Shown here: positions 1 to 64,000 of the stretch, in pieces | Position numbering within the stretch: position 1 is the stretch's first letter | Layout of the letters: the number at the start of each line of letters is the position of its first letter | Virus record (IMG/VR): IMGVR_UViG_3300035428_000399 | Span: 25,124 to 89,123 of that record | Origin: a virus | Lineage: Duplodnaviria > Caudoviricetes | DNA: 64,000 bases | Reading direction: 5' to 3' (one strand) | The notes under the pieces: generated by a model | Database searches by the model: none | Told to the model about the DNA's origin: nothing | The model's input: the letters and a program-made list of their open reading frames with translations, nothing else | Translations under genes and position numbers: made by a program

Positions 1-2
1 TC

Positions 3-848
3 GACTACTACTTCAAGAAAGACTACGGCGTGTTCAACTATGAGCACATCGAGCGCGCTGATTTCATGCAGGGCCGCGCTCAGCCTCCACGTCATAAGGG
101 TATAGACTGGTCCGTGCTATATCGCGAGGTAGTACCTCACCTGGAGAAAGAAGACCGTCGCAAGGTCAAGATACTCGACTTCGGTTGTGGCAAAGCTATG
201 TTCATTAACAAGCTCTGCCGCGAGCTGGGATATCGCTATGCCATCGGCTTGGAGTTCTTCAATCACAATCTGAAAGGTATCTCCATTGCGAAGGGACATG
301 AAATGATAGACGCTTTCATCGCCTACATAAAAGAGAATGGCATACACGACGGCGGTGTGTTCGATTACACTATCTGCGATGCAGTGCTCAATTCGGTAAA
401 CACTCAATTCGCCGAAGACGCCGTTCTTACCTGCCTCAATCTATTTACGAAGATGGGTGGCAAAGTGTTCGTTTCCGGGCGTTCAAAGGAGGTTGCGGAG
501 AAGCAATATAAGGCAAAACGCAACACCGTTGACAGCACCACGACGGTTCAGTTCTTCGACGAGAACGGTCTGACTGCTTTTATGCAGGAGGGACAGTGGT
601 TCTTCCAGAAGTTCCTCACGAAAGAGCAGGTCCAGGCAATGTTCGGCCGGTTCGGCTTCGAGCCATTTATGCAGTATAACAAGTCCGGCTACTGGGGATG
701 GGGAGCATACAAGGTTCGTGAGCTGACCCGTGAGGAATACATCGCTGCCATCAACTACGAGTTCAATCTCAACCTGCCTAACAATCAGTCCTACAATCGT
801 CAGGGAGACGTTCTCCCTCTCTTCGGACTGACCGACGAGAACGCCTGA
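3..848 (+). CDS. Class I SAM-dependent methyltransferase, 5'-truncated by the window edge
   Basis: The frame is open from position 3 (DYYFKKDYGVFNYEH...). Motif I ILDFGCG and a DAVLNSV motif are present. The track start at 30 is an internal GTG. Confidence 0.75.
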   Translation, partial: DYYFKKDYGVFNYEHIERADFMQGRAQPPRHKGIDWSVLYREVVPHLEKEDRRKVKILDFGCGKAMFINKLCRELGYRYAIGLEFFNHNLKGISIAKGHEMIDAFIAYIKENGIHDGGVFDYTICDAVLNSVNTQFAEDAVLTCLNLFTKMGGKVFVSGRSKEVAEKQYKAKRNTVDSTTTVQFFDENGLTAFMQEGQWFFQKFLTKEQVQAMFGRFGFEPFMQYNKSGYWGWGAYKVRELTREEYIAAINYEFNLNLPNNQSYNRQGDVLPLFGLTDENA

Positions 849-854
849 AAAGGC

Positions 855-945
855 TTGCAGATAGGATTAAAAATCTGTGCTGAAATTTGCGTAATTGATT
901 AAATTTCAGTATATTTGTAGTTGCAAATAAGATACTAATCAAAAA
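855..945 (+). promoter_or_regulatory. Repeated phage promoter module, copy a
   Basis: TTGCAGATAGGATTA (855) and TTGCGTAATTGATTA (887); -33 TTTG 886-889, 20-nt spacer, -7 TATATTTG 910-917; then TGCAAATAAGAT and AATCAAAAA. Confidence 0.85.
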
Positions 946-949
946 CAAA

Positions 950-1420
950 ATGGTCGAAATAGAATATTGCTACTTCCGCAATACCTACAAAATAATATGG
1001 TTGCGGTACGTCTATGGAGTAGACCTCAACACGCACTGCATGAAAAGTCTTCTTGGGCACAATGACAAACGTGTCAAAGGCTTTATGCGGTCTCTTCCTC
1101 CCAACATGGAATTGGAAGAAAGCAGGTTCTACTATCTCTGCGGAGTCGATAAGGATTTCAATTGGAACAAAAACCTCCATATTCCCTTTGTCCGCAGTGT
1201 GGGACAGACTCTTGAGATTGACAACGAGTTTGTCAAAATCAAGATTAACAATGCCCGAATGATTCACATTGATACGAGCTACATCAATTGGAATCTTCCG
1301 CAAGCCCGAAACAAGCTCTTCAACACCTGCAGGAATTGGCAGTTTGCGAATATGCTGGCGTCAATTCCCAGTGTGCCACAAACTCCTACACAATCCCAAT
1401 TAGGACTTTTCGATAAATAA
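950..1420 (+). CDS. Uncharacterised Cys/His protein, paralog of 16188..16691
   Basis: 156-aa ORF directly behind promoter copy a. Shares W..YV, HC, YxCGV, NLHxP and TCR motifs with the minus-strand gene at 16.2-16.7 kb. Confidence 0.8.
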   Translation: MVEIEYCYFRNTYKIIWLRYVYGVDLNTHCMKSLLGHNDKRVKGFMRSLPPNMELEESRFYYLCGVDKDFNWNKNLHIPFVRSVGQTLEIDNEFVKIKINNARMIHIDTSYINWNLPQARNKLFNTCRNWQFANMLASIPSVPQTPTQSQLGLFDK

Positions 1421-1432
1421 ACCAATTCTGTT

Positions 1433-1831
1433 ATGAGAAAACCCTCTCTTGACGAATTTGAAGACGCCATCCGAAAGACCGGCGGCAATCTCTCGCAGAC
1501 TGCCGGTCTTCTCGGTGTGACCCGGCAGACAGTCCACAACTGGGTCCGAGAAGACGGCGAATTCAAAAGCGTTGTGCAGGATTCCCGAAAGAAACTCTTC
1601 GACCAGTGCCTTGATGCGGCCCGCATTGTTGCTCTTGGTGTTCCACACATCGATCCGGCCACCGGGCATATTCTTGGCTGGAAAGAGAAGCCCGACGGAC
1701 AGATGCTCCGTTATCTGCTGTCAACACTTGGACGTGATGAGGGCTTCGGCGAATCCGTGAATGTAAATCTTGAGAATCCTTTACCAACAGTGATAAACAT
1801 CGTAAGAGATCCGGACGCAAAACGTGAATGA
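1433..1831 (+). CDS. Putative terminase small subunit (N-terminal HTH)
   Basis: HTH-like GGNLSQTAGLLGVTRQTVHNW, typical size, upstream of the large terminase. Confidence 0.6.
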   Translation: MRKPSLDEFEDAIRKTGGNLSQTAGLLGVTRQTVHNWVREDGEFKSVVQDSRKKLFDQCLDAARIVALGVPHIDPATGHILGWKEKPDGQMLRYLLSTLGRDEGFGESVNVNLENPLPTVINIVRDPDAKRE

Positions 1832-4511
1832 AATATACCTCATAGAGAAGGACGCGGAGGGCTATTATGAATTGTATTTTTATAATAGCCCTGCTTTGGC
1901 ATACTTTATCCAGAAGATACCGTCTGCCCGCTTCATCATGCGCGACAGATGTTGGCGCGTGAATCTCCAAGACCGCCTATTCGTCCGCGAATTCTGTGAT
2001 TATGCTGTGCGGCGCCGGCTAGCATCTTCAGTATGCCGTGTCGGCGACCGTGCGGAGGTGCAGGGCTATCCCGACAAGATGCCCGACCTGCAATATCCAA
2101 TTACCCATCTGAAGCTTCAGCCCTACGACTATCAAAGGAAAGGGATTCAGTACATGGTGGACCACAAGAGGTGTTTCAACGGCGACGATATGGGTCTTGG
2201 TAAAGATCAGCCCTACTCTGAGCCTATACTAACCCCTCATGGATTTGTGCCCATGGGAGACTTGAAAGTCGGAGATAATGTCGTAGGCGCAGATGGTAAA
2301 GCGGCAAAAGTGCTCAATATCTTTGAGCAAGGTATAAAAGATGTCTACACAGTCAGGTTTAGCGATGGGACGCAAACCCGGTGTGGATTAGAGCATCTGT
2401 GGAATGTAATAACGCCTAATTGGAAACGGAGAGGAAGTGGGTACAAAGTGCTCCAACTTTCGGACATAATTGGTGACCTATGCTACGAGGTGGTAGATAA
2501 GCGAGATAATATAACGCGAAAGAATTACAAGTATTCTATCCCGTTATGCCGACCGGTAGAGTTTTCAAGTGCGGCGAATCTACCTATTCCACCGTATGTG
2601 CTTGGCGTTATCATAGGCGACGGATGTCTTACAGCTCATGGTACAAGAATATCGAAGCCGAATATTAACGTCAGAGACGCCGTTGTTTCCGAACTAAGAA
2701 TTGTCGGCTCGAATGACGTTGTAGGTGGTTTTACGAAAGACGGAATGTCGTTTACCATAAAAAACAAAATTGGCAACCGACCCAGTAGTACGACGGAGGC
2801 TTTGAGGGAGCTCGGTCTATTTGGAATCACATCTAAACGCAAGTATATCCCTGATGTATATAAATATTCAACCGTGCAAGATCGCCAGGATTTATTGCGG
2901 GGCTTGATAGATACGGATGGGCATGTCGTGAAAACTGATTTCATAGAATATAGCACAGCCTCGCCAAAATTAGCAGAAGATGTGGCTTTTGTCGCACGCT
3001 CATTGGGCTATATGGCTCGATGTGAATACAGAGAGTCCGCATACAACAATGAAGGAAAGAAATTCGGTAATTACAGAGTTTATCTGTATGGAAGAACGTG
3101 CAGAAAAAATAAGACTATCACTAGCATAGAGCACTTTGGAAAAGAATTATCTCGATGCATAGTTGTAGATAATGAAGATCACCTCTATCTGACGAGAGAT
3201 TTTATTGTGACGCACAACACATTCCAGTCAATCGCGGCCGTCTCGATTGCGCGGGCTTATCCTTGCCTTGTGGTGGCGCCGGCGACAATGAAAGTAACCT
3301 GGCAACGGGAGTTTCAGCGTTTCATCGGCAAGCAGGCTATGATTCTCTCCAATGAGAACAAAGACACATGGCACCGCCACATGGAGACGGGCACCTGCAA
3401 TATCTTCATCACGAACTATGAGAGTGTCAAGAAATATTTCGTGAGCCGGATCCGTGGCCGGACTACCGTCAAGAATATCGTCCTCGATAAGAGAGCCGCC
3501 ATGTTCAAGTCGGTAATCATTGATGAATCCCATCGGTGCTGCAACAACACTGCGTTATGGTCGATATATCTTGAGGCTATATGCGCAAACAAGGAATATG
3601 TATGGCTATTGACTGGTACTCCTCGCATAACGAGCAATGTTGACTTGATTCAGCAGCTTCAGATAATGCGGCGACTTGAAGACTTCGGCGGAGCCGCAAG
3701 ATTCAGGGAACGCTATTGTCAAGGACCGGATAAATCGTCCAATCTCTATGAGCTACACTACCGCCTATGGGAAATATGCTACTTCCGAAGGGATAAAGCT
3801 ATCGCTCTGAAAGACCTCCCGGAGAAAACCCGCCAATATCTCACTGTGGATATCGATAACCGCAAGGAGTATGAATTTGCCGAGAATGACCTTATCCGCT
3901 ATCTCGAGGAATATGAGTCTGCTTCCGATGCCACTCTCAAGAGTGCTGCCAAGGCTACGGCTATGGTACAGATTAACCATCTGCGTCAAATATCTGCTCG
4001 TGGCAAGATGAAAGAGGCGAAGCAATTCATTCACGATGTTATCGACGGCGGCGACAAGCTAATAGTATTCGCTTTCCACAAGTCGGTAATGTCGGAGATA
4101 ATGGCTACGTTCCCCGGCAGTGTCTCCGTGACGGGCTCCGATTCGCAGGAGAAGAAGCAGGCGGCTATCGACAAGTTCCAGAATGCCCCCGACTGCAAGC
4201 TGATTGCCCTCAACTACAAGTCCGGCGGCGTGGGCATCACCTTGACTGCGGCATCGAGGATATTGTTCATCGAGTTTCCCTGGACTGCTTCGGACTGCGA
4301 GCAGGCGGAATGTCGAGCCCATCGCAACGGCCAGAAGAACGCTGTCAACTGCTACTATCTTTTGGCGCGGAATACTATCGATGAAAGAATACTTGAGATC
4401 ATTCAGAAAGAGCGCGAAGATTCAAGCGTCGTTACCGGCGCTATCAACAATATCGAGGAAAGCATTGTGGACGCGACCCTCAGACACTTTAAAAGCAAAC
4501 ATAAAATTTGA
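1824..4511 (+). CDS. SNF2-family helicase containing an intein
   Basis: Motif I DDMGLGK/T is split by an intein. IIDESH, LLTGTP and QAECRAHRNGQ motifs are present. Confidence 0.92.
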   Translation: MNEIYLIEKDAEGYYELYFYNSPALAYFIQKIPSARFIMRDRCWRVNLQDRLFVREFCDYAVRRRLASSVCRVGDRAEVQGYPDKMPDLQYPITHLKLQPYDYQRKGIQYMVDHKRCFNGDDMGLGKDQPYSEPILTPHGFVPMGDLKVGDNVVGADGKAAKVLNIFEQGIKDVYTVRFSDGTQTRCGLEHLWNVITPNWKRRGSGYKVLQLSDIIGDLCYEVVDKRDNITRKNYKYSIPLCRPVEFSSAANLPIPPYVLGVIIGDGCLTAHGTRISKPNINVRDAVVSELRIVGSNDVVGGFTKDGMSFTIKNKIGNRPSSTTEALRELGLFGITSKRKYIPDVYKYSTVQDRQDLLRGLIDTDGHVVKTDFIEYSTASPKLAEDVAFVARSLGYMARCEYRESAYNNEGKKFGNYRVYLYGRTCRKNKTITSIEHFGKELSRCIVVDNEDHLYLTRDFIVTHNTFQSIAAVSIARAYPCLVVAPATMKVTWQREFQRFIGKQAMILSNENKDTWHRHMETGTCNIFITNYESVKKYFVSRIRGRTTVKNIVLDKRAAMFKSVIIDESHRCCNNTALWSIYLEAICANKEYVWLLTGTPRITSNVDLIQQLQIMRRLEDFGGAARFRERYCQGPDKSSNLYELHYRLWEICYFRRDKAIALKDLPEKTRQYLTVDIDNRKEYEFAENDLIRYLEEYESASDATLKSAAKATAMVQINHLRQISARGKMKEAKQFIHDVIDGGDKLIVFAFHKSVMSEIMATFPGSVSVTGSDSQEKKQAAIDKFQNAPDCKLIALNYKSGGVGITLTAASRILFIEFPWTASDCEQAECRAHRNGQKNAVNCYYLLARNTIDERILEIIQKEREDSSVVTGAINNIEESIVDATLRHFKSKHKI
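2205..3218 (+). mobile_element. Class 3 intein with LAGLIDADG homing endonuclease (338 aa)
   Basis: Inserted at GLGK|T. N-terminus DQPYSEPILTP, block B CGLEHLW, endonuclease motifs LGVIIGDG and LRGLIDTDG, block F SRCIVVD, block G IVTHN followed by Thr+1. Confidence 0.92.
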
Positions 4512-4514
4512 ATA

Positions 4515-4754
4515 ATGGCAACCGTAAGAGACAAAATCTTCCTTCGCATGAAGGAACTCGACGTTAAGCAGACCGAGTTGAGCGAGAAAGTCGGTATCAA
4601 GACTCAGAACCTCTCAGCCTACCTCCGAGGAAAGCGCACGATTCCATTCGATGTGCTTGAGAAAATATGTATGGTGCTGGGCTTGACCCTCGGCAGCACC
4701 GATGTTGTGTATCAACCTTCTAAACCCAATCCCGATGTTCAGAGAAAAGATTAA
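4515..4754 (+). CDS. XRE/Cro-type HTH protein
   Basis: KQTELSEKVGIKTQNLSAYLRG helix-turn-helix. Confidence 0.85.
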   Translation: MATVRDKIFLRMKELDVKQTELSEKVGIKTQNLSAYLRGKRTIPFDVLEKICMVLGLTLGSTDVVYQPSKPNPDVQRKD

Positions 4755-4971
4755 AGGAAAGATGAACGAGTGCGGCATTTCCGTAAAGGAACTGTCTGAG
4801 CAGACGAAGATTAACCCCAGCACAATCTCGTCATTTCTAGTTGGCAACCGCGCTATCAGCAACGAGAATCTTGACACGATTCTCGCGGCACTTGAACTCA
4901 CGTTGGTGCCGAAGGCGAAGTTCACATATCAGGGCAACGAACCCCAGATTGACCCCGGTGTAAAGGTGTGA
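4735..4971 (+). CDS. XRE/Cro-type HTH protein (tandem paralog)
   Basis: SVKELSEQTKINPSTISSFLVG. Likely start is the ATG at 4735 (MFREKIKGK). Confidence 0.8.
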   Translation: MFREKIKGKMNECGISVKELSEQTKINPSTISSFLVGNRAISNENLDTILAALELTLVPKAKFTYQGNEPQIDPGVKV

Positions 4972-5045
4972 TGTCTTACGTCGAGTATTTACAAATTTTA
5001 CAGTATCCATGAAATAGGCTAAAGTTGTCAAAATATCAGCAGTGA

Positions 5046-6407
5046 ATGAGTGCGGTCGAGGTCCACGTTTTCAGCAAGCAAGCTCAGGCACTTGACTATC
5101 TGTCTCCCGACGATAGTGAGGTGTCCGAGGTGCTGTATGGTGGCGGAGCGCGTGGAGGTAAGACCTATCTCGGTTGCCTATGGCAAATACTGCGGAGAAT
5201 AACGATGGCCGGATCCGTAGGCTTCATCTGTCGAGAAGAGAGTGTGAAGCTGCGTGATACGACTGTCGTTACTTTTTTTGAGGTTTTGACAGACTTACGC
5301 CTGAACTCGGTAGTAGAATTCAACTCGACGCGACTTATAGCCAATTTCTCCAACGGGAGCGTGATATATTTTCGCGACCTGAAGCTCATGCCCTCCGACC
5401 CGGAGTATGACCGTCTCGGTTCCTATGGTATCACGGACTGTTTCATCGACGAAGCCCAGCAGATATGCGCCAAGGCTATCTCGGTTCTCAAAGGACGTTT
5501 CTCTGTTCTTAGTGGCAAGAACCCAGACGGCACTAGATGGCATACCATCCCGAAAGCCCTTTACACTTGTAACCCCCGCCGTAACTGGATATACACGGAC
5601 TTTGTGAAGCCGGCGAAGATGGGAACGATGGCGCCGCACCGACGTTTCATCAAATCCCTGCCTCTTGACAATCCCCATGTGGACCAGGCTTACATTGACA
5701 ACTTGCTCAAAGCGGACAAAGTTACAGTGCAGCGTCTATACTTTGGCAATTTTGAATATGATGACGACCCGGCGACGCTCTGCGATTTCGATGCGATCAA
5801 CGACCTCTTCACGAATGAGCATGTTCTCCCCAAGCCTGCGAGGTCTTGCTCGGCCGACATAGCCCTGAAAGGACACGATAGGTTTATCGTAACTGTATGG
5901 GAAGGAAATGTATGCCGTATCGTTGTCGATGAGGCCTATTCCCCCGGTAAGCAGGTTTACGAAACTCTGCGCGATGTTCTCAAGAAAGAGAAGGTCCCTC
6001 GTTCTTACACGATAGTCGATGCCGACGGTGTGGGCAGCTATCTGGAGAGTTTCTTGCCGGGCATCAAGGAATTTCACGGCGGAGGTCAGCCCAACAACCG
6101 GGCCAAGTATGAAAACCTGCGAGCTGAGTGCTACTTCAAACTGGCCGAGCTTATCAACGAGCGCAAGATTCGTGTAATATGTACCGATGAGCAACGCGAA
6201 AGGCTGATGGAGGAACTGGGTGCCCTCAAGCAGGCATACATCGACAATGATGTGCGCCGTAAGGGTATCATTCCGAAAGAGACTATGAAGATTATCATAG
6301 GTCGTTCTCCAGACTATATGGACGCGCTTATGATGAATATGTTCTTCCGCCGGACCAAGCCTACCAATGGGGCGAAGATGGCAGTTAAGTCGTACAGCAC
6401 TGAATAA
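5046..6407 (+). CDS. Terminase large subunit
   Basis: Walker A YGGGARGGKT, Walker B FIDEA, TCNP motif, nuclease acidic motifs SADIA and SPDYMDA. Confidence 0.93.
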   Translation: MSAVEVHVFSKQAQALDYLSPDDSEVSEVLYGGGARGGKTYLGCLWQILRRITMAGSVGFICREESVKLRDTTVVTFFEVLTDLRLNSVVEFNSTRLIANFSNGSVIYFRDLKLMPSDPEYDRLGSYGITDCFIDEAQQICAKAISVLKGRFSVLSGKNPDGTRWHTIPKALYTCNPRRNWIYTDFVKPAKMGTMAPHRRFIKSLPLDNPHVDQAYIDNLLKADKVTVQRLYFGNFEYDDDPATLCDFDAINDLFTNEHVLPKPARSCSADIALKGHDRFIVTVWEGNVCRIVVDEAYSPGKQVYETLRDVLKKEKVPRSYTIVDADGVGSYLESFLPGIKEFHGGGQPNNRAKYENLRAECYFKLAELINERKIRVICTDEQRERLMEELGALKQAYIDNDVRRKGIIPKETMKIIIGRSPDYMDALMMNMFFRRTKPTNGAKMAVKSYSTE

Positions 6408-6472
6408 AATCATGCAGTTAGTAATCACAAACGTCTGGGCATCACCCGGAGTAATGTAAGTAACTTTGAGAT

Positions 6473-7075
6473 ATGAATAAGAGCCGAAATAGCAAAAAAC
6501 GCAGAACGCGGACGCAACGCCGGTACACCTATGGGGAGTTTCTGGTGCTGTTCCCTTGTTGTCGCAAGACGCACCAGGACGAGCTGATGGCTACTCTCGC
6601 GAAGGCGAAGTGTCCCGGATTTATCTGTGGTAAGGAAGTTCCAAAAGACCTTTTCGCCATAAGCTACGGCAAGCTCGATGAACTGCGTAATGCCGCGAGT
6701 GCCGATGATCCTGCCGCCGAGTGCCTGAGAATACTTCTCGGTATAAATCCCGTTGAGGTTTATCGCTTGAACGTATTCGATGTTTTCGGCTTCATGCACT
6801 TTTGCAAGGACCAGATAGAGAAAATCAACAAACTCTTCTCGTCGCTGAAAGTGAATTACTCTTCCGAAGAACTGTCGGCCGGTGTGAAAGACTTACAGTT
6901 CGGTCCGTTTGGAGTCCTTGACTGGTACGCTCGCCGCATGGGTATCACGAATCAGAACGAGGTTCGCGAGGTAGCGTGGGTGCGTATCTACAATTGCATG
7001 AAGAATGATACGGAGCAGAACAATTATGAGCGCCGTCTTCACAAACAGTATATGAACCAAGCGAAAAGAAAATGA
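6473..7075 (+). CDS. Hypothetical virion morphogenesis protein
   Basis: 200-aa ORF in the terminase-to-tail operon; no recognised motif. Confidence 0.6.
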   Translation: MNKSRNSKKRRTRTQRRYTYGEFLVLFPCCRKTHQDELMATLAKAKCPGFICGKEVPKDLFAISYGKLDELRNAASADDPAAECLRILLGINPVEVYRLNVFDVFGFMHFCKDQIEKINKLFSSLKVNYSSEELSAGVKDLQFGPFGVLDWYARRMGITNQNEVREVAWVRIYNCMKNDTEQNNYERRLHKQYMNQAKRK

Positions 7076-7569
7076 GCAATCCGGCATTCGATACTGACAA
7101 AACACTCGGCACGGTCGAGGGCAAAGTGCGCGACATCGTAGAGAAGATGGGCGAAGACGTAGAGTACCGTTTTTACAACTGGGCGAAGCTCAATGTGGAA
7201 ATGGATACCATTACGAAGCCTACGATTGTGTATGTCCTCCCACCATCGGGCGACTTCTATGTAGATTTATATGCTCAAGAGATACGCGACTATCCCGAAG
7301 CTCAGATTGCTTTTCTTTGCTCAACGGAGTTTGACTTCGAGAGCGAAGAGAATGATGCTCTTATCGAGCAGATGAAGCGACTGTGCTACAAATTCATCAA
7401 GGCGGTCAACGAGAGTGGCTATTTCTCGCAGTTGGATGGCAAGCTCCCTTACCAAGTTCTATACGACCACCTCGACGAGAATGTGACCGGGGTAGTAATT
7501 ACGCCCGTTCTCGAAGAGGAAGTGGGGGTATCTATTTGCGATGAGGGATACAAGAATCCTGAAGAATAA
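7072..7569 (+). CDS. Hypothetical protein (possible tail completion protein)
   Basis: Acidic 165-aa ORF overlapping the upstream stop; function inferred from position only. Confidence 0.55.
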   Translation: MSNPAFDTDKTLGTVEGKVRDIVEKMGEDVEYRFYNWAKLNVEMDTITKPTIVYVLPPSGDFYVDLYAQEIRDYPEAQIAFLCSTEFDFESEENDALIEQMKRLCYKFIKAVNESGYFSQLDGKLPYQVLYDHLDENVTGVVITPVLEEEVGVSICDEGYKNPEE

Positions 7570-7580
7570 ACATATAGGAT

Positions 7581-8060
7581 ATGGCAGATAGCAACGAAAT
7601 ACTCAGGCAACATCTGACGAATATCAAAAACCGTATTGCGGAGCGAATGGCGGCGAGTCATCGTAACGCCAGCGGCCGCAGTGTGGCTTCGCTCAAAGTT
7701 GAAGTGGACGACGGTCATGCCGTTCTGTGGGGAGCCAAGTCTTTCCTTGTGATGGAGAAAGGTCGTGGACCTGGTGCTGTCCCGGCGGGATTCATTGAAA
7801 TCATTATGGACTGGGCCAAAGCGAAGGGTATATCTGCCAGTGCTAAGTCCGGACAGAATGTGAGCAAGGAAACCGCCATGCGCTCGTTTGCCGGCGCGGT
7901 GGCTTACAATATCATGAAGAAGGGCACGAAGATACATAGGACCAAACAGTACGACGACATTTTCACAACAGTGCTAAATGAAGAGCTTGATAAGATGAGC
8001 GAGGCTATGGCTATTAATCTGCTCGACCAAGTGTCGACCATAAATGACAGTACGCAATGA
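7581..8060 (+). CDS. Hypothetical protein (possible neck/tail completion protein)
   Basis: 159 aa with ASGRSVASL and EKGRGPG motifs; function inferred from position. Confidence 0.55.
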   Translation: MADSNEILRQHLTNIKNRIAERMAASHRNASGRSVASLKVEVDDGHAVLWGAKSFLVMEKGRGPGAVPAGFIEIIMDWAKAKGISASAKSGQNVSKETAMRSFAGAVAYNIMKKGTKIHRTKQYDDIFTTVLNEELDKMSEAMAINLLDQVSTINDSTQ

Positions 8061-9529
8061 GAAAGCAAGAGATTTCAATAAATGTGAACTCCATGTATTT
8101 GGGGCAAATGCACATCGAATATCCAGACGAAGTTGTGTTTGTCTTCAACCCTCTTTATATAGGGCTGACGCTTGAGCCCATTCAGGATGCTTACAAGTTC
8201 TCATATCTTAAATTTTCAATCAGCACCGGCTCCAATAATAGCGGTACTTCTAAGATAATCGAGGCCTATCTCTACAATGGTAAGACGCGCCTCTATATGT
8301 CGAAGATAATGGAGTTATTCTTTACTGATGCGCGTTTTGAGAGAAGCAAAACATTGTTCGCCAACATTATCGTAAGCGGTAAAGTCGTATGGAGCGTTTC
8401 ATTCATCTGCATCTGGGGAAATCTCGCAGTCGGCGACCGTTTCGCCCACTATGGTGCGTTCAAACTGGATAAGAACAGACCTTATTTCGAGAGGAAGCGT
8501 ATATGGTTCAGGAATTACCCATTCACAGTTTCTCTATTTGCTCATGGTTGGGGTTCCAAAGATCGCGGTGTGAGTGCGAGATACGACGGCAAAGCCTATG
8601 ACAAGAGTCTGCAAATTCACTATCCCCCTATTTGGGGTGTAATCAACAGCATCGAAGATGAGTGCATTAACGGTCTGTATGAAGCCGATACCACAGGAGA
8701 CGGCGACTTCCTTGAAGGTGCGGTTTTTGACAAACAAGAACAATGTTTCTATGGATCTTCTGATGATTATATCTTATACAAGAATTGGACGGCCGGTATT
8801 CTTATGCCTGGACCAGAGGAATTCAACCTCAACGGTAAGGCAAGAACAGATAGAATATGGGCGATGCAGTCCGGGCGCTTAGTCCGCTATGATTCTCGCA
8901 TAGGAGAACTTGTTGAGATTCCCTATGGAAGGAGCAGTGAAATCGGCATATACGAAATATGCCCTGAACTTGCTTTCCCGCAGGCGAAGAAGACAGTTAC
9001 TCTTAAACAGAAAGGCGAGCAGGTTGAAGTTAAGACCAGCCCGTTTGATGCTTCATTCGATTATACCTTCTGGTTATCCAATGAAATGTCAACAATAACG
9101 GAATTGACAATCGATTATTCCACTGTCGGTCATTACCTGCGGTGGATTGATCGCTTCGGTATGTTCCAATATTTTCTTTTCGTAAAGGGCAAGGAGACAA
9201 TGAAGAATAAACTAAGCTCGAATACCGTGGTCGAGGACTACACTGTCGGTGGTATGTATTTCGCTAACCATGAGCGTAACATTCACATTGAAGGTACGAA
9301 AACAGTCAAGTGTTGCGCTGTATCGTTGCCCCAGGAGATATACGACTATGTGTCATCAATCATCGCGTCGCCTATCATTGACCTTTATATGGGAAAGACC
9401 CGATTTGGAGACGAAATGTGGGTACCCGTCAATATAGTTGCTGCCAATCACGATTTCAAGCCTGACGAGCTACTTCACGACCTCGAAATATCATTCACAT
9501 TGCCACCCGTTAACGCGCAAACGCTGTAA
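8057..9529 (+). CDS. Putative tail protein
   Basis: 490 aa with a C-terminal YLRWIDRFG motif, upstream of the tape measure gene. Confidence 0.6.
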   Translation: MRKQEISINVNSMYLGQMHIEYPDEVVFVFNPLYIGLTLEPIQDAYKFSYLKFSISTGSNNSGTSKIIEAYLYNGKTRLYMSKIMELFFTDARFERSKTLFANIIVSGKVVWSVSFICIWGNLAVGDRFAHYGAFKLDKNRPYFERKRIWFRNYPFTVSLFAHGWGSKDRGVSARYDGKAYDKSLQIHYPPIWGVINSIEDECINGLYEADTTGDGDFLEGAVFDKQEQCFYGSSDDYILYKNWTAGILMPGPEEFNLNGKARTDRIWAMQSGRLVRYDSRIGELVEIPYGRSSEIGIYEICPELAFPQAKKTVTLKQKGEQVEVKTSPFDASFDYTFWLSNEMSTITELTIDYSTVGHYLRWIDRFGMFQYFLFVKGKETMKNKLSSNTVVEDYTVGGMYFANHERNIHIEGTKTVKCCAVSLPQEIYDYVSSIIASPIIDLYMGKTRFGDEMWVPVNIVAANHDFKPDELLHDLEISFTLPPVNAQTL

Positions 9530-11760
9530 TGTACGAAGAATTATACATAATCAAAGACGGAGAGCGTCACAAGTTAGACCTGAACTGTCCGAGTGGGATT
9601 ACTCTAAACTTCAAGAGTAATCTCTTCGGCGATTTGTCTAAAATTTCAGCCTCGTATTCATATACATTCAAGTTGCCTATGACATTGAATAATCGATTGG
9701 CACTTGATACCCCTGAAGATATTCGACGTAATTCCACGACAACACGTCATAAATATAAATGTGAATTTTGGCAGAACGGTGTCGATCTATTTAGTGAGGC
9801 CAATCTTTACGTTGACACTACGGATTCTCAAAACTACAATGCTGTAATGACATGGGGCGTTGTCGCCGGATTTGAGGCTCTGAAAGATAACGACCTTTCA
9901 CTACGAGAAATTGGCAACGGAGTGAATGAACTTGGAAGATACGGTAGTATTTGGCTCCCGACTCCGGATGATTTCGACAATGATACTTTGCTGTTGCATC
10001 CATACCGGGGATTAGGTATCTATGAAGAATCAAAAGGAAAAGTATGGTGCCTTGTCAATTCCGAAAACAAGCCGGTCAGCGGAACCAATATACCAGTTGT
10101 TCCAATTCAATATATAATTGACAGAATAAATCGTACCTACGGCACTCGCTTTAATCTTGGTAATATTTACGATGGGCGTAGCTGGGATAATAATACTCAT
10201 TCCTACATACCAAATGGGGACAGTGTGATTATAAGCCGAGGCGTAGTGCCATTGGTTAAAACTGGTTTGACCGATGAACAATATGCCGTAAGGACGGCAA
10301 TTCTTACAAACTTCCAATCCCACAACTATAAACTCGTTTTAGGAAGTCTGGAAATCAATCTGCCATTTGATGCTTGGGATGGTAATAAATATCCACAAAT
10401 AATATCGTTCGATATCCAGCAACCGCAGAATAACAACTATTTCACAGTTGGTAGCGGGGGCAACGTAACCCCCTCCATTAACTGGGTTTTTTATAAGAAG
10501 AACTCCACCGGCAGTAAGATCGTATTAGTAGAAAAGTTTAAACTTGACGGCCATATTCGCGTGGTATTTGATGGTTGGACAACAGCAGAGTCTAAAATGA
10601 GTGTATACCACCGTGTAGCTGAGATAGACAACGACGATCCAACAAAAATCAATTACACCATGAAAGAGGTAGGTAGTGTTACCGGTCGTTTCGTGTCCTA
10701 CGAAAATATTGATGGAAAAACTTGTGATGTAATAGAATTCGATTTCAGAAAAAGCCATGGTCTAAGCTCTATCGAAATTGAAGACGGAGGCAGTTCTAGT
10801 GCCTATCCTTTCTTCTTCAATTTTAACAGGACTGTGAAACGAATAGTTGAGGGTAGAGTTGAAATCACACCCATGGGAATGCTTTCAGACGATGTTGTCA
10901 ATAAAGGATACGAAACTGATGTCTTCAGTAATCTACCAGACATTAGCTGTCTGGAATTCATGAAATCGTTATTTTATGTTATAGGAGCATTCCCCGGCTT
11001 ATCACGTGATGGAGAAATAATTCCTCTCCGTTACAGCACAATTCGCAAAAACATAAGCAATGGTAATGTTGCTGACTGGAGCGAGAAAATTATCACTGCA
11101 GTCCATGAGAATCCCGAAAAGATAGCGTTTAAAGTGAGCGGCTTCGGACAGAACAATTACTTTCTCATGAAAAACGATGATCTCGACCATACGGAACCGG
11201 AGGAAGGAGAGGATGTATATGAAACTGGAAAAATGAAAATTGTTTGCGACAATAATTCATTGGAGAGAAACAAAACGATAATTCAAATTCCTTGGTTCGG
11301 TCCATACCTCAAAAGTGGTAAGTGTCCGTCATTGGCAACTGAAAAGGATATGAAGTATCAAGAGTTTGACCCTAACGACTATAAATATTCTAACTGCGAA
11401 GCTAAGCCGGCACTCGGACTCATTGTGCCTGGAGCCGAAGGAACATATAAATCCTCATATGATAGCAGTGGCAATTTATTAAGTGAGACCTATACTCCGA
11501 ATGGGATGTACCGAATGTTCATGGTTGTTCTAAATCCATTTCGCGATGTGTATGAAAGTGATGACTATGACTATCTCCAAGAAATAGTATATCACCCGTA
11601 CATAATCACGGAAAGTTTTAGACTCGACGAATTCGATTTGAGAGATATAGATTTCACGCGCCCTGTATATCTGGAGAAGTACAATGCCTATTTCGCGATT
11701 GTATCAATCCAGCGTGATGCCAATGGCAAATGTAAATGCGAACTTATAAAACTCCCGTGA
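9529..11760 (+). CDS. Putative minor tail/baseplate protein
   Basis: 743 aa. SYSYTFKLP N-terminus and RPVYLEKYNAYF C-terminus resemble siphovirus tail-tip proteins. Confidence 0.65.
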   Translation: MYEELYIIKDGERHKLDLNCPSGITLNFKSNLFGDLSKISASYSYTFKLPMTLNNRLALDTPEDIRRNSTTTRHKYKCEFWQNGVDLFSEANLYVDTTDSQNYNAVMTWGVVAGFEALKDNDLSLREIGNGVNELGRYGSIWLPTPDDFDNDTLLLHPYRGLGIYEESKGKVWCLVNSENKPVSGTNIPVVPIQYIIDRINRTYGTRFNLGNIYDGRSWDNNTHSYIPNGDSVIISRGVVPLVKTGLTDEQYAVRTAILTNFQSHNYKLVLGSLEINLPFDAWDGNKYPQIISFDIQQPQNNNYFTVGSGGNVTPSINWVFYKKNSTGSKIVLVEKFKLDGHIRVVFDGWTTAESKMSVYHRVAEIDNDDPTKINYTMKEVGSVTGRFVSYENIDGKTCDVIEFDFRKSHGLSSIEIEDGGSSSAYPFFFNFNRTVKRIVEGRVEITPMGMLSDDVVNKGYETDVFSNLPDISCLEFMKSLFYVIGAFPGLSRDGEIIPLRYSTIRKNISNGNVADWSEKIITAVHENPEKIAFKVSGFGQNNYFLMKNDDLDHTEPEEGEDVYETGKMKIVCDNNSLERNKTIIQIPWFGPYLKSGKCPSLATEKDMKYQEFDPNDYKYSNCEAKPALGLIVPGAEGTYKSSYDSSGNLLSETYTPNGMYRMFMVVLNPFRDVYESDDYDYLQEIVYHPYIITESFRLDEFDLRDIDFTRPVYLEKYNAYFAIVSIQRDANGKCKCELIKLP

Positions 11761-11761
11761 T

Positions 11762-14700
11762 ATGGCTGACAACGATGTAAGAACGAAAATATTGGATATT
11801 CAGGTGCGTTATCAGGACGCACTTGATAAGATTGCGAAGTATCGCAAGGAAGTTGCCGACGCTATGGCCCGGCAGAAAGACCTCAAGAAAGAGTTGGATG
11901 CCGGCAGTATTACGCAGGAAGAGTATGCCCGTCAGGTTGAGACCACTCGCATATTCATCACACAACAGAACACTGCGATTAACACCCTCACTCGCCAAAT
12001 CAACAACCAGGAGAAAGCCCAGCAGGAAAACCTCGGCTCCCTCGTACAGTGGCGAGCAGAGCTGTCTAACCTTACGGCCGAGTATGACCGACTGAGTGAG
12101 GCAGATAGGACCGGAGAAGTCGGTGAAAACTTAAAAGCCCAGATTAACGACCTCACAACGAAACTCAAAGAGGCTGAGCAAGGCACGCAACGATTCTTCC
12201 GAAACGTCGGCAACTATCCCAATGCAATGGGGCAGGCTGCCAGTGCGACGAATGGACTCGTGGAAGCTCTATCGAAAGAGTGTAAGACAGCCGAGGATGC
12301 GCAAGACGCTAACGAAATACTGAAACGTGCGCTTGCCGGTATAGACCCGTCGGCCGAGGGAGCCACTGATGCGATTGAAACCCTCAACAAGAAGATTGAG
12401 GAGAACAACCAGATTATTAAACAGCACGAAGAACAGAGCGAAGGCCTTGTAGATTCTCTCGGCGATCTCGTTGGCATCAATACCAAGTTCGGCAGCTCAC
12501 TTGAGAACCTATCAAAAAACTCTGCAGGCTCCGTCATGGAGGGTTTGAATGTAAAGGCTAAAGCATTGTGGCAGACTCTGACTGGGCTTCTTGCGAATCC
12601 TTACGTTCTTGCCTTTCTTGGCATTGCTGCAGCGGGCATGGCTGTGAAATGGTGGTATGACTATAACAAAGGTCTCGTAGAAGCTACGAAACTTACTGGT
12701 GATCTTACCGGAAAGACCGGCGATGACCTTAAGAATTTCAGGAATGAGGTCCAAGCGACCGCCGACACCTTCAACCAGGATTTTGAAACAGTTCTCGAAG
12801 CTGCGAATAACTATGCCCAGCAATACGGCATCAGCGTTGATGAAGCCCTTAAAAAAATACAAGATGGCTTTATATCAGGAGCCAATGCTAACGGACAGTA
12901 TCTTGATAGTCTGAAAGAGTTCCCGGCGTATTTCCGCGAGGCCGGCGTAAGTGCCGACGGTTTTGTTGCCATCATGTCTCAGACGAGCAAGATGGGCGTA
13001 ACAAGCAACAAGGCTCTCGATACCATCAAGGAGGGCAATATTCGTATTCGCGAAATGTCCACTGCCACGGCAGAAGCCCTAGACAATCTGGGACTCAACT
13101 CCAAGAAGATTCAGCAGGAGTTAGCAGCCGGCACTACTACCACTTTTGAAGTGATGCAAAAAGTCAGCACAAAACTGTCTGAAATCCCTGAAAGCGCGCA
13201 AGTTGCCGGCGAAGCCATCACAAATATCTTTGGCGGTCCTGGTGAGGATGCCGGCTATAAGTATCTCACGACTCTCAAAGACATCAGCACCAATCTCGAC
13301 GATGTGAAAGAAAGGTCCGGAGAAATGGGACGTCTTCAGCAGGAGCAATTGCAGAGTCAGGTAGAACTTGACAATGCAATCTCCGCATTGTTTGATGCAA
13401 CCGGCGGAACGTTTGAGTCCATGACCACGCAGGCGAAGACGTTTGTCAATAAGGGCATTGTATCAGTCATCAAGGGCGTAGTGGATATATGCAATTGGTT
13501 TATTGACATGTATAATAAATCAGTCGTTGTACGCGCCGGTGTCGCAGGGTTAACCGCAAGTTTCAAAATGAGTTGGTCCATTATCAAGAATGTCTGCAAA
13601 CTAATTGTTGACGAGATAATGGCCCTCGGTAAAATAATCAAGGGTGTATTAACCCTCAGTTGGGATGATGTAGCTGCCGGTTGGAACCAGTTCAGAAAAG
13701 CCTCCACTCAAGCAGTCAAGAATATCGCTAAGGACTATGTAGATGGGGTTGGCGACGCTGTTGATTCAACGTTGCATGGGCAGATGGAGAAGATATCCCT
13801 CGACCTATCCAAATACGGTACCGAGAATACTCCTGCCAGTGACGGAAACGCTGGTGGTGGCGGAGGAGGTAAAAAACATGCCACGAAGAAGACAGGTAGC
13901 GGAAAGACCGGGACCACCAGCAAAGGTTCGTCTGCATCTGATCCGGCCAAGGTGGAAGCTGAATTACTGCGCAAGGCTGAGGATGAACTGTTGAAGATAA
14001 CGAAGCAGTCCGCCGAGACGCGCCGTAAGCAGCTTGAGCTCTCGTATGATCGTCAGATAGAAGATTATAAGAAGAAACTTGCCGAAGATAAAACCCTCAC
14101 TGAACAGAGCAAGGCTGCTATTCTCAGCATTATAGATTCACTCGGCCAGCAGAAAGCCAAAGCTATTGCGGAGTTCGATGATGAGGAACTGCGCAAACAG
14201 ATTGAGCACAATACTAAACTCATTGAACTGAAGCTCTCTGCCGCAGAGGAAGGAACTAAGGAAGAACTTGAGCTGAAACTCCAAGCTATCGACCAAAAGG
14301 AAAAACTTGACCTTGCTCAAGCCGAAAAAGACTATGAAAATGAAATAGAACGTCAAGAGGCTCTTGCTGCCATCCGTGAGAAATACCAGAAAGAGCGAGA
14401 GGAGGCTGAGGACGCCAGTAAGACACTCACTTATGAGAGGCAGAAGCAGGTTCTCGAGAATGAAATTGAGCAACTTGACATTGCTGAAACTGAAAAGCAG
14501 CTACATCGCGACGGGTGGCGCACCATGACCGATGAGGAAATGGAAGCTGACCAAGAACGGAAATTACAGTCGATAGGTGGGTATGAAGCTGAAAAACTTC
14601 GTATGGAGAGGGATGCGGCCGAACAAGCATATCAGGCATTGCTTGAACGCGGTCAGCTATCTACACAAACCGAAGCGGAATGGCAAAATGAACAGAATAA

Positions 14701-15343
14701 CGCCAAACAAGAGTGGCTGAATAAGCAAGTTGCAATAAATGAGGCGTATGTCAAAAATGAGCAAGCAAAGGCTCAAGCCGCCAGAGCTGTATCGAATAGC
14801 TTAATTAGTCTATTAGAGGCAGTCGGTGAAGAAGGGTCTGCTGCTGCAAAAATGGCAAAGGTTATTGCTTTGGCACAGATAGCCATTGATACCGGTAAAG
14901 CGTTATCCGCAGGTATCGCCAGCGCCTCGGCTGTCCCATTCCCCGGCAACCTTGTAGCAATTGCCACAACCGTTGCAACTGTCCTCGCAAACGTCGCTAC
15001 GGCTATTTCCACGGTCAAGAGTGCGAAATTTGCCACGGGTGGTAAAGTTAATGGTCCGGGGTCAGGAACGAGCGACAGTATACCCGCAATGCTCTCTAAC
15101 GGCGAGTATGTAATGACAGCACGAGCCACAAGGCTGTTTGAGCCCCTCCTTGCCGCTATGAATGGCATCGGCGCCGGCGTACCGATTCAGGTAGCCAACT
15201 CTTATCAGAGTGTTGATAACGCCGAAATGATGACGGACTCGTTCAAAGAAGCCGCACGAGAGATTAAACCAGTGGTATCGGTAGTCGAGATTACCGAGGC
15301 ACAGGAGAGAGTAGATATGATTGAAAACTTAGACAACTTCTAA
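11762..15343 (+). CDS. Tail tape measure protein
   Basis: 1193 aa, Ala/Gln/Glu-rich coiled coil, C-terminal FATGG...GTSDSIPAMLSNGEYVM motif. Confidence 0.9.
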   Translation: MADNDVRTKILDIQVRYQDALDKIAKYRKEVADAMARQKDLKKELDAGSITQEEYARQVETTRIFITQQNTAINTLTRQINNQEKAQQENLGSLVQWRAELSNLTAEYDRLSEADRTGEVGENLKAQINDLTTKLKEAEQGTQRFFRNVGNYPNAMGQAASATNGLVEALSKECKTAEDAQDANEILKRALAGIDPSAEGATDAIETLNKKIEENNQIIKQHEEQSEGLVDSLGDLVGINTKFGSSLENLSKNSAGSVMEGLNVKAKALWQTLTGLLANPYVLAFLGIAAAGMAVKWWYDYNKGLVEATKLTGDLTGKTGDDLKNFRNEVQATADTFNQDFETVLEAANNYAQQYGISVDEALKKIQDGFISGANANGQYLDSLKEFPAYFREAGVSADGFVAIMSQTSKMGVTSNKALDTIKEGNIRIREMSTATAEALDNLGLNSKKIQQELAAGTTTTFEVMQKVSTKLSEIPESAQVAGEAITNIFGGPGEDAGYKYLTTLKDISTNLDDVKERSGEMGRLQQEQLQSQVELDNAISALFDATGGTFESMTTQAKTFVNKGIVSVIKGVVDICNWFIDMYNKSVVVRAGVAGLTASFKMSWSIIKNVCKLIVDEIMALGKIIKGVLTLSWDDVAAGWNQFRKASTQAVKNIAKDYVDGVGDAVDSTLHGQMEKISLDLSKYGTENTPASDGNAGGGGGGKKHATKKTGSGKTGTTSKGSSASDPAKVEAELLRKAEDELLKITKQSAETRRKQLELSYDRQIEDYKKKLAEDKTLTEQSKAAILSIIDSLGQQKAKAIAEFDDEELRKQIEHNTKLIELKLSAAEEGTKEELELKLQAIDQKEKLDLAQAEKDYENEIERQEALAAIREKYQKEREEAEDASKTLTYERQKQVLENEIEQLDIAETEKQLHRDGWRTMTDEEMEADQERKLQSIGGYEAEKLRMERDAAEQAYQALLERGQLSTQTEAEWQNEQNNAKQEWLNKQVAINEAYVKNEQAKAQAARAVSNSLISLLEAVGEEGSAAAKMAKVIALAQIAIDTGKALSAGIASASAVPFPGNLVAIATTVATVLANVATAISTVKSAKFATGGKVNGPGSGTSDSIPAMLSNGEYVMTARATRLFEPLLAAMNGIGAGVPIQVANSYQSVDNAEMMTDSFKEAAREIKPVVSVVEITEAQERVDMIENLDNF

Positions 15344-15349
15344 CCCGAT

Positions 15350-15583
15350 ATGAACTGCTACGAACTAATTAAGAGCAACTCCAGCCTGCTCCAAATCCTG
15401 AAAAACAATCAGATTAGCGTGAACGACATCGACAATCTCCAGATATACGAAGAGTTTCGCGAAATGAAGAAACAGAATCACAAGACCGTGTACTGTGTGT
15501 ATGTGCTTGCCGACAAATACGGCAAATCACAGCGCACGATATACAATATCATTGATCACTTCCGTAGCAACGTCGCGATATAA
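15350..15583 (+). CDS. Small HTH DNA-binding protein (possible late regulator)
   Basis: C-terminal HTH-like VLADKYGKSQRTIYNII. Confidence 0.6.
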   Translation: MNCYELIKSNSSLLQILKNNQISVNDIDNLQIYEEFREMKKQNHKTVYCVYVLADKYGKSQRTIYNIIDHFRSNVAI

Positions 15584-15627
15584 TAAGAGCCGGCAGAGTG
15601 TGTACCAGCCCTGTATAGTGCGGATTG

Positions 15628-16191
15628 TTAGAAGCCGTCCGAGAATGAAGTCTTTGAATTCTTGCCAAGAGCATCAGTTATAAGTGTGTGCTCTTTGGCA
15701 AGAATCTTGCCGACTTTATCTTTCTTCCATTCCTTTTCATACATTTTAGAATCGCCAAGCTCAATCCTTATTTTAGCGATTCCTGACTGGATCTGTTCAA
15801 GTTGTTCAGGTGTGATAGAGTATTGGGCCGATACCTCCCATATATTGATTCCGGAGATTGTTTTTAGCTCATCTGTGCCACCCATATAGGTAGACAGTTC
15901 GACTACGTTACCTGCCGTAGTTTTTATGAGCATTCGGCCTCCCTTGTGGATAGTTGTTACTTCCCCGCAGTTCAACTGGATACAGAGGGTATATAACCCC
16001 TCTCTCGATACTGGTTGCATATAGCTTAGCCCGATAAAGAGCTTCATTTTGTCGGAAAATCCTCCGACATTCTCCTTCGAGCAGAAGATATATCTATTGC
16101 CATCAGCAGGAGTGTCGTCTGAAATAATTTTCTGTGCGAATGCTGATGCCCCAATCAATAGGCACGCAAGCAGGGACATAACCTTATTCAT
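15628..16191 (-). CDS. Exported protein with signal peptide (moron-like)
   Basis: N-terminus MNKVMSLLACLLIGASAFA|Q; opposite strand to the surrounding phage genes. Confidence 0.75.
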   Translation of the reverse strand: MNKVMSLLACLLIGASAFAQKIISDDTPADGNRYIFCSKENVGGFSDKMKLFIGLSYMQPVSREGLYTLCIQLNCGEVTTIHKGGRMLIKTTAGNVVELSTYMGGTDELKTISGINIWEVSAQYSITPEQLEQIQSGIAKIRIELGDSKMYEKEWKKDKVGKILAKEHTLITDALGKNSKTSFSDGF

Positions 16192-16691
16192 ATCGTAGTC
16201 TTTAATAATTCAGGGTGGAAGAAACCAATCATCCAGCGGAAGATGCGGCAGGTATAGTAATGGTAGTCGTATGGAGCCTCAAAGAATCTTCTGTTCAATT
16301 CATCTTCGGCAGGTATACGGTCAACGTAACCGCCGTCAATCTCGATATGCCAGCCATCGAAATCGAAAGTGTCAGTCGCACCCTCTTTAGGAATTATTGG
16401 CAAGTGTAGGTTGTGGGGGTAGTTCTTCTTGGTAGAAAAGCCAGCTTTGAATACTCCACATACATAAATCGCCTTGTAGCTACCATCGGGTTGCTCATCA
16501 AAGGTTATTTCGTTTGGGAATGGCGCGTACTCGCCGGACACCTCATCTTTGTTCCAGGCTGCGCAGAACTTTTTACTCCACGAGCCTTTTACGCAAGCGG
16601 CACAATGGTGTCTTATATCTCCCTCCCGGACATATTTGGTCCAGAAGTATTTGAATTTTGTCGGGTCGATGTTATGTCTGATAGTTACCAT
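16188..16691 (-). CDS. Uncharacterised Cys/His protein, paralog of 950..1420
   Basis: Start re-assigned to the ATG at 16691 (MVTIRH...), which aligns with MVEIEY... of the paralog. The stop overlaps the next start. Confidence 0.78.
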   Translation of the reverse strand: MVTIRHNIDPTKFKYFWTKYVREGDIRHHCAACVKGSWSKKFCAAWNKDEVSGEYAPFPNEITFDEQPDGSYKAIYVCGVFKAGFSTKKNYPHNLHLPIIPKEGATDTFDFDGWHIEIDGGYVDRIPAEDELNRRFFEAPYDYHYYTCRIFRWMIGFFHPELLKTTI

Positions 16692-16750
16692 AGTCACTTC
16701 ATATTTGCGGTTCAACATAGGCAACCACCCACAAAAAGACGCAGGACAGG

Positions 16751-16893
16751 AGCCTAACGTCGTCCGGCCTACCACAGCCGTTTACCCAATAGGTCGTGTC
16801 CTGCGCGTATATGCACACAGAGCCACTATGCCCAGTGGGTAAACTTTCGATAGCCCGATGTTATCAGTGTGGTAGTTCGACGACGATTAGGCT
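16751..16893. ncRNA. Candidate structured leader/ncRNA (three-way junction on a long basal stem)
   Basis: Nested complementary segments AGCCTAACGTCGTC/GACGACGATTAGGCT, CTACCACA/TGTGGTAG, GTTTACCCA/TGGGTAAAC and GATAGC/GTTATC. Confidence 0.55.
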
Positions 16894-16948
16894 ATAGTAT
16901 GTCTGCTGATTTACTATTCAGCTCGCTCGCCAAGTTCCTCAGCGACTG

Positions 16949-16956
16949 CAAAGGTA
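16949..16956 (-). promoter_or_regulatory. Bacteroidetes -7 box (TACCTTTG) for the leftward transcript
   Basis: Reverse complement of CAAAGGTA, back-to-back with promoter copy b. The -33 box is weak. Confidence 0.5.
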
Positions 16957-16996
16957 CGAATAATCCGCGACGTGACCTAATCAGAGCGAGAAAAAT

Positions 16997-17091
16997 TTGC
17001 AGATTTGATTAAAATAACGGCTATAAAAGTTGCAGGAATGATTATTTTTGATTATCTTTGCGTATGCAAATAAGATAAAACTAATCAAAAA
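16997..17091 (+). promoter_or_regulatory. Repeated phage promoter module, copy b
   Basis: TTGCAGATTTGATTA (16997) and TTGCAGGAATGATTA (17030); -7 TATCTTTG 17053-17060. Confidence 0.85.
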
Positions 17092-17102
17092 CATCGGACA
17101 CG

Positions 17103-17387
17103 ATGAGCAATCAAATCAATACACCGGCGCCCAACGAGGGCACATATAAGGCGACAGTGGTCGAATATGACGACTTTGCTGTGAAGAGAGAGTTTGTAGC
17201 TGAAGCTCCCACCAAAGAGGAGCTGTTCAGAAGATTCTACGAATGGAACCGCACACTCCGCTACTGTAACGGCTGCTATTTCAAGTTCTTCGATGAGAAC
17301 GTTAAGGCCGAGTACCACTCGTGGTACGAGTCTCTTTCCGAAATGACAAGATTTGATATGTATTATGGCGATGGAATCGTTGACTAA
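17103..17387 (+). CDS. Hypothetical protein
   Basis: 94-aa ORF directly after promoter copy b. Confidence 0.7.
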   Translation: MSNQINTPAPNEGTYKATVVEYDDFAVKREFVAEAPTKEELFRRFYEWNRTLRYCNGCYFKFFDENVKAEYHSWYESLSEMTRFDMYYGDGIVD

Positions 17388-17778
17388 TGCCCCGGTAGTG
17401 GATTGCCAGGAGCTACGCTCCCTCATTACTTGCGCTATGGACTACGGCTATCAGTTTGGCCTCGCCAATCTGTTGGCTATCGAGAACCCCATCGACGCGG
17501 ATCCTTACTTTGAGCAGACCGTAGACGCAATTTTCGATGGGCGAGACATCTTCTTCACGGATGTGGAGAATGGCAAGAGATTCCGGCTCTGCAAAGATTC
17601 TCTTCTCAAAGCCGCGTATGAATATGCCAAGATGTATCCCGAAATCTATTCCGAGATCGGTGGTGCTGATGGCTATATTCCACAAGTCGGCATGAAGATT
17701 CTTCTTTGTGCTTTGTATGGTTGGCCGATGGTTATCACAGAAGTAGGTACTCGCTTTGAGAGATTCCTGAAGTTATGA
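17353..17778 (+). CDS. Hypothetical protein (start uncertain)
   Basis: Co-oriented ORF in a tightly packed operon. Confidence 0.6.
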   Translation: MICIMAMESLTNAPVVDCQELRSLITCAMDYGYQFGLANLLAIENPIDADPYFEQTVDAIFDGRDIFFTDVENGKRFRLCKDSLLKAAYEYAKMYPEIYSEIGGADGYIPQVGMKILLCALYGWPMVITEVGTRFERFLKL

Positions 17779-17863
17779 CTACACATAAGAAACTTATAGA
17801 CACCCTGAAAAGGATTACCAATCACGCAAGTAAGATATTCCCAATCAAAAAATTCACCGCAAT

Positions 17864-18130
17864 ATGGCAAGAGATTTAGGGCACTTTAAGTATGCTCCCA
17901 ACAAAATTTATCGACTGAAAGTGCTGGCAATACACGCAGACATCAACGAAGAAGAACTCTACGATGATTACGAAGAGGCCCGACACGATTATGAAACATG
18001 GAAATACGACCAGCGCGTAATGGACGCGCATGGTTGTGTATCGCTCGTAGAAATGAGCACTAACCCTATGTCCGAAGACAAGCCGAATAAGTTCATTGTC
18101 ACCAAAGAACTTGGCGATCACCAATGGTAA
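17864..18130 (+). CDS. Hypothetical protein
   Basis: Co-oriented 88-aa ORF. Confidence 0.6.
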   Translation: MARDLGHFKYAPNKIYRLKVLAIHADINEEELYDDYEEARHDYETWKYDQRVMDAHGCVSLVEMSTNPMSEDKPNKFIVTKELGDHQW

Positions 18131-18148
18131 CCCTCAACTCAAAATAAA

Positions 18149-18523
18149 ATGTCAGCAACAGCAGAACTTATGGAAATTGGTCTGGCTCCTGGGTGTGTTC
18201 ATACCAATGCACGAGAGAAGAAATACTATCTAATGAAACGCTTTGTCAGAGCCGCAATCCAGTACGCAGAGCGTGTCCAAAAGACAACAGTGAAAATCGT
18301 GGCTTTCTTCCTCTATGAGACACCTTTCAACAGCATCGTTATGGTGAACAACGAAAGCACATTCAACGACGTGTCGGACATCTTCTGCACGCCCGAATTT
18401 ACCAACGATGAACGTCGGGAAATCCTCATAAACCTCAAAGTCACAGATAACGAGACGTGCGAAGCAGCCTCTCGTGGATATCGACTCTCTTCGGCTCCAG
18501 TTTTAGCAGTAATAACATTCTAA
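18149..18523 (+). CDS. Hypothetical protein
   Basis: Co-oriented 124-aa ORF with A-rich leader. Confidence 0.6.
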   Translation: MSATAELMEIGLAPGCVHTNAREKKYYLMKRFVRAAIQYAERVQKTTVKIVAFFLYETPFNSIVMVNNESTFNDVSDIFCTPEFTNDERREILINLKVTDNETCEAASRGYRLSSAPVLAVITF

Positions 18524-18536
18524 ATTAAATATCAAT

Positions 18537-19244
18537 ATGCCAAACCACATCACAAGTCGCCTGACAATCACAGGCGAGGCTGCAGAAGTAGCAAAAGTGT
18601 TCGCTTTCATCAAAGCCGACGAACCCGATAAAGACGGATCATATCGTCTAATGGACCTCAACAAAATCGTTCCGATGCCTGAAGAACTTGACATCGAAAG
18701 TTCTACACTCGTTGAAGACGGCGCCGACTACCTCTTAGGGCTTTCGGGGAATTGCCTTGAAGTTGCGGACTTCAAACAGACTTCCAAATACCAGCGCATG
18801 GCAAAAATGGAAAAGGAGAACCCCAAAATGTTTGAACAGGCAATAGAGCTCGGCAGAAAGAAATTGCATAACATCGCCAACTACGGAGATGGCGATTGGT
18901 ATAGTTGGAGAATATCAAACTGGGGAACCAAATGGAACGCCTACAGCCACCATCAGGTGGACAAAAACACAATCGAATTCCAGACGGCGTGGAACGGAAT
19001 CCCACAGATTATCGCACTCATCGCTGAGGAATTCCCCACTGTCTTCATCGAATATAAATTTGCCGACGAAAACGCCGGCTACAATGTCGGTCACTTCAAA
19101 TTCCACGACGGAGAGATAGAAGACCTAAGCCCGGAGGACGACACGCCCGAAGCGTGGGAGCTTGTTTTTGAACTCGGCGTAAGAGACAGAGAAGATTATG
19201 TTCAACTGCCCAACGGCTCGTGGGAATATCGCAACGATGAATAG
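18537..19244 (+). CDS. DUF1281/YubB-like ferredoxin-fold protein
   Basis: MPNHITSRLTITG start, W..SNWGTKWNA and FQTAW motifs (family recalled, not searched). Confidence 0.7.
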   Translation: MPNHITSRLTITGEAAEVAKVFAFIKADEPDKDGSYRLMDLNKIVPMPEELDIESSTLVEDGADYLLGLSGNCLEVADFKQTSKYQRMAKMEKENPKMFEQAIELGRKKLHNIANYGDGDWYSWRISNWGTKWNAYSHHQVDKNTIEFQTAWNGIPQIIALIAEEFPTVFIEYKFADENAGYNVGHFKFHDGEIEDLSPEDDTPEAWELVFELGVRDREDYVQLPNGSWEYRNDE

Positions 19245-19638
19245 AGAGAAAAACTCACACCCGAAACTTGTGGCATTCATAAACTCCGACGTGAACAAAC
19301 GTAACAACGAAAGCCCGGAGTTTATGATGCTACAGAGCGGATATGCGAACGGATACGTCGCTATTCCGCCGTCACATCCTGACTATGGGAAAAATCTAAT
19401 GGACGACGAATCGATCGAAGTCCATGGCGGCGTAACTTTCTGCGAGTCATATGCAACCTGCAAGAAAAGCTTCAAAAATATGGAATTTATAGGTGAAGCA
19501 TCAGGAGTCAAAGGACATTGGTGGGTGATTGGTTTTGATACCTGCCACTTCTCAGACAGCCTTGAGCGATGCCCTCGCGAATATGTAATCAAAGAAGTCA
19601 ATCATCTTAAATCTCAACTCGAACAAAGATGGAATTAG
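19237..19638 (+). CDS. Hypothetical phage protein
   Basis: GYANGYV, EVHGGVTF and WVIGFDTCH motifs; start at the ATG overlapping the upstream stop. Confidence 0.7.
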   Translation: MNREKNSHPKLVAFINSDVNKRNNESPEFMMLQSGYANGYVAIPPSHPDYGKNLMDDESIEVHGGVTFCESYATCKKSFKNMEFIGEASGVKGHWWVIGFDTCHFSDSLERCPREYVIKEVNHLKSQLEQRWN

Positions 19639-20039
19639 GCAAGCACATTGGCGATGGAGAATGGGTCTACGGGTCGTTACTTCAGGAGCAGATAAGTGGA
19701 TGCACAACCGAGAGCATTATTGTCGATCATGGTTTCGTCCGAAAGTACAAGCAGGCCCAGGTTGGCACCGTCGGACAGTTTACCGGTATGACCGACTGCG
19801 ACAAGAGGGATATCTATGAGGGCGATACTCTTATTGAGCCATCCGTTGCAACAATTCCTCTTGAAGTGAAGTACAACGAGAAGCAATGCGCGTTCTGTCT
19901 CATCGAGCACACCCACACCGAAGGGCCATTGCTGGGAACGTGCCCTCTGGGCGATATGCTCCGGCATTATCCTTCCATGAAAGTGGTAGGTAACATACAC
20001 GATAACCCCGAAATTTTAACAAAATGGCAAACGAAATAA
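19629..20039 (+). CDS. YopX-family protein
   Basis: WVYGSL, TVGQFTGMTD, IYEGD and VVGNIHDNPE motifs. Confidence 0.85.
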   Translation: MELGKHIGDGEWVYGSLLQEQISGCTTESIIVDHGFVRKYKQAQVGTVGQFTGMTDCDKRDIYEGDTLIEPSVATIPLEVKYNEKQCAFCLIEHTHTEGPLLGTCPLGDMLRHYPSMKVVGNIHDNPEILTKWQTK

Positions 20040-20227
20040 CACCAGCCGAAGCAAGGAAAGCGATGATTTACTGCATCGACCAACTCATTGCCGGACTCCA
20101 GCGTAACCGCGAGATTTTAGCATCGGGCGGTCGTCTTGAGAACGAGCATTGGACTGACATCGCCGGAATATTGCGCGAGAATATGAATCTGCTGGGGAAC
20201 CAGGACAAATACCTTACAGAAGACTGA
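20024..20227 (+). CDS. Hypothetical protein
   Basis: Co-oriented 67-aa ORF. Confidence 0.55.
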   Translation: MANEITPAEARKAMIYCIDQLIAGLQRNREILASGGRLENEHWTDIAGILRENMNLLGNQDKYLTED

Positions 20228-20231
20228 TAGA

Positions 20232-20495
20232 ATGGTACGCAAAGTATGGTACGAGGCCATAGACCCCTATTACTCTGATTGTGTGCAAACATTTATCGGC
20301 GCAAGCTGGGAAGATCTCGACAATCAGGAATACGAGCATGATAAATGGCTCGGTCGGGAACACCCCGCCGGCATTAGATTTATCTACAATAAGCATACAA
20401 TCTATGAAAGTGATTGTTCAGACTATGAAAAGGAGATTCACGAGACTTACTACAAAAAGTATCTCCAGAAGAATAAATCCCGTGAGGAAGATTGA
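20232..20495 (+). CDS. Hypothetical protein
   Basis: Co-oriented 87-aa ORF followed by a hairpin at about 20519-20545. Confidence 0.6.
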   Translation: MVRKVWYEAIDPYYSDCVQTFIGASWEDLDNQEYEHDKWLGREHPAGIRFIYNKHTIYESDCSDYEKEIHETYYKKYLQKNKSREED

Positions 20496-20576
20496 ACGAA
20501 GCAAGTTAACCACATCGGCGCAGCTTTATCGTGAGATACGGCTGCATCATTATTTATGCGTAAGACTCTAAAAGTC

Positions 20577-20670
20577 TTGCAGATGCGATTAAAATAGTTG
20601 CTCTAAAATTTGCGTATGTGATTATTTATTGCTACTTTTGTATATGCAAATAAGATGATTTAATCAAAAC
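20577..20670 (+). promoter_or_regulatory. Repeated phage promoter module, copy c
   Basis: TTGCAGATGCGATTA (20577) and TTGCGTATGTGATTA (20610); -7 TACTTTTG 20633-20640. Confidence 0.85.
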
Positions 20671-20680
20671 CGAAAAGACC

Positions 20681-20899
20681 ATGATAGAGAAAGCCAAAAT
20701 CCTCAAAATAGAGAACGCCAAACAGAGTATGGCAAACCTCCTGATGGCACTGAACGTCAAGTTCGCCTACGACTTCGGAACGTTCTACATCCTCAATACC
20801 CACAACCCCGAAAAGTTCCGCAACTTCTGTATGAAAAACGGAGTGAGTGAGTCCGAGTTAAACTCGATGACTATTACAGAAGTAGAAAACGAATTATAA
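20681..20899 (+). CDS. Hypothetical protein
   Basis: 72-aa ORF after promoter copy c, followed by hairpin GGCCCTGC-TTCG-GCGGGGCC. Confidence 0.65.
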   Translation: MIEKAKILKIENAKQSMANLLMALNVKFAYDFGTFYILNTHNPEKFRNFCMKNGVSESELNSMTITEVENEL

Positions 20900-20962
20900 G
20901 AATTACACTTCATCTTAGGCCCTGCTTCGGCGGGGCCTAATACTTCACACCCCTACGCAAAT

Positions 20963-21205
20963 ATGAGCGCACAAAACGAAAAGAAAAAGTATCTCCGTTG
21001 CGTCAAGGAATTCCTCTGCCGCGTGAATGTTCCCGGAGCGATGAACCATATCGATGATGATGCTTTCATGATGGAGCGAGTGTTCCCCATCGCAAACGAG
21101 CAATTCAAAGTCGAGTATTGGCGATATAAAAGTGCCGACCATTACCTGCGCAATAAGGATTTCTACGAGAATCCTGCAAACTACGAAATTCACCCGATTT
21201 TTTAA
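20963..21205 (+). CDS. Hypothetical protein
   Basis: Co-oriented 80-aa ORF. Confidence 0.6.
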   Translation: MSAQNEKKKYLRCVKEFLCRVNVPGAMNHIDDDAFMMERVFPIANEQFKVEYWRYKSADHYLRNKDFYENPANYEIHPIF

Positions 21206-21223
21206 CAACATAATCATCCGAAC

Positions 21224-21856
21224 ATGGAAAAGAAGATTATCAAAGCGATGTACTCAACCATCGTAAGCAAGGACCCCGTCCGCCCGACCATGACGGGAGT
21301 GTTCTTCGACAAAGACTGCTGTGTCGCAACTGACACGCACATTCTTGTGGTATACCACCACGCCAACCCCAAGCACACCGGCAAGATCCTCGACGCCGCC
21401 GGAGAGGAAATCAAGGGCACATTCCCCAACTACAAGCGTGTGTTCCCGTCAAAGGAACGCATGAACCATTACCACCCGCGTATAGACCTCGTCCAACTCC
21501 AGAAAGCCTGCGCATGGTTTACCCGTCAGCCCGGCTTCACTGACAAGGATGTGGTAGTGATACGCGGAAAGGGTCTCTCCATCAAGTATCTCTCCACCCT
21601 GCTCAATCTCTTCGCTCTTACGCCGGAAATAAAGTCGGCCGAGATATTCCAGACTCCTGAAGCCAACGCCGCCGTCATCAAGTCCAAGAACATATCCGCG
21701 CTGCTTATGCCCATGATGGTGGAAGAAGCCAAGGTCGACGCGCCCCGTGCCGACGACTGCCCCGTAGTTCTCACTCTCGAGAACCTCATCAACCAGTTCG
21801 TATTCGAGGGTTGGAAGCCCAAGCCAGTGGAAGACCCGATGGCGTGGCTCGACTAA
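21224..21856 (+). CDS. Protein with beta-clamp-like N-terminal segment
   Basis: SKDPVRPTMTGVFF...VATDTHIL resembles the DnaN S.D..RP.L.GV...ATD.HRL motif; much shorter than DnaN. Confidence 0.5.
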   Translation: MEKKIIKAMYSTIVSKDPVRPTMTGVFFDKDCCVATDTHILVVYHHANPKHTGKILDAAGEEIKGTFPNYKRVFPSKERMNHYHPRIDLVQLQKACAWFTRQPGFTDKDVVVIRGKGLSIKYLSTLLNLFALTPEIKSAEIFQTPEANAAVIKSKNISALLMPMMVEEAKVDAPRADDCPVVLTLENLINQFVFEGWKPKPVEDPMAWLD

Positions 21857-21893
21857 TCAGCAATAGAATCACTCAAAATTAAATATCAATAAA

Positions 21894-23726
21894 ATGCAAG
21901 TAAGAAATATCGCACTCAGCGAGATTGTTCCCAGCGAACTCAATCCTCGCAAGACGTTCAGCCAGGAAGAACTCGAAGAACTCGCCCAGAGTATCAAGGA
22001 GAACGGCCTCATTCAGCCCATCACTCTCCGCAAAATCGGCAACAAGAAAGACTCCAAGTATGAAATCGTGTGTGGCGAACGCCGTTTCCGCGCCTGCCAG
22101 CTCATCGGAGCCAAGGACATCCAGGCCGTCGTCAAGGAACTCAACGACAAGCAGGCTTTCGCTTGCATGATTATCGAGAACCTGCAGCGCAAGGACATCG
22201 ACCCGATGGAAGAAGCCGCCGCCCTTAACCGCCTCTACGCCGAAGGCACCGTAACGGTAGTGGAAATGGCGAAGATGCTCGGCAAAAGTACAAGTTTCGT
22301 TTCGGGTCGCATCCAGCTCCACAATACCATCGAGCCGTTTGTCAAGCTCATGCGCGACGGCGTTCTGGTCCTGACACATCTTCTCGACATCTGCAAGCTG
22401 CCCGCTGAGCAACAGCAGACTCTCTACGACTCGTGTTTCACCGAGGCAAGCCGCGAGCGTTGGCCGTACAAATTCCCCAACATGCCCCAGCTCCACGAAA
22501 TGATAGACGAGCATGTCATGAACCATCTGTCTACGGCCCGATTCAGTCTTACAGACGACACCCTCGCCGGCGCGTGTGCCTGCGACAAGTGTCCTCTCAA
22601 CACCGCCAACAATCCCGACAATGCCCGCGATGTCAGCACTCCGCGTTGCATGAAGCGAGAATGCTTCCTCGCCAAGGCCCGCGAGTCAATCTTCCGCGAG
22701 GCTAAGGAAGCCTCCAAGAACGGCATCAAGATTGTCTTCGCCGGTGATTATGCGGAGAGCGAAGCGCTCCTGCAGGCCGCAGATGAATATGGTCTGGTCG
22801 TTTCGGGTCTCGGCAACCGTCAATATGTGGCGGAGCCGGTAGCTCCTGACCCCGCGCAGTATAAAGACGAAGAAACCTATGCAATCCGCAAGGCGAACTA
22901 CGACAAGGTCCGCGCCGTCTTCGACGACAATCTCAAGGACGGCACCATCACCCCGGTCTACGAGATATGCTTCAGCGGACTTCTCAGTGGCGAAACCAAG
23001 TATGTCTACTATGTGCCCGACACTGAGGAAGAGCCGTTTGCCGGCAACAAGCTCGCCGACAACAATCGTCGTATCTCCGAACTCAAGGTCAAGCTCCACG
23101 AAGCCAACGAGCACCGCAAGGAAGAGTTTGTTGAACGTCAGCGCTCGTTCATGGAATCGGCCGAGTATTCCACGCTCAACACCGACCTCTCACCCGTAGA
23201 ATCGCTCATTTTCCGTGCGCTCGTCCTCAAGCGTCTGCCCGTGGCATTCAAGGAATCCATCGGCTGTGGCGAAGCCCAGGCCAAAGACTTCCGCGAAGCC
23301 GGCGGATCTGTCGAAAAGAACTTCAACGCCATTGCCCGCGAATTTATTCGCTCAATTCTTTCCGAAAAGAGCGTGAACTTCTCGCCTGAATTGGCAGAAA
23401 TGCTCTCAGCAATCATGGAAGACCGCTACGCTCATAACGTCGATGAGATTGCCAAACAGCTCGACGCACGATATAGCCAGTCTAAGGCCGGCATTCAGGC
23501 CAAGATCGACGAACTCCGCGAGGAGAACGAGAAAGAAATCCAATCGCAAGCCGCTATCAGTCCCGACGCTAAAGCCGAAGAAGCAACCGAAACCGGCGAA
23601 GCCGAGCCGACCGACACAACCGAGGTAGAAGAGGCGGAATCGCCCAGTGTGCCGGACGCACCCGAAGAAGTCGAAGAAACTCCTGACGCTACAGATGCGG
23701 CCGAGGACACCGACAAGGAAGAATAA
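21894..23726 (+). CDS. ParB/RepB/Spo0J-family protein with long C-terminal extension
   Basis: NPRKTF, ELAQSIKENGLIQPITLR, YEIVCGERRFRA and IIENLQRKD motifs; Cys cluster CACDKCP...C..C; acidic tail. Confidence 0.88.
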   Translation: MQVRNIALSEIVPSELNPRKTFSQEELEELAQSIKENGLIQPITLRKIGNKKDSKYEIVCGERRFRACQLIGAKDIQAVVKELNDKQAFACMIIENLQRKDIDPMEEAAALNRLYAEGTVTVVEMAKMLGKSTSFVSGRIQLHNTIEPFVKLMRDGVLVLTHLLDICKLPAEQQQTLYDSCFTEASRERWPYKFPNMPQLHEMIDEHVMNHLSTARFSLTDDTLAGACACDKCPLNTANNPDNARDVSTPRCMKRECFLAKARESIFREAKEASKNGIKIVFAGDYAESEALLQAADEYGLVVSGLGNRQYVAEPVAPDPAQYKDEETYAIRKANYDKVRAVFDDNLKDGTITPVYEICFSGLLSGETKYVYYVPDTEEEPFAGNKLADNNRRISELKVKLHEANEHRKEEFVERQRSFMESAEYSTLNTDLSPVESLIFRALVLKRLPVAFKESIGCGEAQAKDFREAGGSVEKNFNAIAREFIRSILSEKSVNFSPELAEMLSAIMEDRYAHNVDEIAKQLDARYSQSKAGIQAKIDELREENEKEIQSQAAISPDAKAEEATETGEAEPTDTTEVEEAESPSVPDAPEEVEETPDATDAAEDTDKEE

Positions 23727-23785
23727 ATCATCAATCTCATTCATGGGTGCGGGCACCTCGCTCGCACCATAAACCTATTTCAAAA

Positions 23786-24391
23786 ATGAAATTAACATTA
23801 CAGAAACTGACTCAATGGCACCACAACGAGTTGTACAACATCGCGCTCTCCGGCCCTATGTCTCCAATGTCTGCGGCGAAAGACTTTGTGTCGAAAGTCT
23901 TTGAGGAAGGCAACATGGTTATCACGGGCCTTTTCAGAATCCAAGGCGACGGAGAGACAACCTTCACTACATGGGAGAACGCTGACATCGAGCCGGTGCA
24001 AGTGGACGTAATCTGTTGTATCCTCAACTTCCGGCACATGGCTGTCTTCGGAGAAATCGGGAGTCGCTATATGCCAATCGCCCTCATTCTTGATGGCGAA
24101 GCGCAGTTCAGCGAACTATACACCACCTACAAATGGGAATCGGCACCGACCATTCAGGAGGTTGCCGATGTCCTCAGCACAATCAATCTCGCCGAACTCA
24201 AGAAGCAATTCGAGGACTATCGGTGGACTGTCAAGGGCCTGCAAGCCGATGATTGGATGCTCGACCAGCCAATGAAATCCCAGCTTACAATCCTTGGCGA
24301 GAAAATCCCCCGCGACGCCCTAATTAAATGGGATGCCATGAGCCCTCAAGAGAAATATAAAATCTATAAACAATGGACGGCGAAGTCATAG
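23786..24391 (+). CDS. Hypothetical protein
   Basis: Likely start at MKLTLQ (23786). Confidence 0.65.
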   Translation: MKLTLQKLTQWHHNELYNIALSGPMSPMSAAKDFVSKVFEEGNMVITGLFRIQGDGETTFTTWENADIEPVQVDVICCILNFRHMAVFGEIGSRYMPIALILDGEAQFSELYTTYKWESAPTIQEVADVLSTINLAELKKQFEDYRWTVKGLQADDWMLDQPMKSQLTILGEKIPRDALIKWDAMSPQEKYKIYKQWTAKS

Positions 24392-24633
24392 TTCTTCAGG
24401 CAGGCGATCCCTAGCTCTCCACGAGCAGCCTGCGTACCGTCGGCATATTCTCCGATGAGGAACACTTCACGGAGTTTGCCGACAAAATGCTTGAGAAAGG
24501 AATTATATCCGATTGGGGCTACAAGAGCCTCACGGGATATTATGGCATGGGCCGGCAGTGCGACATCAAGAATGGCGCTCTTCTGGTAACGAAAGAACCC
24601 GTCAATCCCTCCATTGATTCCGTTGACCTCTAA
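24373..24633 (+). pseudogene. 86-codon ORF interrupted by an in-frame TAG at codon 14
   Basis: MDGEVIVLQAGDP*LSTSSLRTVGIF...DSVDL*; TAG at 24412-24414 with the frame open on both sides. Confidence 0.55.
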
Positions 24634-24694
24634 TTGTTCGGGGCGTATCCGTTTGGGTGCGCCCCTTTGCTTTACTATCAATCGCCCGAATAAA

Positions 24695-24786
24695 TTGCAG
24701 ATTTGATTAAAACAACCTCTCTAAAATTTGCGTATATGATTATATTTGATTACTTTTGTATATGCAAATAAGATGTTTAATCAAAA
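24695..24786 (+). promoter_or_regulatory. Repeated phage promoter module, copy d
   Basis: TTGCAGATTTGATTA (24695) and TTGCGTATATGATTA (24728); -7 TACTTTTG 24751-24758. Confidence 0.88.
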
Positions 24787-24797
24787 CTCAAAGAACG

Positions 24798-25139
24798 ATG
24801 AAACTAAAGAAAATCACTCTCTACTACCGAGAATTGAAAGAATGGCTCGAAATGACAGACTCAGAGCTTGACGGTAAGAATGTGATAATATTCAAGACCC
24901 CGGAAGGTGGTCTGGGAATCCGTGAACAGTGCCACGGTTGGAAAACCGGCGATTGCGTCTGGACCGCAGACGGGCAGAAGCCCTCTACTGTAATCGCCGT
25001 CGCCTCTCACAAGGTCATCGAGAAACTGCTTGAAGTCTTCGGGAGAGCAACCTACATCGTCAACCGATTCATCTGCGAGGCAGAACGTATGGCTTACCTC
25101 GCCGACATGGAAAAGGAATTATTAACCATAGCTGCCTAA
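24798..25139 (+). CDS. Hypothetical protein
   Basis: Start MKLKK after promoter copy d. Confidence 0.65.
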   Translation: MKLKKITLYYRELKEWLEMTDSELDGKNVIIFKTPEGGLGIREQCHGWKTGDCVWTADGQKPSTVIAVASHKVIEKLLEVFGRATYIVNRFICEAERMAYLADMEKELLTIAA

Positions 25140-25143
25140 CTTC

Positions 25144-25569
25144 ATGGACGCATCACAAGAAATAAAGATTCTCCAATCACTCAAAGGAGACACCTACTTC
25201 GCACAGGTATTCAAGCCGGAGACCATCGACGCTATGTGCGAGAACATTCGCAAGGACTTTATGATAGACTGCGGCGTAGATGTATTCGAGAACTGCCACG
25301 CAGCAACCAAAGCAAGAAGCGAGGCGAATATATTAAAAGGACAGCTCGATGAGAGGGATAACGAGGTAGAAGACTTACACCAGCAGAAAGATGAAGTGGT
25401 GGATTTCTTGATAGAGCAAGCTTGTCTTTCATCTGATTCAACCACGAAGAAGCATCTCTACGAGAAAGCATCCGAAATAATTGGTACTAAAGAAGTAATC
25501 CGACGCAAAATTAAAGCCGGCCATACTCTTAACAACCACGACTTAGAGTGGCTGGCTCAAAATCTATAA
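25144..25569 (+). CDS. Hypothetical protein
   Basis: Co-oriented 141-aa ORF with a coiled-coil segment. Confidence 0.65.
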   Translation: MDASQEIKILQSLKGDTYFAQVFKPETIDAMCENIRKDFMIDCGVDVFENCHAATKARSEANILKGQLDERDNEVEDLHQQKDEVVDFLIEQACLSSDSTTKKHLYEKASEIIGTKEVIRRKIKAGHTLNNHDLEWLAQNL

Positions 25570-25574
25570 AGATA

Positions 25575-25907
25575 ATGAACACCACACCTATATCATTCGC
25601 TGACCTCCGCAAGATAGATGTCAGCAACACTGCCGTGATGTTAGCCCTATATATCCCCGAAGATCAGGATTGGGATGAGGCTAACCGTTACTTCCAAGAA
25701 GACACGGGATTTGCCCCAGGCAAGAACCTCACCGGATGCCGACGCATAACTGGCAATATCCTTGGCGACGAGGGCCGACATGATTATCTTCTAGAATTCG
25801 ATCACCCTGAAATTCCGTTCAATCCCATTGCTCGTCTCATGTTCAACGACATCAAGTGGACGGACGACTTTATCAATAACTACGCAAAAGACTACGAAGA
25901 TGATTGA
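25575..25907 (+). CDS. Hypothetical protein
   Basis: Likely start MNTTP. Confidence 0.6.
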   Translation: MNTTPISFADLRKIDVSNTAVMLALYIPEDQDWDEANRYFQEDTGFAPGKNLTGCRRITGNILGDEGRHDYLLEFDHPEIPFNPIARLMFNDIKWTDDFINNYAKDYEDD

Positions 25908-26199
25908 CAACGAAGAATATACCCTCGAAGACCTAAAAAAGTCTATGATGAATGAGGCATGTCCTCGAATGAAAGCATTCTTCAGTGACCTGCTCGACGA
26001 TTTTAAAAGATTAGACAATATGAAGATCGGGCAGACTGCACAGTGGTTTTACCGCGTAAATGGCACAGCCCTCAGCATTGAGGATCCCGAAGAATTCCAG
26101 CGCAACTACAATTTCTGGGAAAGGCAGGTATTCAAAGTATTCACCATTCTCTGCACAGGTAAAGATTCTTTCTCTGTAATGGAGAACCCAAAGCACTAA
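25900..26199 (+). CDS. Hypothetical protein
   Basis: Likely start MIDNEE overlapping the upstream stop. Confidence 0.6.
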   Translation: MIDNEEYTLEDLKKSMMNEACPRMKAFFSDLLDDFKRLDNMKIGQTAQWFYRVNGTALSIEDPEEFQRNYNFWERQVFKVFTILCTGKDSFSVMENPKH

Positions 26200-26203
26200 A
26201 GAC

Positions 26204-26395
26204 ATGGAGACAACCTATTATAATCCAAAGACACAGCAGGTCAACAAAAAAACTATTGAAAAGCCCTGGGCCATCCCCTCAATTACGAAGAGGAAGAGTA
26301 CGCAATCTATTATTACGAATCCGGCTACGAAGGTATGCCCCGATTTCGGCTCGGAAAGAATGTCAGACTTCTGCCAGATGCTATATGGAGGATAA
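26204..26395 (+). CDS. Hypothetical protein
   Basis: 63-aa co-oriented ORF filling the gap. Confidence 0.45.
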   Translation: METTYYNPKTQQVNKKTIEKPWAIPSITKRKSTQSIITNPATKVCPDFGSERMSDFCQMLYGG

Positions 26396-26399
26396 GACT

Positions 26400-26873
26400 A
26401 TGACAAGCGAAGAAAGTTTTGCCCGCTATGAGGCAATCAAAGCCGAAGAATATCCCGACCGCGAGAAAGAACGCGAGGAATGGAAAGCGGCTTTCGGAGA
26501 CGCCAAAAGGCGTCAGGAGATAAGCAAGCGATACTCTGCGTGGCGCGATGATAAAGAACGGCGTGAGAACGAAGCCTTAAAAGCCCTTGTGCCGCGTGTA
26601 GGACTGCCGTGTACTGTATATTTCTATACAGACAGACACGCCGCCACAGTAACGCGGATCATTAGCCCCTGCAAGGTTGCCGTCCGCGACAATCAGGTGG
26701 AGTGTATTGATTACCATGCCGGCAGGTATAAGATTCTCCCTGAATTGGAAGGCGGAGAGTACATATTCACGAAGCGTTCCAACGGCAAGTGGATTATGGA
26801 AGGCCACCATTCCAAAGACGGAGTGCGGTTACTCCTGCATTATCAAAGTCATTATATAGACCCGGAATTCTAA
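26400..26873 (+). CDS. Hypothetical phage protein
   Basis: Likely start MTSEE; VG..CT.Y.YTDRHAATV and Y.DPEF motifs. Confidence 0.65.
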   Translation: MTSEESFARYEAIKAEEYPDREKEREEWKAAFGDAKRRQEISKRYSAWRDDKERRENEALKALVPRVGLPCTVYFYTDRHAATVTRIISPCKVAVRDNQVECIDYHAGRYKILPELEGGEYIFTKRSNGKWIMEGHHSKDGVRLLLHYQSHYIDPEF

Positions 26874-26874
26874 C

Positions 26875-27141
26875 ATGGGAAAGTTTATCGCTTATATAAT
26901 CGAGGACGGTGAGGTAGAATCTCTCGTCGATGATAATGATATAGAGGGTTTCCGTGAACATGTCACGGACGACAGTTTCCTTGACTATGACAAAGAGGAG
27001 TTTGACTCGGAGGAAGAGCGTAGCGGCTTTCTTCGGGGATTCTTCCACGGCTGTGATGAAAGAGCTCCAGCCGGGAAGGTTGTACTCCTAAGCGACAACG
27101 AATATTACGAACCATTCATAGAAATATTAGAGAACCTATAA
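26875..27141 (+). CDS. Hypothetical acidic protein
   Basis: 88-aa co-oriented ORF. Confidence 0.6.
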   Translation: MGKFIAYIIEDGEVESLVDDNDIEGFREHVTDDSFLDYDKEEFDSEEERSGFLRGFFHGCDERAPAGKVVLLSDNEYYEPFIEILENL

Positions 27142-27156
27142 AGAACGCTAAGAATC

Positions 27157-27312
27157 ATGGAAGGAAAATCAGCAACTCTCAAGGTTCCGTACCTCGGCTA
27201 CCGAAATATAGTGCTAATAGAGTATTGGCCCACGATGTATAAGTGGGAAGTAGAAATTTGCGGCTCCGGCAAGCATATATGGGTCTACGCAGATGAATTT
27301 GAATTAGACTGA
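27157..27312 (+). CDS. Small hypothetical protein (51 aa, not in track)
   Basis: Translated by hand: MEGKSATLKVPYLGYRNIVLIEYW...ADEFELD*. Confidence 0.55.
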   Translation: MEGKSATLKVPYLGYRNIVLIEYWPTMYKWEVEICGSGKHIWVYADEFELD

Positions 27313-27324
27313 ACGTTCAAAGGT

Positions 27325-27501
27325 ATGATTGTAAAATCTTACGCCGTCTACTGCGATATTTGCGAAAGACCCCTCGGTTGCTACTACAACTATAAGCCAA
27401 CCGCAACAAAACTACGCGCGGAAGGCATCAAGATAGTCATCAACAATGGCAAGGCTCAAACACTTTGTGCCGGGTGCTACAATAAATTAGAGAAAAAATG
27501 A
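27325..27501 (+). CDS. Small CxxC...CxxC protein (58 aa, not in track)
   Basis: Translated by hand: MIVKSYAVYCDICERP...LCAGCYNKLEKK*; the stop overlaps the next ATG. Confidence 0.6.
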   Translation: MIVKSYAVYCDICERPLGCYYNYKPTATKLRAEGIKIVINNGKAQTLCAGCYNKLEKK

Positions 27502-27788
27502 GACAGATTTATACCCTATGCCATTCTTTTGAAGAGGCGAATGCCCTCGGCCACTTCATCATGTCTAAAGGCTATGAGGGGGTGCAGAACGACAGTTACC
27601 GATACTGCAAAGAAGCCATAAAATGGGCATTAAAAGAAAATGCCCGTCACCATCGTGATTATTGTTTCATCGGTGTAAATGGAGGTAGACTTGTAGTCGG
27701 TCAGAACAAAAAGGCAATGCGTAGGCAGCTATCATTGCATTACATAGAGAAAGAACGAATTTTCAGAGAATTAGTGTCGCAGATATGA
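27498..27788 (+). CDS. Hypothetical protein
   Basis: 96-aa translationally coupled ORF. Confidence 0.6.
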   Translation: MRQIYTLCHSFEEANALGHFIMSKGYEGVQNDSYRYCKEAIKWALKENARHHRDYCFIGVNGGRLVVGQNKKAMRRQLSLHYIEKERIFRELVSQI

Positions 27789-28150
27789 AAACTATTCTTA
27801 CGATAGAGCAATCAGCAGTGCTTACCAAGCATGGGGTGAAAGCAAGCAAGGCGCACGAAATCAAAGTCTACAATGACCCAATATCAGAATGGACCCATAA
27901 GGGGTGCCCACTATTCACTCTCGCCGATTTGCTCTCGCTCCTGCCGAAAACTATCAATCCCGGACGCTACTACCTTGATTTGAGTTACGGCTTCGGTGAT
28001 TGGACTGCATCGTATATCCTTTGGGATAATTGCGATGAGGGAACCTACATTAGAGACACGCAAGGAGAAAAGACCGCAGATGAATTAGTGGACGCACTCT
28101 ATAAGTTACTCCTGTGGGCAATCGAACACAGCCACGTTAAACTTGACTGA
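27785..28150 (+). CDS. Hypothetical phage protein
   Basis: FTLADLLSLLPK motif, coupled to the upstream gene. Confidence 0.65.
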   Translation: MKTILTIEQSAVLTKHGVKASKAHEIKVYNDPISEWTHKGCPLFTLADLLSLLPKTINPGRYYLDLSYGFGDWTASYILWDNCDEGTYIRDTQGEKTADELVDALYKLLLWAIEHSHVKLD

Positions 28151-28186
28151 TGATGGGAAAGTAAACTAAAATTTATCTTCAATGTA

Positions 28187-28405
28187 TTGGCGTGCACATT
28201 CGCCATGACAATCTTTGTTAGCTTGGTTATGGTGTTGAGTTCAATCGCTATGATATTGCTCCAAAAATTAGGAGGCTGGATTGGAATAGGTGATATTATT
28301 TTCACATTTATCGCTGCGTTCTACATAGTTAAAAAAGTATGGAATGTATTGGCTTGGGGCGTAGACAAACTTGCCCCCGATCACGAAACCGAAGATACTG
28401 AATGA
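28187..28405 (+). CDS. Small membrane protein (start uncertain)
   Basis: Two hydrophobic stretches. Confidence 0.45.
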   Translation: MACTFAMTIFVSLVMVLSSIAMILLQKLGGWIGIGDIIFTFIAAFYIVKKVWNVLAWGVDKLAPDHETEDTE

Positions 28406-28413
28406 CAAAGATA

Positions 28414-28651
28414 GACCAAGTGGCGGAATTGGCAAACGCTATTAAGCAGTAGGCTGATGCTCTAAGCTGAGGACGGTAGGAAATGACCGTCGGGAGAGTC
28501 CGGCGAAAAAGAGACCGGAAGAAAGCGGGTGAACGAAGCGGGAATCCGTGGATACCAAAACCTACAACAGCGGGACGTATTGATACCGTCCATAAAAGGT
28601 ATCTAAGTGAGCAGCACAACAGCTTTGCAGGTTCGAGTCCTGCCTTGGTCG
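28414..28651 (+). ncRNA. tRNA-shaped RNA (238 nt) with a structured insert of about 185 nt replacing the anticodon/variable arms
   Basis: Acceptor GACCAAG/CTTGGTC (7 of 7 pairs), D arm GCG-GAATTGGCAAA-CGC, T arm GCAGG-TTCGAGT-CCTGC, discriminator G, no encoded CCA, no anticodon arm. Confidence 0.8.
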
Positions 28652-28675
28652 CAAACTTTAAACAATGAAACGACA

Positions 28676-28954
28676 ATGAGAATAACTGAATTAAAACCCG
28701 AATACGTTGACCTCATTCCACCGGTTGCGGATATGAAAGAGGGAGTGCTGTATATCAGCAGACCGTTTATGACAACCTCGCATCTTTGCGCTTGTGGATG
28801 CGGCAACGAAGTCATATTGCCGTATGGTTGTAGAAGGTTCTGGATCCTGACCGAAAGACTGTCGGGCGTTACCATACGTCCCTCCGTCGGCAGCTTCAAT
28901 CTACCGTGCAAGTCGCATTATTACATCACCGACAATAAAATTGAATGGTTATGA
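28676..28954 (+). CDS. DUF6527-like protein
   Basis: EGVLYIS, HLCACGCG, TIRPSVG and CKSHYYI motifs (family recalled, not searched). Confidence 0.65.
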   Translation: MRITELKPEYVDLIPPVADMKEGVLYISRPFMTTSHLCACGCGNEVILPYGCRRFWILTERLSGVTIRPSVGSFNLPCKSHYYITDNKIEWL

Positions 28955-29367
28955 ACGAGGATTATGTAAGCTATGAATTAGCGGTAAAACTCAAAGCTGC
29001 CGGGTTCGATGAGCCGTGCCACTATCATTATGACTGTGATAGGGGGTCTCATATCATAGAGCCGAATTACACCATTAATGACGGCGAGGGTTGTAAATAC
29101 ATCACCGCTGACGACCTTTTAGAAGATAATAATGCCTGGCAATATTGCTCTGCGCCAACTTTAGCTCACGCCCAGAAGTGGCTGCGAGAGAAACATCAAA
29201 TCAGCGTCCGTGTGAGCTACATTTCCTACCATAAAGTTTGGTTCGCTGATTGGCTTAATCTTGACAGCGGAGAATTTGACGATACTGACGCAACCTTTGA
29301 CACTTACGAGGAAGCACTCACTGAGGGTATAAGGTCCGCGCTAGAACAGATAAAGAAAGTAGATTAA
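28945..29367 (+). CDS. Hypothetical phage protein
   Basis: EDYVSYELAVKLKAAGFD, APTL..AQKWLRE and TYEEAL motifs. Confidence 0.7.
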   Translation: MVMNEDYVSYELAVKLKAAGFDEPCHYHYDCDRGSHIIEPNYTINDGEGCKYITADDLLEDNNAWQYCSAPTLAHAQKWLREKHQISVRVSYISYHKVWFADWLNLDSGEFDDTDATFDTYEEALTEGIRSALEQIKKVD

Positions 29368-29368
29368 T

Positions 29369-29806
29369 ATGGCAGTAGATATTAGAACACTGAGGATCGG
29401 TAGCCATGTGCTTGTCAACAGCGTAAGAGCGACCGTTGAACGTCTGGAAATTCGCAAATGGCAAGATGGCATTCAACGTCCGTGGGGATTTTTCCACGGC
29501 ATAGTAAACGGAACTTACCGCGAGTGCGGAGGTTTCCTTGATATCGATAATGTGATGCCGATTCCAATAACTCCGGAGTTGTTAGAGGAACTCGGATTTG
29601 AGGAAATGTATTGGAGTTACGAAAAGTCATTCGTGAAGCCCCTGCAAGGAAAAGGCTTTGCCGTAATCCAAGACGAAGACGGCGAGTGGAGAACAAAATA
29701 TTATCCTTACAAAGGTTGCAGCTACGGCGAAATTCGCGATACCAAATACCTCCATGTGGCAGAATCATTTATAGCCTTACACGGACTCGAACTTATTACT
29801 GATTAA
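29369..29806 (+). CDS. Hypothetical phage protein
   Basis: LRIGS.V and PIPITPELLEELGF motifs. Confidence 0.7.
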   Translation: MAVDIRTLRIGSHVLVNSVRATVERLEIRKWQDGIQRPWGFFHGIVNGTYRECGGFLDIDNVMPIPITPELLEELGFEEMYWSYEKSFVKPLQGKGFAVIQDEDGEWRTKYYPYKGCSYGEIRDTKYLHVAESFIALHGLELITD

Positions 29807-29816
29807 AATCATAAAA

Positions 29817-30118
29817 ATGGAACAAACTATGTCTATATTCTCGATTTTACGCAAGGAATCCTGAATATAATTCACCTGACCCCCGAAGAGGTCAAAGCCT
29901 CCGAAAGCTACGAATCTTTTGAAGAATTCCTTGCGACTCTTGAAGAAAAGTACGGATTCTCGTTATCCAACTGTCAATGGATGTGTAGCGAGACCCTAAA
30001 AGTCTATCTCTACGAAAATGGTAAAGAAGCCGATGCGCCCCTCACAGATTACGTCAAACAGATGCTTCAGAAGAGCGAGAACGACAGACCCTTAAACTTC
30101 CATCGTAAGAATATGTAA
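29817..30118 (+). pseudogene. Probable frameshifted gene of about 100 codons
   Basis: The ATG at 29817 reads only 15 codons. The adjacent frame (NYVYILDFTQG...RKNM*) is open to 30118 but has no start of its own. This fits a 1-nt deletion just after the ATG. Confidence 0.5.
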
Positions 30119-30130
30119 CACTATAATCGC

Positions 30131-30583
30131 ATGAAAGAAACGACCACCACCATTGTAACTACCGAGGTTACAAGACGTGCCCCAAAGAAAAAGACCATTG
30201 TCGGTGCAGACCATATCGTGTCCGATGGCCGGGCATATATCGTGGAGCACCATGCCGCTCGTTGGCCCGGCGAAGGCAAAGGAATCCCACGAGTATCAGT
30301 TCAGGAAACAAAAGCCAAAATGCAGGCAGGGCTATCCAACAGTATGGGTCCCAAGCAGACCGAAGGTAGAATGTGTCTCGCGACATCGCTATTGCATCTG
30401 TCGGCTATCAGGAATGGGCTTTGCGACATCGCATCACATCCGGACCTAAGCCTCCTCGATAACGATGATTGCGAAAGGCTCCAGATTATCGCCGTCCAAC
30501 TCAACGAGTTCATCCCCATATTAAGAGACATCATGACTAAACGCGTCTCTCTGTTCGCCAACTACCAATTCCCAGCTTTCTAA
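30131..30583 (+). CDS. Hypothetical protein
   Basis: 150-aa co-oriented ORF. Confidence 0.55.
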   Translation: MKETTTTIVTTEVTRRAPKKKTIVGADHIVSDGRAYIVEHHAARWPGEGKGIPRVSVQETKAKMQAGLSNSMGPKQTEGRMCLATSLLHLSAIRNGLCDIASHPDLSLLDNDDCERLQIIAVQLNEFIPILRDIMTKRVSLFANYQFPAF

Positions 30584-30642
30584 TCATTAACGAAGCGTCC
30601 GAAAGAGTTAAGGATATTGCATCAGATATTCCCACAAGGCCA

Positions 30643-30864
30643 GTGGAAGAGCTGATGAAGTATTATTTCACCACATTCGTGGACAAGGACGGAAAAATAC
30701 TCTCAATAAAAATTGACGAGTGCGATTACCAACTATATTTCGACATCGAGAGACAATCCGATAACACGTATGCCCTCATGGGCGAGGTGGAAATCTTCAT
30801 TAATTCCACATACATCGGAATGTTTGACAAAGACATGAATTATATACCCCCGAACGAAGAATAA
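30643..30864 (+). CDS. Hypothetical protein
   Basis: 73-aa ORF, last before the terminator. Confidence 0.5.
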   Translation: MEELMKYYFTTFVDKDGKILSIKIDECDYQLYFDIERQSDNTYALMGEVEIFINSTYIGMFDKDMNYIPPNEE

Positions 30865-30909
30865 ACGCCTCAAAAATGGGTAAAAGAGTGAAGTTGCAAT
30901 TTCACTTTC

Positions 30910-30940
30910 AAGGCTCGGCTCAACGCCGGGCCTTTTTTGT
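30910..30940 (+). terminator. Intrinsic terminator closing the accessory block
   Basis: AGGCTCGGC-TCAAC-GCCGGGCCT followed by a T tract. Confidence 0.75.
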
Positions 30941-31195
30941 TTCATTTTCTTCGCAAACGGTAGCCTTGACACATCACTCAGTGAGTAAAACAAAACGTGG
31001 TTCTATTAAAACTACCGCGTGTCCATTCAACTTGCCTGCGACAAAATTTCTTGACACTCAAATTATTAGCCTTAGCCTCCATTTACAGATTTACTGCACT
31101 CACGGTTGCACCTTATTCTCTTAACACCTTGATATTTAGCTCATAAACCGTGAGTAACTTTGACATTGAATTAAACTAATAATACCAATCCCGCA

Positions 31196-32521
31196 ATGGC
31201 AAAACTCAAAATCTACAGCGATATAGTCGATGAGGAGCAGAAGCTTTGCATGGAGTCTTTCGGCGGTCCCGAAGGGGTTTGCTACAAAGACGTCCAGGAA
31301 TTCATCGAGGCTATTCCGGAGGATGATAACGCCATAGACATCCGCCTGCACTGTTGCGGCGGCGACTGTGGCGAGGGATGGGCCATTTATGATGCTCTCC
31401 GCCGGTCCGGCAAGACCATTTCTGCCACCGTAGAGGGCGAGTGCTCATCCATTGCATCTGTCATACTTCTTGCGGCTCCGGCAGAACGTCGGTACGCCAA
31501 CAAGAATATGCGTATGTGCCTGCACAATCCGGCATACGAGTACCTGATGACAGATATGCCCGTCCGCTATACTCCCGATAAACTCGACGCTCTCATTTCC
31601 GACCTGGAGGTTCAGTCCAAGTCCCTGCGTGAGGAGCAGGACAGGATTCTCGACTTGTATGTGGAGCGCACCGGTGCCAACCGCAAGGCGCTTCAAACTC
31701 TCATGGATAAGGACACTTTCATCGACGCAAACCGCGCTCAGGAGCTTGGCTTTATCACTCATATTCTCGTTCCTACGACCGCTCACAGATTCAGGAAACG
31801 CAATATCAAAACCAAATCAAATAACAAAACTATGGCTAAACCCAACCCCACTGCAGGTACTCCTGCAAAGAAGCCTTCGGCCCTTTCCCGTTTCCTCGCG
31901 AAAGCCGGACTGGCCCGCGCAAAGGCTCAGGTCGTAACAGCCGCTGACGGCAACGAGTTTACCGTCGAGCGAGAGGACGGCGACCCGCAGATCGGTGACG
32001 TTGCATATCCCGACGGCACCTATGTGCTCGACGACGGCCTCAAGATTGTGGTCGAAGGCGAGATTATCACCGACATCATCCAGCCCGAAACGGAAGGTGG
32101 CAACGGCGACGACCCTGACCCCGTCGACTCCATGGATGATCCCGATGAAATCCGCGCCATTATCGCAGAGCTTCAGGGACGTCTCCAGGAAATCGACCCG
32201 GATGCAACACCCGAAGAGACCGCTCCCCAGGTCGAAGAACTCCAGAAGACCGTCGAGGAACTCCAGCAAACGGTAGAAGAGCAGAAGACCGAGCTCAAGA
32301 ACGCCCGCGCAATCGTCGCCAAGGTCAACAAGGCCGGCGGTATGCCCTGGCTCGACGCAGCTCTCGGTATGCGCTCATCTTTCACGCCTCAGAACCGTCG
32401 ATTCGTCTCCCACGGTGCCCCCGCCGGCAAAGCCCAGGAGGAGTCCACCGAGTCCAAGACGCAGAAGGCAATTCGCGAGCGTCGCGAAGCCGCTGCTGCC
32501 AAGCGCGCAAAGCGCAACTAA
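31196..32521 (+). CDS. ClpP-like prohead protease with scaffold-like C-terminus
   Basis: HCCGGDCGEG, EGECSSIASVI (catalytic Ser), CLHNP (His), A.ELGFI; acidic coiled-coil tail; TAACTTTG box upstream at about 31155. Confidence 0.85.
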   Translation: MAKLKIYSDIVDEEQKLCMESFGGPEGVCYKDVQEFIEAIPEDDNAIDIRLHCCGGDCGEGWAIYDALRRSGKTISATVEGECSSIASVILLAAPAERRYANKNMRMCLHNPAYEYLMTDMPVRYTPDKLDALISDLEVQSKSLREEQDRILDLYVERTGANRKALQTLMDKDTFIDANRAQELGFITHILVPTTAHRFRKRNIKTKSNNKTMAKPNPTAGTPAKKPSALSRFLAKAGLARAKAQVVTAADGNEFTVEREDGDPQIGDVAYPDGTYVLDDGLKIVVEGEIITDIIQPETEGGNGDDPDPVDSMDDPDEIRAIIAELQGRLQEIDPDATPEETAPQVEELQKTVEELQQTVEEQKTELKNARAIVAKVNKAGGMPWLDAALGMRSSFTPQNRRFVSHGAPAGKAQEESTESKTQKAIRERREAAAAKRAKRN

Positions 32522-32552
32522 TCTCAATCGTGTAACAATTTAATCCGAAGTT

Positions 32553-33617
32553 ATGATTAACTGGAATCAATTTACCGTAGACAACGGGGCGATTAACGAC
32601 CTTCGAGAGTTGCTCTTTCTCACGGTGTATGATGACCCGGACATCGACCTGACGGTAACGACCAAGACTGGCGTTACCAACGGCCAGAAGCTCGGCTACA
32701 TCAACGACCTCGGCGATGTCGGTGAAAAGGGCGGTGGTTGCGACCCCACTTACACGTCTGTGAACATCACCGGCATTCAGAAGGAATGGGAACTCGGTGG
32801 CTGGGAAATCCCCAAGGAAATCTGCTACGAAGACCTCGAGAACACCATCGCGGAGTCGTCCCTCAATACTGGCACCGACATCGCATATCTCCAGGACACT
32901 CCATACTGGGACCTCGTGCTCATGCCTCTTCTCGAAAAGGCTATCCGCGAAATGTTTTGGCGTATCGCGTGGTTCGGCGACAAAGACGCCAATAATCTCA
33001 CTGACGGTGGTATCCTCAAGGCTGGCATCAAACCCTCGCTCTTCACAATGTGCGACGGTCTTTGGAAGCGCCTTCAGGCCATCATCGCTGCCAATAACAA
33101 TCAGAGGACTATCATCGCGGCTAACGAAGAGACAACTTACCAGGCTCAGAAGAATGGGTTGCTCACTCCGGGCACCGCGATCAAGATTTTCGACACGCTT
33201 CTGTCCGACGCAGACTCTCGCATCTTCGACGACAGCAAGGCTGCCATCTTCTGTACGACCTCTATGTTCAAGGCTCTCCGCACCGATATCGTGGAACGCT
33301 ACGGCAAAACCACAATGCCTTTCGAGAACGTAGGTTCCGGCATCACACTCTCAGAGTATGACGGCCGTCCCATCTATGCCATTGACATCTGGGACCGCAT
33401 GATTGCTAAGTACGAGGACACTGGGACTGCTCTGAACTGTCCACACCGCGCTATCGTCTGCTCCCCCGAAAACCTTTTCGTGGGTACCAACGATAAGGAC
33501 AAGATCGCTAACCTCAGTATCTCTTTTAACGACAAGGACCGCAAGAACTACATCTACGCCGCTTCCAAAATCGGTACTCTTGTAGGTGAAGACGCACTAG
33601 TCCAGGTTGCAATCTAA
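32553..33617 (+). CDS. Major capsid protein
   Basis: 354 aa directly after the protease; size and position fit. Confidence 0.75.
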   Translation: MINWNQFTVDNGAINDLRELLFLTVYDDPDIDLTVTTKTGVTNGQKLGYINDLGDVGEKGGGCDPTYTSVNITGIQKEWELGGWEIPKEICYEDLENTIAESSLNTGTDIAYLQDTPYWDLVLMPLLEKAIREMFWRIAWFGDKDANNLTDGGILKAGIKPSLFTMCDGLWKRLQAIIAANNNQRTIIAANEETTYQAQKNGLLTPGTAIKIFDTLLSDADSRIFDDSKAAIFCTTSMFKALRTDIVERYGKTTMPFENVGSGITLSEYDGRPIYAIDIWDRMIAKYEDTGTALNCPHRAIVCSPENLFVGTNDKDKIANLSISFNDKDRKNYIYAASKIGTLVGEDALVQVAI

Positions 33618-33628
33618 ATCGAGAAGCT

Positions 33629-34225
33629 ATGGCTGCAGAAAGTTGTGATTACCAGTTGGCCGCTGACCTGGTGGCCAGCTGTACCGTAAAGCCGGTTAAA
33701 GGTATCAAGTCCCATGGTTTCATCATGAACTACAACGATATTGACATGGAGGCCACCGCACGCGATGAGAATAACCCCAATATCGTGAAGTCCCTCATTT
33801 TGAAGACCGGTAAGAAGGCCTACAAAATGTATGTTCCGGGCAAGAGCCCATACACTGGCACGAAAAAAACTATGTCAGCCGGAACATACCGTAACCGATT
33901 CAACAAGGACGTATCCATCGTCATCCTCGACAACGGACCCGATGTGTCGCACAACATCATCGACCAGCTCGCCAACGGCACTTTTGTAATCGTGCTTGAG
34001 AACAAATTCCCAGGCTCGGATAACAAGAACACTTTCGAGATCTATGGACTCGAAGCCGGCCTTACCGCGACTGCGCTCGACGATGATAAGTATTCTGACG
34101 ACACCGAAGGCGGTTGGCTTGCAACCCTTCAGGAAGAGAATGCCCCGACTTCAGGCATCTTTTTGTTCGGCGAAAGTCTGTCAGCAACTCGCACAGCCCT
34201 TGAATCTCTCGTCAGCGGTTCATAA
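33629..34225 (+). CDS. Putative major tail/structural protein
   Basis: 198 aa after the capsid gene; FEIYGLEAGL motif. Confidence 0.55.
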   Translation: MAAESCDYQLAADLVASCTVKPVKGIKSHGFIMNYNDIDMEATARDENNPNIVKSLILKTGKKAYKMYVPGKSPYTGTKKTMSAGTYRNRFNKDVSIVILDNGPDVSHNIIDQLANGTFVIVLENKFPGSDNKNTFEIYGLEAGLTATALDDDKYSDDTEGGWLATLQEENAPTSGIFLFGESLSATRTALESLVSGS

Positions 34226-34233
34226 TCTGCCAT

Positions 34234-35046
34234 ATGGGAAGCTACGAAGATACAATGTTGCAAATGTCTGAAATGAAAAGCCGTTTCCAGAGCGGCTTTT
34301 CATCTTCAGATAGGTTGCTTCTTGATTCGTTACATCGGTTGCTGTTTGGTAAGGAGATTACCAACACCGGCTGTAGTGACTGCTATCGTGACGCTTACGT
34401 CATCATTTACAACCACCTCAAAAAAAGTAAGACTATGCCCGAAAAGCCTAATTATGTACTCAAGGCCGGTGCCCTCATACACCCGGCCGGCACGTCAAAT
34501 TTCTATGTAAATCCCATTCCGGATGAGGTTGCCGAGGAACACCTCAGCAAATATCCCAGCGAAGTCAACAAATTCGCTCACCTTCCTACGGACTGGGAAG
34601 ACCGCGTAGCCGCATATAAAGCCCGCAAACTGGCTCAGACAAAAAAGAAAGCCGAGGAAGCCAATAACGAAGTTCCGACAACTTCTGCCGAGGATGCCGA
34701 AAAAATCAAAGCCCTCGAAGCACAGCTCACCGAAGCGCAGGAGGCTGTGAAGAAATCCGACGCACTCCACAAAGAGGCAGAGGAAAAAATCAAGACCCTC
34801 GAATACGACAAATCCACGCTTGAGCAGGAAATCGAAGGGCTCAAAGCCGCACTCGAAGGTCGGACCGTAACCGACGGCGAGGGCGAAGAGTCCGATGAAC
34901 TGGCCGAAGTCCGCATGGAACTGGCGACCACAAAAGCCGAACTCGAATCCGCCAACGAGGAGATTGCCTCCCTAAAAAGCGATAACCGCGCACTCAAAGC
35001 TGCCAACACCCGGCTCAAAAACAACGGTGCCAAGGACACCGAGTAA
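34234..35046 (+). CDS. Hypothetical structural protein with CxxC and coiled-coil tail
   Basis: GCSDCYRD motif; Glu/Ala/Lys-rich C-terminal half. Confidence 0.6.
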   Translation: MGSYEDTMLQMSEMKSRFQSGFSSSDRLLLDSLHRLLFGKEITNTGCSDCYRDAYVIIYNHLKKSKTMPEKPNYVLKAGALIHPAGTSNFYVNPIPDEVAEEHLSKYPSEVNKFAHLPTDWEDRVAAYKARKLAQTKKKAEEANNEVPTTSAEDAEKIKALEAQLTEAQEAVKKSDALHKEAEEKIKTLEYDKSTLEQEIEGLKAALEGRTVTDGEGEESDELAEVRMELATTKAELESANEEIASLKSDNRALKAANTRLKNNGAKDTE

Positions 35047-35058
35047 TACCCGCGCTCG

Positions 35059-36258
35059 ATGAATATAACCAACGTCAAACGTTCTCCCAAGCGCCTCACA
35101 ACCGCCTACTGGAGTACTCTCAATATCCAGGCATATGGTAGGGATAATCTCTACCCCCAGCGTATGCTTGACTTGATATTGAATAGTCCGACGGGGGGAG
35201 GATGTTGTGAGCGTTACCAAACATTCATCGAAGGGAACGGCCTTAATGACACCAAATTCTCCGAGTATGTGGTAAACCGCGCAGGAGATACAGTGGACGA
35301 CATCTTTCGTCTCATCGCTCAGGATATGGCACAATTCCACGGGTTCGCCTTACACGTCAATTATAATCTTGCCTGTGAGGTTGTGGAACTGCACCATATT
35401 CCATTCCAGAACTGTCGGCTCGAAGAGGAAACAGAAAACGGCAGCGTTATCTTCATCAACGTACATCCCGATTGGACCGGTAACAAAACTCGCAAGGGCA
35501 ATAAAATCCTCGTAGATAAAAAGCATGTCGATAAAATCTACACTTTCAATCCCATAAAGGAAGTAATTTTATCTCAGATAGTCGAGTCAGGCGGCATAGA
35601 CAAATACAAGGGCCAGATTCTATGGTTCTCCATGGACGGTCGATTTGAATATCCTAAGCCCATCTACGACAAGGTCGTGACTAACCTTTCTACAGACGAA
35701 GGACTCGACAATGTGAAGTACCGCAATACGCGCAACAACTTCCTGATGTCGGGTATGCTCATGCACAAAAAAGGAGTGGCATCCGGACTTGACGATAATG
35801 GCGATACAAATCAGGATTCTACGCTCGATGATGTAGACTTCGCGCAGAGTCTCGATGCATTCCAAGGCGATGTAAATGCTTGCTCTATCATAGACGTAAC
35901 ATACAACTCGGAGGAAGACAAGCCTGATTTCGTACCCTTTGAATCCACGAATTTCGATGACAAGTTTGACTCTACGGAGAAGAGTGTGACGGAAAGAATT
36001 TACTCTGCTTTCGGTCAAGAACCTTGGTACTTGATTCGTACCGGCAAAACTGGATGGAGTGGCACCGCCGTGCAGGAGGCATACGAATACTATAATTCCT
36101 ATGTCGCGAAAGAACGACGAGCGATCTCAAGAGAACTGAAGAAAATATTCGACCATTGGTTTGAGGATGTCAATCCCAGCGGAGATTACTCTGTCCAGCC
36201 TTTAGTCTATGTCACCAATCAATCCAACGAAAGTAATGGAGCACATAATAAGTCCTGA
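35059..36258 (+). CDS. Portal protein
   Basis: 399 aa; YGRDNLYPQ N-terminus; position in the head module. Confidence 0.75.
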   Translation: MNITNVKRSPKRLTTAYWSTLNIQAYGRDNLYPQRMLDLILNSPTGGGCCERYQTFIEGNGLNDTKFSEYVVNRAGDTVDDIFRLIAQDMAQFHGFALHVNYNLACEVVELHHIPFQNCRLEEETENGSVIFINVHPDWTGNKTRKGNKILVDKKHVDKIYTFNPIKEVILSQIVESGGIDKYKGQILWFSMDGRFEYPKPIYDKVVTNLSTDEGLDNVKYRNTRNNFLMSGMLMHKKGVASGLDDNGDTNQDSTLDDVDFAQSLDAFQGDVNACSIIDVTYNSEEDKPDFVPFESTNFDDKFDSTEKSVTERIYSAFGQEPWYLIRTGKTGWSGTAVQEAYEYYNSYVAKERRAISRELKKIFDHWFEDVNPSGDYSVQPLVYVTNQSNESNGAHNKS

Positions 36259-36751
36259 TGAGGTCGTAAAACTCGGCCGCCCAATCGGGAAAGTCGAAGA
36301 AGCCAAATTACTCGCCTATATCACCGAGGCCGAACAGATGAACATCAAACCGGCCCTCGGTGACGAACTGTTTCTAAGCATTTTGACCGAGGGAGAGGAA
36401 AACGACCTCTATAAAGTTCTGCTTAATGGCGGTACTTACAAGGATGCGAATGAGTGTACCCGCACTTTCGTGGGATTGAAAGTCACTATGTCCTACTATG
36501 TCTACGCGCAGAACGTCATGAGTGGCGATTTCCAAAGCACCAGATTTGGCATCGTAGTCAAGCAGGGGGATTATTCACGCGAGATCTCCAGCAAAGAGAG
36601 GTCCGATTGCTACAACAACGCCCTGGAAGTGGCTCATCACTATCTTCAGGAGTGTGTTGCATACTGCAAAGCCAAGAGCCTTTTCAAATCGAATAAATCC
36701 CGCCGTGTGGTTTCCACGGGCGGATGCACCATACGCAAAATCGGAAACTAA
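36236..36751 (+). CDS. Putative head-tail connector (DUF6712-like)
   Basis: YITEAEQMNIKPALGDEL and GL...YYVYA motifs; follows the portal. Confidence 0.6.
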   Translation: MEHIISPDEVVKLGRPIGKVEEAKLLAYITEAEQMNIKPALGDELFLSILTEGEENDLYKVLLNGGTYKDANECTRTFVGLKVTMSYYVYAQNVMSGDFQSTRFGIVVKQGDYSREISSKERSDCYNNALEVAHHYLQECVAYCKAKSLFKSNKSRRVVSTGGCTIRKIGN

Positions 36752-36763
36752 ATCAATCTGACA

Positions 36764-39700
36764 ATGGGTCTGAATAATAAAACCAATCTCAAAAGTCAGG
36801 CCGACCTTATCAGATATGAGGACGGCGAGGGAAAAAATACAGCTGAACGTGTCGGCAAGGTAATTGCCGAGATTATCACAAATGCCGATCTGTCTCTAAC
36901 GACAGAGACTACCGAGCGCGTTGCAACGGATAATGCGCTCCAGCAGAGTGTGACGATAGCATCAAACACCGCAACTACGGCCTACAATGAGGCTAAAGAC
37001 GCTAAGACCAAAGTCTCGGCGGCTCAGTCAACAGCCAATGATGCCAAAACAACTGCTAATGCAGCAAAAGCTGTTACAGATACGAAAGGACGCCCGGGTG
37101 GTCTTGCGACACTTGACTCCGATGGGAAAGTGCCGGCGAATCAACTTCCAGGATATGTTGACGATGTAGTTGAGTTCAATGCCACAGTAAGTGGCGTAAC
37201 ATCCCAAATGGCATCAAGTGCACATAAATCAACTGATGCCGGATGTATGGTAGTGTATGACACAGACCATGATACATTTATACTCGCTGTATCCAAAATT
37301 GCCATATCCGATGCAACCGAATGGAGCGCCGTAAAGCGTCCGATTAAGGGCTCCAATATTGCCACTTCAGACTTAGAAGTAGGAGAGGCACAGAAACTCA
37401 ATGTCACTGATTATTGGCAAATAAACGACGGCAGCGCAATTCTGCGTCCATCACAGTTTACTTATTACAACAACTGGCTTGATGGAGACTCTTTCGGAGA
37501 GGGAACGCTGAATGGTCGCGTACCCAAAGCCGGGAAAATCTACACATGCACCTCAAACAACAAGACTTTCCGTTGGAGTGGTTCGGAACTCGTTACAATC
37601 GGCTCTGACCTCGCGCTTGGTCGCACGGCCAGCACAGCTTTTCCCGGAGATGCAGGTGCACAGCTCGAAGAAACGGTTAGCAATTACGGTAACTTGATTA
37701 TTCAAAACGAAAGCCATATCAATAGCATTGGCATTCTTCCCTGCGACGGCCAATGGGACGGCAAAGGAACCGCTCCAACGTCAGGTGTATGGCTTATTCC
37801 AAGCGAAGCGTATGAAAACGCCGTATGCTTTGAATCTTACGGTAATACCGATTTCTATGGCTATGCCCCCGAAGTCTACAATTCTGACGAGCAATACAAT
37901 CCAGGCTACATCTACCGTATCGGGGACGGATTATTCCGCATAGTCAATAACAAATTAGAGTCAACATCCGGCTCCGCTGTTGGCAATACCTACAATGCAA
38001 CGGTCGAGATACCACTGCCTGCCGGAGAGTATTACTCCGACATTATGGCTGAGACACAGACGCATAACGTTCTCACAGCTGTATTCAACGAGGGTAAGGC
38101 CTCTCTCGGTCTGACTATAACATTCGCCATCGGTCCCAGCTCATGGAAAACCTACCAATATGTCGGTCCGAACACAACCAGTCCGCAGTTTCTCAATGTC
38201 AACAACTGGATTGACATGGCTGGTATGTCGGCCGGTGCCGAAGCCATTATCAATGTCGATGCACTATGTCCTCGCAAAGTTGCCGGATATTATGACAAAG
38301 GAAGTGCCATTGACGCCATCCTCGAATTGCAGAACGCATCAGGCATCAAATATGCGAAGAGTGGTCTTGTCATCACATTCCGCACGGGCGAATACGCATG
38401 GGAAGCCTACCAGTTCACCGGCGAGGTTTCCGACTTCTCCAACAAAGACCTTTGGAAGCAGTTTGGTGGAGGTGGAACGGTAAAGACGTCCGCAACCCCA
38501 GAAAAAGACGGCAAGGATGCATTCTCTACCGGTGGCGCATACGATATGCAACAGAACGCTTTCGATCATCTTGACGTAGACCAAGATGCCGAGAACCACA
38601 TCATCAAAGCCATCAACAAGCTCGGCAACGAAATGGGCCAATCCATCTCTATCCCCAAGAGTAATGGAGGAGGCTCTGTGTCCGGCTCGTCGCTTAATAT
38701 CTATTTGGAAAACCCGGCGGTTTATGCTGCATTTGGCTCCGAAATTTCAGTTCGAGCAGCCATCAAGTCTGTAACATTCGATGGACAGGGAAGTAACGTG
38801 ACCGAGGTGCTCGGTGTAATCCGCCGTCTGGAAATCATCGATGCTACTTCCGGACTTACCTTATGGAGCGAGGCTATAAACCAAAATTCGTCTACAAGTC
38901 CAACGAATTACTCGTTCAAATACGACTTTACGCCGTATTTCTCTGAGGCTTCGGCACGCGACTTCACAATTGTTGCCTACGATGCCGAAGGGAACGTTAA
39001 ACGGCGCACCATTACTGTTACCGCCGTCGATGTAACATGTACCTCTGTCCAGACGCTGAACTATACTACCGGCTCTGTGCTTGAAGTTGGCGGGTCGACC
39101 AAGAACCTGCTGATGTATAAGTTTGCCAATAATGTATCGAAGCTCGGTGTAAAGGTTACAACTGAAATGTTCTTCAACGGGGAGTGGAAGAAGCTCGGCG
39201 AGTCTGTCATCACAGACAGTTATTCGCACTCAATTTCCATCGACCCATGCAACGTGTTCGGAGGAAACGAGAAACTGGCCCACGGGTCTTATGCAATCCG
39301 CATATCCGGCGAGGACGTGGCTTCCGGTGTCAAAGGTAACGTGATTTACAGTTCTATTATGTGTGTGGATTCCAAGTCCACGCAGCCCATTGTATCTATA
39401 CGCTACAACGACATCAACAATGGTACAATCCGCCTTTACGACAATCTTGAAGTCGAGGTTGCCGCTTATACGCCCGGCAAGACCTCAACAGCAGCTTCGG
39501 TATATATCGACGGCATTGAGGTTATTTCTACCGACATAGGTACCTCACAGACTGAAATCGTCCGCAAGCAGATTCAGGGCTATGACACAGACGGTTCCGA
39601 TACAATCTCAATCTACGCCAAGAGCGGAGACAGCCAGACCAATCCGATAACCGTTACCGTTGTAGGCTCGGCAATCTCTGCAATAATCAAGGAGGGAGCA

Positions 39701-42700
39701 TTGTTCGGCTTTGATTTTGCCTCCCGTTCCAACGCTGAGACAGACCACACAATATCCAACAATGGATATACGATGCAGGTCAACGGCTCCAACTGGTCAT
39801 CCAACGGATTTGTCAAGTATCTCGACGAAATGAGCCTCCGCATCGCCGAAAACGTCACAGCCAAGATTCCTTACGCACCATTTGGCACCGCCGCCACGGA
39901 GCGTACCAATGGTATGGCTTTCCAGTTTGCCTTCGCCACCAACAACATCAAGGACGACGAAGCCAAGCTCATGGAGTGCTATGACCCGGATTCTGGTGCC
40001 GGCTTCTACATCTGCGGTAACAAGGCCGTGCTGTTCTGCAAGAATGGTACGCCCTCCGTCATTACACGATCATTCAAGTGTAACGAGAAGCATACCGTAG
40101 CCATTGTTGTAGAACCGTCCACTATAACGGTAAAACGTGGCTCGACCGATTACTCCACAATCAAGCTGTATTTCGATGGCGAGGAAGCGGGATCTATCGG
40201 TTATATTGCCAACTCCGGCGCAATCCTCAATCAGAAGCAGATTGACTTCGATGGCACCGACGGCGACTTCTATCTCTACTACACTCTCGCATACGACAGC
40301 TACTATGAGTGGGCGCAGGCTTTCCAGAACTATCTCTGCAAACTTACCAATACGGACGAAATGATTAAAGAGTTCACCGATGAGGATGTGCTCGACAATC
40401 AGAACCGACCCTCGATGGATAAGTTCAAGGAGAAAGGAATCCCATACTATGTAGTAGTCGCTCCGCAGGCTACTTTCGACACATTCGACGGAGACATCAA
40501 CACATCGACCAAGTTTGAGTGTACGCTGTTCTACTTCGATCCTGCAAGACCTTGGAGGTCGTTCAAAGCTGAACACGTTCAGTGGCGCCGCCAAGGTACT
40601 ACATCTGCCAAGCGACCCATTAAGAACGACCGATTCTATCTGCGCAAGAATAAAGGGTGGAAAATCACTCCCCTCAATCCTGACTACACTAATGAAGACG
40701 CGCTCAAGACATACGAGCTGTTTGAAATCGGCTACATTCGTGTCGGTTTGAACACCATACCCGTCGCCATTATCACGGTCAAAGTGGACTACTCCGACTC
40801 CTCTATGGCGAACGACTGCGGTGTTTGTGATATGATGAATGCAACATTCCGAGCTCTCGGCTCCGACTACATTACTCCGGCCCAGCGAGCCTTTGATGGC
40901 ACATGGTCTAAGAGTGACGTAACCGTAACCGGGCTGCAGATGAATCATTCGACCGCAAATCATCCTATCGCTGCTTTCCGAGCTACTAACGACTCTCTCA
41001 GTGATGCGTGGTTCCATGCCCGTGGCAACTGGAAGGAGGATAAGGGCGAGCAGGTGGCACTTGGTTTCAAGGATACTCCCGGCTATAACCTTGGCTGCAA
41101 GAACTACGGCGACTTTGTGGAGTTTTTCGGCAAAGCATCATTCAATGCCGCCGGCAAATTCGTAAGTCAGGAATCACTGACAGAAATCATGGCTCGCTTC
41201 AAGGCCACCGAGGGACTTGATACGAGCAAGCTGTATCTACTGTCGCAGTATTGCGGCCGCGACTATGTTTTCATGCGTTACAGTGGCGGCGAGTGGGCCA
41301 GATCCAATGGCTCCATGAAGCAAATAAATGGAAAGTGGGTTATCCAAGGCGATGTTCTCAACCCCGTCAGCGGCTTCGAGCTGATTACCTACGACGCAAT
41401 GGACTGGTTCATGGGCGTAGGCTCTATCGATGACATGATGGCGCCGGTTGCGACACAATCCTCGTGGGTATCCAAACTGAATCTCGGCCAGCCGACTTAT
41501 CCCGCGTGGACACAGTATTTCGAGTGCATGGTTGACGACGACCAGCTTCAGGAAGACCTCGCGATGGGTCGCAAAGTCCCCTATGAGCTGTTCAATGTGC
41601 TCAAATTCTGCGATTCCTGCGACTATTCCAAGGCCGCGCTTGCAAATACATGGAAACAGTTGTGGCGTGAAAATGCGTGGAAATACATGAGCGTCCAATC
41701 GCTCATCGCATACTATACGTTCACAGATTACCTTGCCGCAGTGGACCAGCAGGCGAAGAATATGCAGCCTATGTTCTTCCTTGAGGACGGCTGCTGGGTT
41801 GAGAATGGTGTTTATCATACACCTTCCGCAATGGAGCCGGTCAGAATGTATTTCAATAAGGTTTACGACTGCGACACCTGCAACGGTAAGGATAACGATG
41901 GCGGCAACACCATTCCTGCAGAACTCGATCCTGCTGAGGACGACAAGTGCTACGCCGGTCGTGGCTCAATTCTCTGGAACAACCTACGTCGTTGCGACAA
42001 TCAGGAAATGGTGGCCGATGCAAACGGTAACACTCTCACGCTTCCCGGTGTCGTGGCAACGATGCGTAACCTTCCCGAAATCGACGGTATCGGTGCCGGT
42101 CCATTCTCGCCCAAGGGCGCACTCTATTACTTCGTTCAGAAGCGCATTTTGTTCTGGCCGAAGGTTGTCTGCACTTACGACTGCGAAAGCAAGTATATCC
42201 GCTACTCCGAGAAGTATACGGACATCTACTACTATGCCCTGCACGGTTCCGGCCGTCAGGCTCTGCCACGCTTCATTGAGCAACGCTGGCGCATTCGAGA
42301 CGGATACTATCAGACCGGCGACTTCAAGGACGCCAGTCATGTCCTCGGCGGCCGTATCGGCGCCAAGACGGGAGCCGTTATCAAATTCCGTGCCGGCAAA
42401 TCCGGCTACTACGGCATCGGTAACGATGGCGGTAATGTGACGCAGGGGATGTACCTCAAGGCCGGCGAGTATGGTACGTTTACCAATTTCCAGCACGGCG
42501 ACAATATCCTGCTTTACATCTACCAAGCCGACCAGATGAGTGAGATTGACCTCTCGCAAATCTCACTCGACCCGAACTTCCAGTTCTCGATGATGAAGCT
42601 CGCTGAGAAGATTGTAATTGGCTCCACAAACCACCGCCAGTCTTGGCGTCTGTCTCCCGGCAACACGGGCTTCCTTACCAACATGAATCTCGGCGACCTG

Positions 42701-44929
42701 CCGTTCCTGACTCACCTCGACGTGCGCACAACAGAGGTAACAAGCATCAATGCCTCCCGCTGTCCGCGAATGAAGACAGTGCTTGCATCGGGTTCTGACC
42801 TCACTGGTATATCTCTGGCAGAAACATCGCCTATCGATACTCTTGAATTGCCGGCATCCATGACGGAGCTGAATTTCGTCAACCTCCCGTATCTTACCTA
42901 TCCCGGAGGTTTGACAATCGCCGGTATGTCAAGCGTGAACCGTCTCATGCTCGCCGGATGTCCCAACATAGACCCATATAATCTTATCAATGGTATTGTC
43001 GGGTCGTCCAATCTTCGTTATCTCCGTTTGCCGGACGTAAACATCACGGCTCCTTCATCAATCCTCAAGTCACTTCGCACAAGCGGCGCCATCGGTCTCG
43101 ACCCGACGGGTAGTGCTTACGAGGAAAGCAACCAGTGCTCTGGCGTTACGGGTCGTTGGATAATGGAGGACCTTATCGACGATAACGAACTTGACAAGGC
43201 GCGTCCCGGAAGCCTCGCCGCGTACTTCCCGCAGTTGACCCTCTACAACTCGCAGTATTCATGCGTCCGTTTCGATGATACTGACGATGATTGCCAGAAC
43301 ATCACGAATCTCGACAACGGTACGAGCAAGGAAGAGTACGAGCCGAGCGGCCACTTCGTCAAGATATTCGATGCGGCTCACCCGTACCGATGCACCTACG
43401 ATTCCCGCGAGTCCAAGCTGCTCGCCCGTCAGATTATGGATACCAACTACAATCTGATGGCCGACGGCACCGAGTATGATCCGACGGACCAAGCAGGTGA
43501 AGGTTTCGATGTGATGCTCGGTTTCGGCCGATATTGGTATAAGGGAGTCAATGACTTCAAGAACCAGAAGAAGTATCTTTTTGCTTGTAGCTTTGCCTCT
43601 CAGCCACTCTCTACGGCAATGAAAACCAATCGCGAGAAACTGGCTGATATTCTCGTCAAGGCGTATTCATGCGTCTACACGACCAATAACGGTACAGCTC
43701 TCTCGAAGGGTGACGACTACGAGATAGTCGACAACGCCAATATGAATGTCTATGAACTCGATGTCGAGGGCATGAAGCAGGTCCGCTGGCCCGGACTCAA
43801 CAATGCACAGATCGGCGCTGTGTTCGTAGACGAGAATGACAAGATTGTAGGTACGTTCAATATGGCTGTAAGTCATTCATTGTTCGATTTCACCTACGGC
43901 GATTATGTGTTCTGCGATGTACCGAGTGGTGCCAAGAAAATAATATTTACGTCCCCGACGGGTTTCGATGATCTCGAAGCCATTGCGGTTGACAGTGCCG
44001 CTATCGAGGCTATCGAACCAGATTGGGTATGGGTACCCATGCGCTTCGTCGGCATCTACGGCATGAGTGTCGACGCTCTTATGCGCCCTCGCTCAATCAG
44101 TGGCGTAAGGACTCGCACAGGTACCGGTACGTCGGTAACGAATGCCGATTGGAAGTACGATAACGAGGGTAACATTACGAATACCTCCGTTCCTACCTCC
44201 ACGATGAACTACACCTATGCCGATATACTCAATCTGATTGAAATGCGCGGCAAGGGATTCCACGGCATCAGTTATGAAATAAGCAAGGACATCGCCAATC
44301 TCGTGATGGCGTTGACTGGCACTCGCGACATTCAGGCTTACGCCGGATATGGATGTGGCTCGCAGTATACTACGGGACAGAACAATTTCAATACCTATGG
44401 CAAGGTAACGAGAAAGTATTCCGGCGGCAATATCGGCAACATCATCTTCGGTATTCAGAACTTCGTGGGCTGTAACTGGGAAATCATGGACCTCATCGCC
44501 GCCAACGTGCCGTCTTTTGCCCAGTTCAAGAAAGATAAGCGTATCGCTACAAGCTCGTACCCGATTGATGCGAAATACCATGTAGTCCGCAACTATCAGA
44601 CAAAAGAAGAAAGCGTAATCCAGGGACTCAACACATCTGGTTACTGTATCGGCCGTGTTAAATTCGGTAGATACTGCGATGTAATCGCCTCGCGTGTAAC
44701 CACCGACAACAGCAAGTGGAATAAAAACTACTCTGACTGTATGTGGTACACCCATGACAGAGGCCGGTGCGTCGGTCGGTCGAGCAACGTTGCGGTCGCG
44801 TATGGCGGTCTCGTCTTCTCGAACGCGAATGACGCTTCTTCGTTCTCGGGCGCGTATGTCAGCTCTCGGCTCGCCTTCAGCGGAAATTACGAAATAGTTG
44901 AAACAGCGGAATGCGTGGAGGTAGCATAA
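36764..44929 (+). CDS. Giant tail fibre/adhesin (2721 aa), DGR target 1
   Basis: Beta-rich domains, CotH-kinase-like segment, LRR-like repeats and a C-terminal C-type-lectin-like domain containing VR1. Confidence 0.85.
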   Translation: MGLNNKTNLKSQADLIRYEDGEGKNTAERVGKVIAEIITNADLSLTTETTERVATDNALQQSVTIASNTATTAYNEAKDAKTKVSAAQSTANDAKTTANAAKAVTDTKGRPGGLATLDSDGKVPANQLPGYVDDVVEFNATVSGVTSQMASSAHKSTDAGCMVVYDTDHDTFILAVSKIAISDATEWSAVKRPIKGSNIATSDLEVGEAQKLNVTDYWQINDGSAILRPSQFTYYNNWLDGDSFGEGTLNGRVPKAGKIYTCTSNNKTFRWSGSELVTIGSDLALGRTASTAFPGDAGAQLEETVSNYGNLIIQNESHINSIGILPCDGQWDGKGTAPTSGVWLIPSEAYENAVCFESYGNTDFYGYAPEVYNSDEQYNPGYIYRIGDGLFRIVNNKLESTSGSAVGNTYNATVEIPLPAGEYYSDIMAETQTHNVLTAVFNEGKASLGLTITFAIGPSSWKTYQYVGPNTTSPQFLNVNNWIDMAGMSAGAEAIINVDALCPRKVAGYYDKGSAIDAILELQNASGIKYAKSGLVITFRTGEYAWEAYQFTGEVSDFSNKDLWKQFGGGGTVKTSATPEKDGKDAFSTGGAYDMQQNAFDHLDVDQDAENHIIKAINKLGNEMGQSISIPKSNGGGSVSGSSLNIYLENPAVYAAFGSEISVRAAIKSVTFDGQGSNVTEVLGVIRRLEIIDATSGLTLWSEAINQNSSTSPTNYSFKYDFTPYFSEASARDFTIVAYDAEGNVKRRTITVTAVDVTCTSVQTLNYTTGSVLEVGGSTKNLLMYKFANNVSKLGVKVTTEMFFNGEWKKLGESVITDSYSHSISIDPCNVFGGNEKLAHGSYAIRISGEDVASGVKGNVIYSSIMCVDSKSTQPIVSIRYNDINNGTIRLYDNLEVEVAAYTPGKTSTAASVYIDGIEVISTDIGTSQTEIVRKQIQGYDTDGSDTISIYAKSGDSQTNPITVTVVGSAISAIIKEGALFGFDFASRSNAETDHTISNNGYTMQVNGSNWSSNGFVKYLDEMSLRIAENVTAKIPYAPFGTAATERTNGMAFQFAFATNNIKDDEAKLMECYDPDSGAGFYICGNKAVLFCKNGTPSVITRSFKCNEKHTVAIVVEPSTITVKRGSTDYSTIKLYFDGEEAGSIGYIANSGAILNQKQIDFDGTDGDFYLYYTLAYDSYYEWAQAFQNYLCKLTNTDEMIKEFTDEDVLDNQNRPSMDKFKEKGIPYYVVVAPQATFDTFDGDINTSTKFECTLFYFDPARPWRSFKAEHVQWRRQGTTSAKRPIKNDRFYLRKNKGWKITPLNPDYTNEDALKTYELFEIGYIRVGLNTIPVAIITVKVDYSDSSMANDCGVCDMMNATFRALGSDYITPAQRAFDGTWSKSDVTVTGLQMNHSTANHPIAAFRATNDSLSDAWFHARGNWKEDKGEQVALGFKDTPGYNLGCKNYGDFVEFFGKASFNAAGKFVSQESLTEIMARFKATEGLDTSKLYLLSQYCGRDYVFMRYSGGEWARSNGSMKQINGKWVIQGDVLNPVSGFELITYDAMDWFMGVGSIDDMMAPVATQSSWVSKLNLGQPTYPAWTQYFECMVDDDQLQEDLAMGRKVPYELFNVLKFCDSCDYSKAALANTWKQLWRENAWKYMSVQSLIAYYTFTDYLAAVDQQAKNMQPMFFLEDGCWVENGVYHTPSAMEPVRMYFNKVYDCDTCNGKDNDGGNTIPAELDPAEDDKCYAGRGSILWNNLRRCDNQEMVADANGNTLTLPGVVATMRNLPEIDGIGAGPFSPKGALYYFVQKRILFWPKVVCTYDCESKYIRYSEKYTDIYYYALHGSGRQALPRFIEQRWRIRDGYYQTGDFKDASHVLGGRIGAKTGAVIKFRAGKSGYYGIGNDGGNVTQGMYLKAGEYGTFTNFQHGDNILLYIYQADQMSEIDLSQISLDPNFQFSMMKLAEKIVIGSTNHRQSWRLSPGNTGFLTNMNLGDLPFLTHLDVRTTEVTSINASRCPRMKTVLASGSDLTGISLAETSPIDTLELPASMTELNFVNLPYLTYPGGLTIAGMSSVNRLMLAGCPNIDPYNLINGIVGSSNLRYLRLPDVNITAPSSILKSLRTSGAIGLDPTGSAYEESNQCSGVTGRWIMEDLIDDNELDKARPGSLAAYFPQLTLYNSQYSCVRFDDTDDDCQNITNLDNGTSKEEYEPSGHFVKIFDAAHPYRCTYDSRESKLLARQIMDTNYNLMADGTEYDPTDQAGEGFDVMLGFGRYWYKGVNDFKNQKKYLFACSFASQPLSTAMKTNREKLADILVKAYSCVYTTNNGTALSKGDDYEIVDNANMNVYELDVEGMKQVRWPGLNNAQIGAVFVDENDKIVGTFNMAVSHSLFDFTYGDYVFCDVPSGAKKIIFTSPTGFDDLEAIAVDSAAIEAIEPDWVWVPMRFVGIYGMSVDALMRPRSISGVRTRTGTGTSVTNADWKYDNEGNITNTSVPTSTMNYTYADILNLIEMRGKGFHGISYEISKDIANLVMALTGTRDIQAYAGYGCGSQYTTGQNNFNTYGKVTRKYSGGNIGNIIFGIQNFVGCNWEIMDLIAANVPSFAQFKKDKRIATSSYPIDAKYHVVRNYQTKEESVIQGLNTSGYCIGRVKFGRYCDVIASRVTTDNSKWNKNYSDCMWYTHDRGRCVGRSSNVAVAYGGLVFSNANDASSFSGAYVSSRLAFSGNYEIVETAECVEVA
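44762..44878 (+). repeat. DGR variable repeat VR1
   Basis: 117-nt ungapped match to TR with 20 mismatches, all at TR adenines. Confidence 0.97.
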
Positions 44930-44940
44930 CGAAAAGCGTC

Positions 44941-44976
44941 GCTTCGGTTTCGGGCAACAAAGCCCGGAGCCGAAGC
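44941..44976 (+). other. GC-rich hairpin downstream of VR1 (candidate DGR target-recognition element)
   Basis: GCTTCGGTTTCGGGC-AACAAA-GCCCGGAGCCGAAGC: 15-bp stem with 2 G-T pairs, no T tract. Confidence 0.6.
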
Positions 44977-45054
44977 CCGTTCCATATTGTCAAACCCTTA
45001 AAATCAAGAGATAACAAGGAAAAAGAAACTTTCAAAAAAGGTAGAACCTTCCAT

Positions 45055-45171
45055 AGCCGGTGCGTCGGTCGGTCGAACAACAATGCGAACGCGAATGGCG
45101 GTCTCGTCTACTCGAACGCGAATAACGCTTCTTCGAACTCGAACACGAATAACAGCTCTCGGCTCACATTA
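45055..45171 (+). repeat. DGR template repeat TR
   Basis: 12 AAC/AAT codons in the target reading frame; lies between VR1 and the RT gene; followed by a stem (45183-45263) and a GAAA-loop hairpin (45274-45287). Confidence 0.97.
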
Positions 45172-45326
45172 AGGAATAAAACGGTGCTCCCTCACCGTCA
45201 ACATAATCGCAAGACCCTGGACGATGTCGCGTACATCAATCTATTCTGCGAGGAAGGTGCACCTCGGCAACAGCAGACGAAAGTCTGGAAAGCGGAAAAA
45301 TCTCGGAAGTCCTGAAGGCTTTAATT

Positions 45327-46826
45327 ATGGAAAAGATTTTTGACATACCATTTATGGATGTGGACCTCCCGGCAAAAACTCCGGAGCGCGACACTGTGTC
45401 GTTTCCGTTGTATAATCTATTGCCGGAGATCATCGATGACAAGAATCTTGAAGAAAGTTTCGACGACCTTGTAGGCAATCTCGAAAATAAATATCAACGT
45501 GAATACCACAAAAGCAAAAAGGCTGATACCCTAAAAAATCTCAAGAAGGAACTATCGGACGGTACGTTCTTTCTTGCCCGTGAAGAACTGCGGGAGTTGT
45601 ATGTCAGGGATGGATACAAGCCCCGAATAGTCCATGCGCCTCCGGTTTATAAGAGAATCGGAGTACAAGCAGTCATGAGGGTTGTCGAGAAATATATTTA
45701 CCCGACACTCATTACGAATACAGCCGCGAGCATCAAGGGCCGTGGTATGCACTGGCTGCACCATATTGTAGAGGAGGACATAAAGGCAGACCCGACCAAC
45801 ATGCAAAATTACGGGCAGAGCGATGTTTTCCACTATTACGACAGCATCGTTCAGGAAATGATGAAGGCTATTGTCAGGGAGTATATTGGCGACCCCGTAG
45901 CCCTGAAATACCTGGATAATTTCATTGAACTGATGCCTGAAGGTCTTTCCAAAGGGCTGCGTTCCTCTCAAGGTCTTGCCAATCTTTATTTGTCTGCGGT
46001 TGATAAAATCATGTGTCAGAATGTGAGCTATCACACCGTTGAGATAGATAATAAAGATGAGGTTATGGCCCAGGGGCGCGGCAGGGTCTATACTGATAAG
46101 GGAGACGAGATTCATTATCATTATTACCGTTATTGTGACGACATAGTATTCTTCGCCTCCACAAAAACCGAATGCTGGAAATTGTATGACCTATTGAAAT
46201 CTGAGCTTGAAAAACTTGGATTGAAGATAAAAGACAATTTCGCAATAAGACCTATATCTGAAGGACTTGACTTTCTTGGCTTCAAGACATTTGGTAAATG
46301 GGAAACCGTCAAAGGGCAGCAGCATTGGGAAGTCTATTCGCGCCTCCGAAAGAGAATCAAAGTTAAAGCGGCGAGAGCATTACATAGGGTTAAATCCCGC
46401 AAGCGTCGCCAACAGATAATAGGCTCATTCAAAGGTATGGCCTGCCATGCCGATTGCAAACATCTATATTTCAAATTAACTGGACAACATATGGCAAAAT
46501 TCAGCGAATTGGGGTTGAAATATACTCCGGCAGATGGTAAAAAACGATTCAGCTGCCAGCATATGTCGCTTGGCTCGATAACAAACAGACCAATTGAGCT
46601 TCTGGACTACGAGAAAGACATCAAGACACGTTGGGGAGAATCCCGATATGTCGTGCTGTTCCACTTTGTAGGTGATGTGACAGAATACAAATTCTTCACG
46701 GACAGCGAAGAAATGAAGTCTTTGCTCGACCAGATGAAAGATCGGGGACTTCTCCCCGGCATGGTAGAGACAACAATCGTGCAGAAGCAGGGCACCGGCG
46801 CTCTACGAATTTATTCATTCTCATAA
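45327..46826 (+). CDS. DGR reverse transcriptase with C-terminal extension
   Basis: ASIKGRG, GLSKGLRSSQ.LANLYL, YYRYCDD (46131-46142) and GLDFLG motifs. Confidence 0.95.
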   Translation: MEKIFDIPFMDVDLPAKTPERDTVSFPLYNLLPEIIDDKNLEESFDDLVGNLENKYQREYHKSKKADTLKNLKKELSDGTFFLAREELRELYVRDGYKPRIVHAPPVYKRIGVQAVMRVVEKYIYPTLITNTAASIKGRGMHWLHHIVEEDIKADPTNMQNYGQSDVFHYYDSIVQEMMKAIVREYIGDPVALKYLDNFIELMPEGLSKGLRSSQGLANLYLSAVDKIMCQNVSYHTVEIDNKDEVMAQGRGRVYTDKGDEIHYHYYRYCDDIVFFASTKTECWKLYDLLKSELEKLGLKIKDNFAIRPISEGLDFLGFKTFGKWETVKGQQHWEVYSRLRKRIKVKAARALHRVKSRKRRQQIIGSFKGMACHADCKHLYFKLTGQHMAKFSELGLKYTPADGKKRFSCQHMSLGSITNRPIELLDYEKDIKTRWGESRYVVLFHFVGDVTEYKFFTDSEEMKSLLDQMKDRGLLPGMVETTIVQKQGTGALRIYSFS

Positions 46827-46836
46827 TATTCCGAAC

Positions 46837-47334
46837 ATGGAAAAAAGATACGGCGCGCCAGGCCCGCAGAATGGTCTGGAGAAGATCGGAACAAAGAAGT
46901 GGGCTGTTTTCTACGGCTTCGGCAAAGATACCGAGGACGCAGAGACCGGCTATAACTGGTATCAGACATACGACCACCGACCGAGCCTCGACGAAATCAA
47001 GGCCGACATCGTGGCTGTAATCAAGGCCGAGAGCGACCTTAAACTTCGCTATGGCTATAAATGGAACGGCATGACCGTGGAATACTCTGAAGCTCTGAAA
47101 ACCGACCTCACGGGTATGCTCGTCGCCATTCAGGGAGGCATGATGCAGTTCCCGGTTGAAGTCAACCTCGGAAGCCAGTCGGACGGCACCCCGCAGGTCT
47201 ATCCATTCTCCAGCCTTGAAGAACTCGGAGCTGTCGCCGCCGGCATCGCTGCGCATCGTGCGCAAGTCAGCAAAGAGGAATGGGCGGCAATCCAGGCCCT
47301 CGGCGACATGGAAGAATACTCAGAAGTTCAGTAA
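46837..47334 (+). CDS. Hypothetical protein (possible tail fibre accessory)
   Basis: 165-aa ORF directly after RT; function inferred from position. Confidence 0.55.
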   Translation: MEKRYGAPGPQNGLEKIGTKKWAVFYGFGKDTEDAETGYNWYQTYDHRPSLDEIKADIVAVIKAESDLKLRYGYKWNGMTVEYSEALKTDLTGMLVAIQGGMMQFPVEVNLGSQSDGTPQVYPFSSLEELGAVAAGIAAHRAQVSKEEWAAIQALGDMEEYSEVQ

Positions 47335-47353
47335 CCTCTAAATACATTTCATC

Positions 47354-47674
47354 ATGAAAAAGAAAATATGCAATGACAAGACTGGGGACGACAAGAAGTT
47401 CCATGTCTTCTGTGAATTCATCATCGCGACCATTGTTGGTTCGCTCATGTCTCTTATCCACTTCCCATCAGCGTGGATAGCGGCCGGCATTGCCTATACT
47501 GTGGCACTTGCCTTCGGCATCTGGAAGGAAGTCAGGGATTCCAAACAAAAAGGAAATCATTTCTGTGTATGGGATCTCGCATGGGACCAGATAGGTTGTC
47601 TTGGTGGCGCGGTATTGGCTTTCTTTGCCAACTACTACACGTGGTATGACTTAACCGACAAACTATTCCAGTAA
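47354..47674 (+). CDS. Membrane protein (DK..H / KE..D / DL..D type)
   Basis: Hydrophobic helices with DKKFH, WKEVRD and WDLAWD motifs. Confidence 0.6.
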   Translation: MKKKICNDKTGDDKKFHVFCEFIIATIVGSLMSLIHFPSAWIAAGIAYTVALAFGIWKEVRDSKQKGNHFCVWDLAWDQIGCLGGAVLAFFANYYTWYDLTDKLFQ

Positions 47675-47713
47675 TCATCATGGCGGCTACTAGCTGCCCT
47701 AATTCCAATAACT

Positions 47714-48205
47714 ATGACTGAAACAATACTCGCAATCATTTCATTCGCAATCATCGCCATATACCTGATTGCATACGTTATCACAAGAGGATTACCATCC
47801 TCTATCAGTGTGACATACTACCATACCGAGTCGAAACTCCTTTTCCCAGTAGTGGTTGCGCTCTGCGCAGCTCTGGCATGGGTGCCACTCATACGGGTTA
47901 CGCCAGAAAACATCCAGTTTCTCGCATTCCTGATATGCGGCTCAATAGTTTTCGTAGCGGCATCGCCGGCATTCAAGGAGGATCTTGTAGGAAAAGTCCA
48001 TACCGGAGCTGCCGTCACTCTCGGTTTGGCTGCTCTGGCTTGGATTATAGTTGCATCAGGGATGCCCTACGCCACGATATTAGGTGTCATCATCGGGGTC
48101 GTACTCCGGCGCAACTTCGTCTTTTGGCTTGAAGCCGGCATCCTTATCGACATCTATACGAATTTATTTGTACTACTTCATATTTGCAGTTCTGCAGGCG
48201 CGTGA
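47714..48205 (+). CDS. Multi-pass membrane protein
   Basis: Five to six hydrophobic segments; LPSSISVTYY motif. Confidence 0.65.
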   Translation: MTETILAIISFAIIAIYLIAYVITRGLPSSISVTYYHTESKLLFPVVVALCAALAWVPLIRVTPENIQFLAFLICGSIVFVAASPAFKEDLVGKVHTGAAVTLGLAALAWIIVASGMPYATILGVIIGVVLRRNFVFWLEAGILIDIYTNLFVLLHICSSAGA

Positions 48206-48268
48206 GCGTCGAAGGAGCGTTCAATGTTCGGGAGCGTCAGCAATGGCGCTCCTTTTAATTTGAAAATC

Positions 48269-48356
48269 TTGCAGTTATGATTAAATAATCCTCTCCAAAT
48301 TTGCGTATATGATTATTTGTTTGTAACTTTGCATATACCAATACGATAAACATCAA
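48269..48356 (+). promoter_or_regulatory. Repeated phage promoter module, copy e
   Basis: TTGCAGTTATGATTA (48269) and TTGCGTATATGATTA (48301); -7 TAACTTTG 48324-48331. Confidence 0.85.
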
Positions 48357-48361
48357 AGCTA

Positions 48362-48613
48362 ATGAGCGCGATATACATACTTGAAGGTTTACTGATCTAC
48401 CTCTACGGATTCGACCACAATCCGCCGCATATCCATGTGCGCAGAGGATCCGAACAATTCACAATCACAATCAAGGATAGGATTGTAGAGGGCAGAGCAA
48501 AGGCGAAGTCCATTGCTTTGGTAAATGAGTTTCTCGACTCGCACGAAACCGAAGTTATGGAACTCTGGGAGAAAGCCCAGCGCGGAGAACAAATTACAAA
48601 GATTAACCGTTAA
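48362..48613 (+). CDS. DUF4160-family putative toxin
   Basis: IYLYGFDHNPPHIHV motif; LWEKA C-terminus. Confidence 0.85.
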   Translation: MSAIYILEGLLIYLYGFDHNPPHIHVRRGSEQFTITIKDRIVEGRAKAKSIALVNEFLDSHETEVMELWEKAQRGEQITKINR

Positions 48614-48625
48614 TTCCCTACCAAT

Positions 48626-48865
48626 ATGTACATACAAGTTACAGACGTTGAATACGGAGGGAACTACACCCTCATCTGCACCTTCAGCGATGGTGCTGTG
48701 AAAAATGTAGACATGACCCCGGTGCTCGATGCCCCCGCGTTCAAGGCGCTAAAGGACATAGAGCAGTTCAAGCAGTTCGGCCTTGACGAAACTATCTTTT
48801 GGGCCAACGGAGCGGACATTGCTCCCGAATGGCTCTACGACAATGGCGTTGCCTGCCATCCTTGA
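48626..48865 (+). CDS. DUF2442-family putative antitoxin
   Basis: V.DVEY, L..TFSDG and TIFWANGADIAPEWLY motifs; adjacent to the DUF4160 gene. Confidence 0.85.
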   Translation: MYIQVTDVEYGGNYTLICTFSDGAVKNVDMTPVLDAPAFKALKDIEQFKQFGLDETIFWANGADIAPEWLYDNGVACHP

Positions 48866-49017
48866 CAGATAAAACGAGGAAATAACAAAAGCATAACATT
48901 ACGACCCTGCCACCTGCGGCGGGGTCTATTTTTTGCCCCCAACTTTAATCATATATGCAAAAAGTGGTGCAGAACTAATTTCAGTCCATGCTCTATATAA
49001 TCATATTGATAAATTTA

Positions 49018-49110
49018 TTGCAGATTTGATTAAAATAATCTCTCCAAAATTTGCGTATATGATTATATTTTCGTAATTTTGTATATGCAAATAAGATGTT
49101 TAATCAAAAA
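49018..49110 (+). promoter_or_regulatory. Repeated phage promoter module, copy f
   Basis: TTGCAGATTTGATTA (49018) and TTGCGTATATGATTA (49051); -7 TAATTTTG 49074-49081. Confidence 0.88.
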
Positions 49111-49121
49111 CCGAAAGAACG

Positions 49122-49460
49122 ATGAAAAAAGAACTCAACATATATGAACCCTATGTAAAAGAACTTTGGGACTTCTATCAAAACGAAACCAAAGAAGCCG
49201 GACTCACATTCGCCGAACACTGCTACTGCGAGTTTGCCACTGGTCCCGATATGACCGGCGCACTCGAACTCGGAGGATTCTGCCCCGACAACGAGAATAC
49301 TCAAGAGTATGCGAACATGACCGAAGAAGAGCAGAAAGCCGAATTTGAAGTACGGTTCAAATACTTCATAAAGAAAGCAGGCGAAATCCTCGGCCAACAG
49401 TTCCCCGATCAGCCTCTCTCAGAAATCGAAGCCAACGCAAAAAAAGTTCTCGGATACTAA
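49122..49460 (+). CDS. Hypothetical acidic protein
   Basis: 112-aa ORF after promoter copy f. Confidence 0.65.
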   Translation: MKKELNIYEPYVKELWDFYQNETKEAGLTFAEHCYCEFATGPDMTGALELGGFCPDNENTQEYANMTEEEQKAEFEVRFKYFIKKAGEILGQQFPDQPLSEIEANAKKVLGY

Positions 49461-49550
49461 TCCAAATAAATATAAAGTATAGGACAGTTTTCATGGCATT
49501 GTCAGGATACCGGAGAAAGAATCATAGCCGGAGAAAAGAAAACAATATAC

Positions 49551-49832
49551 ATGACTGACGATAAAGGTCATGTATGGAAAGAAGAATGTTACAAAGGCTA
49601 TGGCATTTTCGGCGGCAAGGACTTCTACGAGTTGCTTGCCGAAATGAACGGCAAAGGGTCTGATCGCATTGCGGGTATAGACCTTGCGTTTGGCATGACC
49701 CCGGATGGCCGCTGTCAATATCCAAATGCAGACAACCCGAATCTTTGTTATCCAACTTTGGCTACCGAACCGAGATCCTTCCACGGCCAGCAGCCGGAAA
49801 TAGACATGAAACAAGGATTCCCCGACGCATAG
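49551..49832 (+). CDS. Hypothetical phage protein
   Basis: YKGYGIFGGKDFYELLAEMN motif. Confidence 0.65.
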   Translation: MTDDKGHVWKEECYKGYGIFGGKDFYELLAEMNGKGSDRIAGIDLAFGMTPDGRCQYPNADNPNLCYPTLATEPRSFHGQQPEIDMKQGFPDA

Positions 49833-49896
49833 TTTAACGAAGAATAGCGGAACCATCAACTACCGACTCAAATGCAAATAAGAAATACTAATCAAA

Positions 49897-50130
49897 ATGA
49901 CAACAAAATCAATTTCGAGATTTTTCTCAGTTCAGCAGGCAATCTACGGAGTCATCATGCTTGCCATCGCCATCGTGTGGCCCGTGGCACACATCATCAA
50001 AGGTACAATGAATACCCCAGGTGCTATCTTCTCAGTAGTAATGCTCGCCGTATCAATCTACCTCGGCCGACTTGCATGGAAAGACCTGCGTGAAGACTTC
50101 AAGAAAGAACCCAAATCAAACTCAAAATAA
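49897..50130 (+). CDS. Small two-TM membrane protein
   Basis: Two hydrophobic helices. Confidence 0.55.
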   Translation: MTTKSISRFFSVQQAIYGVIMLAIAIVWPVAHIIKGTMNTPGAIFSVVMLAVSIYLGRLAWKDLREDFKKEPKSNSK

Positions 50131-50138
50131 TATCAATT

Positions 50139-50627
50139 ATGAGCGAAAACGCTTTAGTACAAATCATCGGGAGGGCAGTCCCCTTTACGAAAGAAAACCA
50201 GAAAGCGACTGCGCAGACTCTGGTAACCAAAGTGGTCGAGGGAGAAGCGGACCCCATTCAAGTGTTCTCCACAGTAAAGGCACTTGTCGAGTGCCTGACA
50301 ATCTTCCTCAAGGACAAAGATGTCGTAGATTCGACAATCGCAGCTTGCGAAAGGTACGGCAAAGCCGGGGCACTCTTCAACGGAGCCAACCTCTGTGTGG
50401 CTGAAGTCGGAGTCAAGTACGATTACAGCACCAGCGGAGACCCTGACTGGGACGACCTCATGGCTCAGAAAGCAGAACTCGACGCAAAGATCAAGGCTCG
50501 CGAAGCATTCCTGCGCGGTATCCCCGGCGAAGCCACAATCGTCAACGAAGATACGGGCCAAATCACCAAGATATTCCCGCCGACCAAAACGTCATCGACC
50601 TCTGTGAAAGTGACATTTGCCAAATAA
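50139..50627 (+). CDS. Hypothetical phage protein
   Basis: 162 aa; GVKYDYS and PP.K.S.TSVKVT motifs. Confidence 0.65.
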   Translation: MSENALVQIIGRAVPFTKENQKATAQTLVTKVVEGEADPIQVFSTVKALVECLTIFLKDKDVVDSTIAACERYGKAGALFNGANLCVAEVGVKYDYSTSGDPDWDDLMAQKAELDAKIKAREAFLRGIPGEATIVNEDTGQITKIFPPTKTSSTSVKVTFAK

Positions 50628-50695
50628 GACCAGCGACCTCCACAGTGTCGGCCTGGCAGATAACTGGGCCGGCACTATCAGCTACAATATAATAT

Positions 50696-51463
50696 ATGAA
50701 AGAAGAGACAACCCAAGCCTCAATAGCAGATACAACAAAGGCAACCCCGACGTCAGAAATGCCGATTGTTCTCGAAGTCGCACACTTCGGCAATCACTAT
50801 ATCTTGCCGCAGAAAGGTAAGCCCCGAAGTATAGGTTACGACTTGACTGTGCCGGAGGACGTAAAAGTACCGGCGCACTCCCGATTCAAAATTCCACTGA
50901 ACATCGCAATAAACCTGCCCGAAGGTATCGAGGCCAAGATAGAACCCAGAAGCGGATTCGAGCTCAACGGTATGGAGGGATATGGAACTCGCAAAGTAAA
51001 AAATTGGCTGTTTGATATCTTCTGCCCTCTTTTCTATAAGACCATTACAGGCATTCAGCGTTGGGACTGCGACGTACTCGTGGGTAAGATAGACCCCGGC
51101 TATACTGACAACATCTGCGTCATTGTGAAAAACAACGACAAAGAGTTTACCATAAAACGTGGCACTCGCATAGCTCAAATGACATTCTACCGCGTTCTCT
51201 CTCCTGAGTTTGAAATCGTAGACAAACTCTCGTGTGATAGTCGTGGAGGAGGGTTAGGAAGTAGTGGAACCGGGCGAATAATCGTCCGAAGTGACTTAGC
51301 TCATGAAAAAGTAGAAGCACCCGGCGAATTACTCCAACCGCCGCACGCTTCCAAACCTTATAAACCAATTCCCTTCCATGAATATTATGCTCAGTTGCCA
51401 CCTGAAAAGCGCGAAGAAGTAGATGGTTCAATCTTAGGCCATATATTTAACGATCATCCCTGA
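50696..51463 (+). CDS. dut: Trimeric dUTPase
   Basis: Motifs SIGYDL, PRSG, GKIDPGYT, RIAQM and RGGGLGSSG. Confidence 0.88.
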   Translation: MKEETTQASIADTTKATPTSEMPIVLEVAHFGNHYILPQKGKPRSIGYDLTVPEDVKVPAHSRFKIPLNIAINLPEGIEAKIEPRSGFELNGMEGYGTRKVKNWLFDIFCPLFYKTITGIQRWDCDVLVGKIDPGYTDNICVIVKNNDKEFTIKRGTRIAQMTFYRVLSPEFEIVDKLSCDSRGGGLGSSGTGRIIVRSDLAHEKVEAPGELLQPPHASKPYKPIPFHEYYAQLPPEKREEVDGSILGHIFNDHP

Positions 51464-51465
51464 CT

Positions 51466-51987
51466 ATGATAGTAATCTTAACAGCAACAAAGGAAGAATA
51501 CGAACTGGCAAAAAAGTACCTGGCTGGATATAGGATAGTCCAGACCGGTGTCGGAGCATCGAATGTAATCCATACTCTATCCCGGCTTATAGTAACAATT
51601 CCTCAAGCTCATTTTATCAATGTGGGTTTCAGCGGCAGTAATAAATTACCTGTCGGAACAGTTACCAAAGTTTCCAATTCCTACCGTCTGGTGGACGAGA
51701 ATGTTAAGTTCCAAGACTTCAGAAATGGATTCTTTTTAGAGTACAACGGCTACCAATGCTATACCAACAACAGTTTCGTAACCGAAAGCACGTCTGAAGC
51801 CCCAGTCCTCTATGATATGGAACTTAACTATATCGTTGCATTTCCAATCGACCTAATCGGCTCCGTAAAGATTGTCAGTGATAATCTCGACGTCCTCGAA
51901 TACGAAACGAACATCGATACATCTACACCCGAAATATGGGGCGAGGTAAGAAAATTAGTTGACGACCTTGCTTCTAAAAGAGAATAG
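51466..51987 (+). CDS. Nucleoside phosphorylase/MTA-SAH nucleosidase-like protein (PNP_UDP_1 fold)
   Basis: ILTATKEE, TGVG..N, INVGFSG, DME and KIVSD motifs. Confidence 0.75.
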   Translation: MIVILTATKEEYELAKKYLAGYRIVQTGVGASNVIHTLSRLIVTIPQAHFINVGFSGSNKLPVGTVTKVSNSYRLVDENVKFQDFRNGFFLEYNGYQCYTNNSFVTESTSEAPVLYDMELNYIVAFPIDLIGSVKIVSDNLDVLEYETNIDTSTPEIWGEVRKLVDDLASKRE

Positions 51988-52017
51988 CCTACCACAGCAG
52001 TTTCCCAATAGGTTCGC

Positions 52018-52070
52018 TGCGCCCGGCAGACTGCATAGCCATTTGCAGTTTGTCGGGCGCTTTTCGTTAT
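52018..52070 (+). terminator. Probable intrinsic terminator upstream of metK
   Basis: GCGCCCGGCAGACTGCA/TGCAGTTTGTCGGGCGC stem with 2 G-T pairs, followed by TTTTCGTTATT. Confidence 0.65.
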
Positions 52071-52133
52071 TGAGCGCGCGAGAATATATATAACTTTGAA
52101 CACATAATAGAAAATCAATCAAAAAATTACATA

Positions 52134-53396
52134 ATGGGAAAGTATTTTTTTACCTCGGAATCCGTGTCAGAGGGACATCCCGACAAGGTGGCGGACCAAA
52201 TCTCGGACGCCATCGTAGACGCATTTCTGGCAAAGGATCGCGACTCAAGAGTCGCCTGCGAAACTCTCGTAACCACCGGCCAGGTTATCATCGCCGGCGA
52301 ATATCGTTCAACCGCAAGAGTGGATGTTCAAGACATCGCCCGCAAAGTTATAAGCCGCATCGGATATAACAAGAGCGACTACAAATTCGACGCTGAATCC
52401 TGCGGAATACTGAACGCTATGCACGGCCAGAGCGACGACATCAACCGTGGCGTATCCCGCGAGACAGAGGAAGCCCAAGGTGCCGGCGATCAGGGCATGA
52501 TGTTCGGCTTCGCTACCAACGAAACCGAAACCTATCTGCCTCTTTCGCTTTACCTGAGCCACAAGCTCCTTCAGGAACTCTCGGCAATCCGCCGCGAGGG
52601 CAAGGCAATGACTTATCTACGCCCCGACGCCAAGAGCCAGGTTACAGTCGAATACGATGACGAGAGCAAGCAGCCGTGCAGAATCCACACAATCGTCATT
52701 TCCACACAGCACGACGACTTCATCAAGGCTGAGCACGGGCTTCCACAATCTGCCGCCGACACTCTCATGCTCAACCGCATCAGCGAGGACGTGAAGAACA
52801 TTCTTCTGCCCCGAGTCATTTCCCATCTCCAGCCGGAAGTGGCCGCGCTCTTCGATGCAAACCTTATTCTCCATGTAAATCCCACCGGCAAGTTTGTCAT
52901 CGGCGGTCCCCATGGCGATACCGGCCTCACAGGTCGCAAGATCATCGTCGATACCTACGGAGGTCACGGAGCCCACGGCGGCGGTGCTTTCTCCGGCAAA
53001 GACCCCTCGAAAGTAGACCGGTCAGCCGCTTATGCCGCCCGCCACATCGCAAAGAACCTCGTTGCCGCAGGTATAGCTGACGAAGTGCTTGTGCAGGTAG
53101 CATACGCAATCGGCGTGGCTCAGCCCGTGAGCCTCTATGTAAGCACCGTCCGTCGACACGTCCCTTACGCCGACTCCGAGGTTGCCAACATCGTCTCTCG
53201 CCTCGTAGACCTGACACCAGCCGGCATCAACAAACGTCTCAGGCTCCGCAATCCCATATACGAGCCCACCGCCTCTTACGGACACTTCGGCCGCATCCCA
53301 ACAACCAAGGTAGTGAACGGCGAGGAAGTCGAACTCTTTACATGGGAGAAACTCGACCTCGTGGACGAATTCAAGAAAGCTTTCAACATCGACTAA
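52134..53396 (+). CDS. metK: S-adenosylmethionine synthetase
   Basis: [40 protein letters not shown] and [15 protein letters not shown] motifs; TAACTTTG box at 52091-52098. Confidence 0.97.
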
Positions 53397-53408
53397 ACCC
53401 GACAACTG

Positions 53409-53924
53409 ATGAACGATATTATCTCGACTGCTTTTACCAACTACGATGTCGGCCACCTCTACCGACATCTGATAGTGTGCTTCATTCTGTTTCTCATCAC
53501 TGTCGCCGTATGTCTGATTGATTTCGTCAGCGGCGTTTACACCGCTAAGAAACTCGGAGAACCCCTGCGCTCCCGCAAACTGCGAATGACAGTCGAGAAA
53601 ATATCCTGGTACTGGCTAATCCAGCTTCTGGGATTCATTCTCGGCCTGATGGGAACCGTATTTGCATGGTACGAATGGCCCTATATTTCTATGTGCATCT
53701 GCCTGGCGATTATAGTAATCGAGGGCAAGAGCATATTAGAGCATGCCAAACGACGCAAGTGCCGGACAGCCAAAATCCCGGAAACAATACGCGACATGGC
53801 CGAATGGATAGGCGAGGATGCGCTCAAGCACTCCATTCAGGAATTAGCTAAGAAGAGAGTAATCGACGCGCTCAACCGTGGACCGAATACCACGGAGAGC
53901 GAGGTAACTGAAAGCATAGAATAA
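53409..53924 (+). CDS. Putative holin
   Basis: Three TM segments; D..SG and IEGKSILEH motifs; directly upstream of the endolysin. Confidence 0.75.
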   Translation: MNDIISTAFTNYDVGHLYRHLIVCFILFLITVAVCLIDFVSGVYTAKKLGEPLRSRKLRMTVEKISWYWLIQLLGFILGLMGTVFAWYEWPYISMCICLAIIVIEGKSILEHAKRRKCRTAKIPETIRDMAEWIGEDALKHSIQELAKKRVIDALNRGPNTTESEVTESIE

Positions 53925-53925
53925 G

Positions 53926-54612
53926 ATGAACACAATCAAAATAGGATGCAAGGGTAAAGAAGTCAAAACCCTTCAGCAGAAACTCAAAATCTCGGCTGAC
54001 GGCATATTCGGAAAGAATACCGACGCTGCAGTCAGGGCATTTCAAAAAGCCCACGGGCTAACGCCGGACGGTATAGTCGGTCCCCACACATGGGAATACC
54101 TCGGCTTTGCTCCTCAATCACGGTATATTGACGAAATCATCGTCCATTGTACCGCGACAAAAGAGGGGAAGGCCTGCTCTGCAGACCAAATCAACGCTGC
54201 CCACAAAGCCCGCAAATTCTCCACCTACAAAGACGCCAAAGGAAGAACCCGCTACATCGGGTATCATTTCGTCATTCACCCCGACGGTACAATCGAGGAA
54301 TGTCGCCCGATTAGCAAAATCGGATGCCATGCCTCCGGGCACAATACGAGGTCAATAGGTATCAGCTATGTAGGCGGACTTGACGCGCGAGATACCGACG
54401 GCCGTATGATAAAAGACACCCGCACTCCCCGGCAAAAAGCGAGCCTTATCAAGCTCATCAAGAAACTCAAGAGCGAGTATCCTACCATCAATAAAGTCAT
54501 CGGGCACCGCGATACCTCCCCGGACCTCAACGGCAACGGCATCATCGAACCATACGAATTCATCAAGGGCTGCCCTTGTTTCGATGCAATTTCGGAATAC
54601 AAAGAACTCTAA
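53926..54612 (+). CDS. Endolysin: peptidoglycan-binding domain plus N-acetylmuramoyl-L-alanine amidase
   Basis: ADGIFG/PDGIVGP.TW repeats; IIVHCTAT, IGYHFVI, GHRD and KGCPCFD motifs. Confidence 0.92.
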   Translation: MNTIKIGCKGKEVKTLQQKLKISADGIFGKNTDAAVRAFQKAHGLTPDGIVGPHTWEYLGFAPQSRYIDEIIVHCTATKEGKACSADQINAAHKARKFSTYKDAKGRTRYIGYHFVIHPDGTIEECRPISKIGCHASGHNTRSIGISYVGGLDARDTDGRMIKDTRTPRQKASLIKLIKKLKSEYPTINKVIGHRDTSPDLNGNGIIEPYEFIKGCPCFDAISEYKEL

Positions 54613-54618
54613 AACAGA

Positions 54619-55134
54619 ATGAAAAAGGCAATAATAATTCTCACTATTTTGCTCCTTGCATCAGTCCTCGCTAACGTGATGCTATGGAACCGAGCCGGTC
54701 CCAAGGAGGTGGTGGAAAAGGTAATTACTACCTACGATACGATTCCATACCCTAAGCCCGTCCCAGTCGATAGCGTAGTTCTTCGATATGTTACCGAGAA
54801 ACTACCGGCCGCAGATCAACCCAGTCTACCGACAGCCTCCGTTGAGACGGTCGTAGATTCGATGGTTTGCCAAGCGCCCAAGGACAGTGTAGAGGTCATA
54901 ATACCGATTACCCAAAAGATATATGAAGACAGCACTTTCCGGGCCTATGTGAGCGGTTATCACCCGGCACTGGACAGCATTCAGATTTTCCAACGTAAAG
55001 AGACCATCTATATAAGGTCGCCCACCAAGAATAAGCGATGGGGAATCGGTATCCAAGCCGGGTTCGGACTGACACCGCACAGAGTTCAGCCGTACATAGG
55101 GATAGGGATTTCCTATAATATCATTACATTTTAA
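54619..55134 (+). CDS. Membrane-anchored lysis accessory (spanin-like)
   Basis: N-terminal TM helix and WGIGIQAGFG...PYIGIGISY C-terminus; follows the endolysin; a hairpin terminator follows at about 55152. Confidence 0.6.
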   Translation: MKKAIIILTILLLASVLANVMLWNRAGPKEVVEKVITTYDTIPYPKPVPVDSVVLRYVTEKLPAADQPSLPTASVETVVDSMVCQAPKDSVEVIIPITQKIYEDSTFRAYVSGYHPALDSIQIFQRKETIYIRSPTKNKRWGIGIQAGFGLTPHRVQPYIGIGISYNIITF

Positions 55135-55212
55135 GGTCTCTTTTCATTGAATAAGGCAATCCTTCGGGGTTGCCTTATATATTATCAATATGATTATATA
55201 TGATGATGAAAA

Positions 55213-55304
55213 TTGCAGATATGATTAAATTTTTAGGTCTAAAATTTGCGTATATGATTATTTATTTGTAATTTTGTGTATGCAGATATGATGATTTAAT
55301 CAAA
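55213..55304 (+). promoter_or_regulatory. Repeated phage promoter module, copy g
   Basis: TTGCAGATATGATTA (55213), TTGCGTATATGATTA (55246) and ATGCAGATATGATGA (55280); -7 TAATTTTG 55269-55276. Confidence 0.88.
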
Positions 55305-55315
55305 CTAAAAAGACA

Positions 55316-55852
55316 ATGAAAACAAGAGAAATCATAAAGAAAGCGATGGAAATCCTGAAGAGCGTGAAAGTAAAATCCGAATTCGACATGATACAGGATT
55401 GGTACGTGAGCAACGGCTACGACGCCACGTTCGACAAGCAGATGAAAGGCTACTTTGCCGCCATCAGCCCATTCGGAGAATCCGAACTCCATCAGGCAAT
55501 GTGCGATGTCTGGAACGCTACCCTGACATATTACTACACTCCAGCCCGCGAAGAAGAGTGTGAGATTGAAAAAGCACTCACAGAAGCCCAGAGAATCCGC
55601 CGTTCAGTAACCGAAGCGGATTGGGCCAAAGGTGTAGCTCACTACGAAGTAGTCAAGACTAACAAAGGACAGAAAGTCCTGATTACATACCGCGACGGCA
55701 GCAAGGGACTCCGAAAAATCTACGAAGAACCGAGAAAAGACCAGGTACTGAACTTTGATGCCTGCGAGAAGGAACTCATCGACCTCGCAGAACTCGGGAG
55801 CCACGATTTCCGTTCGGCACTCGCCGCCCTCGTTGCGAAGTATAACGCATAA
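55316..55852 (+). CDS. Hypothetical protein
   Basis: 178-aa ORF after promoter copy g. Confidence 0.7.
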   Translation: MKTREIIKKAMEILKSVKVKSEFDMIQDWYVSNGYDATFDKQMKGYFAAISPFGESELHQAMCDVWNATLTYYYTPAREEECEIEKALTEAQRIRRSVTEADWAKGVAHYEVVKTNKGQKVLITYRDGSKGLRKIYEEPRKDQVLNFDACEKELIDLAELGSHDFRSALAALVAKYNA

Positions 55853-55863
55853 ATAACAATAAT

Positions 55864-56139
55864 ATGAAGTACATCAAAAGAATCATCGTTGGCATAGAAA
55901 GCCGTCAGGAAGCCAACGACGTGGCAGACCACCAGAACGACCTCGGCAAGATAAATCACGATCGGCGAGTGATATTCGCGGGCGAGGGGGATAAGAGCAA
56001 GACGATAGTCCCCGACTGGGCGCCGCTAATTTTCATTGCCATTGCCACAACAGAAGCCGCCATTAAAGAAATTGCTGAAGAATTCTTCGGTGAGGTTCCA
56101 ATTCTCTTTGAAGTCGAAGACGTAAAGGAAAACGCCTGA
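55864..56139 (+). CDS. Hypothetical protein
   Basis: 91-aa co-oriented ORF. Confidence 0.6.
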   Translation: MKYIKRIIVGIESRQEANDVADHQNDLGKINHDRRVIFAGEGDKSKTIVPDWAPLIFIAIATTEAAIKEIAEEFFGEVPILFEVEDVKENA

Positions 56140-56140
56140 T

Positions 56141-56542
56141 ATGGGAAATGATCTTCTCAATATTGCAAGCGCGGCCAAGCAGGGAGTCTTAGACGAAAAA
56201 GCCCAAGCTCTCAAGGCACGGAAGGAGCGAAGAAAAAAGGAACGGACTGCCGCAGAACACGCCTACGAAGTATTCAAAAGCACCTTAGCGCAGTTACTCG
56301 GTATCAAGTCCTATAAGATTAGACCATCAGAACTGAAAAGCCGAAAAGACTGCGTGATAATAGAAGACACCGGCGGCCGCAAGTTCGAGATTCATTATAC
56401 GAAAGTCATGACGCCTGACGGCAAACACTTCGGAGGCGGAGACTGCGATTACAATATCAATGCGCAATGGGGTACGGATACATGGTATCAATACAGCGTG
56501 GCAATGGGTGCCACGACAGTTGCGCAACAACTAGGCCGATAG
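56141..56542 (+). CDS. Hypothetical protein
   Basis: 133-aa co-oriented ORF. Confidence 0.6.
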   Translation: MGNDLLNIASAAKQGVLDEKAQALKARKERRKKERTAAEHAYEVFKSTLAQLLGIKSYKIRPSELKSRKDCVIIEDTGGRKFEIHYTKVMTPDGKHFGGGDCDYNINAQWGTDTWYQYSVAMGATTVAQQLGR

Positions 56543-56611
56543 TTGGCCCAGACAGAAACAGCAAACTCGCTCAAATGCAAATAAGATAGACAAACGCAAA
56601 TAAGATATCTA

Positions 56612-57799
56612 ATGGAAACAATTTTAACAAAAAAGAACTGCCATAGAGCAGCCACGGTTCTGCCGGTCAACCACACAGACGGTCAGGAACCGCTTCAATT
56701 CAACTACCGCGCCATCCGCAAAAATATGGGTATGTTCAGTTGCCGTTTCTCCCATACGGTAACATCACCCAACGGTGACGCTATCGAAGTAAGCGATTAC
56801 GACTTGAAAGAATGGGTGGTCGCATCATGGAAATACGAAGAGAACCTCGAAGACCTCTATAGTGACGGTGTAAGGGCGTACAGCAATACCAGCCACACAC
56901 CGGAAGAACGCGCTCTGCGCGACATCTACGAGTATGAAGAAGAGATACAGAAAGACCTCAAGATTCTCCCCGAATCATATCGTTCTGACTACTTCAATCA
57001 GTATAAAGAGCGCGCCCGCCAGCTTTTCTATAAGCATTCAGGCATAGCCAGCGCTATGATTGTCGGCCCGGCTCGTTTTCCGGCGGCACGCATGGAGCGA
57101 GCCAACAATGCCTATGACTCCATGTTCCAAGATTTCCGCAAATGGCGAGAAAATTTCTTCAAGAAAGTCGAGCGCGAGAAAGAAGCCGCAAAGTCGCCGG
57201 AGCAGAAGGCCGACGAAGCATGGGAAAAGGTAAAAGGGGATATTTTGTCTACCGTCGGCTCTCTGTGGGCAATCGACCTGCAGAATGCCCCATACTCTCG
57301 TCCACTATTCGTTTCCAATCTATACGGCAGGATGGAAACTCTTGCCAAAAACGGAAAGGTCGACCTCTTGCGACGGGCCGGAGAGTTGATAAAGGAACTC
57401 AACGTAAAGGCTAAGGAGAAGGGCGCGAAAGAAATCTTCACGAGCCGCCACAAGTTTTGGAAGCTCGTGGAGAAAGACAAGGAAACCCTCGCCAAGCAAG
57501 CCGAGAATGCCAACCGCGAGAACGAGGTGTTTGAACTCTACAACTGCACCGTAGTGAAGAACTATGAAGAAGACCGTCTGCAAATCTTCCACGAAGAGAA
57601 GCCGGCACCGGAAGTTCTCAGTCTTCTCAAGAAAGAAGCCTGGAAATGGTCGAGAAACAACGTCTGCTGGCAACGTCAGCTCACAAGAAACGCCTGCTAT
57701 AGTGCAGCCCGCGTTATTCTCGGAGGCCCCAATGGATTATCCAACACCGAGGAAGTAACCAAACTCGTCAAGAAACTATGGGACGGCCACCAAGAGTAA
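56612..57799 (+). CDS. Hypothetical protein with mobile-element-type C-terminal domain
   Basis: SAMIVGPARFP and DRLQIF...KP...LK...WKWS....WQRQLT.NA motifs recalled from plasmid/ICE proteins. Confidence 0.7.
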   Translation: METILTKKNCHRAATVLPVNHTDGQEPLQFNYRAIRKNMGMFSCRFSHTVTSPNGDAIEVSDYDLKEWVVASWKYEENLEDLYSDGVRAYSNTSHTPEERALRDIYEYEEEIQKDLKILPESYRSDYFNQYKERARQLFYKHSGIASAMIVGPARFPAARMERANNAYDSMFQDFRKWRENFFKKVEREKEAAKSPEQKADEAWEKVKGDILSTVGSLWAIDLQNAPYSRPLFVSNLYGRMETLAKNGKVDLLRRAGELIKELNVKAKEKGAKEIFTSRHKFWKLVEKDKETLAKQAENANRENEVFELYNCTVVKNYEEDRLQIFHEEKPAPEVLSLLKKEAWKWSRNNVCWQRQLTRNACYSAARVILGGPNGLSNTEEVTKLVKKLWDGHQE

Positions 57800-57981
57800 A
57801 ACGTATCAGCAAGGAGGAGGGAGAGCGCGTGGATATCCACCGCTTTCCTAACTTCAGCGCGTCCGGAAGTGTGATCGGAATGAGAAATCTCTACTACGGG
57901 AGAAATGCGCTACTTGTACGTTGTGGCTCCTTTATATATAATGTATCATTAGAACCGGCAATTTACGAAAACGCAAAATGA
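57778..57981 (+). CDS. Small hypothetical phage protein
   Basis: FPNF...GS..GM...YYG..ALLVRCG.FIYNV motif; overlaps both neighbours. Confidence 0.55.
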   Translation: MGRPPRVKRISKEEGERVDIHRFPNFSASGSVIGMRNLYYGRNALLVRCGSFIYNVSLEPAIYENAK

Positions 57982-58421
57982 AATATACCATAGACCCCAC
58001 AATTCCCTTTGAGGGCGCAGTCCTCACAAGCATGAACGACAACATTCACAGCGATTACGGCGGTGAAACTCTCGAAGAACTGAAAGCAGCACACAATAAT
58101 CCCAACCTCGAAGCAGTGAGCCCTGAAAAAGTAACGGAACTTGTCAACCAGCACCGGGCATCGCTCAACAAAGAACCGTTCAAGGAAATCGACGAGGAAC
58201 GATACTATGACGCAATGGACTGTCTGCCACCCAAGAGAATGTTACGCGACGCTTTCTTCGTGGGAGAGTGCTACCAATATGACCTCTATCCTTTCTGCTT
58301 CAAAATAGGTGGCAGATACTTCGAGGGCCGCAGAACCGTCGACACTCCGAAGGAGACGCTTTATGCGGAGATAAAAGAATTTTACGATAACCTCATCAAA
58401 TCCGAAGCCAATGACGATTGA
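57978..58421 (+). CDS. Hypothetical protein (DUF1419-like C-terminus)
   Basis: EERYYDAMDCLPP...FFVGE motif. Confidence 0.6.
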   Translation: MKYTIDPTIPFEGAVLTSMNDNIHSDYGGETLEELKAAHNNPNLEAVSPEKVTELVNQHRASLNKEPFKEIDEERYYDAMDCLPPKRMLRDAFFVGECYQYDLYPFCFKIGGRYFEGRRTVDTPKETLYAEIKEFYDNLIKSEANDD

Positions 58422-59061
58422 ACTCAACATAGAATTTCATGAAAGCGAGATACCGCCCCGGTGCCGCTTACCGAGACACGTCAGCCATAAGGAAACTGTA
58501 AAGGTCAAGATAAAAGAGGCGAGCAAAGAGGAGGCGCCGTTGGCATTCATCGTCCACAGCCTGAAAGAACGTCCGATGGAGGTCAGGCTGTACAAGAACC
58601 AACTCTATAAAGAAGCCCGCATTTCGTTCTACAACGGCAAGGAATCCGAAGAATATCCTTTCGATGCAATTCCCTGGGAGACCGTGTTCAGAAAATACAC
58701 TGGGTATGGGGAGTATATCTCCAAGTCCGAATACATCGCATATCTCAAACTCACAAGCCGTGAATATCTCATTGTTGATGGTGTTGTCTTTCGCAGATGT
58801 TACGAGCCATTCTACCGTATTACAACATTCGGCTACCGAGGGTGTGGCACTGCCATTTTTCCGGAATTCTCAGATAAGAGCCGCAAGGAAGTCCCCGGTT
58901 ACAGTGCTCTCGATAAGGATAGAGCGATAGCCGATGCTATCAAAATTGCAGAAGGCCGTGGCGATGAGAAAGACATAGATTCAATAAAAGAAATGGCTCA
59001 TGGGCCGATAGAAGTAATCATTCCATCGGCATGCAAGCGTAAATTCAGACCTCAAATATAA
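58411..59061 (+). CDS. Hypothetical protein
   Basis: 216-aa coupled ORF. Confidence 0.65.
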   Translation: MTIELNIEFHESEIPPRCRLPRHVSHKETVKVKIKEASKEEAPLAFIVHSLKERPMEVRLYKNQLYKEARISFYNGKESEEYPFDAIPWETVFRKYTGYGEYISKSEYIAYLKLTSREYLIVDGVVFRRCYEPFYRITTFGYRGCGTAIFPEFSDKSRKEVPGYSALDKDRAIADAIKIAEGRGDEKDIDSIKEMAHGPIEVIIPSACKRKFRPQI

Positions 59062-59065
59062 AGTT

Positions 59066-59425
59066 ATGGGTGAAATAGCAGAAATGATGCTCGACGGGAC
59101 TCTCGATTCAGTAACCGGCGAGTACCTCGGTGACCCATGTGGTTATCCGAGGAGTATGACTGACGGCACATATTGGCCGGACAGAGATAATCTCAGACGG
59201 CGTTCCCGCCAATCAATCAACTCTCTATGCAGTCGCATAGGAGTGACAGATAAGAAGAGTCAGCAGGAACTTGTGAGTGCTTTCCTTCAGTGTATGAGGC
59301 TTGCACGTCTTCCCAAGATGCAGGCTCAAATCGAAATGGTATTTCTCCACCATAAAAATGATTTCAAGATCTTCCTAAGCGAGATTGAGAAAGAAATTAT
59401 CAACACTCCAGAAAAAGACGAATAA
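59066..59425 (+). CDS. Hypothetical protein
   Basis: MGEIAEMMLDG N-terminal motif. Confidence 0.6.
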   Translation: MGEIAEMMLDGTLDSVTGEYLGDPCGYPRSMTDGTYWPDRDNLRRRSRQSINSLCSRIGVTDKKSQQELVSAFLQCMRLARLPKMQAQIEMVFLHHKNDFKIFLSEIEKEIINTPEKDE

Positions 59426-59428
59426 ACC

Positions 59429-59758
59429 ATGACAGCATCAGCAATCAAATTCGTTCCATGGGACACCAAACCTCTCGAATCCCTCAAGGACAGCATTGCG
59501 TTCAAGATGAGAAGCCTCATCAATTCAGGCGCAAAACTCAACCGGGCGCAGAAGAATTGGATTACAAATCGCGTGAATAGTAATACTTATTTCAACAATG
59601 CCATACCCGTGCAGGGCTGGGCGTTTACATTCTCCGACGTCCTCAAGAAATTCGTGGTAAAGCAATGCGGTCAATGCGCAGAGTATTACGCCGTCGATAA
59701 AACTTCGTTGCGGGAATACCTCGGCTCCGGAATAGAGTATATTGTTGAAGTGAAATGA
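59429..59758 (+). CDS. Hypothetical protein
   Basis: 109-aa coupled ORF. Confidence 0.6.
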   Translation: MTASAIKFVPWDTKPLESLKDSIAFKMRSLINSGAKLNRAQKNWITNRVNSNTYFNNAIPVQGWAFTFSDVLKKFVVKQCGQCAEYYAVDKTSLREYLGSGIEYIVEVK

Positions 59759-60762
59759 GAATGTATAAACACGAAAAGGTAAGCATCATCCGTGAAACGG
59801 GGGAGAGAGTGGATGCTGTCGCTCCCATTGTCATATCTGCGAGTCGGAGTACGGACATACCGGCATTTCATTTAGATTGGTTTTTCAACCGCCTCAAGAG
59901 AGGATATTGCTCGTGGGTTAATCCGTTCAATCAAAAGGCGTCTTATGTCTCATTCCAAAATACAAGAGTGGTAGTGTTCTGGTCTAAAAATCCCGTAGCA
60001 CTCATAGACCGATTGAAGGAACTATCCAGCCGCAATATAAACTGCTATATCCAGTTTACTCTCAACGATTATGCGGCCGAAGGGTTTGAACCCAATATCC
60101 CTGAGCTAACTAAGCGAATAGATACATTCAAACGCCTCGTTGACATTTTAGGTGTGGGCTCCGTTATCTGGAGATACGACCCGGTCATTCTGACGGATAA
60201 TCTTCATATAGAAGACCACCTCGAAAGGATAGAGAAAATCGGTTGCGAACTCAATGGTTATTGTGAGAAACTTGTATTCAGTTTCGCAGACATCGCCGGG
60301 TATCGTAAAGTTCAGTACAATCTCATTCAAAGTGGAATAAAGTATGTCGATTTCAACCACGAAAGCATGACTAAATTTGCCGACAGTCTCACTCGACTAA
60401 ACAAGAACTTCGGTTTTGAAATCGCAACCTGCGGAGAGCAGATTGACTTGTGCAAGTTCGGCATCGAAAAGAATCGTTGCGTTGATCCCTTACTAATGGT
60501 CCGGCTATTCAAAGATGACGAAAGACTAATGTCATGGCTCGGCTATTCGGATATGTTTGGCGCCCCGGAATCCTTTCCCAAAGACCCCGGACAAAGGTCT
60601 GTATGTGGCTGTGTCCTCAGCAAGGACATCGGAGCATATAACACCTGCGGTCACGGCTGCGTATATTGCTATGCTAACGTAACACCGACATACGGCAAGC
60701 AGGGCTGTGTGCGGGCTCAAAGCGACACAAAACGCGAGTCAGTAATCTCTCAAGTAAATTGA
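59755..60762 (+). CDS. DUF1848-family Fe-S / radical-SAM-like protein
   Basis: IISASRSTDIPAF, VFWSKNP, WRYDP and SKDIGAYNTCGHGCVYCYAN (CxxxCxxC) motifs. Confidence 0.85.
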   Translation: MRMYKHEKVSIIRETGERVDAVAPIVISASRSTDIPAFHLDWFFNRLKRGYCSWVNPFNQKASYVSFQNTRVVVFWSKNPVALIDRLKELSSRNINCYIQFTLNDYAAEGFEPNIPELTKRIDTFKRLVDILGVGSVIWRYDPVILTDNLHIEDHLERIEKIGCELNGYCEKLVFSFADIAGYRKVQYNLIQSGIKYVDFNHESMTKFADSLTRLNKNFGFEIATCGEQIDLCKFGIEKNRCVDPLLMVRLFKDDERLMSWLGYSDMFGAPESFPKDPGQRSVCGCVLSKDIGAYNTCGHGCVYCYANVTPTYGKQGCVRAQSDTKRESVISQVN

Positions 60763-60763
60763 T

Positions 60764-60976
60764 ATGACAATAGAAATGACGATAGACCAGGCTCAAATCG
60801 TATTCAGCACCCTGGCCGATGAGATATACCGTATCTCGACGTGTATTGCACCTGAGAACCGCAAACAAAGTCGGATAGACACCATCAACGAATTACGGAA
60901 GCGCATCGGCGTTCAACTGATGAAAGCCGGGGCAATAGATGCCGAGTATTATAAGGCGGTTTGTGGCAGTCTGTAA
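60764..60976 (+). CDS. Hypothetical protein
   Basis: 70-aa co-oriented ORF. Confidence 0.55.
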   Translation: MTIEMTIDQAQIVFSTLADEIYRISTCIAPENRKQSRIDTINELRKRIGVQLMKAGAIDAEYYKAVCGSL

Positions 60977-61019
60977 AGAGCGTTAAATCGTGAATATGAT
61001 TAGCCCAACCGCCAAAAAA

Positions 61020-61112
61020 TTGCGTATATGATTAAAATAATCGCCCTAAAACTTGCGGAATTGATTATTTATGACTAACTTTGCAAGTGCAAATAAGATA
61101 CTTCTAATCAAA
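61020..61112 (+). promoter_or_regulatory. Repeated phage promoter module, copy h
   Basis: TTGCGTATATGATTA (61020) and TTGCGGAATTGATTA (61053); -7 TAACTTTG 61076-61083. Confidence 0.85.
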
Positions 61113-61125
61113 CAATCTCAAACAA

Positions 61126-61722
61126 ATGGAAGCAATCCAATTCAACAAAGAGACGTTGGTAGCCGTCTACGGCAACTGCAACGCCGTCGGCCGCAAGGCC
61201 ATCAAGGAACAGCTCGGAGAAAGACTTTCCGAAATCCTCCCCGTAACAGACCGTGTAAAAACCTTCAATGATGCGGTCGAGGAACTCGGCGAAGAACACG
61301 AAGCTGTAAAAGCCTACCGTGCCGTGGAGTGGTATCTCCGTAACCAAATGTCCGACATCAAGGCATACCTCCATCTACGCATCATCACCGCCGCCCTCAA
61401 TGAGGGATGGGAGCCCCAGTTTGTCGAGGGCGAGCGCCGCTGGTACGGGTGGTACGACCTCATCAGCAAGGAAGACTACGAGGCTCTTTCCGATGAAGAA
61501 AAGGGCCGGTGCGTCGGTCGGTCGTACAACAATGCGAACGCGTATGGCGGTCTCGTCTGCTCGTACGCGAATAGCGCTTCTTCGTACTCGGGCGCGAGTT
61601 TCAGCTCTCGGCTCACATTCAAAAGCGAAAAGCTGGCTGAGTATGCAGCCAAACAATTCATCGAAATTTACGCCGATCTCTGCTTCATCCCCAAAGCTCC
61701 GGACGCCAAGGAGTCGAAGTAA
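61126..61722 (+). CDS. Small protein carrying VR2 (DGR target 2)
   Basis: 198 aa, no signal peptide. DRVKTFNDA, LRIITAALNEGWEP and SRLTFKSEKLAEYAAKQF motifs flank the VR-encoded segment. Confidence 0.9.
   Translation: MEAIQFNKETLVAVYGNCNAVGRKAIKEQLGERLSEILPVTDRVKTFNDAVEELGEEHEAVKAYRAVEWYLRNQMSDIKAYLHLRIITAALNEGWEPQFVEGERRWYGWYDLISKEDYEALSDEEKGRCVGRSYNNANAYGGLVCSYANSASSYSGASFSSRLTFKSEKLAEYAAKQFIEIYADLCFIPKAPDAKESK
61504..61620 (+). repeat. DGR variable repeat VR2
   Basis: 117-nt ungapped match to TR with 14 mismatches, all at TR adenines. Confidence 0.97.
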
Positions 61723-61737
61723 CCGAAGTATTTCCTC

Positions 61738-61771
61738 CGTGGAGGCTCGATCGTGTAGACGAGCCTCCACG
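61738..61771 (+). other. Perfect 12-bp hairpin downstream of VR2 (candidate DGR target-recognition element)
   Basis: CGTGGAGGCTCG-ATCGTGTAGA-CGAGCCTCCACG, no T tract. Confidence 0.6.
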
Positions 61772-61784
61772 AAATGCCAAAGAT

Positions 61785-62276
61785 ATGAGCGTAAATTCAA
61801 AATTAGACCGGCTCCGTGAACGCCGCGACCAACTCAAGGCCAAAATGTCGAAACAAATCCAAAACGGACAGTTGCTGCAAGTCAGTGACACCGCCCGCAG
61901 AATAAAAGACGTCGAGGCTGCGATAGAAGAAGCCGAGAGTTACCTTCCGAAGAAGCTCTCAGAACTATTCGATCAAAAGACACTCCGTGAATCCGGCATC
62001 AACGTCGCAATCGTGAAGGTTCATTTGGCTGCTGATTTTCTTGCCGATTGTGCCTACGAGTTGAGAGATAAATTCACTGCTCTCGGAGTGGAAGAAAATC
62101 ACCTTCTTCCTTTGCTCGATGACATCAAGAAGAAAGCGCAGGACTTCGCCAGCATTGTCTGCCATCCGGAGTTCGCCGGACTATCGGACTTTATGGTAAC
62201 GAACGAAGAATTTATCGATGATATGCACGGGATAACTCAGAAATACATCGACGACCATCTGACTATTACCGACTGA
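61785..62276 (+). CDS. Hypothetical coiled-coil protein
   Basis: 163-aa co-oriented ORF. Confidence 0.65.
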   Translation: MSVNSKLDRLRERRDQLKAKMSKQIQNGQLLQVSDTARRIKDVEAAIEEAESYLPKKLSELFDQKTLRESGINVAIVKVHLAADFLADCAYELRDKFTALGVEENHLLPLLDDIKKKAQDFASIVCHPEFAGLSDFMVTNEEFIDDMHGITQKYIDDHLTITD

Positions 62277-62280
62277 AAAT

Positions 62281-62505
62281 ATGAGTAATTTCTTCCAGCC
62301 ATATATTTATGGGATAATAAAAGAGGAACTCAAGCGCGTTGAGGAATCTCATAAAGCGCCTGTCGTAGCTAACCATTATGCCATAATGGAAATAGTGAAG
62401 AAAGACGTTGACGAAGCCATTCAGTCTTTGATTTCAGACGGTTTGATAACTCGAAGCATAAACATCAATCAGATTCCTCTATATGGAATCGCTGAACGCA
62501 AATAA
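62281..62505 (+). CDS. Small winged-helix-like protein
   Basis: EAIQSLISDGLITRS.NIN motif. Confidence 0.5.
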   Translation: MSNFFQPYIYGIIKEELKRVEESHKAPVVANHYAIMEIVKKDVDEAIQSLISDGLITRSININQIPLYGIAERK

Positions 62506-62516
62506 GATATTCTATC

Positions 62517-62717
62517 ATGGTAACATCAATAGAACCGAAAGTAGCACCGACCGGACGATATACCGTCAAGCAGACGTGCGAATGCCTCGGCATTCACCGC
62601 AATACGCTACGCCGGTATACCGACGAAGGACATATCAAGTGCAGTTTCCGTAGAGAAAATGCGAGAAAAATATATCTGGGAAAAGAAATCCTCCGATTTT
62701 GGAACTCCCAGCTTTAA
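62517..62717 (+). CDS. Excisionase-like HTH protein
   Basis: YTVKQTCECLGIHRNTLRRY...G.I (MerR/Xis-type HTH), next to the integrase. Confidence 0.8.
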   Translation: MVTSIEPKVAPTGRYTVKQTCECLGIHRNTLRRYTDEGHIKCSFRRENARKIYLGKEILRFWNSQL

Positions 62718-62762
62718 GATACTTCATATTTGCAATCCCAACCCGTGAGGGCGCAAGATTTA

Positions 62763-62790
62763 AGAGCCAAGAGGAAACTCATGGCTCTTT
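62763..62790. terminator. Hairpin between the convergent xis and int genes
   Basis: AAGAGCCA...TGGCTCTT stem. Confidence 0.5.
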
Positions 62791-62803
62791 CTGTACCATG
62801 ACA

Positions 62804-64000
62804 TCACTCTCCTTTAATAACCCGGTCGATCACACGTCGGTTAGCTACATCGACTTTACGCATATTGTAGTCGATATAAATGGCCGACGTTGCGTTACCA
62901 TGAGAGTGTCCGAGGCTTTTGGCTATCGTAGCGTCAGGAACGTCAAGATCCGAAGCAATCGTGGCCCAAGTATGACGCGCCCAGTACGAAGTCAACTCCT
63001 GAAGGACTATGCCATCGTCCACAGCATTGAAAGCATCTTTGATTTTCACCAATCCCTTTTGAAGACAGTTATAGAACGTCCGATAAGACTTATGAGTGTC
63101 GAGGTAATTCAGGAGATACTTTTCTCCCTTATATTTCTCAATGAGGGCCATCGCCTCCGGCTCAACTTTTATGGAGTAGAGCTTATGGGTCTTAGAGCGC
63201 CGGTATTCAAATCTTCCGTCTACCAATTCGACTGCCTGGCAAATATCCACCACGTTGGCTCCGATGAGGTAGAACGAGAGCATGAAGAAATCCCGGTACT
63301 TCTCAAGATAAGGCTCCACTTTCAAATCTTTCAGCTTGCGAAGAGCCTCTACCGGCATGGAACGCTTTCGAGTTTCCTCGTATCGCAGTTTGAACTTTCG
63401 GAATGGGTAAGCAGTAGTCACATCATTATCGATAGCGTAGTTGAATACCGCACGAATATTTCTAAGATTGATATTACGGGCGTTGCGAGCCGGGGAGGTC
63501 TTGGCGAGGAATGCGTCAAACTCCGCCAGCCATTCAACAGTGATGTCCTCAAATTTAAGCTGACGATATGTCTTCGGTCGGAATCTCTTGATATGATTCA
63601 GGGTTGTCTCATAAATCCCCTTGGTGCGGAGCATCTTCGTACTCGAGAACTTGACAAACCAGTTATAGAACGTTGTAGATTTGTCAGACTCTTCAGGATT
63701 CAACCGCTGAACAATGACATTCTTGATGTCGGTAACAGTACCCGCAGTTTCTTTTGCCGCAGTAAGAGTGAGAACAATCTCATCTACCTCTAGCTTTCTT
63801 TTATTTATATAGGTATTGAAAAACAGACGCTTCGGATGGGAAACCACGCATTGTTTTATAGGATTCCATTGCTCCATCAAGAGGGATATCCCAAGTGGTA
63901 TGTACGCCGTGGACCCCTTTTTGGTAATCGCTATCTTCAACGGCGCGGGTCCATTTCCTTTCACAGCTCGCCTGTCGAGGTAGATCTTTGTTGTAATCAT
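62804..64000 (-). CDS. int: Tyrosine integrase (Bacteroidetes type with N-terminal arm and SAM-like domains)
   Basis: Catalytic-region motifs RRSKT (K), YWARHTWAT (H position as Y, then R), LGHS and IY. Confidence 0.93.
   Translation of the reverse strand: MITTKIYLDRRAVKGNGPAPLKIAITKKGSTAYIPLGISLLMEQWNPIKQCVVSHPKRLFFNTYINKRKLEVDEIVLTLTAAKETAGTVTDIKNVIVQRLNPEESDKSTTFYNWFVKFSSTKMLRTKGIYETTLNHIKRFRPKTYRQLKFEDITVEWLAEFDAFLAKTSPARNARNINLRNIRAVFNYAIDNDVTTAYPFRKFKLRYEETRKRSMPVEALRKLKDLKVEPYLEKYRDFFMLSFYLIGANVVDICQAVELVDGRFEYRRSKTHKLYSIKVEPEAMALIEKYKGEKYLLNYLDTHKSYRTFYNCLQKGLVKIKDAFNAVDDGIVLQELTSYWARHTWATIASDLDVPDATIAKSLGHSHGNATSAIYIDYNMRKVDVANRRVIDRVIKGE

Follow-up and report, generated by a model that had tools for sequence, protein, structure and literature searches.

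A single template repeat (TR) in a provirus serves two variable repeats (VR1 and VR2), which lie in two target genes 16.3 kb apart, here called T1 and T2. The original prediction of one template for two targets is supported. Whether relatives or natural populations are compared, the TR stays fixed and the changes in both VRs fall only where it has an adenine; bases specific to one lineage's TR have also moved into its VR2. The window, the whole stretch of 64,000 nucleotides that was analysed, is part of a virus record (IMGVR_UViG_3300035428_000399, positions 25,124 to 89,123). We are confident that it carries a one-template, two-target diversity-generating retroelement (DGR) of the hankyphage/LoVEphage lineage on an 89-kb, integrase-bearing provirus, and that this DGR rewrites T1 and T2 in trans. 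The host is probably a Muribaculaceae bacterium of the mouse gut. The two-target arrangement is real and evolutionarily active, yet already published for related gut phages.

One template repeat and two variable repeats

The alignment behind the original prediction was reproduced in full. The non-coding TR (45055-45171, plus strand) aligns without gaps to VR1 (44762-44878, plus strand) with 20 mismatches and to VR2 (61504-61620, plus strand) with 14, and every one of them falls on one of the 31 TR adenines, none of the 86 other TR positions being different in VR1 or VR2. If mismatches were placed at random, the chance of finding 34 of 34 on adenines would be approximately (31/117)^34, or about 1e-20. 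The shared frame could likewise be read off the sequence and the ORF phases: TR, VR1 and VR2 have one codon phase in common, in which the TR holds 12 AAY codons. VR1 lies 51 nt before the T1 stop codon and 177 nt upstream of the TR, and VR2 lies 16,333 nt downstream of the TR. Scanning of both strands of the whole 89,123-bp genome returned these three copies only. An ORF that spans the TR (44911-45315) is probably spurious, judging from its match to phrog_14959, which is limited to the VR end of that family.

Natural variation was assessed in contigs that share identical neighbouring sequence. The RT and the TR (100%) are identical in ten contigs from different samples, yet no two of these contigs share a VR1 allele. 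Eight of the ten alleles depart from the TR at adenines only, another has one non-A change, and the allele of L177 has what looks like an indel close to its 5' end. For VR2, four alleles occur among six contigs in which the 163-aa neighbour gene is identical, and the VR2 sequences of three Muribaculaceae MAGs show 0, 0 and 1 non-A mismatches to the window TR. Exact sequences recur to very different extents in a collection of public assemblies, in which the RT was found in 278 blocks, the 163-aa neighbour in 207, the DUF1848 gene in 113, T2 in 25 and T1 in 16; compared to the identical gene next to it, the exact T2 allele of the window is rarer by a factor of about 8. Since the window alleles of T2 and T1 stay unchanged in 25 and 16 blocks, turnover is not fast in every lineage. 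The public assemblies were also searched for a VR2 that stays invariant while VR1 varies, the outcome which the original prediction had set against itself, and VR2 proved to vary as well.

The most informative relative (G001) is 98.97% identical to the window over 3 kb around T2. Among the 31 differences in this region 19 are in VR2 and none in the remaining 480 nt of the T2 gene; at 13 of the 19 sites both TRs have an A, and at five the two TRs differ. At these five positions, the ones at which the TR of G001 has diverged from that of the window, each VR2 bears the base of its own TR (5/5).

Two other accounts of VR2 have to be weighed against these data. VR2 could be a relic: cDNA would no longer reach this old copy of the module, and VR1 would be the sole live target; the recurrence of the exact window T2 allele in 25 blocks, the TR-like 3' end of the window VR2 and damaged VR2 copies in relatives, with a 1-nt deletion that truncates T2 (L190) or a 6-nt in-frame deletion (G002), all speak for it. 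A relic, however, drifts at all bases, whereas the non-A positions of VR2 are unchanged, the VR2 of G001 bears all five lineage-specific bases of its own TR between flanks 99% identical to the window, the exact T2 allele is much rarer than the gene next to it, and four VR2 alleles accompany one identical neighbour gene. We therefore consider a relic very improbable. Just as improbable is a VR2 with no retrohoming of its own, whose variation would stem from exchange with VR1 or the TR through DNA recombination or gene conversion. Three 117-nt repeats in a single genome could recombine, and window and G001 do form a mosaic, with 99% identity around T2 compared to 85% around T1 and the TR. Conversion by TR DNA would keep the adenines, yet 13-19 of them are substituted in VR2 alleles, and VR2 differences come without accompanying non-A changes. 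Nor is VR2 a copy of VR1, because within the window genome the two carry different substituted bases at different adenines. Sequence comparison thus confirms both VR1 and VR2 as live targets on an evolutionary timescale.

The 3' end of the repeat shows a further regularity. All VR1 and most VR2 alleles end in CGCCTTC where the TR has CACATTA, and VR2 in the window and in G001 ends in CACATTC, the window VR2 being TR-like at two of the three such positions. This pattern is binary and not random, and as such fits a boundary element. If the 3' end acts like an IMH, the window VR2 allele might be a poorer recipient.

The reverse transcriptase cassette, the hairpins and a proposed mechanism

The RT gene (45327-46826, plus strand) is intact, as had been claimed: it encodes 499 aa in a single open frame, with the YCDD and SQ motifs in the sequence and a C-terminal extension of about 110 aa. 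The protein matches phrog_1423 (4e-65) and, over residues 389-498, phrog_19665, while Pfam RVT_1 scores 23.9 bits, under its cut-off of 29.6. Its best solved relative in the PDB is a chain of 8ub7 deposited as 'Reverse transcriptase' (E 1.5e-10), which we take to be the bRT of BPP-1. In the spacer between TR and RT (45172-45326, plus strand) a small hairpin is predicted at 45181-45198 (ACGGTG / CACCGT, loop CTCCCT). A relative (L100) has CGTGGTG / CACCACG flanking the same loop, and distant relatives have no evident counterpart.

Downstream of the RT, a conserved gene (46837-47334, plus strand) encodes a 165-aa protein that is no canonical Avd. It is 32% identical to BS-TP4 gp18, annotated DUF4376 (E 4e-31), and 28% identical to a hankyphage gene annotated 'Avd' (E 3e-9), and it returned no match in Pfam or the PDB. 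A search of the complete provirus for Avd (PF05635) gave no match at E<=1, with positive controls detected.

The BPP-1 DGR is the founding member of the family; Avd is required there, and the hairpin of its target abuts the VR. The window resembles BPP-1 in its adenine-specific TR-to-VR transfer, in its related RT (the 8ub7 chain) and in the position of the VR near the 3' end of the gene. Conversely, the only target of BPP-1, Mtd, is adjacent, whereas the window has two targets, one of them 16 kb off, and no PF05635 protein.

The spacing of the hairpins also differs from BPP-1, as those of the window lie 62 nt (T1) and 117 nt (T2) past the VR ends. The T1 hairpin (44941-44975, plus strand), 12 nt past the T1 stop, has a 15-bp stem with two G-T pairs and a 6-nt loop, and may be a terminator or a DGR cis element; the T2 hairpin (61738-61771, plus strand), 15 nt past the T2 stop, has a perfect 12-bp stem and a 10-nt loop, and is one of three perfect stems of at least 10 bp in the genome. 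Among the strongest 44-nt folds of the 89-kb genome they rank second and fourth, respectively. Of what had been predicted for them, the description stood, namely that a G+C-rich hairpin with no T tract follows both stop codons; a role in homing found no support, as a strong hairpin after the stop codon occurs in only 28-35% of T2 homologues. A smaller hairpin 14 nt after VR2 is not conserved either (47.7% of cells paired compared to 45% in shuffles, with no consensus structure).

By analogy with BPP-1 and the hankyphage, we propose that the TR and spacer would be transcribed to RNA, which the RT, perhaps aided by the 165-aa protein, would copy to cDNA while misreading adenines. The cDNA would then replace the homologous 117-nt stretch in two genes, at VR1 of T1 and at VR2 of T2, and, with template RNA or cDNA acting in trans, the distance of VR2 would be irrelevant. 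A recipient may be marked by the shared repeat ending in GCTCTCGGCTC and followed by the VR-type 3' end. As a result, a 39-codon variable module with the 12 AAY codons would have been grafted into two unrelated scaffolds, each diversifying independently. For the hankyphage, DGR activity has been measured experimentally (PMC6199706; PMC12135933).

T1 and T2 as target proteins

T1 (36764-44929, plus strand), which carries VR1 near its 3' end, encodes a giant protein of 2721 aa at the end of the head/portal module. It matches phrog_14959 over its full length (2495 bits) and is 55% identical to BS-TP4 gp14 and 25% identical to the DGR target of the hankyphage, VR end included; no Pfam domain was found in it, and its C-terminal structure model reaches a pLDDT of only 38. 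From the position of the gene and the homology to the hankyphage target, named a putative tail fibre by its authors (PMC12135933), we infer that T1 is a virion adhesin.

T2 (61126-61722, plus strand) encodes 198 aa and belongs to phrog_11581 (3e-43), a family with 1,776 cluster representatives (50% identity) at E<=1e-10. Residues 127-165 are encoded by VR2 and are followed by 33 conserved residues. No Pfam domain was found in 50 members of the family, and T2 itself has no Ig domains, signal peptide or hydrophobic segment. Its structure model (pLDDT 75, below 50 in the VR segment) returned nothing from the PDB with Foldseek at E<=0.001, and the best VIA Z was 4.2. The prediction that the two genes are unrelated held in profile-profile comparison, where the T1 and T2 families resemble each other in the 44 columns of the VR module and nowhere else.

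A predicted Bacteroidetes-type -7 promoter box, TAACTTTG (61076-61083, plus strand), lies 43 nt upstream of the T2 start codon. The octamer also precedes the starts at 31196, 48362 and 52134, at distances of 30-43 nt, and the motif TAnnTTTG is over-represented (52 observed, 35 expected). T2 is followed by a small excisionase-like HTH_17 gene (62517-62717, plus strand; a precomputed Pfam match at the identical locus) and by a tyrosine integrase (62804-64000, minus strand; Arm-DNA-bind_5, Phage_int_SAM_5 and Phage_integrase; phrog_1), which marks the right end of the provirus and is followed by host genes in longer contigs. With its promoter-like box and terminator-like hairpin, T2 would form its own transcription unit adjoining the excisionase and integrase genes.

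As to what T2 does, we lean, by little over an even chance, towards a non-structural protein that would be produced early in infection or in the lysogen; its variable face would engage a changing partner in conflicts between phage and host or between phages. It is also conceivable, albeit rather doubtful, that T2 belongs to the virion, docked via its conserved N-terminal helical domain as a small accessory subunit for receptor binding or adhesion, so that both targets would serve host or mucus binding. The binding module common to T2 and T1, a distant homologue in phage Versailles annotated 'tail protein', and the existence of two-target phage DGRs with both targets read as receptor-binding proteins (PMC10743442) point that way, and the missing signal peptide says nothing on the matter, because virion proteins lack one too. 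Against a virion component stand the genomic contexts: T2 sits outside the structural module in the window phage, and in other phages it is found 10-54 kb from the cassette that abuts the T1 gene; its strand varies there and no gene next to it is conserved. The BT-TP2 homologue comes after repressor/Cro-type genes, the LoVEphage homologue lies among methyltransferase and PAPS-reductase genes, and in the window the promoter box and hairpin adjoining xis/int give a moron-like layout.

Remote second targets in related phages

A remote small target is not peculiar to a single phage. Among 19 other phages with both a T2 homologue and an RT, the VR of the T2 homologue matches the TR beside the resident RT in 17, with all or nearly all mismatches at adenines and with the homologue roughly 10-54 kb from the TR and RT, on either strand; BT-TP2 and LoVEphage have such a remote T2-type second target as well. 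A conserved family is thus tied to the resident TR despite shifting position, strand and neighbours, and the persistence of this tie argues for an important function.

LoVEphage and Quimbyvirus, presumably of the same phage group, are like the window in having one TR and two VRs, with VR1 in a large protein by the structural genes and VR2 in a T2-family protein of about 195 aa, some 15 kb off in an accessory region. In LoVEphage (MW660583.1; TR 49393-49500, VR1 49679-49788, VR2 33942-34112) 18 of the VR2 mismatches to the TR fall on adenines and the single non-A mismatch is at the repeat edge, and the T2 homologue QVQ57199.1 contains the VR of the LoVEphage TR. The two-target DGR of Quimbyvirus was published in 2021, with C-lectin domains reported for both targets (Benler et al., PMC8008677). 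Three overlapping frames reportedly make up its RT, and its second target lies on the opposite strand near methyltransferases (PMC8008677), whereas the window RT is one open frame and T2 lies on the same strand beside xis/int. The backbone differs too, the window phage having 89 kb and a T1 closest to BS-TP4 gp14. The candidate family 'Quimbyviridae' is delimited by a genome of about 71-75 kb, a frameshifted RT and the phylogeny of TerL and core genes, and membership of the window phage is doubtful because of its 89-kb genome, its single-frame RT and a T1 and RT closest to BS-TP4.

Of the deposited phages, BS-TP4 has the closest RT (43%) and T1 (55%), and it is absent from the T2 tblastn matches. 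BT-TP2, the sole match in that comparison, which returned no hankyphage (p00-type) record, is like the window in that a T2 homologue accompanies a giant target; the VR of this homologue has 14 A-position mismatches to the TR, apart from mismatches at the repeat edges. Unlike in the window, the two ends of the record divide the T2 gene between them, and it is unannotated. The paper on BT-TP2 and BS-TP4 describes targets of about 2000 aa only (PMC12694917). The hankyphage shares with the window an RT (39% identical), a homologous target including the VR end and a gene after the RT homologous to the one annotated 'Avd', but is described as transposable and not integrase-based (PMC6199706; PMC12135933), whereas the window phage bears an integrase. 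Distal second VRs are also described for four inducible Bacteroidota prophage species in a Nature 2025 paper, the accessible text of which contains no analysis of protein families (PMC12629997). In Tentaclin-type phage DGRs, as in the window, one TR serves two target genes of different topology, but both are in the cassette and one is an N-terminal C-lectin and Ig-domain protein read as receptor-binding (PMC10743442); T2 differs from that target in its lack of Ig domains, its VR near the C-terminus and its distance from the cassette.

DGR pipelines that search only close to the RT overlook remote targets (Roux et al.), and T2-type targets can moreover be split or unannotated in records, as in BT-TP2. 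The window locus offers a clean, well-controlled case of one template serving two unrelated proteins. DGRs are densest in gut Bacteroidales phages and, to our knowledge, represent the sole natural targeted protein hypermutation outside vertebrate immunity. More speculatively, the T2 family may be a very large set of intracellular hypervariable binders that would give temperate Bacteroidales phages something like an 'antibody'. T2 would then be expressed from a promoter of its own, early in infection or in the lysogen, and be rewritten by the resident DGR to track a fast-changing partner, for instance a protein of host defence or of a rival phage. If this is true, the virion target and T2 would form the two branches of an adaptive system that draws on one template.

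Template repeat, cassette and targets

The template repeat (TR, 45055-45171) of this diversity-generating retroelement (DGR) aligns without gaps to the variable repeats VR1 (44762-44878) and VR2 (61504-61620), with 20 and 14 mismatches respectively, confirming the repeat positions and mismatch counts of the original prediction that one TR diversifies two unrelated genes. All 34 of the 34 mismatches lie at TR adenines (31 adenines in the TR), and none of the 86 non-A positions differs in either repeat; the chance that 34 randomly placed mismatches would all fall on adenines is about 1e-20. The window makes up the right-hand 64 kb of a virus record of 89,123 bp that is classed as a complete provirus, and scanning both strands of this whole record yielded just these three copies, which share one codon phase, the TR having 12 AAY codons. 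The TR lies 177 nt downstream of VR1 within a non-coding stretch, and VR2 follows the TR at a distance of 16,333 nt.

VR1 ends 51 nt short of the T1 stop codon; T1 is an ORF of 2721 aa (36764-44929) located downstream of protease, capsid-like and portal-like genes. It shares 55% identity with gp14 of phage BS-TP4 and 25% with the DGR target of hankyphage, the latter over 1,181 aligned positions that include the VR end. As the hankyphage protein, on which DGR activity was measured, is a "putative tail fibre" according to its authors (PMC12135933), this homology makes a virion role for T1 reasonable to infer. A structure model of the T1 C-terminus failed (pLDDT 38) and the end of T1 had no match among PDB sequences.

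The DGR reverse transcriptase (RT, 45327-46826), 499 aa long and uninterrupted in its reading frame, has the YCDD and SQ motifs. Among solved structures it is closest to the 8ub7 chain deposited as 'Reverse transcriptase', which we take to be the bRT of phage BPP-1. RT residues 389-498 (46491-46826) form a C-terminal extension of about 110 aa matching a separate 105-aa phage family, phrog_19665, and may represent a fused accessory domain. The RT is followed by an accessory gene of 165 aa, and homologues of it occupy the corresponding position in BS-TP4 (annotated DUF4376) and hankyphage (annotated 'Avd'); canonical Avd (PF05635) is absent from the entire provirus. A 134-aa ORF spanning the TR (44911-45315) was considered as Avd and rejected, since it overlaps the TR and matches no family except at the translated repeat (the VR end of phrog_14959). 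It is probably spurious, and gene prediction may thus yield a false protein there. Pfam searches of T1, T2, this ORF, the post-RT gene and the neighbours of T2 returned DUF1848 and integrase domains and nothing else, and megablast found no match to the cassette among deposited phages.

VR2 is carried by T2, an ORF of 198 aa (61126-61722). The 149-nt gap upstream of T2 contains TAACTTTG, a Bacteroidetes-type -7 box, which also occurs 30-43 nt upstream of three other gene starts. A 12-bp hairpin lies on the 3' side of T2, and beyond it come two small genes, an excisionase-like gene of the HTH_17 type and, at the end of the provirus, a tyrosine integrase gene in converging orientation, with host genes further out. 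Two genes upstream of T2 lies a gene for a DUF1848 protein (59755-60762; Pfam E 1.6e-90), which is unusual phage accessory cargo. Between T1 and T2, BLASTP aligns 42 residues and profile-profile comparison of their families exactly 44 columns; judged by these alignments the VR is the only part common to both, and in that sense the two genes are indeed unrelated.

Allelic variation of VR1 and VR2

Ten contigs from different samples, all with an identical RT and a 100% identical TR, carry ten distinct VR1 alleles, eight of which differ from the TR at adenines only; one allele has a single non-A change, and in another (contig L177) there is an apparent indel near the 5' end. For VR2, four alleles were found among six contigs with an identical 163-aa neighbour gene, a count whose evenness is overstated by the collapsing of similar loci in the contig listing. 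A fairer measure is exact-sequence recurrence, i.e. the number of blocks of a public assembly collection that contain the exact protein sequence. This amounted to 278 blocks for the RT (499 aa), 207 for the 163-aa neighbour of T2, 113 for the DUF1848 protein (335 aa), 25 for T2 and 16 for T1. Because exact T2 is about 8-fold rarer than the adjoining 163-aa gene despite being short, T2 must be polymorphic. In 224 of the 278 blocks the longest RT-carrying contig measures just 2-10 kb, and the contigs with exact T1 are nearly all of 50-200 kb. The short RT contigs fit assemblies breaking at a polymorphic VR1, which, if so, would conceal such DGRs from contig-based surveys.

The sharpest test of VR2 being live is the comparison with the relative G001, which over 3 kb around T2 is 98.97% identical to the window (31 differences). 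VR2, 117 nt long, accounts for 19 of these differences, and the remaining 480 nt of the T2 gene are identical. The cassette of G001 has diverged (identity of about 85% around T1 and the TR), with five TR positions that differ from those of the window, and at all five each VR2 has the base of its own TR; information therefore passed from the resident TR to VR2 after the window and G001 had split. The other VR2 differences comprise 13 positions where both TRs have A and one stray T-to-C change. The VR2 alleles of two metagenome contigs, compared by eye and uncounted, apparently differ from the TR at adenines only, and three alleles from Muribaculaceae metagenome-assembled genomes (MAGs) show 0, 0 and 1 non-A mismatches to the window TR, the rest being at adenines. 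An invariant VR2 beside a variable VR1, the outcome that the original prediction had set against a live VR2, did not occur in the public assemblies. Turnover is not fast in every lineage, since the window's own T1 and T2 alleles are found without change in many samples.

The genomes themselves are mosaic, the window and G001 being 99% identical over 60001-63000 (T2) and about 85% identical over 43500-46800 (T1 and TR). On this pattern of identity, related prophages would evidently exchange DGR cassettes or accessory ends. The nearest T2 homologues come from Muribaculaceae MAGs, and the identical T2 protein is found in mouse-gut assemblies, as is the identical RT. Two contigs (L173 and L174) hold the same prophage end with identical T2 and different adjoining host genes downstream of the integrase (FKBP/DUF4332/peptidase M13 in one, Hc1/QueC/QueF/Wzz in the other), which suggests that the prophage has more than one integration site or host. 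The contigs of two further relatives (G003 and G004) stop about 6-9 kb past the TR and are uninformative on the presence of a T2 gene.

Two VR2 alleles have deletions. In GCA_948822595.1 (T2 at 343-879) a single nucleotide is missing from an A-rich codon pair, which shortens T2 to 178 aa and reflects either a natural knockout of the second target or an error of assembly. In a prophage of Barnesiella sp. WM24, two codons (6 nt) present in the prophage's own TR are missing from VR2 at a short direct repeat (CGAAC ACGAAC), and the other differences of this VR2 are at adenines only; this deletion may be a product of slippage during cDNA synthesis.

Proposed retrohoming and candidate cis elements

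The best-supported mechanism for both VRs would be ordinary DGR retrohoming in trans, in which the shared repeat would mark two recipients. The comparative data show what results, and the individual steps are taken by analogy from BPP-1 and hankyphage.

Among 44-nt folds of the whole genome, the hairpins that follow the stop codons of T1 and T2 come second and fourth in strength, which is unlikely to arise by chance. A homing role for these hairpins, which the original prediction proposed to test, finds no support, nor does a role as a general DGR target signal: a strong post-stop hairpin occurs in just about 30% of T2 homologues, and those of the window lie 62 and 117 nt past the VR ends. It is more economical to regard them as terminators of independently transcribed units. 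The strongest hairpin of the genome (52017-52060, intergenic, 17-bp stem, -33.8 kcal/mol) is followed after 31 nt by a TAACTTTG promoter box (52091-52098), the same terminator-then-promoter layout as that bracketing T2, and the third strongest (57813-57856) comes after a primase-like gene. A conserved coding-sequence hairpin 14 nt 3' of VR2, suspected from single folds, was rejected as it failed covariation controls and gave no consensus structure.

Ten nt after the TR, a hairpin (45181-45198) keeps its loop CTCCCT in relative L100 with a stem changed from ACGGTG/CACCGT to CGTGGTG/CACCACG, and could be part of a priming structure of the template RNA; across distant relatives no conserved structure of the TR-RT spacer was evident. 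At the 3' edge of the repeats, CGCCTTC stands in all VR1 alleles and most VR2 alleles, CACATTC in VR2 of the window and of G001, and CACATTA in the TR. As this state is binary and not scattered, it would fit a putative IMH-like boundary of information transfer that may occasionally be overrun, rather than mutagenesis.

The T2 family as a second DGR target

A two-target arrangement of this kind is already known, and what is new here is a further instance that differs in details. In Quimbyvirus, one TR serves a target in the structural module and a remote second target in an accessory region, and lectin domains were reported for both targets by Benler et al. in 2021 (PMC8008677); a 2025 report describes a second distal VR in four inducible Bacteroidota prophage species (PMC12629997). 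The remote target of LoVEphage (MW660583.1) belongs to the T2 family, as in the window: this homologue, QVQ57199.1, holds a VR whose TR lies on the opposite strand at a distance of 15 kb; 18 mismatches between the two are at adenines, and a single non-A mismatch is found at the edge of the repeat. Two targets are arranged in this way in the cultured phage BT-TP2 as well. Its record (PQ571279.1) begins within the T2 homologue, part of which is present at both ends, so that the second target is split and lacks annotation. Compared with the published two-target systems, the window has an RT in a single frame, a T2 on the same strand as the cassette and beside xis/int, and an 89-kb BS-TP4-like backbone without canonical Avd.

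T2 matches the functionally unassigned family phrog_11581. It has 136 relatives in IMG/VR, and GTDB species representatives, mostly Bacteroidales genomes, contain 39 loci. A profile search of 1.84 billion cluster representatives gave 1,776 matches at E<=1e-10, almost all of 160-260 aa. In the family alignment, a conserved N-terminal part, helical and containing an invariant ALNEGWEPQF, precedes a segment rich in AAY-derived residues and a conserved tail ending in RLAFKS..LA.YAG.QF. Among near-complete virus records, 26 have a T2 homologue and 17 of these an RT homologue too. The T2 VR matches the TR beside the RT in 17 of 19 T2/RT pairs tested, with mismatches all or nearly all at adenines, and the RTs of these pairs are just 28-56% identical to that of the window. 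As estimated from coordinates, these targets are about 10-54 kb away from the RT and occur on either strand.

No Pfam domain was found across 50 members of the T2 family or in the few members of 310-340 aa, and no longer or fused forms of the N-terminal domain were detected. The AlphaFold model of T2 is confident only outside the VR, its usable part being N-terminal and helical, and had no Foldseek match in the PDB at E<=0.001 (best VIA-align Z 4.2). The family profile had chance-level matches only to PDB sequences, and the ESM Atlas held unnamed viral clusters only.

We consider the chance about even, or marginally better, that T2 is a non-structural protein of the lysogen or of early infection, because it lies outside the structural module in a variable accessory-type neighbourhood, carries a promoter box and a hairpin of its own, and is adjoined by switch/integration genes in BT-TP2 as well as in the window. 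As the main rival, a small adhesin subunit bound to the virion seems to us less likely; the absence of a signal peptide in T2 discriminates neither reading, and no neighbour gene of T2 is conserved beyond close relatives. Whether non-structural or virion-bound, T2 is a very common hypervariable small protein.

Follow-up and report, generated by a model that had tools for sequence, protein, structure and literature searches.

Phage DGRs are usually explained as receptor-switching devices. The gene located at positions 61126 to 61722 (plus strand) of the window, by which we mean the whole stretch of 64,000 nucleotides of phage DNA that was analysed, encodes a protein of 198 amino acids which a previous sequence-only reading took for the second target of a DGR, and for a small intracellular protein instead of a tail fibre. 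The locus thus raises the question of whether such a protein is really diversified by a DGR and, if so, what use a phage could have for it. Apart from its presence in the list of open reading frames, the gene is defined by its match to the protein family phrog_11581 and by 94 natural variants of the same length.

The window contains three copies of a 117-bp repeat, of which none would be expected in shuffled sequence. These are VR1 (44762..44878, plus strand), the template repeat or TR (45055..45171, plus strand) and VR2 (61504..61620, plus strand), the latter lying 16 kb away from the rest of the cassette. VR1 encodes the C-terminus of a giant fibre-like protein of the tail region (2721 aa, 36764..44929, plus strand, phrog_14959), which is the first target of the DGR, and VR2 encodes residues 127-165 of the 198-aa protein (GRCVGRS from residue 127, SRLTF to residue 165), just where the sequence-only reading had placed it. 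TR and VR2 can be compared over 117 bp without gaps and are 88% identical. In ungapped comparison all mismatches fall on adenines of the TR, 14 of 14 for VR2 and 20 of 20 for VR1, and in the frame of VR2 they hit the first and second positions of AAY codons. The TR has 31 adenines, including those of the edge codons, and 12 AAY codons, giving a capacity of approximately 10^17 protein variants, and no substitution at a TR adenine can create a stop codon, the frame of VR2 included. Moreover, the same GC-rich 13-mer closes all three repeats.

The DGR reverse transcriptase (RT) is encoded by a single ORF just past the TR (499 aa, 45327..46826, plus strand). Its YCDD motif was read from the translation, its match to Pfam RVT_1 is weak (E 3.8e-5, under the Pfam cut-off) and all RT families of NCBIfam remained under their cut-offs as well; a homologous RT was found in 19 of 39 related records. 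In a 154-kb record with terminal repeats (L010; G002:C1:26865-27473) the sole interruptions of an RT-like match are TAG codons in frame (2 and 3), a hint that TAG may be reassigned in that phage. The ORF which follows the RT (165 aa, 46837..47334, plus strand, phrog_19239) is a candidate accessory gene: in 12 of 80 loci it is found together with the RT, and it may encode an accessory protein. No Avd homolog was recognised, and the 134-aa 'ORF' overlapping the TR (44911-45315) is probably not a gene. In the established mechanism of DGRs the RNA of the TR is copied by the RT with misincorporation at adenines, and the resulting cDNA overwrites the VR. Mismatches between TR and VR2 that are confined to TR adenines, together with an RT adjoining the TR, bear out the proposal of a second target, and the small protein is the remote second target of the single DGR of this prophage.

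The natural variants show that this target is active. A search of 5.8 billion proteins provided 94 distinct relatives of 198 aa, 88-95% identical. In their alignment the entropy averages 2.34 bits over the 16 codons with TR adenines and 0.068 bits over the other 182 positions. Up to 12 residue types are found among them at a single AAY position, and this tolerance implies that these positions are exposed. Serine, glycine, asparagine, tyrosine, aspartate and valine are common at the TR-adenine codons, and threonine, proline and arginine are rare. This residue spectrum matches the base spectrum at TR adenines, A-to-C changes being rare in both VRs. Since the variation is found almost solely on the 16 TR-adenine codons, the pattern is the signature of ongoing DGR mutagenesis and not of ordinary divergence.

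The protein itself has neither a signal peptide nor a transmembrane helix, as had been stated from the sequence alone. The call was repeated here with a plain hydropathy test, not with SignalP: the maximum Kyte-Doolittle value (window of 19) is 0.84, there is no hydrophobic N-terminal core and the pI is 5.2. In PHROGs the protein matches phrog_11581 over its full length (residues 1-190, E 3.1e-43), and profile searches of Pfam, NCBIfam and PADLOC gave no match. An exhaustive HMMER search collected 1194 clusters at 50% identity, 485 of them at E<=1e-10. The members are nearly all 160-260 aa long (typically about 190 aa) and are homologous over residues ~37-187. The N-terminal part of their consensus reads TFEDA..ELG, AALNEGW.P.F and E.RYYPWF, it is followed by a variable stretch, and past this stretch the consensus ends in GSRLAFK..ELAEYAGKQF..IWADF. 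The family is built on a conserved and mostly helical scaffold, formed by residues ~37-126 and by C-terminal helices (166-187), which together flank a hypervariable stretch of ~30 residues. There are indeed 33 residues after VR2, and they had been described as a tail; the conserved end of the family consensus makes them instead an element of the core fold, namely the helix motif that is best conserved in the family, and not an appendage. A VR-type segment is moreover a feature of the whole family. Proteins in which the scaffold (residues 37-126) is part of a longer fusion, fusions to structural domains included, were not found, in a search that provides weak evidence, and among 111 family members there was no Pfam match to Ig or Fn3.

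Members of the family are present in more than 540 IMG/VR loci and in the genomes of 228 GTDB species, mostly Bacteroidales (Muribaculaceae, Bacteroidaceae, Prevotella, Rikenellaceae and Porphyromonadaceae for the most part). The closest GTDB relatives (91%) belong to Muribaculaceae MAGs from the mouse gut, and judging from this similarity Muribaculaceae are the likely host of the prophage.

It had been suggested that a predicted structure might reveal a minimal C-type lectin. When AlphaFold2 was given a diverse alignment of 111 sequences, the model (pLDDT 84, pTM 0.78) consisted of twelve helices with the VR as a loop, the latter (residues 131-155) at pLDDT below 50; a run on the 94 near-identical variants, a shallow alignment, reached a pLDDT of 43 and was discarded. 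The model has strand marks one residue long near positions 106 and 165, a hint that the RWYGW segment may touch the SRLTF segment. With this model, in which the VR loop is poorly modelled, neither a C-type lectin nor another convincing fold was matched: Foldseek reached a best E of 3.8 in the PDB, the best Z of VIA-align over 48,161 chains was 3.9 with no lectin among the best 50 matches listed, and a second structure search of the PDB found nothing. The matches in BFVD and the ESM Atlas are only unnamed proteins of gut phages, some of them crAss-like, and a feature search of the ESM Atlas with the 198-aa protein gave no named cluster. The family profile found no lectin among PDB sequences either, its one weak and short match being TIM44 (E 0.005). 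The mostly helical model does not support the expected lectin fold, but with the VR loop at a pLDDT below 50 the protein may be a lectin in much reduced form as well as another kind of scaffold.

The relation to the fibre was examined with a profile built from 15 fibre C-termini, which was compared with the alignment of the small-protein family by hhalign. Just the 42 columns of the VR align and nothing upstream of them. The consensus motif of the fibre C-termini (G..ENF.GC..EW.DN) has no counterpart in the small protein; we take this motif to be typical of DGR targets of the FGE-type lectin fold. A single TR therefore supplies the same segment to two scaffolds without detectable sequence relation.

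The arrangement with two targets is not particular to the window. In all seven IMG/VR loci having the whole cassette inside the flank, the mismatches of the small-protein VR to the TR lie at adenines in 10/10, 12/13, 12/12, 12/12, 13/13, 12/12 and 21/21 cases. Altogether the trio of TR, VR1 and VR2 was found in 20 distinct phages, the window and LoVEphage included, with six non-adenine mismatches overall, and the small proteins of these phages, at least 20 in number, are 35-60% identical. A related RT is present in 12 of 17 near-complete records searched. Three complete genomes (G005, G012 and G015, that is loci L023, L039 and L043), of which two have terminal repeats, encode a member of the family that is intact, and were searched without finding an RT or a second copy of the repeat. 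Their orphan members keep a typical VR-like segment, rich in Y, S and G and diversified in appearance. These members may be frozen, or another element may perhaps serve them in trans, and they imply that the protein can persist without ongoing diversification.

VR1 and VR2 are also partially coupled to each other. Of 139 TR adenines mutated in both VRs of one genome, 81 (58%) have become the same base in the two, against 45% in an in-register null taken between genomes, and the observed value was reached by 3 of 5000 derangements. Fourteen of 19 genomes are above the null (the loci compared being the window and L007, L018, L024, L027, L035, L038, L044-L046, L048, L050, L055, L057, L064, L066, L068, L073 and L089/L091). 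When three near-duplicate phages are left out the values become 57% and 45.5%, and 21 derangements in 5000 reach the former. Sites mutated in both VRs are about as numerous as expected (139 observed, 124 expected), and the excess sharing amounts to about one extra site per genome. Gene conversion between VR1 and VR2, related cDNAs serving both VRs, selection for related ligands and recent changes of the TR are all possible causes.

The genomic context of the family gives the best indication of where the protein might act. Eighty IMG/VR loci, each with flanks of 10 kb, were screened with a panel of labelled proteins. An MBL-fold hydrolase on the same strand as the member was found in 27 of the loci, at a median of 213 bp upstream, and other neighbours on the same strand were an SMC/SbcC-like ATPase (24), HTH_17 (24), a helicase/primase (23), SSB (17), DUF6291 (12) and RecT (7). 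Homologs of terminase, portal, capsid-like, protease and tape-measure proteins were found in 0-1 of the 80 loci, and in 10 loci the RT-fibre cassette lies on the strand opposite to the member. The result was repeated with 80 loci from bacterial genomes, where early markers were present in 57 and a structural marker of any sort in 0-1; the structural markers were counted within 6-10 kb of the member in these two independent sets. The order in L085 is integrase ... HTH_17, SMC-like, RecT, MBL, two other genes, member, ..., PcfK, PcfJ ... SSB, and that in phage Versailles is repressor, sigma factor, SbcC-like, RecT-like, MBL hydrolase, NinB, one other gene, member, ..., replisome organiser, DnaC-like loader. 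Taken over the 160 loci, the co-orientation with early recombination and replication genes and the near absence of structural genes support the statement that the protein is not a tail fibre, as far as gene neighbourhoods can tell. This early-operon context argues against a fibre and does not thereby prove an intracellular role. The Versailles member (ON453897.1, 10181..10762; L106:7001-7582) is labelled 'tail protein', by way of HHpred against PHROGs only, and this label was probably assigned wrongly on account of the shared VR. Proteomics on virions was found neither in the Versailles paper nor for any phage carrying a member.

In the window the gene is located upstream of the xis/int region as described earlier, with an HTH_17 xis-like gene at 62517..62717 and the integrase at 62804..64000 (minus strand) downstream of it. 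In this lineage it is three genes away from xis/int, and the order DUF1848, p70, target, p163, p74, xis, int is retained in the close kin L005-L009. The DUF1848 gene (radical-SAM-like, 59755-60762), two genes upstream of the target, matches the PADLOC model 'RTasDUF1848' (E 4.5e-38), which is associated with defence RTs. In LoVEphage and Versailles, too, radical-SAM genes lie close to the member of the family. In addition, a full-length putative S-adenosylmethionine synthetase (MetK-like, 420 aa, 52134-53396), identified from its translation, is encoded just upstream of the lysis genes.

The gene has, as was claimed, its own copy of a repeated promoter-like element (61015..61112, plus strand), consisting of a half copy at 61015-61034 and a full block of ~85 bp at 61030-61112, with the -33 TTG at 61053-61055 and the -7 motif TAACTTTG at 61076-61083. 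The block is of the Bacteroidetes type (-33 TTG / -7 TAnnTTTG) and exists in eight copies, all on the plus strand and each 30-60 nt before an ORF, starting at 886, 17006, 20609, 24727, 48300, 49050, 55245 and 61030. It is conserved well past these motifs, with a TGCAAATAAGAT box after the -7, and this extended conservation suggests a site for a phage-specific regulator or a leader. Replication genes, clusters of small genes and the operon encoding the protease, capsid-like and portal proteins (copy 24727) are headed by such copies. Because the same element heads a structural operon, it is uninformative on the timing of the target gene, and its use as a sign of lysogenic or early expression was dropped.

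Past the stop codon of the target gene there is a GC-rich hairpin (61738..61771, plus strand; 12-bp perfect arms, no T tract; -29 kcal/mol, z -5.4), and another follows the stop codon of the VR1 gene (44941..44976, plus strand; -31.3 kcal/mol, surpassed in stability by just one 50-nt window of the 64 kb). They start 118 nt past VR2 and 63 nt past VR1, respectively. In BPP-1 the elements by which the target is recognised lie at the 3' end of the VR and comprise the IMH and a hairpin downstream. Such a recognition role of the hairpins seen here was considered and judged unlikely: the four most stable of the 64 kb (52016-52065, 44931-44980, 57811-57860 and 61726-61775), among which those of the VR1 and VR2 genes rank second and fourth of all 50-nt windows, are all just past stop codons and without T tracts, and relatives with proven TR targeting are mostly without a comparable hairpin. 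The four are consistent with terminators of the Bacteroidetes type, and that at 61738-61771 is most likely a terminator.

Our reading of these data, which we hold with moderate confidence and which leans largely on gene context, is that the protein is a remote second DGR target and a non-virion, cytoplasmic binder belonging to the early genes, which would adapt to a variable intracellular partner. Virion proteins are also devoid of signal peptides, and this counts against the non-virion part of that reading. The protein could instead be an accessory adhesin or receptor-binding protein of the virion, a helical scaffold placed on the capsid or tail and presenting a variable surface like that of the fibre. 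Small protein and fibre have the VR segment and the TR in common and show an excess of identical substitutions within genomes, the Versailles homolog bears the annotation of a tail protein, and surface adhesins are known as second targets in phages, the tentaclins being an example (PMC10743442). However, structural markers occur at 0-1 loci in each set of 80 whereas the member is co-oriented with early recombination and replication genes, the RT-fibre cassette can lie on the opposite strand, searches revealed neither a domain of the Ig or fibre type nor fused forms, and the Versailles label comes from HHpred in a paper without proteomics. Such an adhesin is in our opinion unlikely. The position of the gene in the window leads to another possibility, that of a moron-like gene expressed from the prophage and providing the lysogen with a variable superinfection exclusion or anti-phage function. 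It would explain the own promoter copy together with the strong post-stop hairpin, the location three genes from xis/int with the synteny kept in L005-L009, and the PADLOC match of the DUF1848 gene to an RT-associated model. In most other phages, however, the gene is not next to the integrase but inside an early lytic operon, past repressor/cro-like and recombination genes, the hairpin is missing in many relatives and the promoter element is not specific to the target gene, so that we regard this possibility as rather improbable.

It should also be considered that VR2 might be an off-target of the DGR that is tolerated, or a by-product, with no adaptive diversification, the protein doing a constant job by means of its conserved scaffold. 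The intact members in the three complete genomes without RT or TR copy agree with this. Yet at least 20 phages retain the arrangement with two targets although their small proteins have diverged to 35-60% identity, the VR-type segment is family-wide and the codon design of the TR avoids stops in the frame of VR2 too, which leaves the by-product as a very improbable explanation.

By the established mechanism the RT (45327-46826) makes from the RNA of the TR (45055-45171) a cDNA with errors at adenines, and this cDNA overwrites both VR1, in the fibre of 2721 aa, and VR2, in the 198-aa ORF. According to the reading of a cytoplasmic early-gene binder, the 198-aa protein would be made together with the early genes and would remain in the cytoplasm outside the virion, its conserved scaffold perhaps docking to a constant partner and its variable face letting the phage track a variable intracellular one. 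A component of a host defence system or a nuclease, a host factor needed after entry or a protein of a competitor would be candidates for the latter. It can purely be conjectured, as in the sequence-only reading, that defence proteins, regulators or proteins of rival phages might be bound. The DGR would here tune one step beyond adsorption. Against this reading, the substitutions shared by VR1 and VR2 could reflect a functional link of the small protein to the fibre. A bolder version can be formulated from this excess, which would make the specificity of the protein partly coupled to that of the fibre: a non-lectin, non-Ig, helical cytoplasmic platform receiving the ~40-residue segment of the fibre and acting as a programmable intracellular binder. 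We consider this version quite doubtful. If it were true, such a binder might capture or block the receptor pathway in a cytoplasmic form, or neutralise a variable nuclease or defence protein of the host beside the recombination module of the phage, and DGRs would be determinants of post-entry host range. The existence of a widespread and conserved second target in early operons suggests that targeted hypermutation is also used past DNA entry, with counter-defence, capture of host factors and phage-phage competition as possible roles.

The best known DGR target, Mtd of phage BPP-1, is a virion protein at the tip of the tail fibre, with a C-type lectin fold and the VR at its extreme C-terminus adjacent to the TR. 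It has in common with the system described here the adenine-specific transfer from TR to VR by an RT, the design with AAY codons and a binding surface that varies. Unlike Mtd, the target in the window is 16 kb away, stands in an early-gene context, has a scaffold modelled as helical and continues past the VR with a conserved 33-aa helix. Tentaclins, the second targets of DGRs of gut myophages, are predicted surface adhesins of 313-649 aa with the VR near the 5' end, an N-terminal C-lectin domain, 1-4 Ig-like domains and, at the C-terminus, an Ig domain anchoring them to the virion (Baykov et al. 2023, PMC10743442). They have in common with our case a second target within one phage and a single TR, but the family of the window does not have the C-lectin/Ig architecture, being represented here by a 198-aa protein with a helical model and no Ig/Fn3 match.

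The closest precedent is the DGR of Quimbyvirus, which has a structural target and also a distal one, located among genes for methyltransferase, nuclease and tRNA ligase and called a C-type lectin protein; an involvement in conflict between phage and host was proposed (Benler et al. 2021, PMC8008677). The supplements of that paper contain no text on the lectin assignment, and in the protein of the window no lectin similarity is detectable. LoVEphage carries a clear member of the family (MW660583, CDS 33613..34197, QVQ57199.1), annotated as 'hypothetical, no HHsearch hits', that matches the family profile at E 1e-50. All 17 mismatches between VR and TR of this second target are at TR adenines, and its neighbours are cytosine and adenine methyltransferases, a radical-SAM protein and an RtcB tRNA ligase. 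The equivalence of the LoVEphage and Quimbyvirus targets fits by the matching neighbourhood, the Quimbyvirus target being known by its description. The proteins of LoVEphage and the window belong to the same family, both being small remote targets of a fibre-adjacent DGR, without a signal peptide and with non-structural neighbours. Nevertheless they are only ~35-40% identical, the host of Quimbyvirus and LoVEphage is Bacteroides while it is probably Muribaculaceae here, the RT is divided there into three frameshifted ORFs and is a single ORF here, and the gene of the window adjoins xis/int and has its own promoter and terminator.

Members are also present in other cultured phages. Bacteroides phage BT-TP2 (PQ571279.1; L088/L090) has a full-length member, split over the ends of the record (44940-45221 and 1-327) and left unannotated, as well as a TR and a VR in a 2265-aa fibre; the DGR targets given in the BT-TP2 paper are only those of ~2000 aa. 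Phages BI-TP1 and PV4-TP1 carry members of the LoVE type. Large surveys such as that of Roux et al. 2021 state that remote targets escape them, so that this class of targets is under-counted. With BT-TP2, BI-TP1, PV4-TP1 and Versailles all carrying a member in culture, the proposals made here can be tested at the bench. The kind of system described was published already in 2021, and very probably the family with it; what is added here is the difference between the two scaffolds, the existence of orphan members and the partial coupling of VR1 and VR2.
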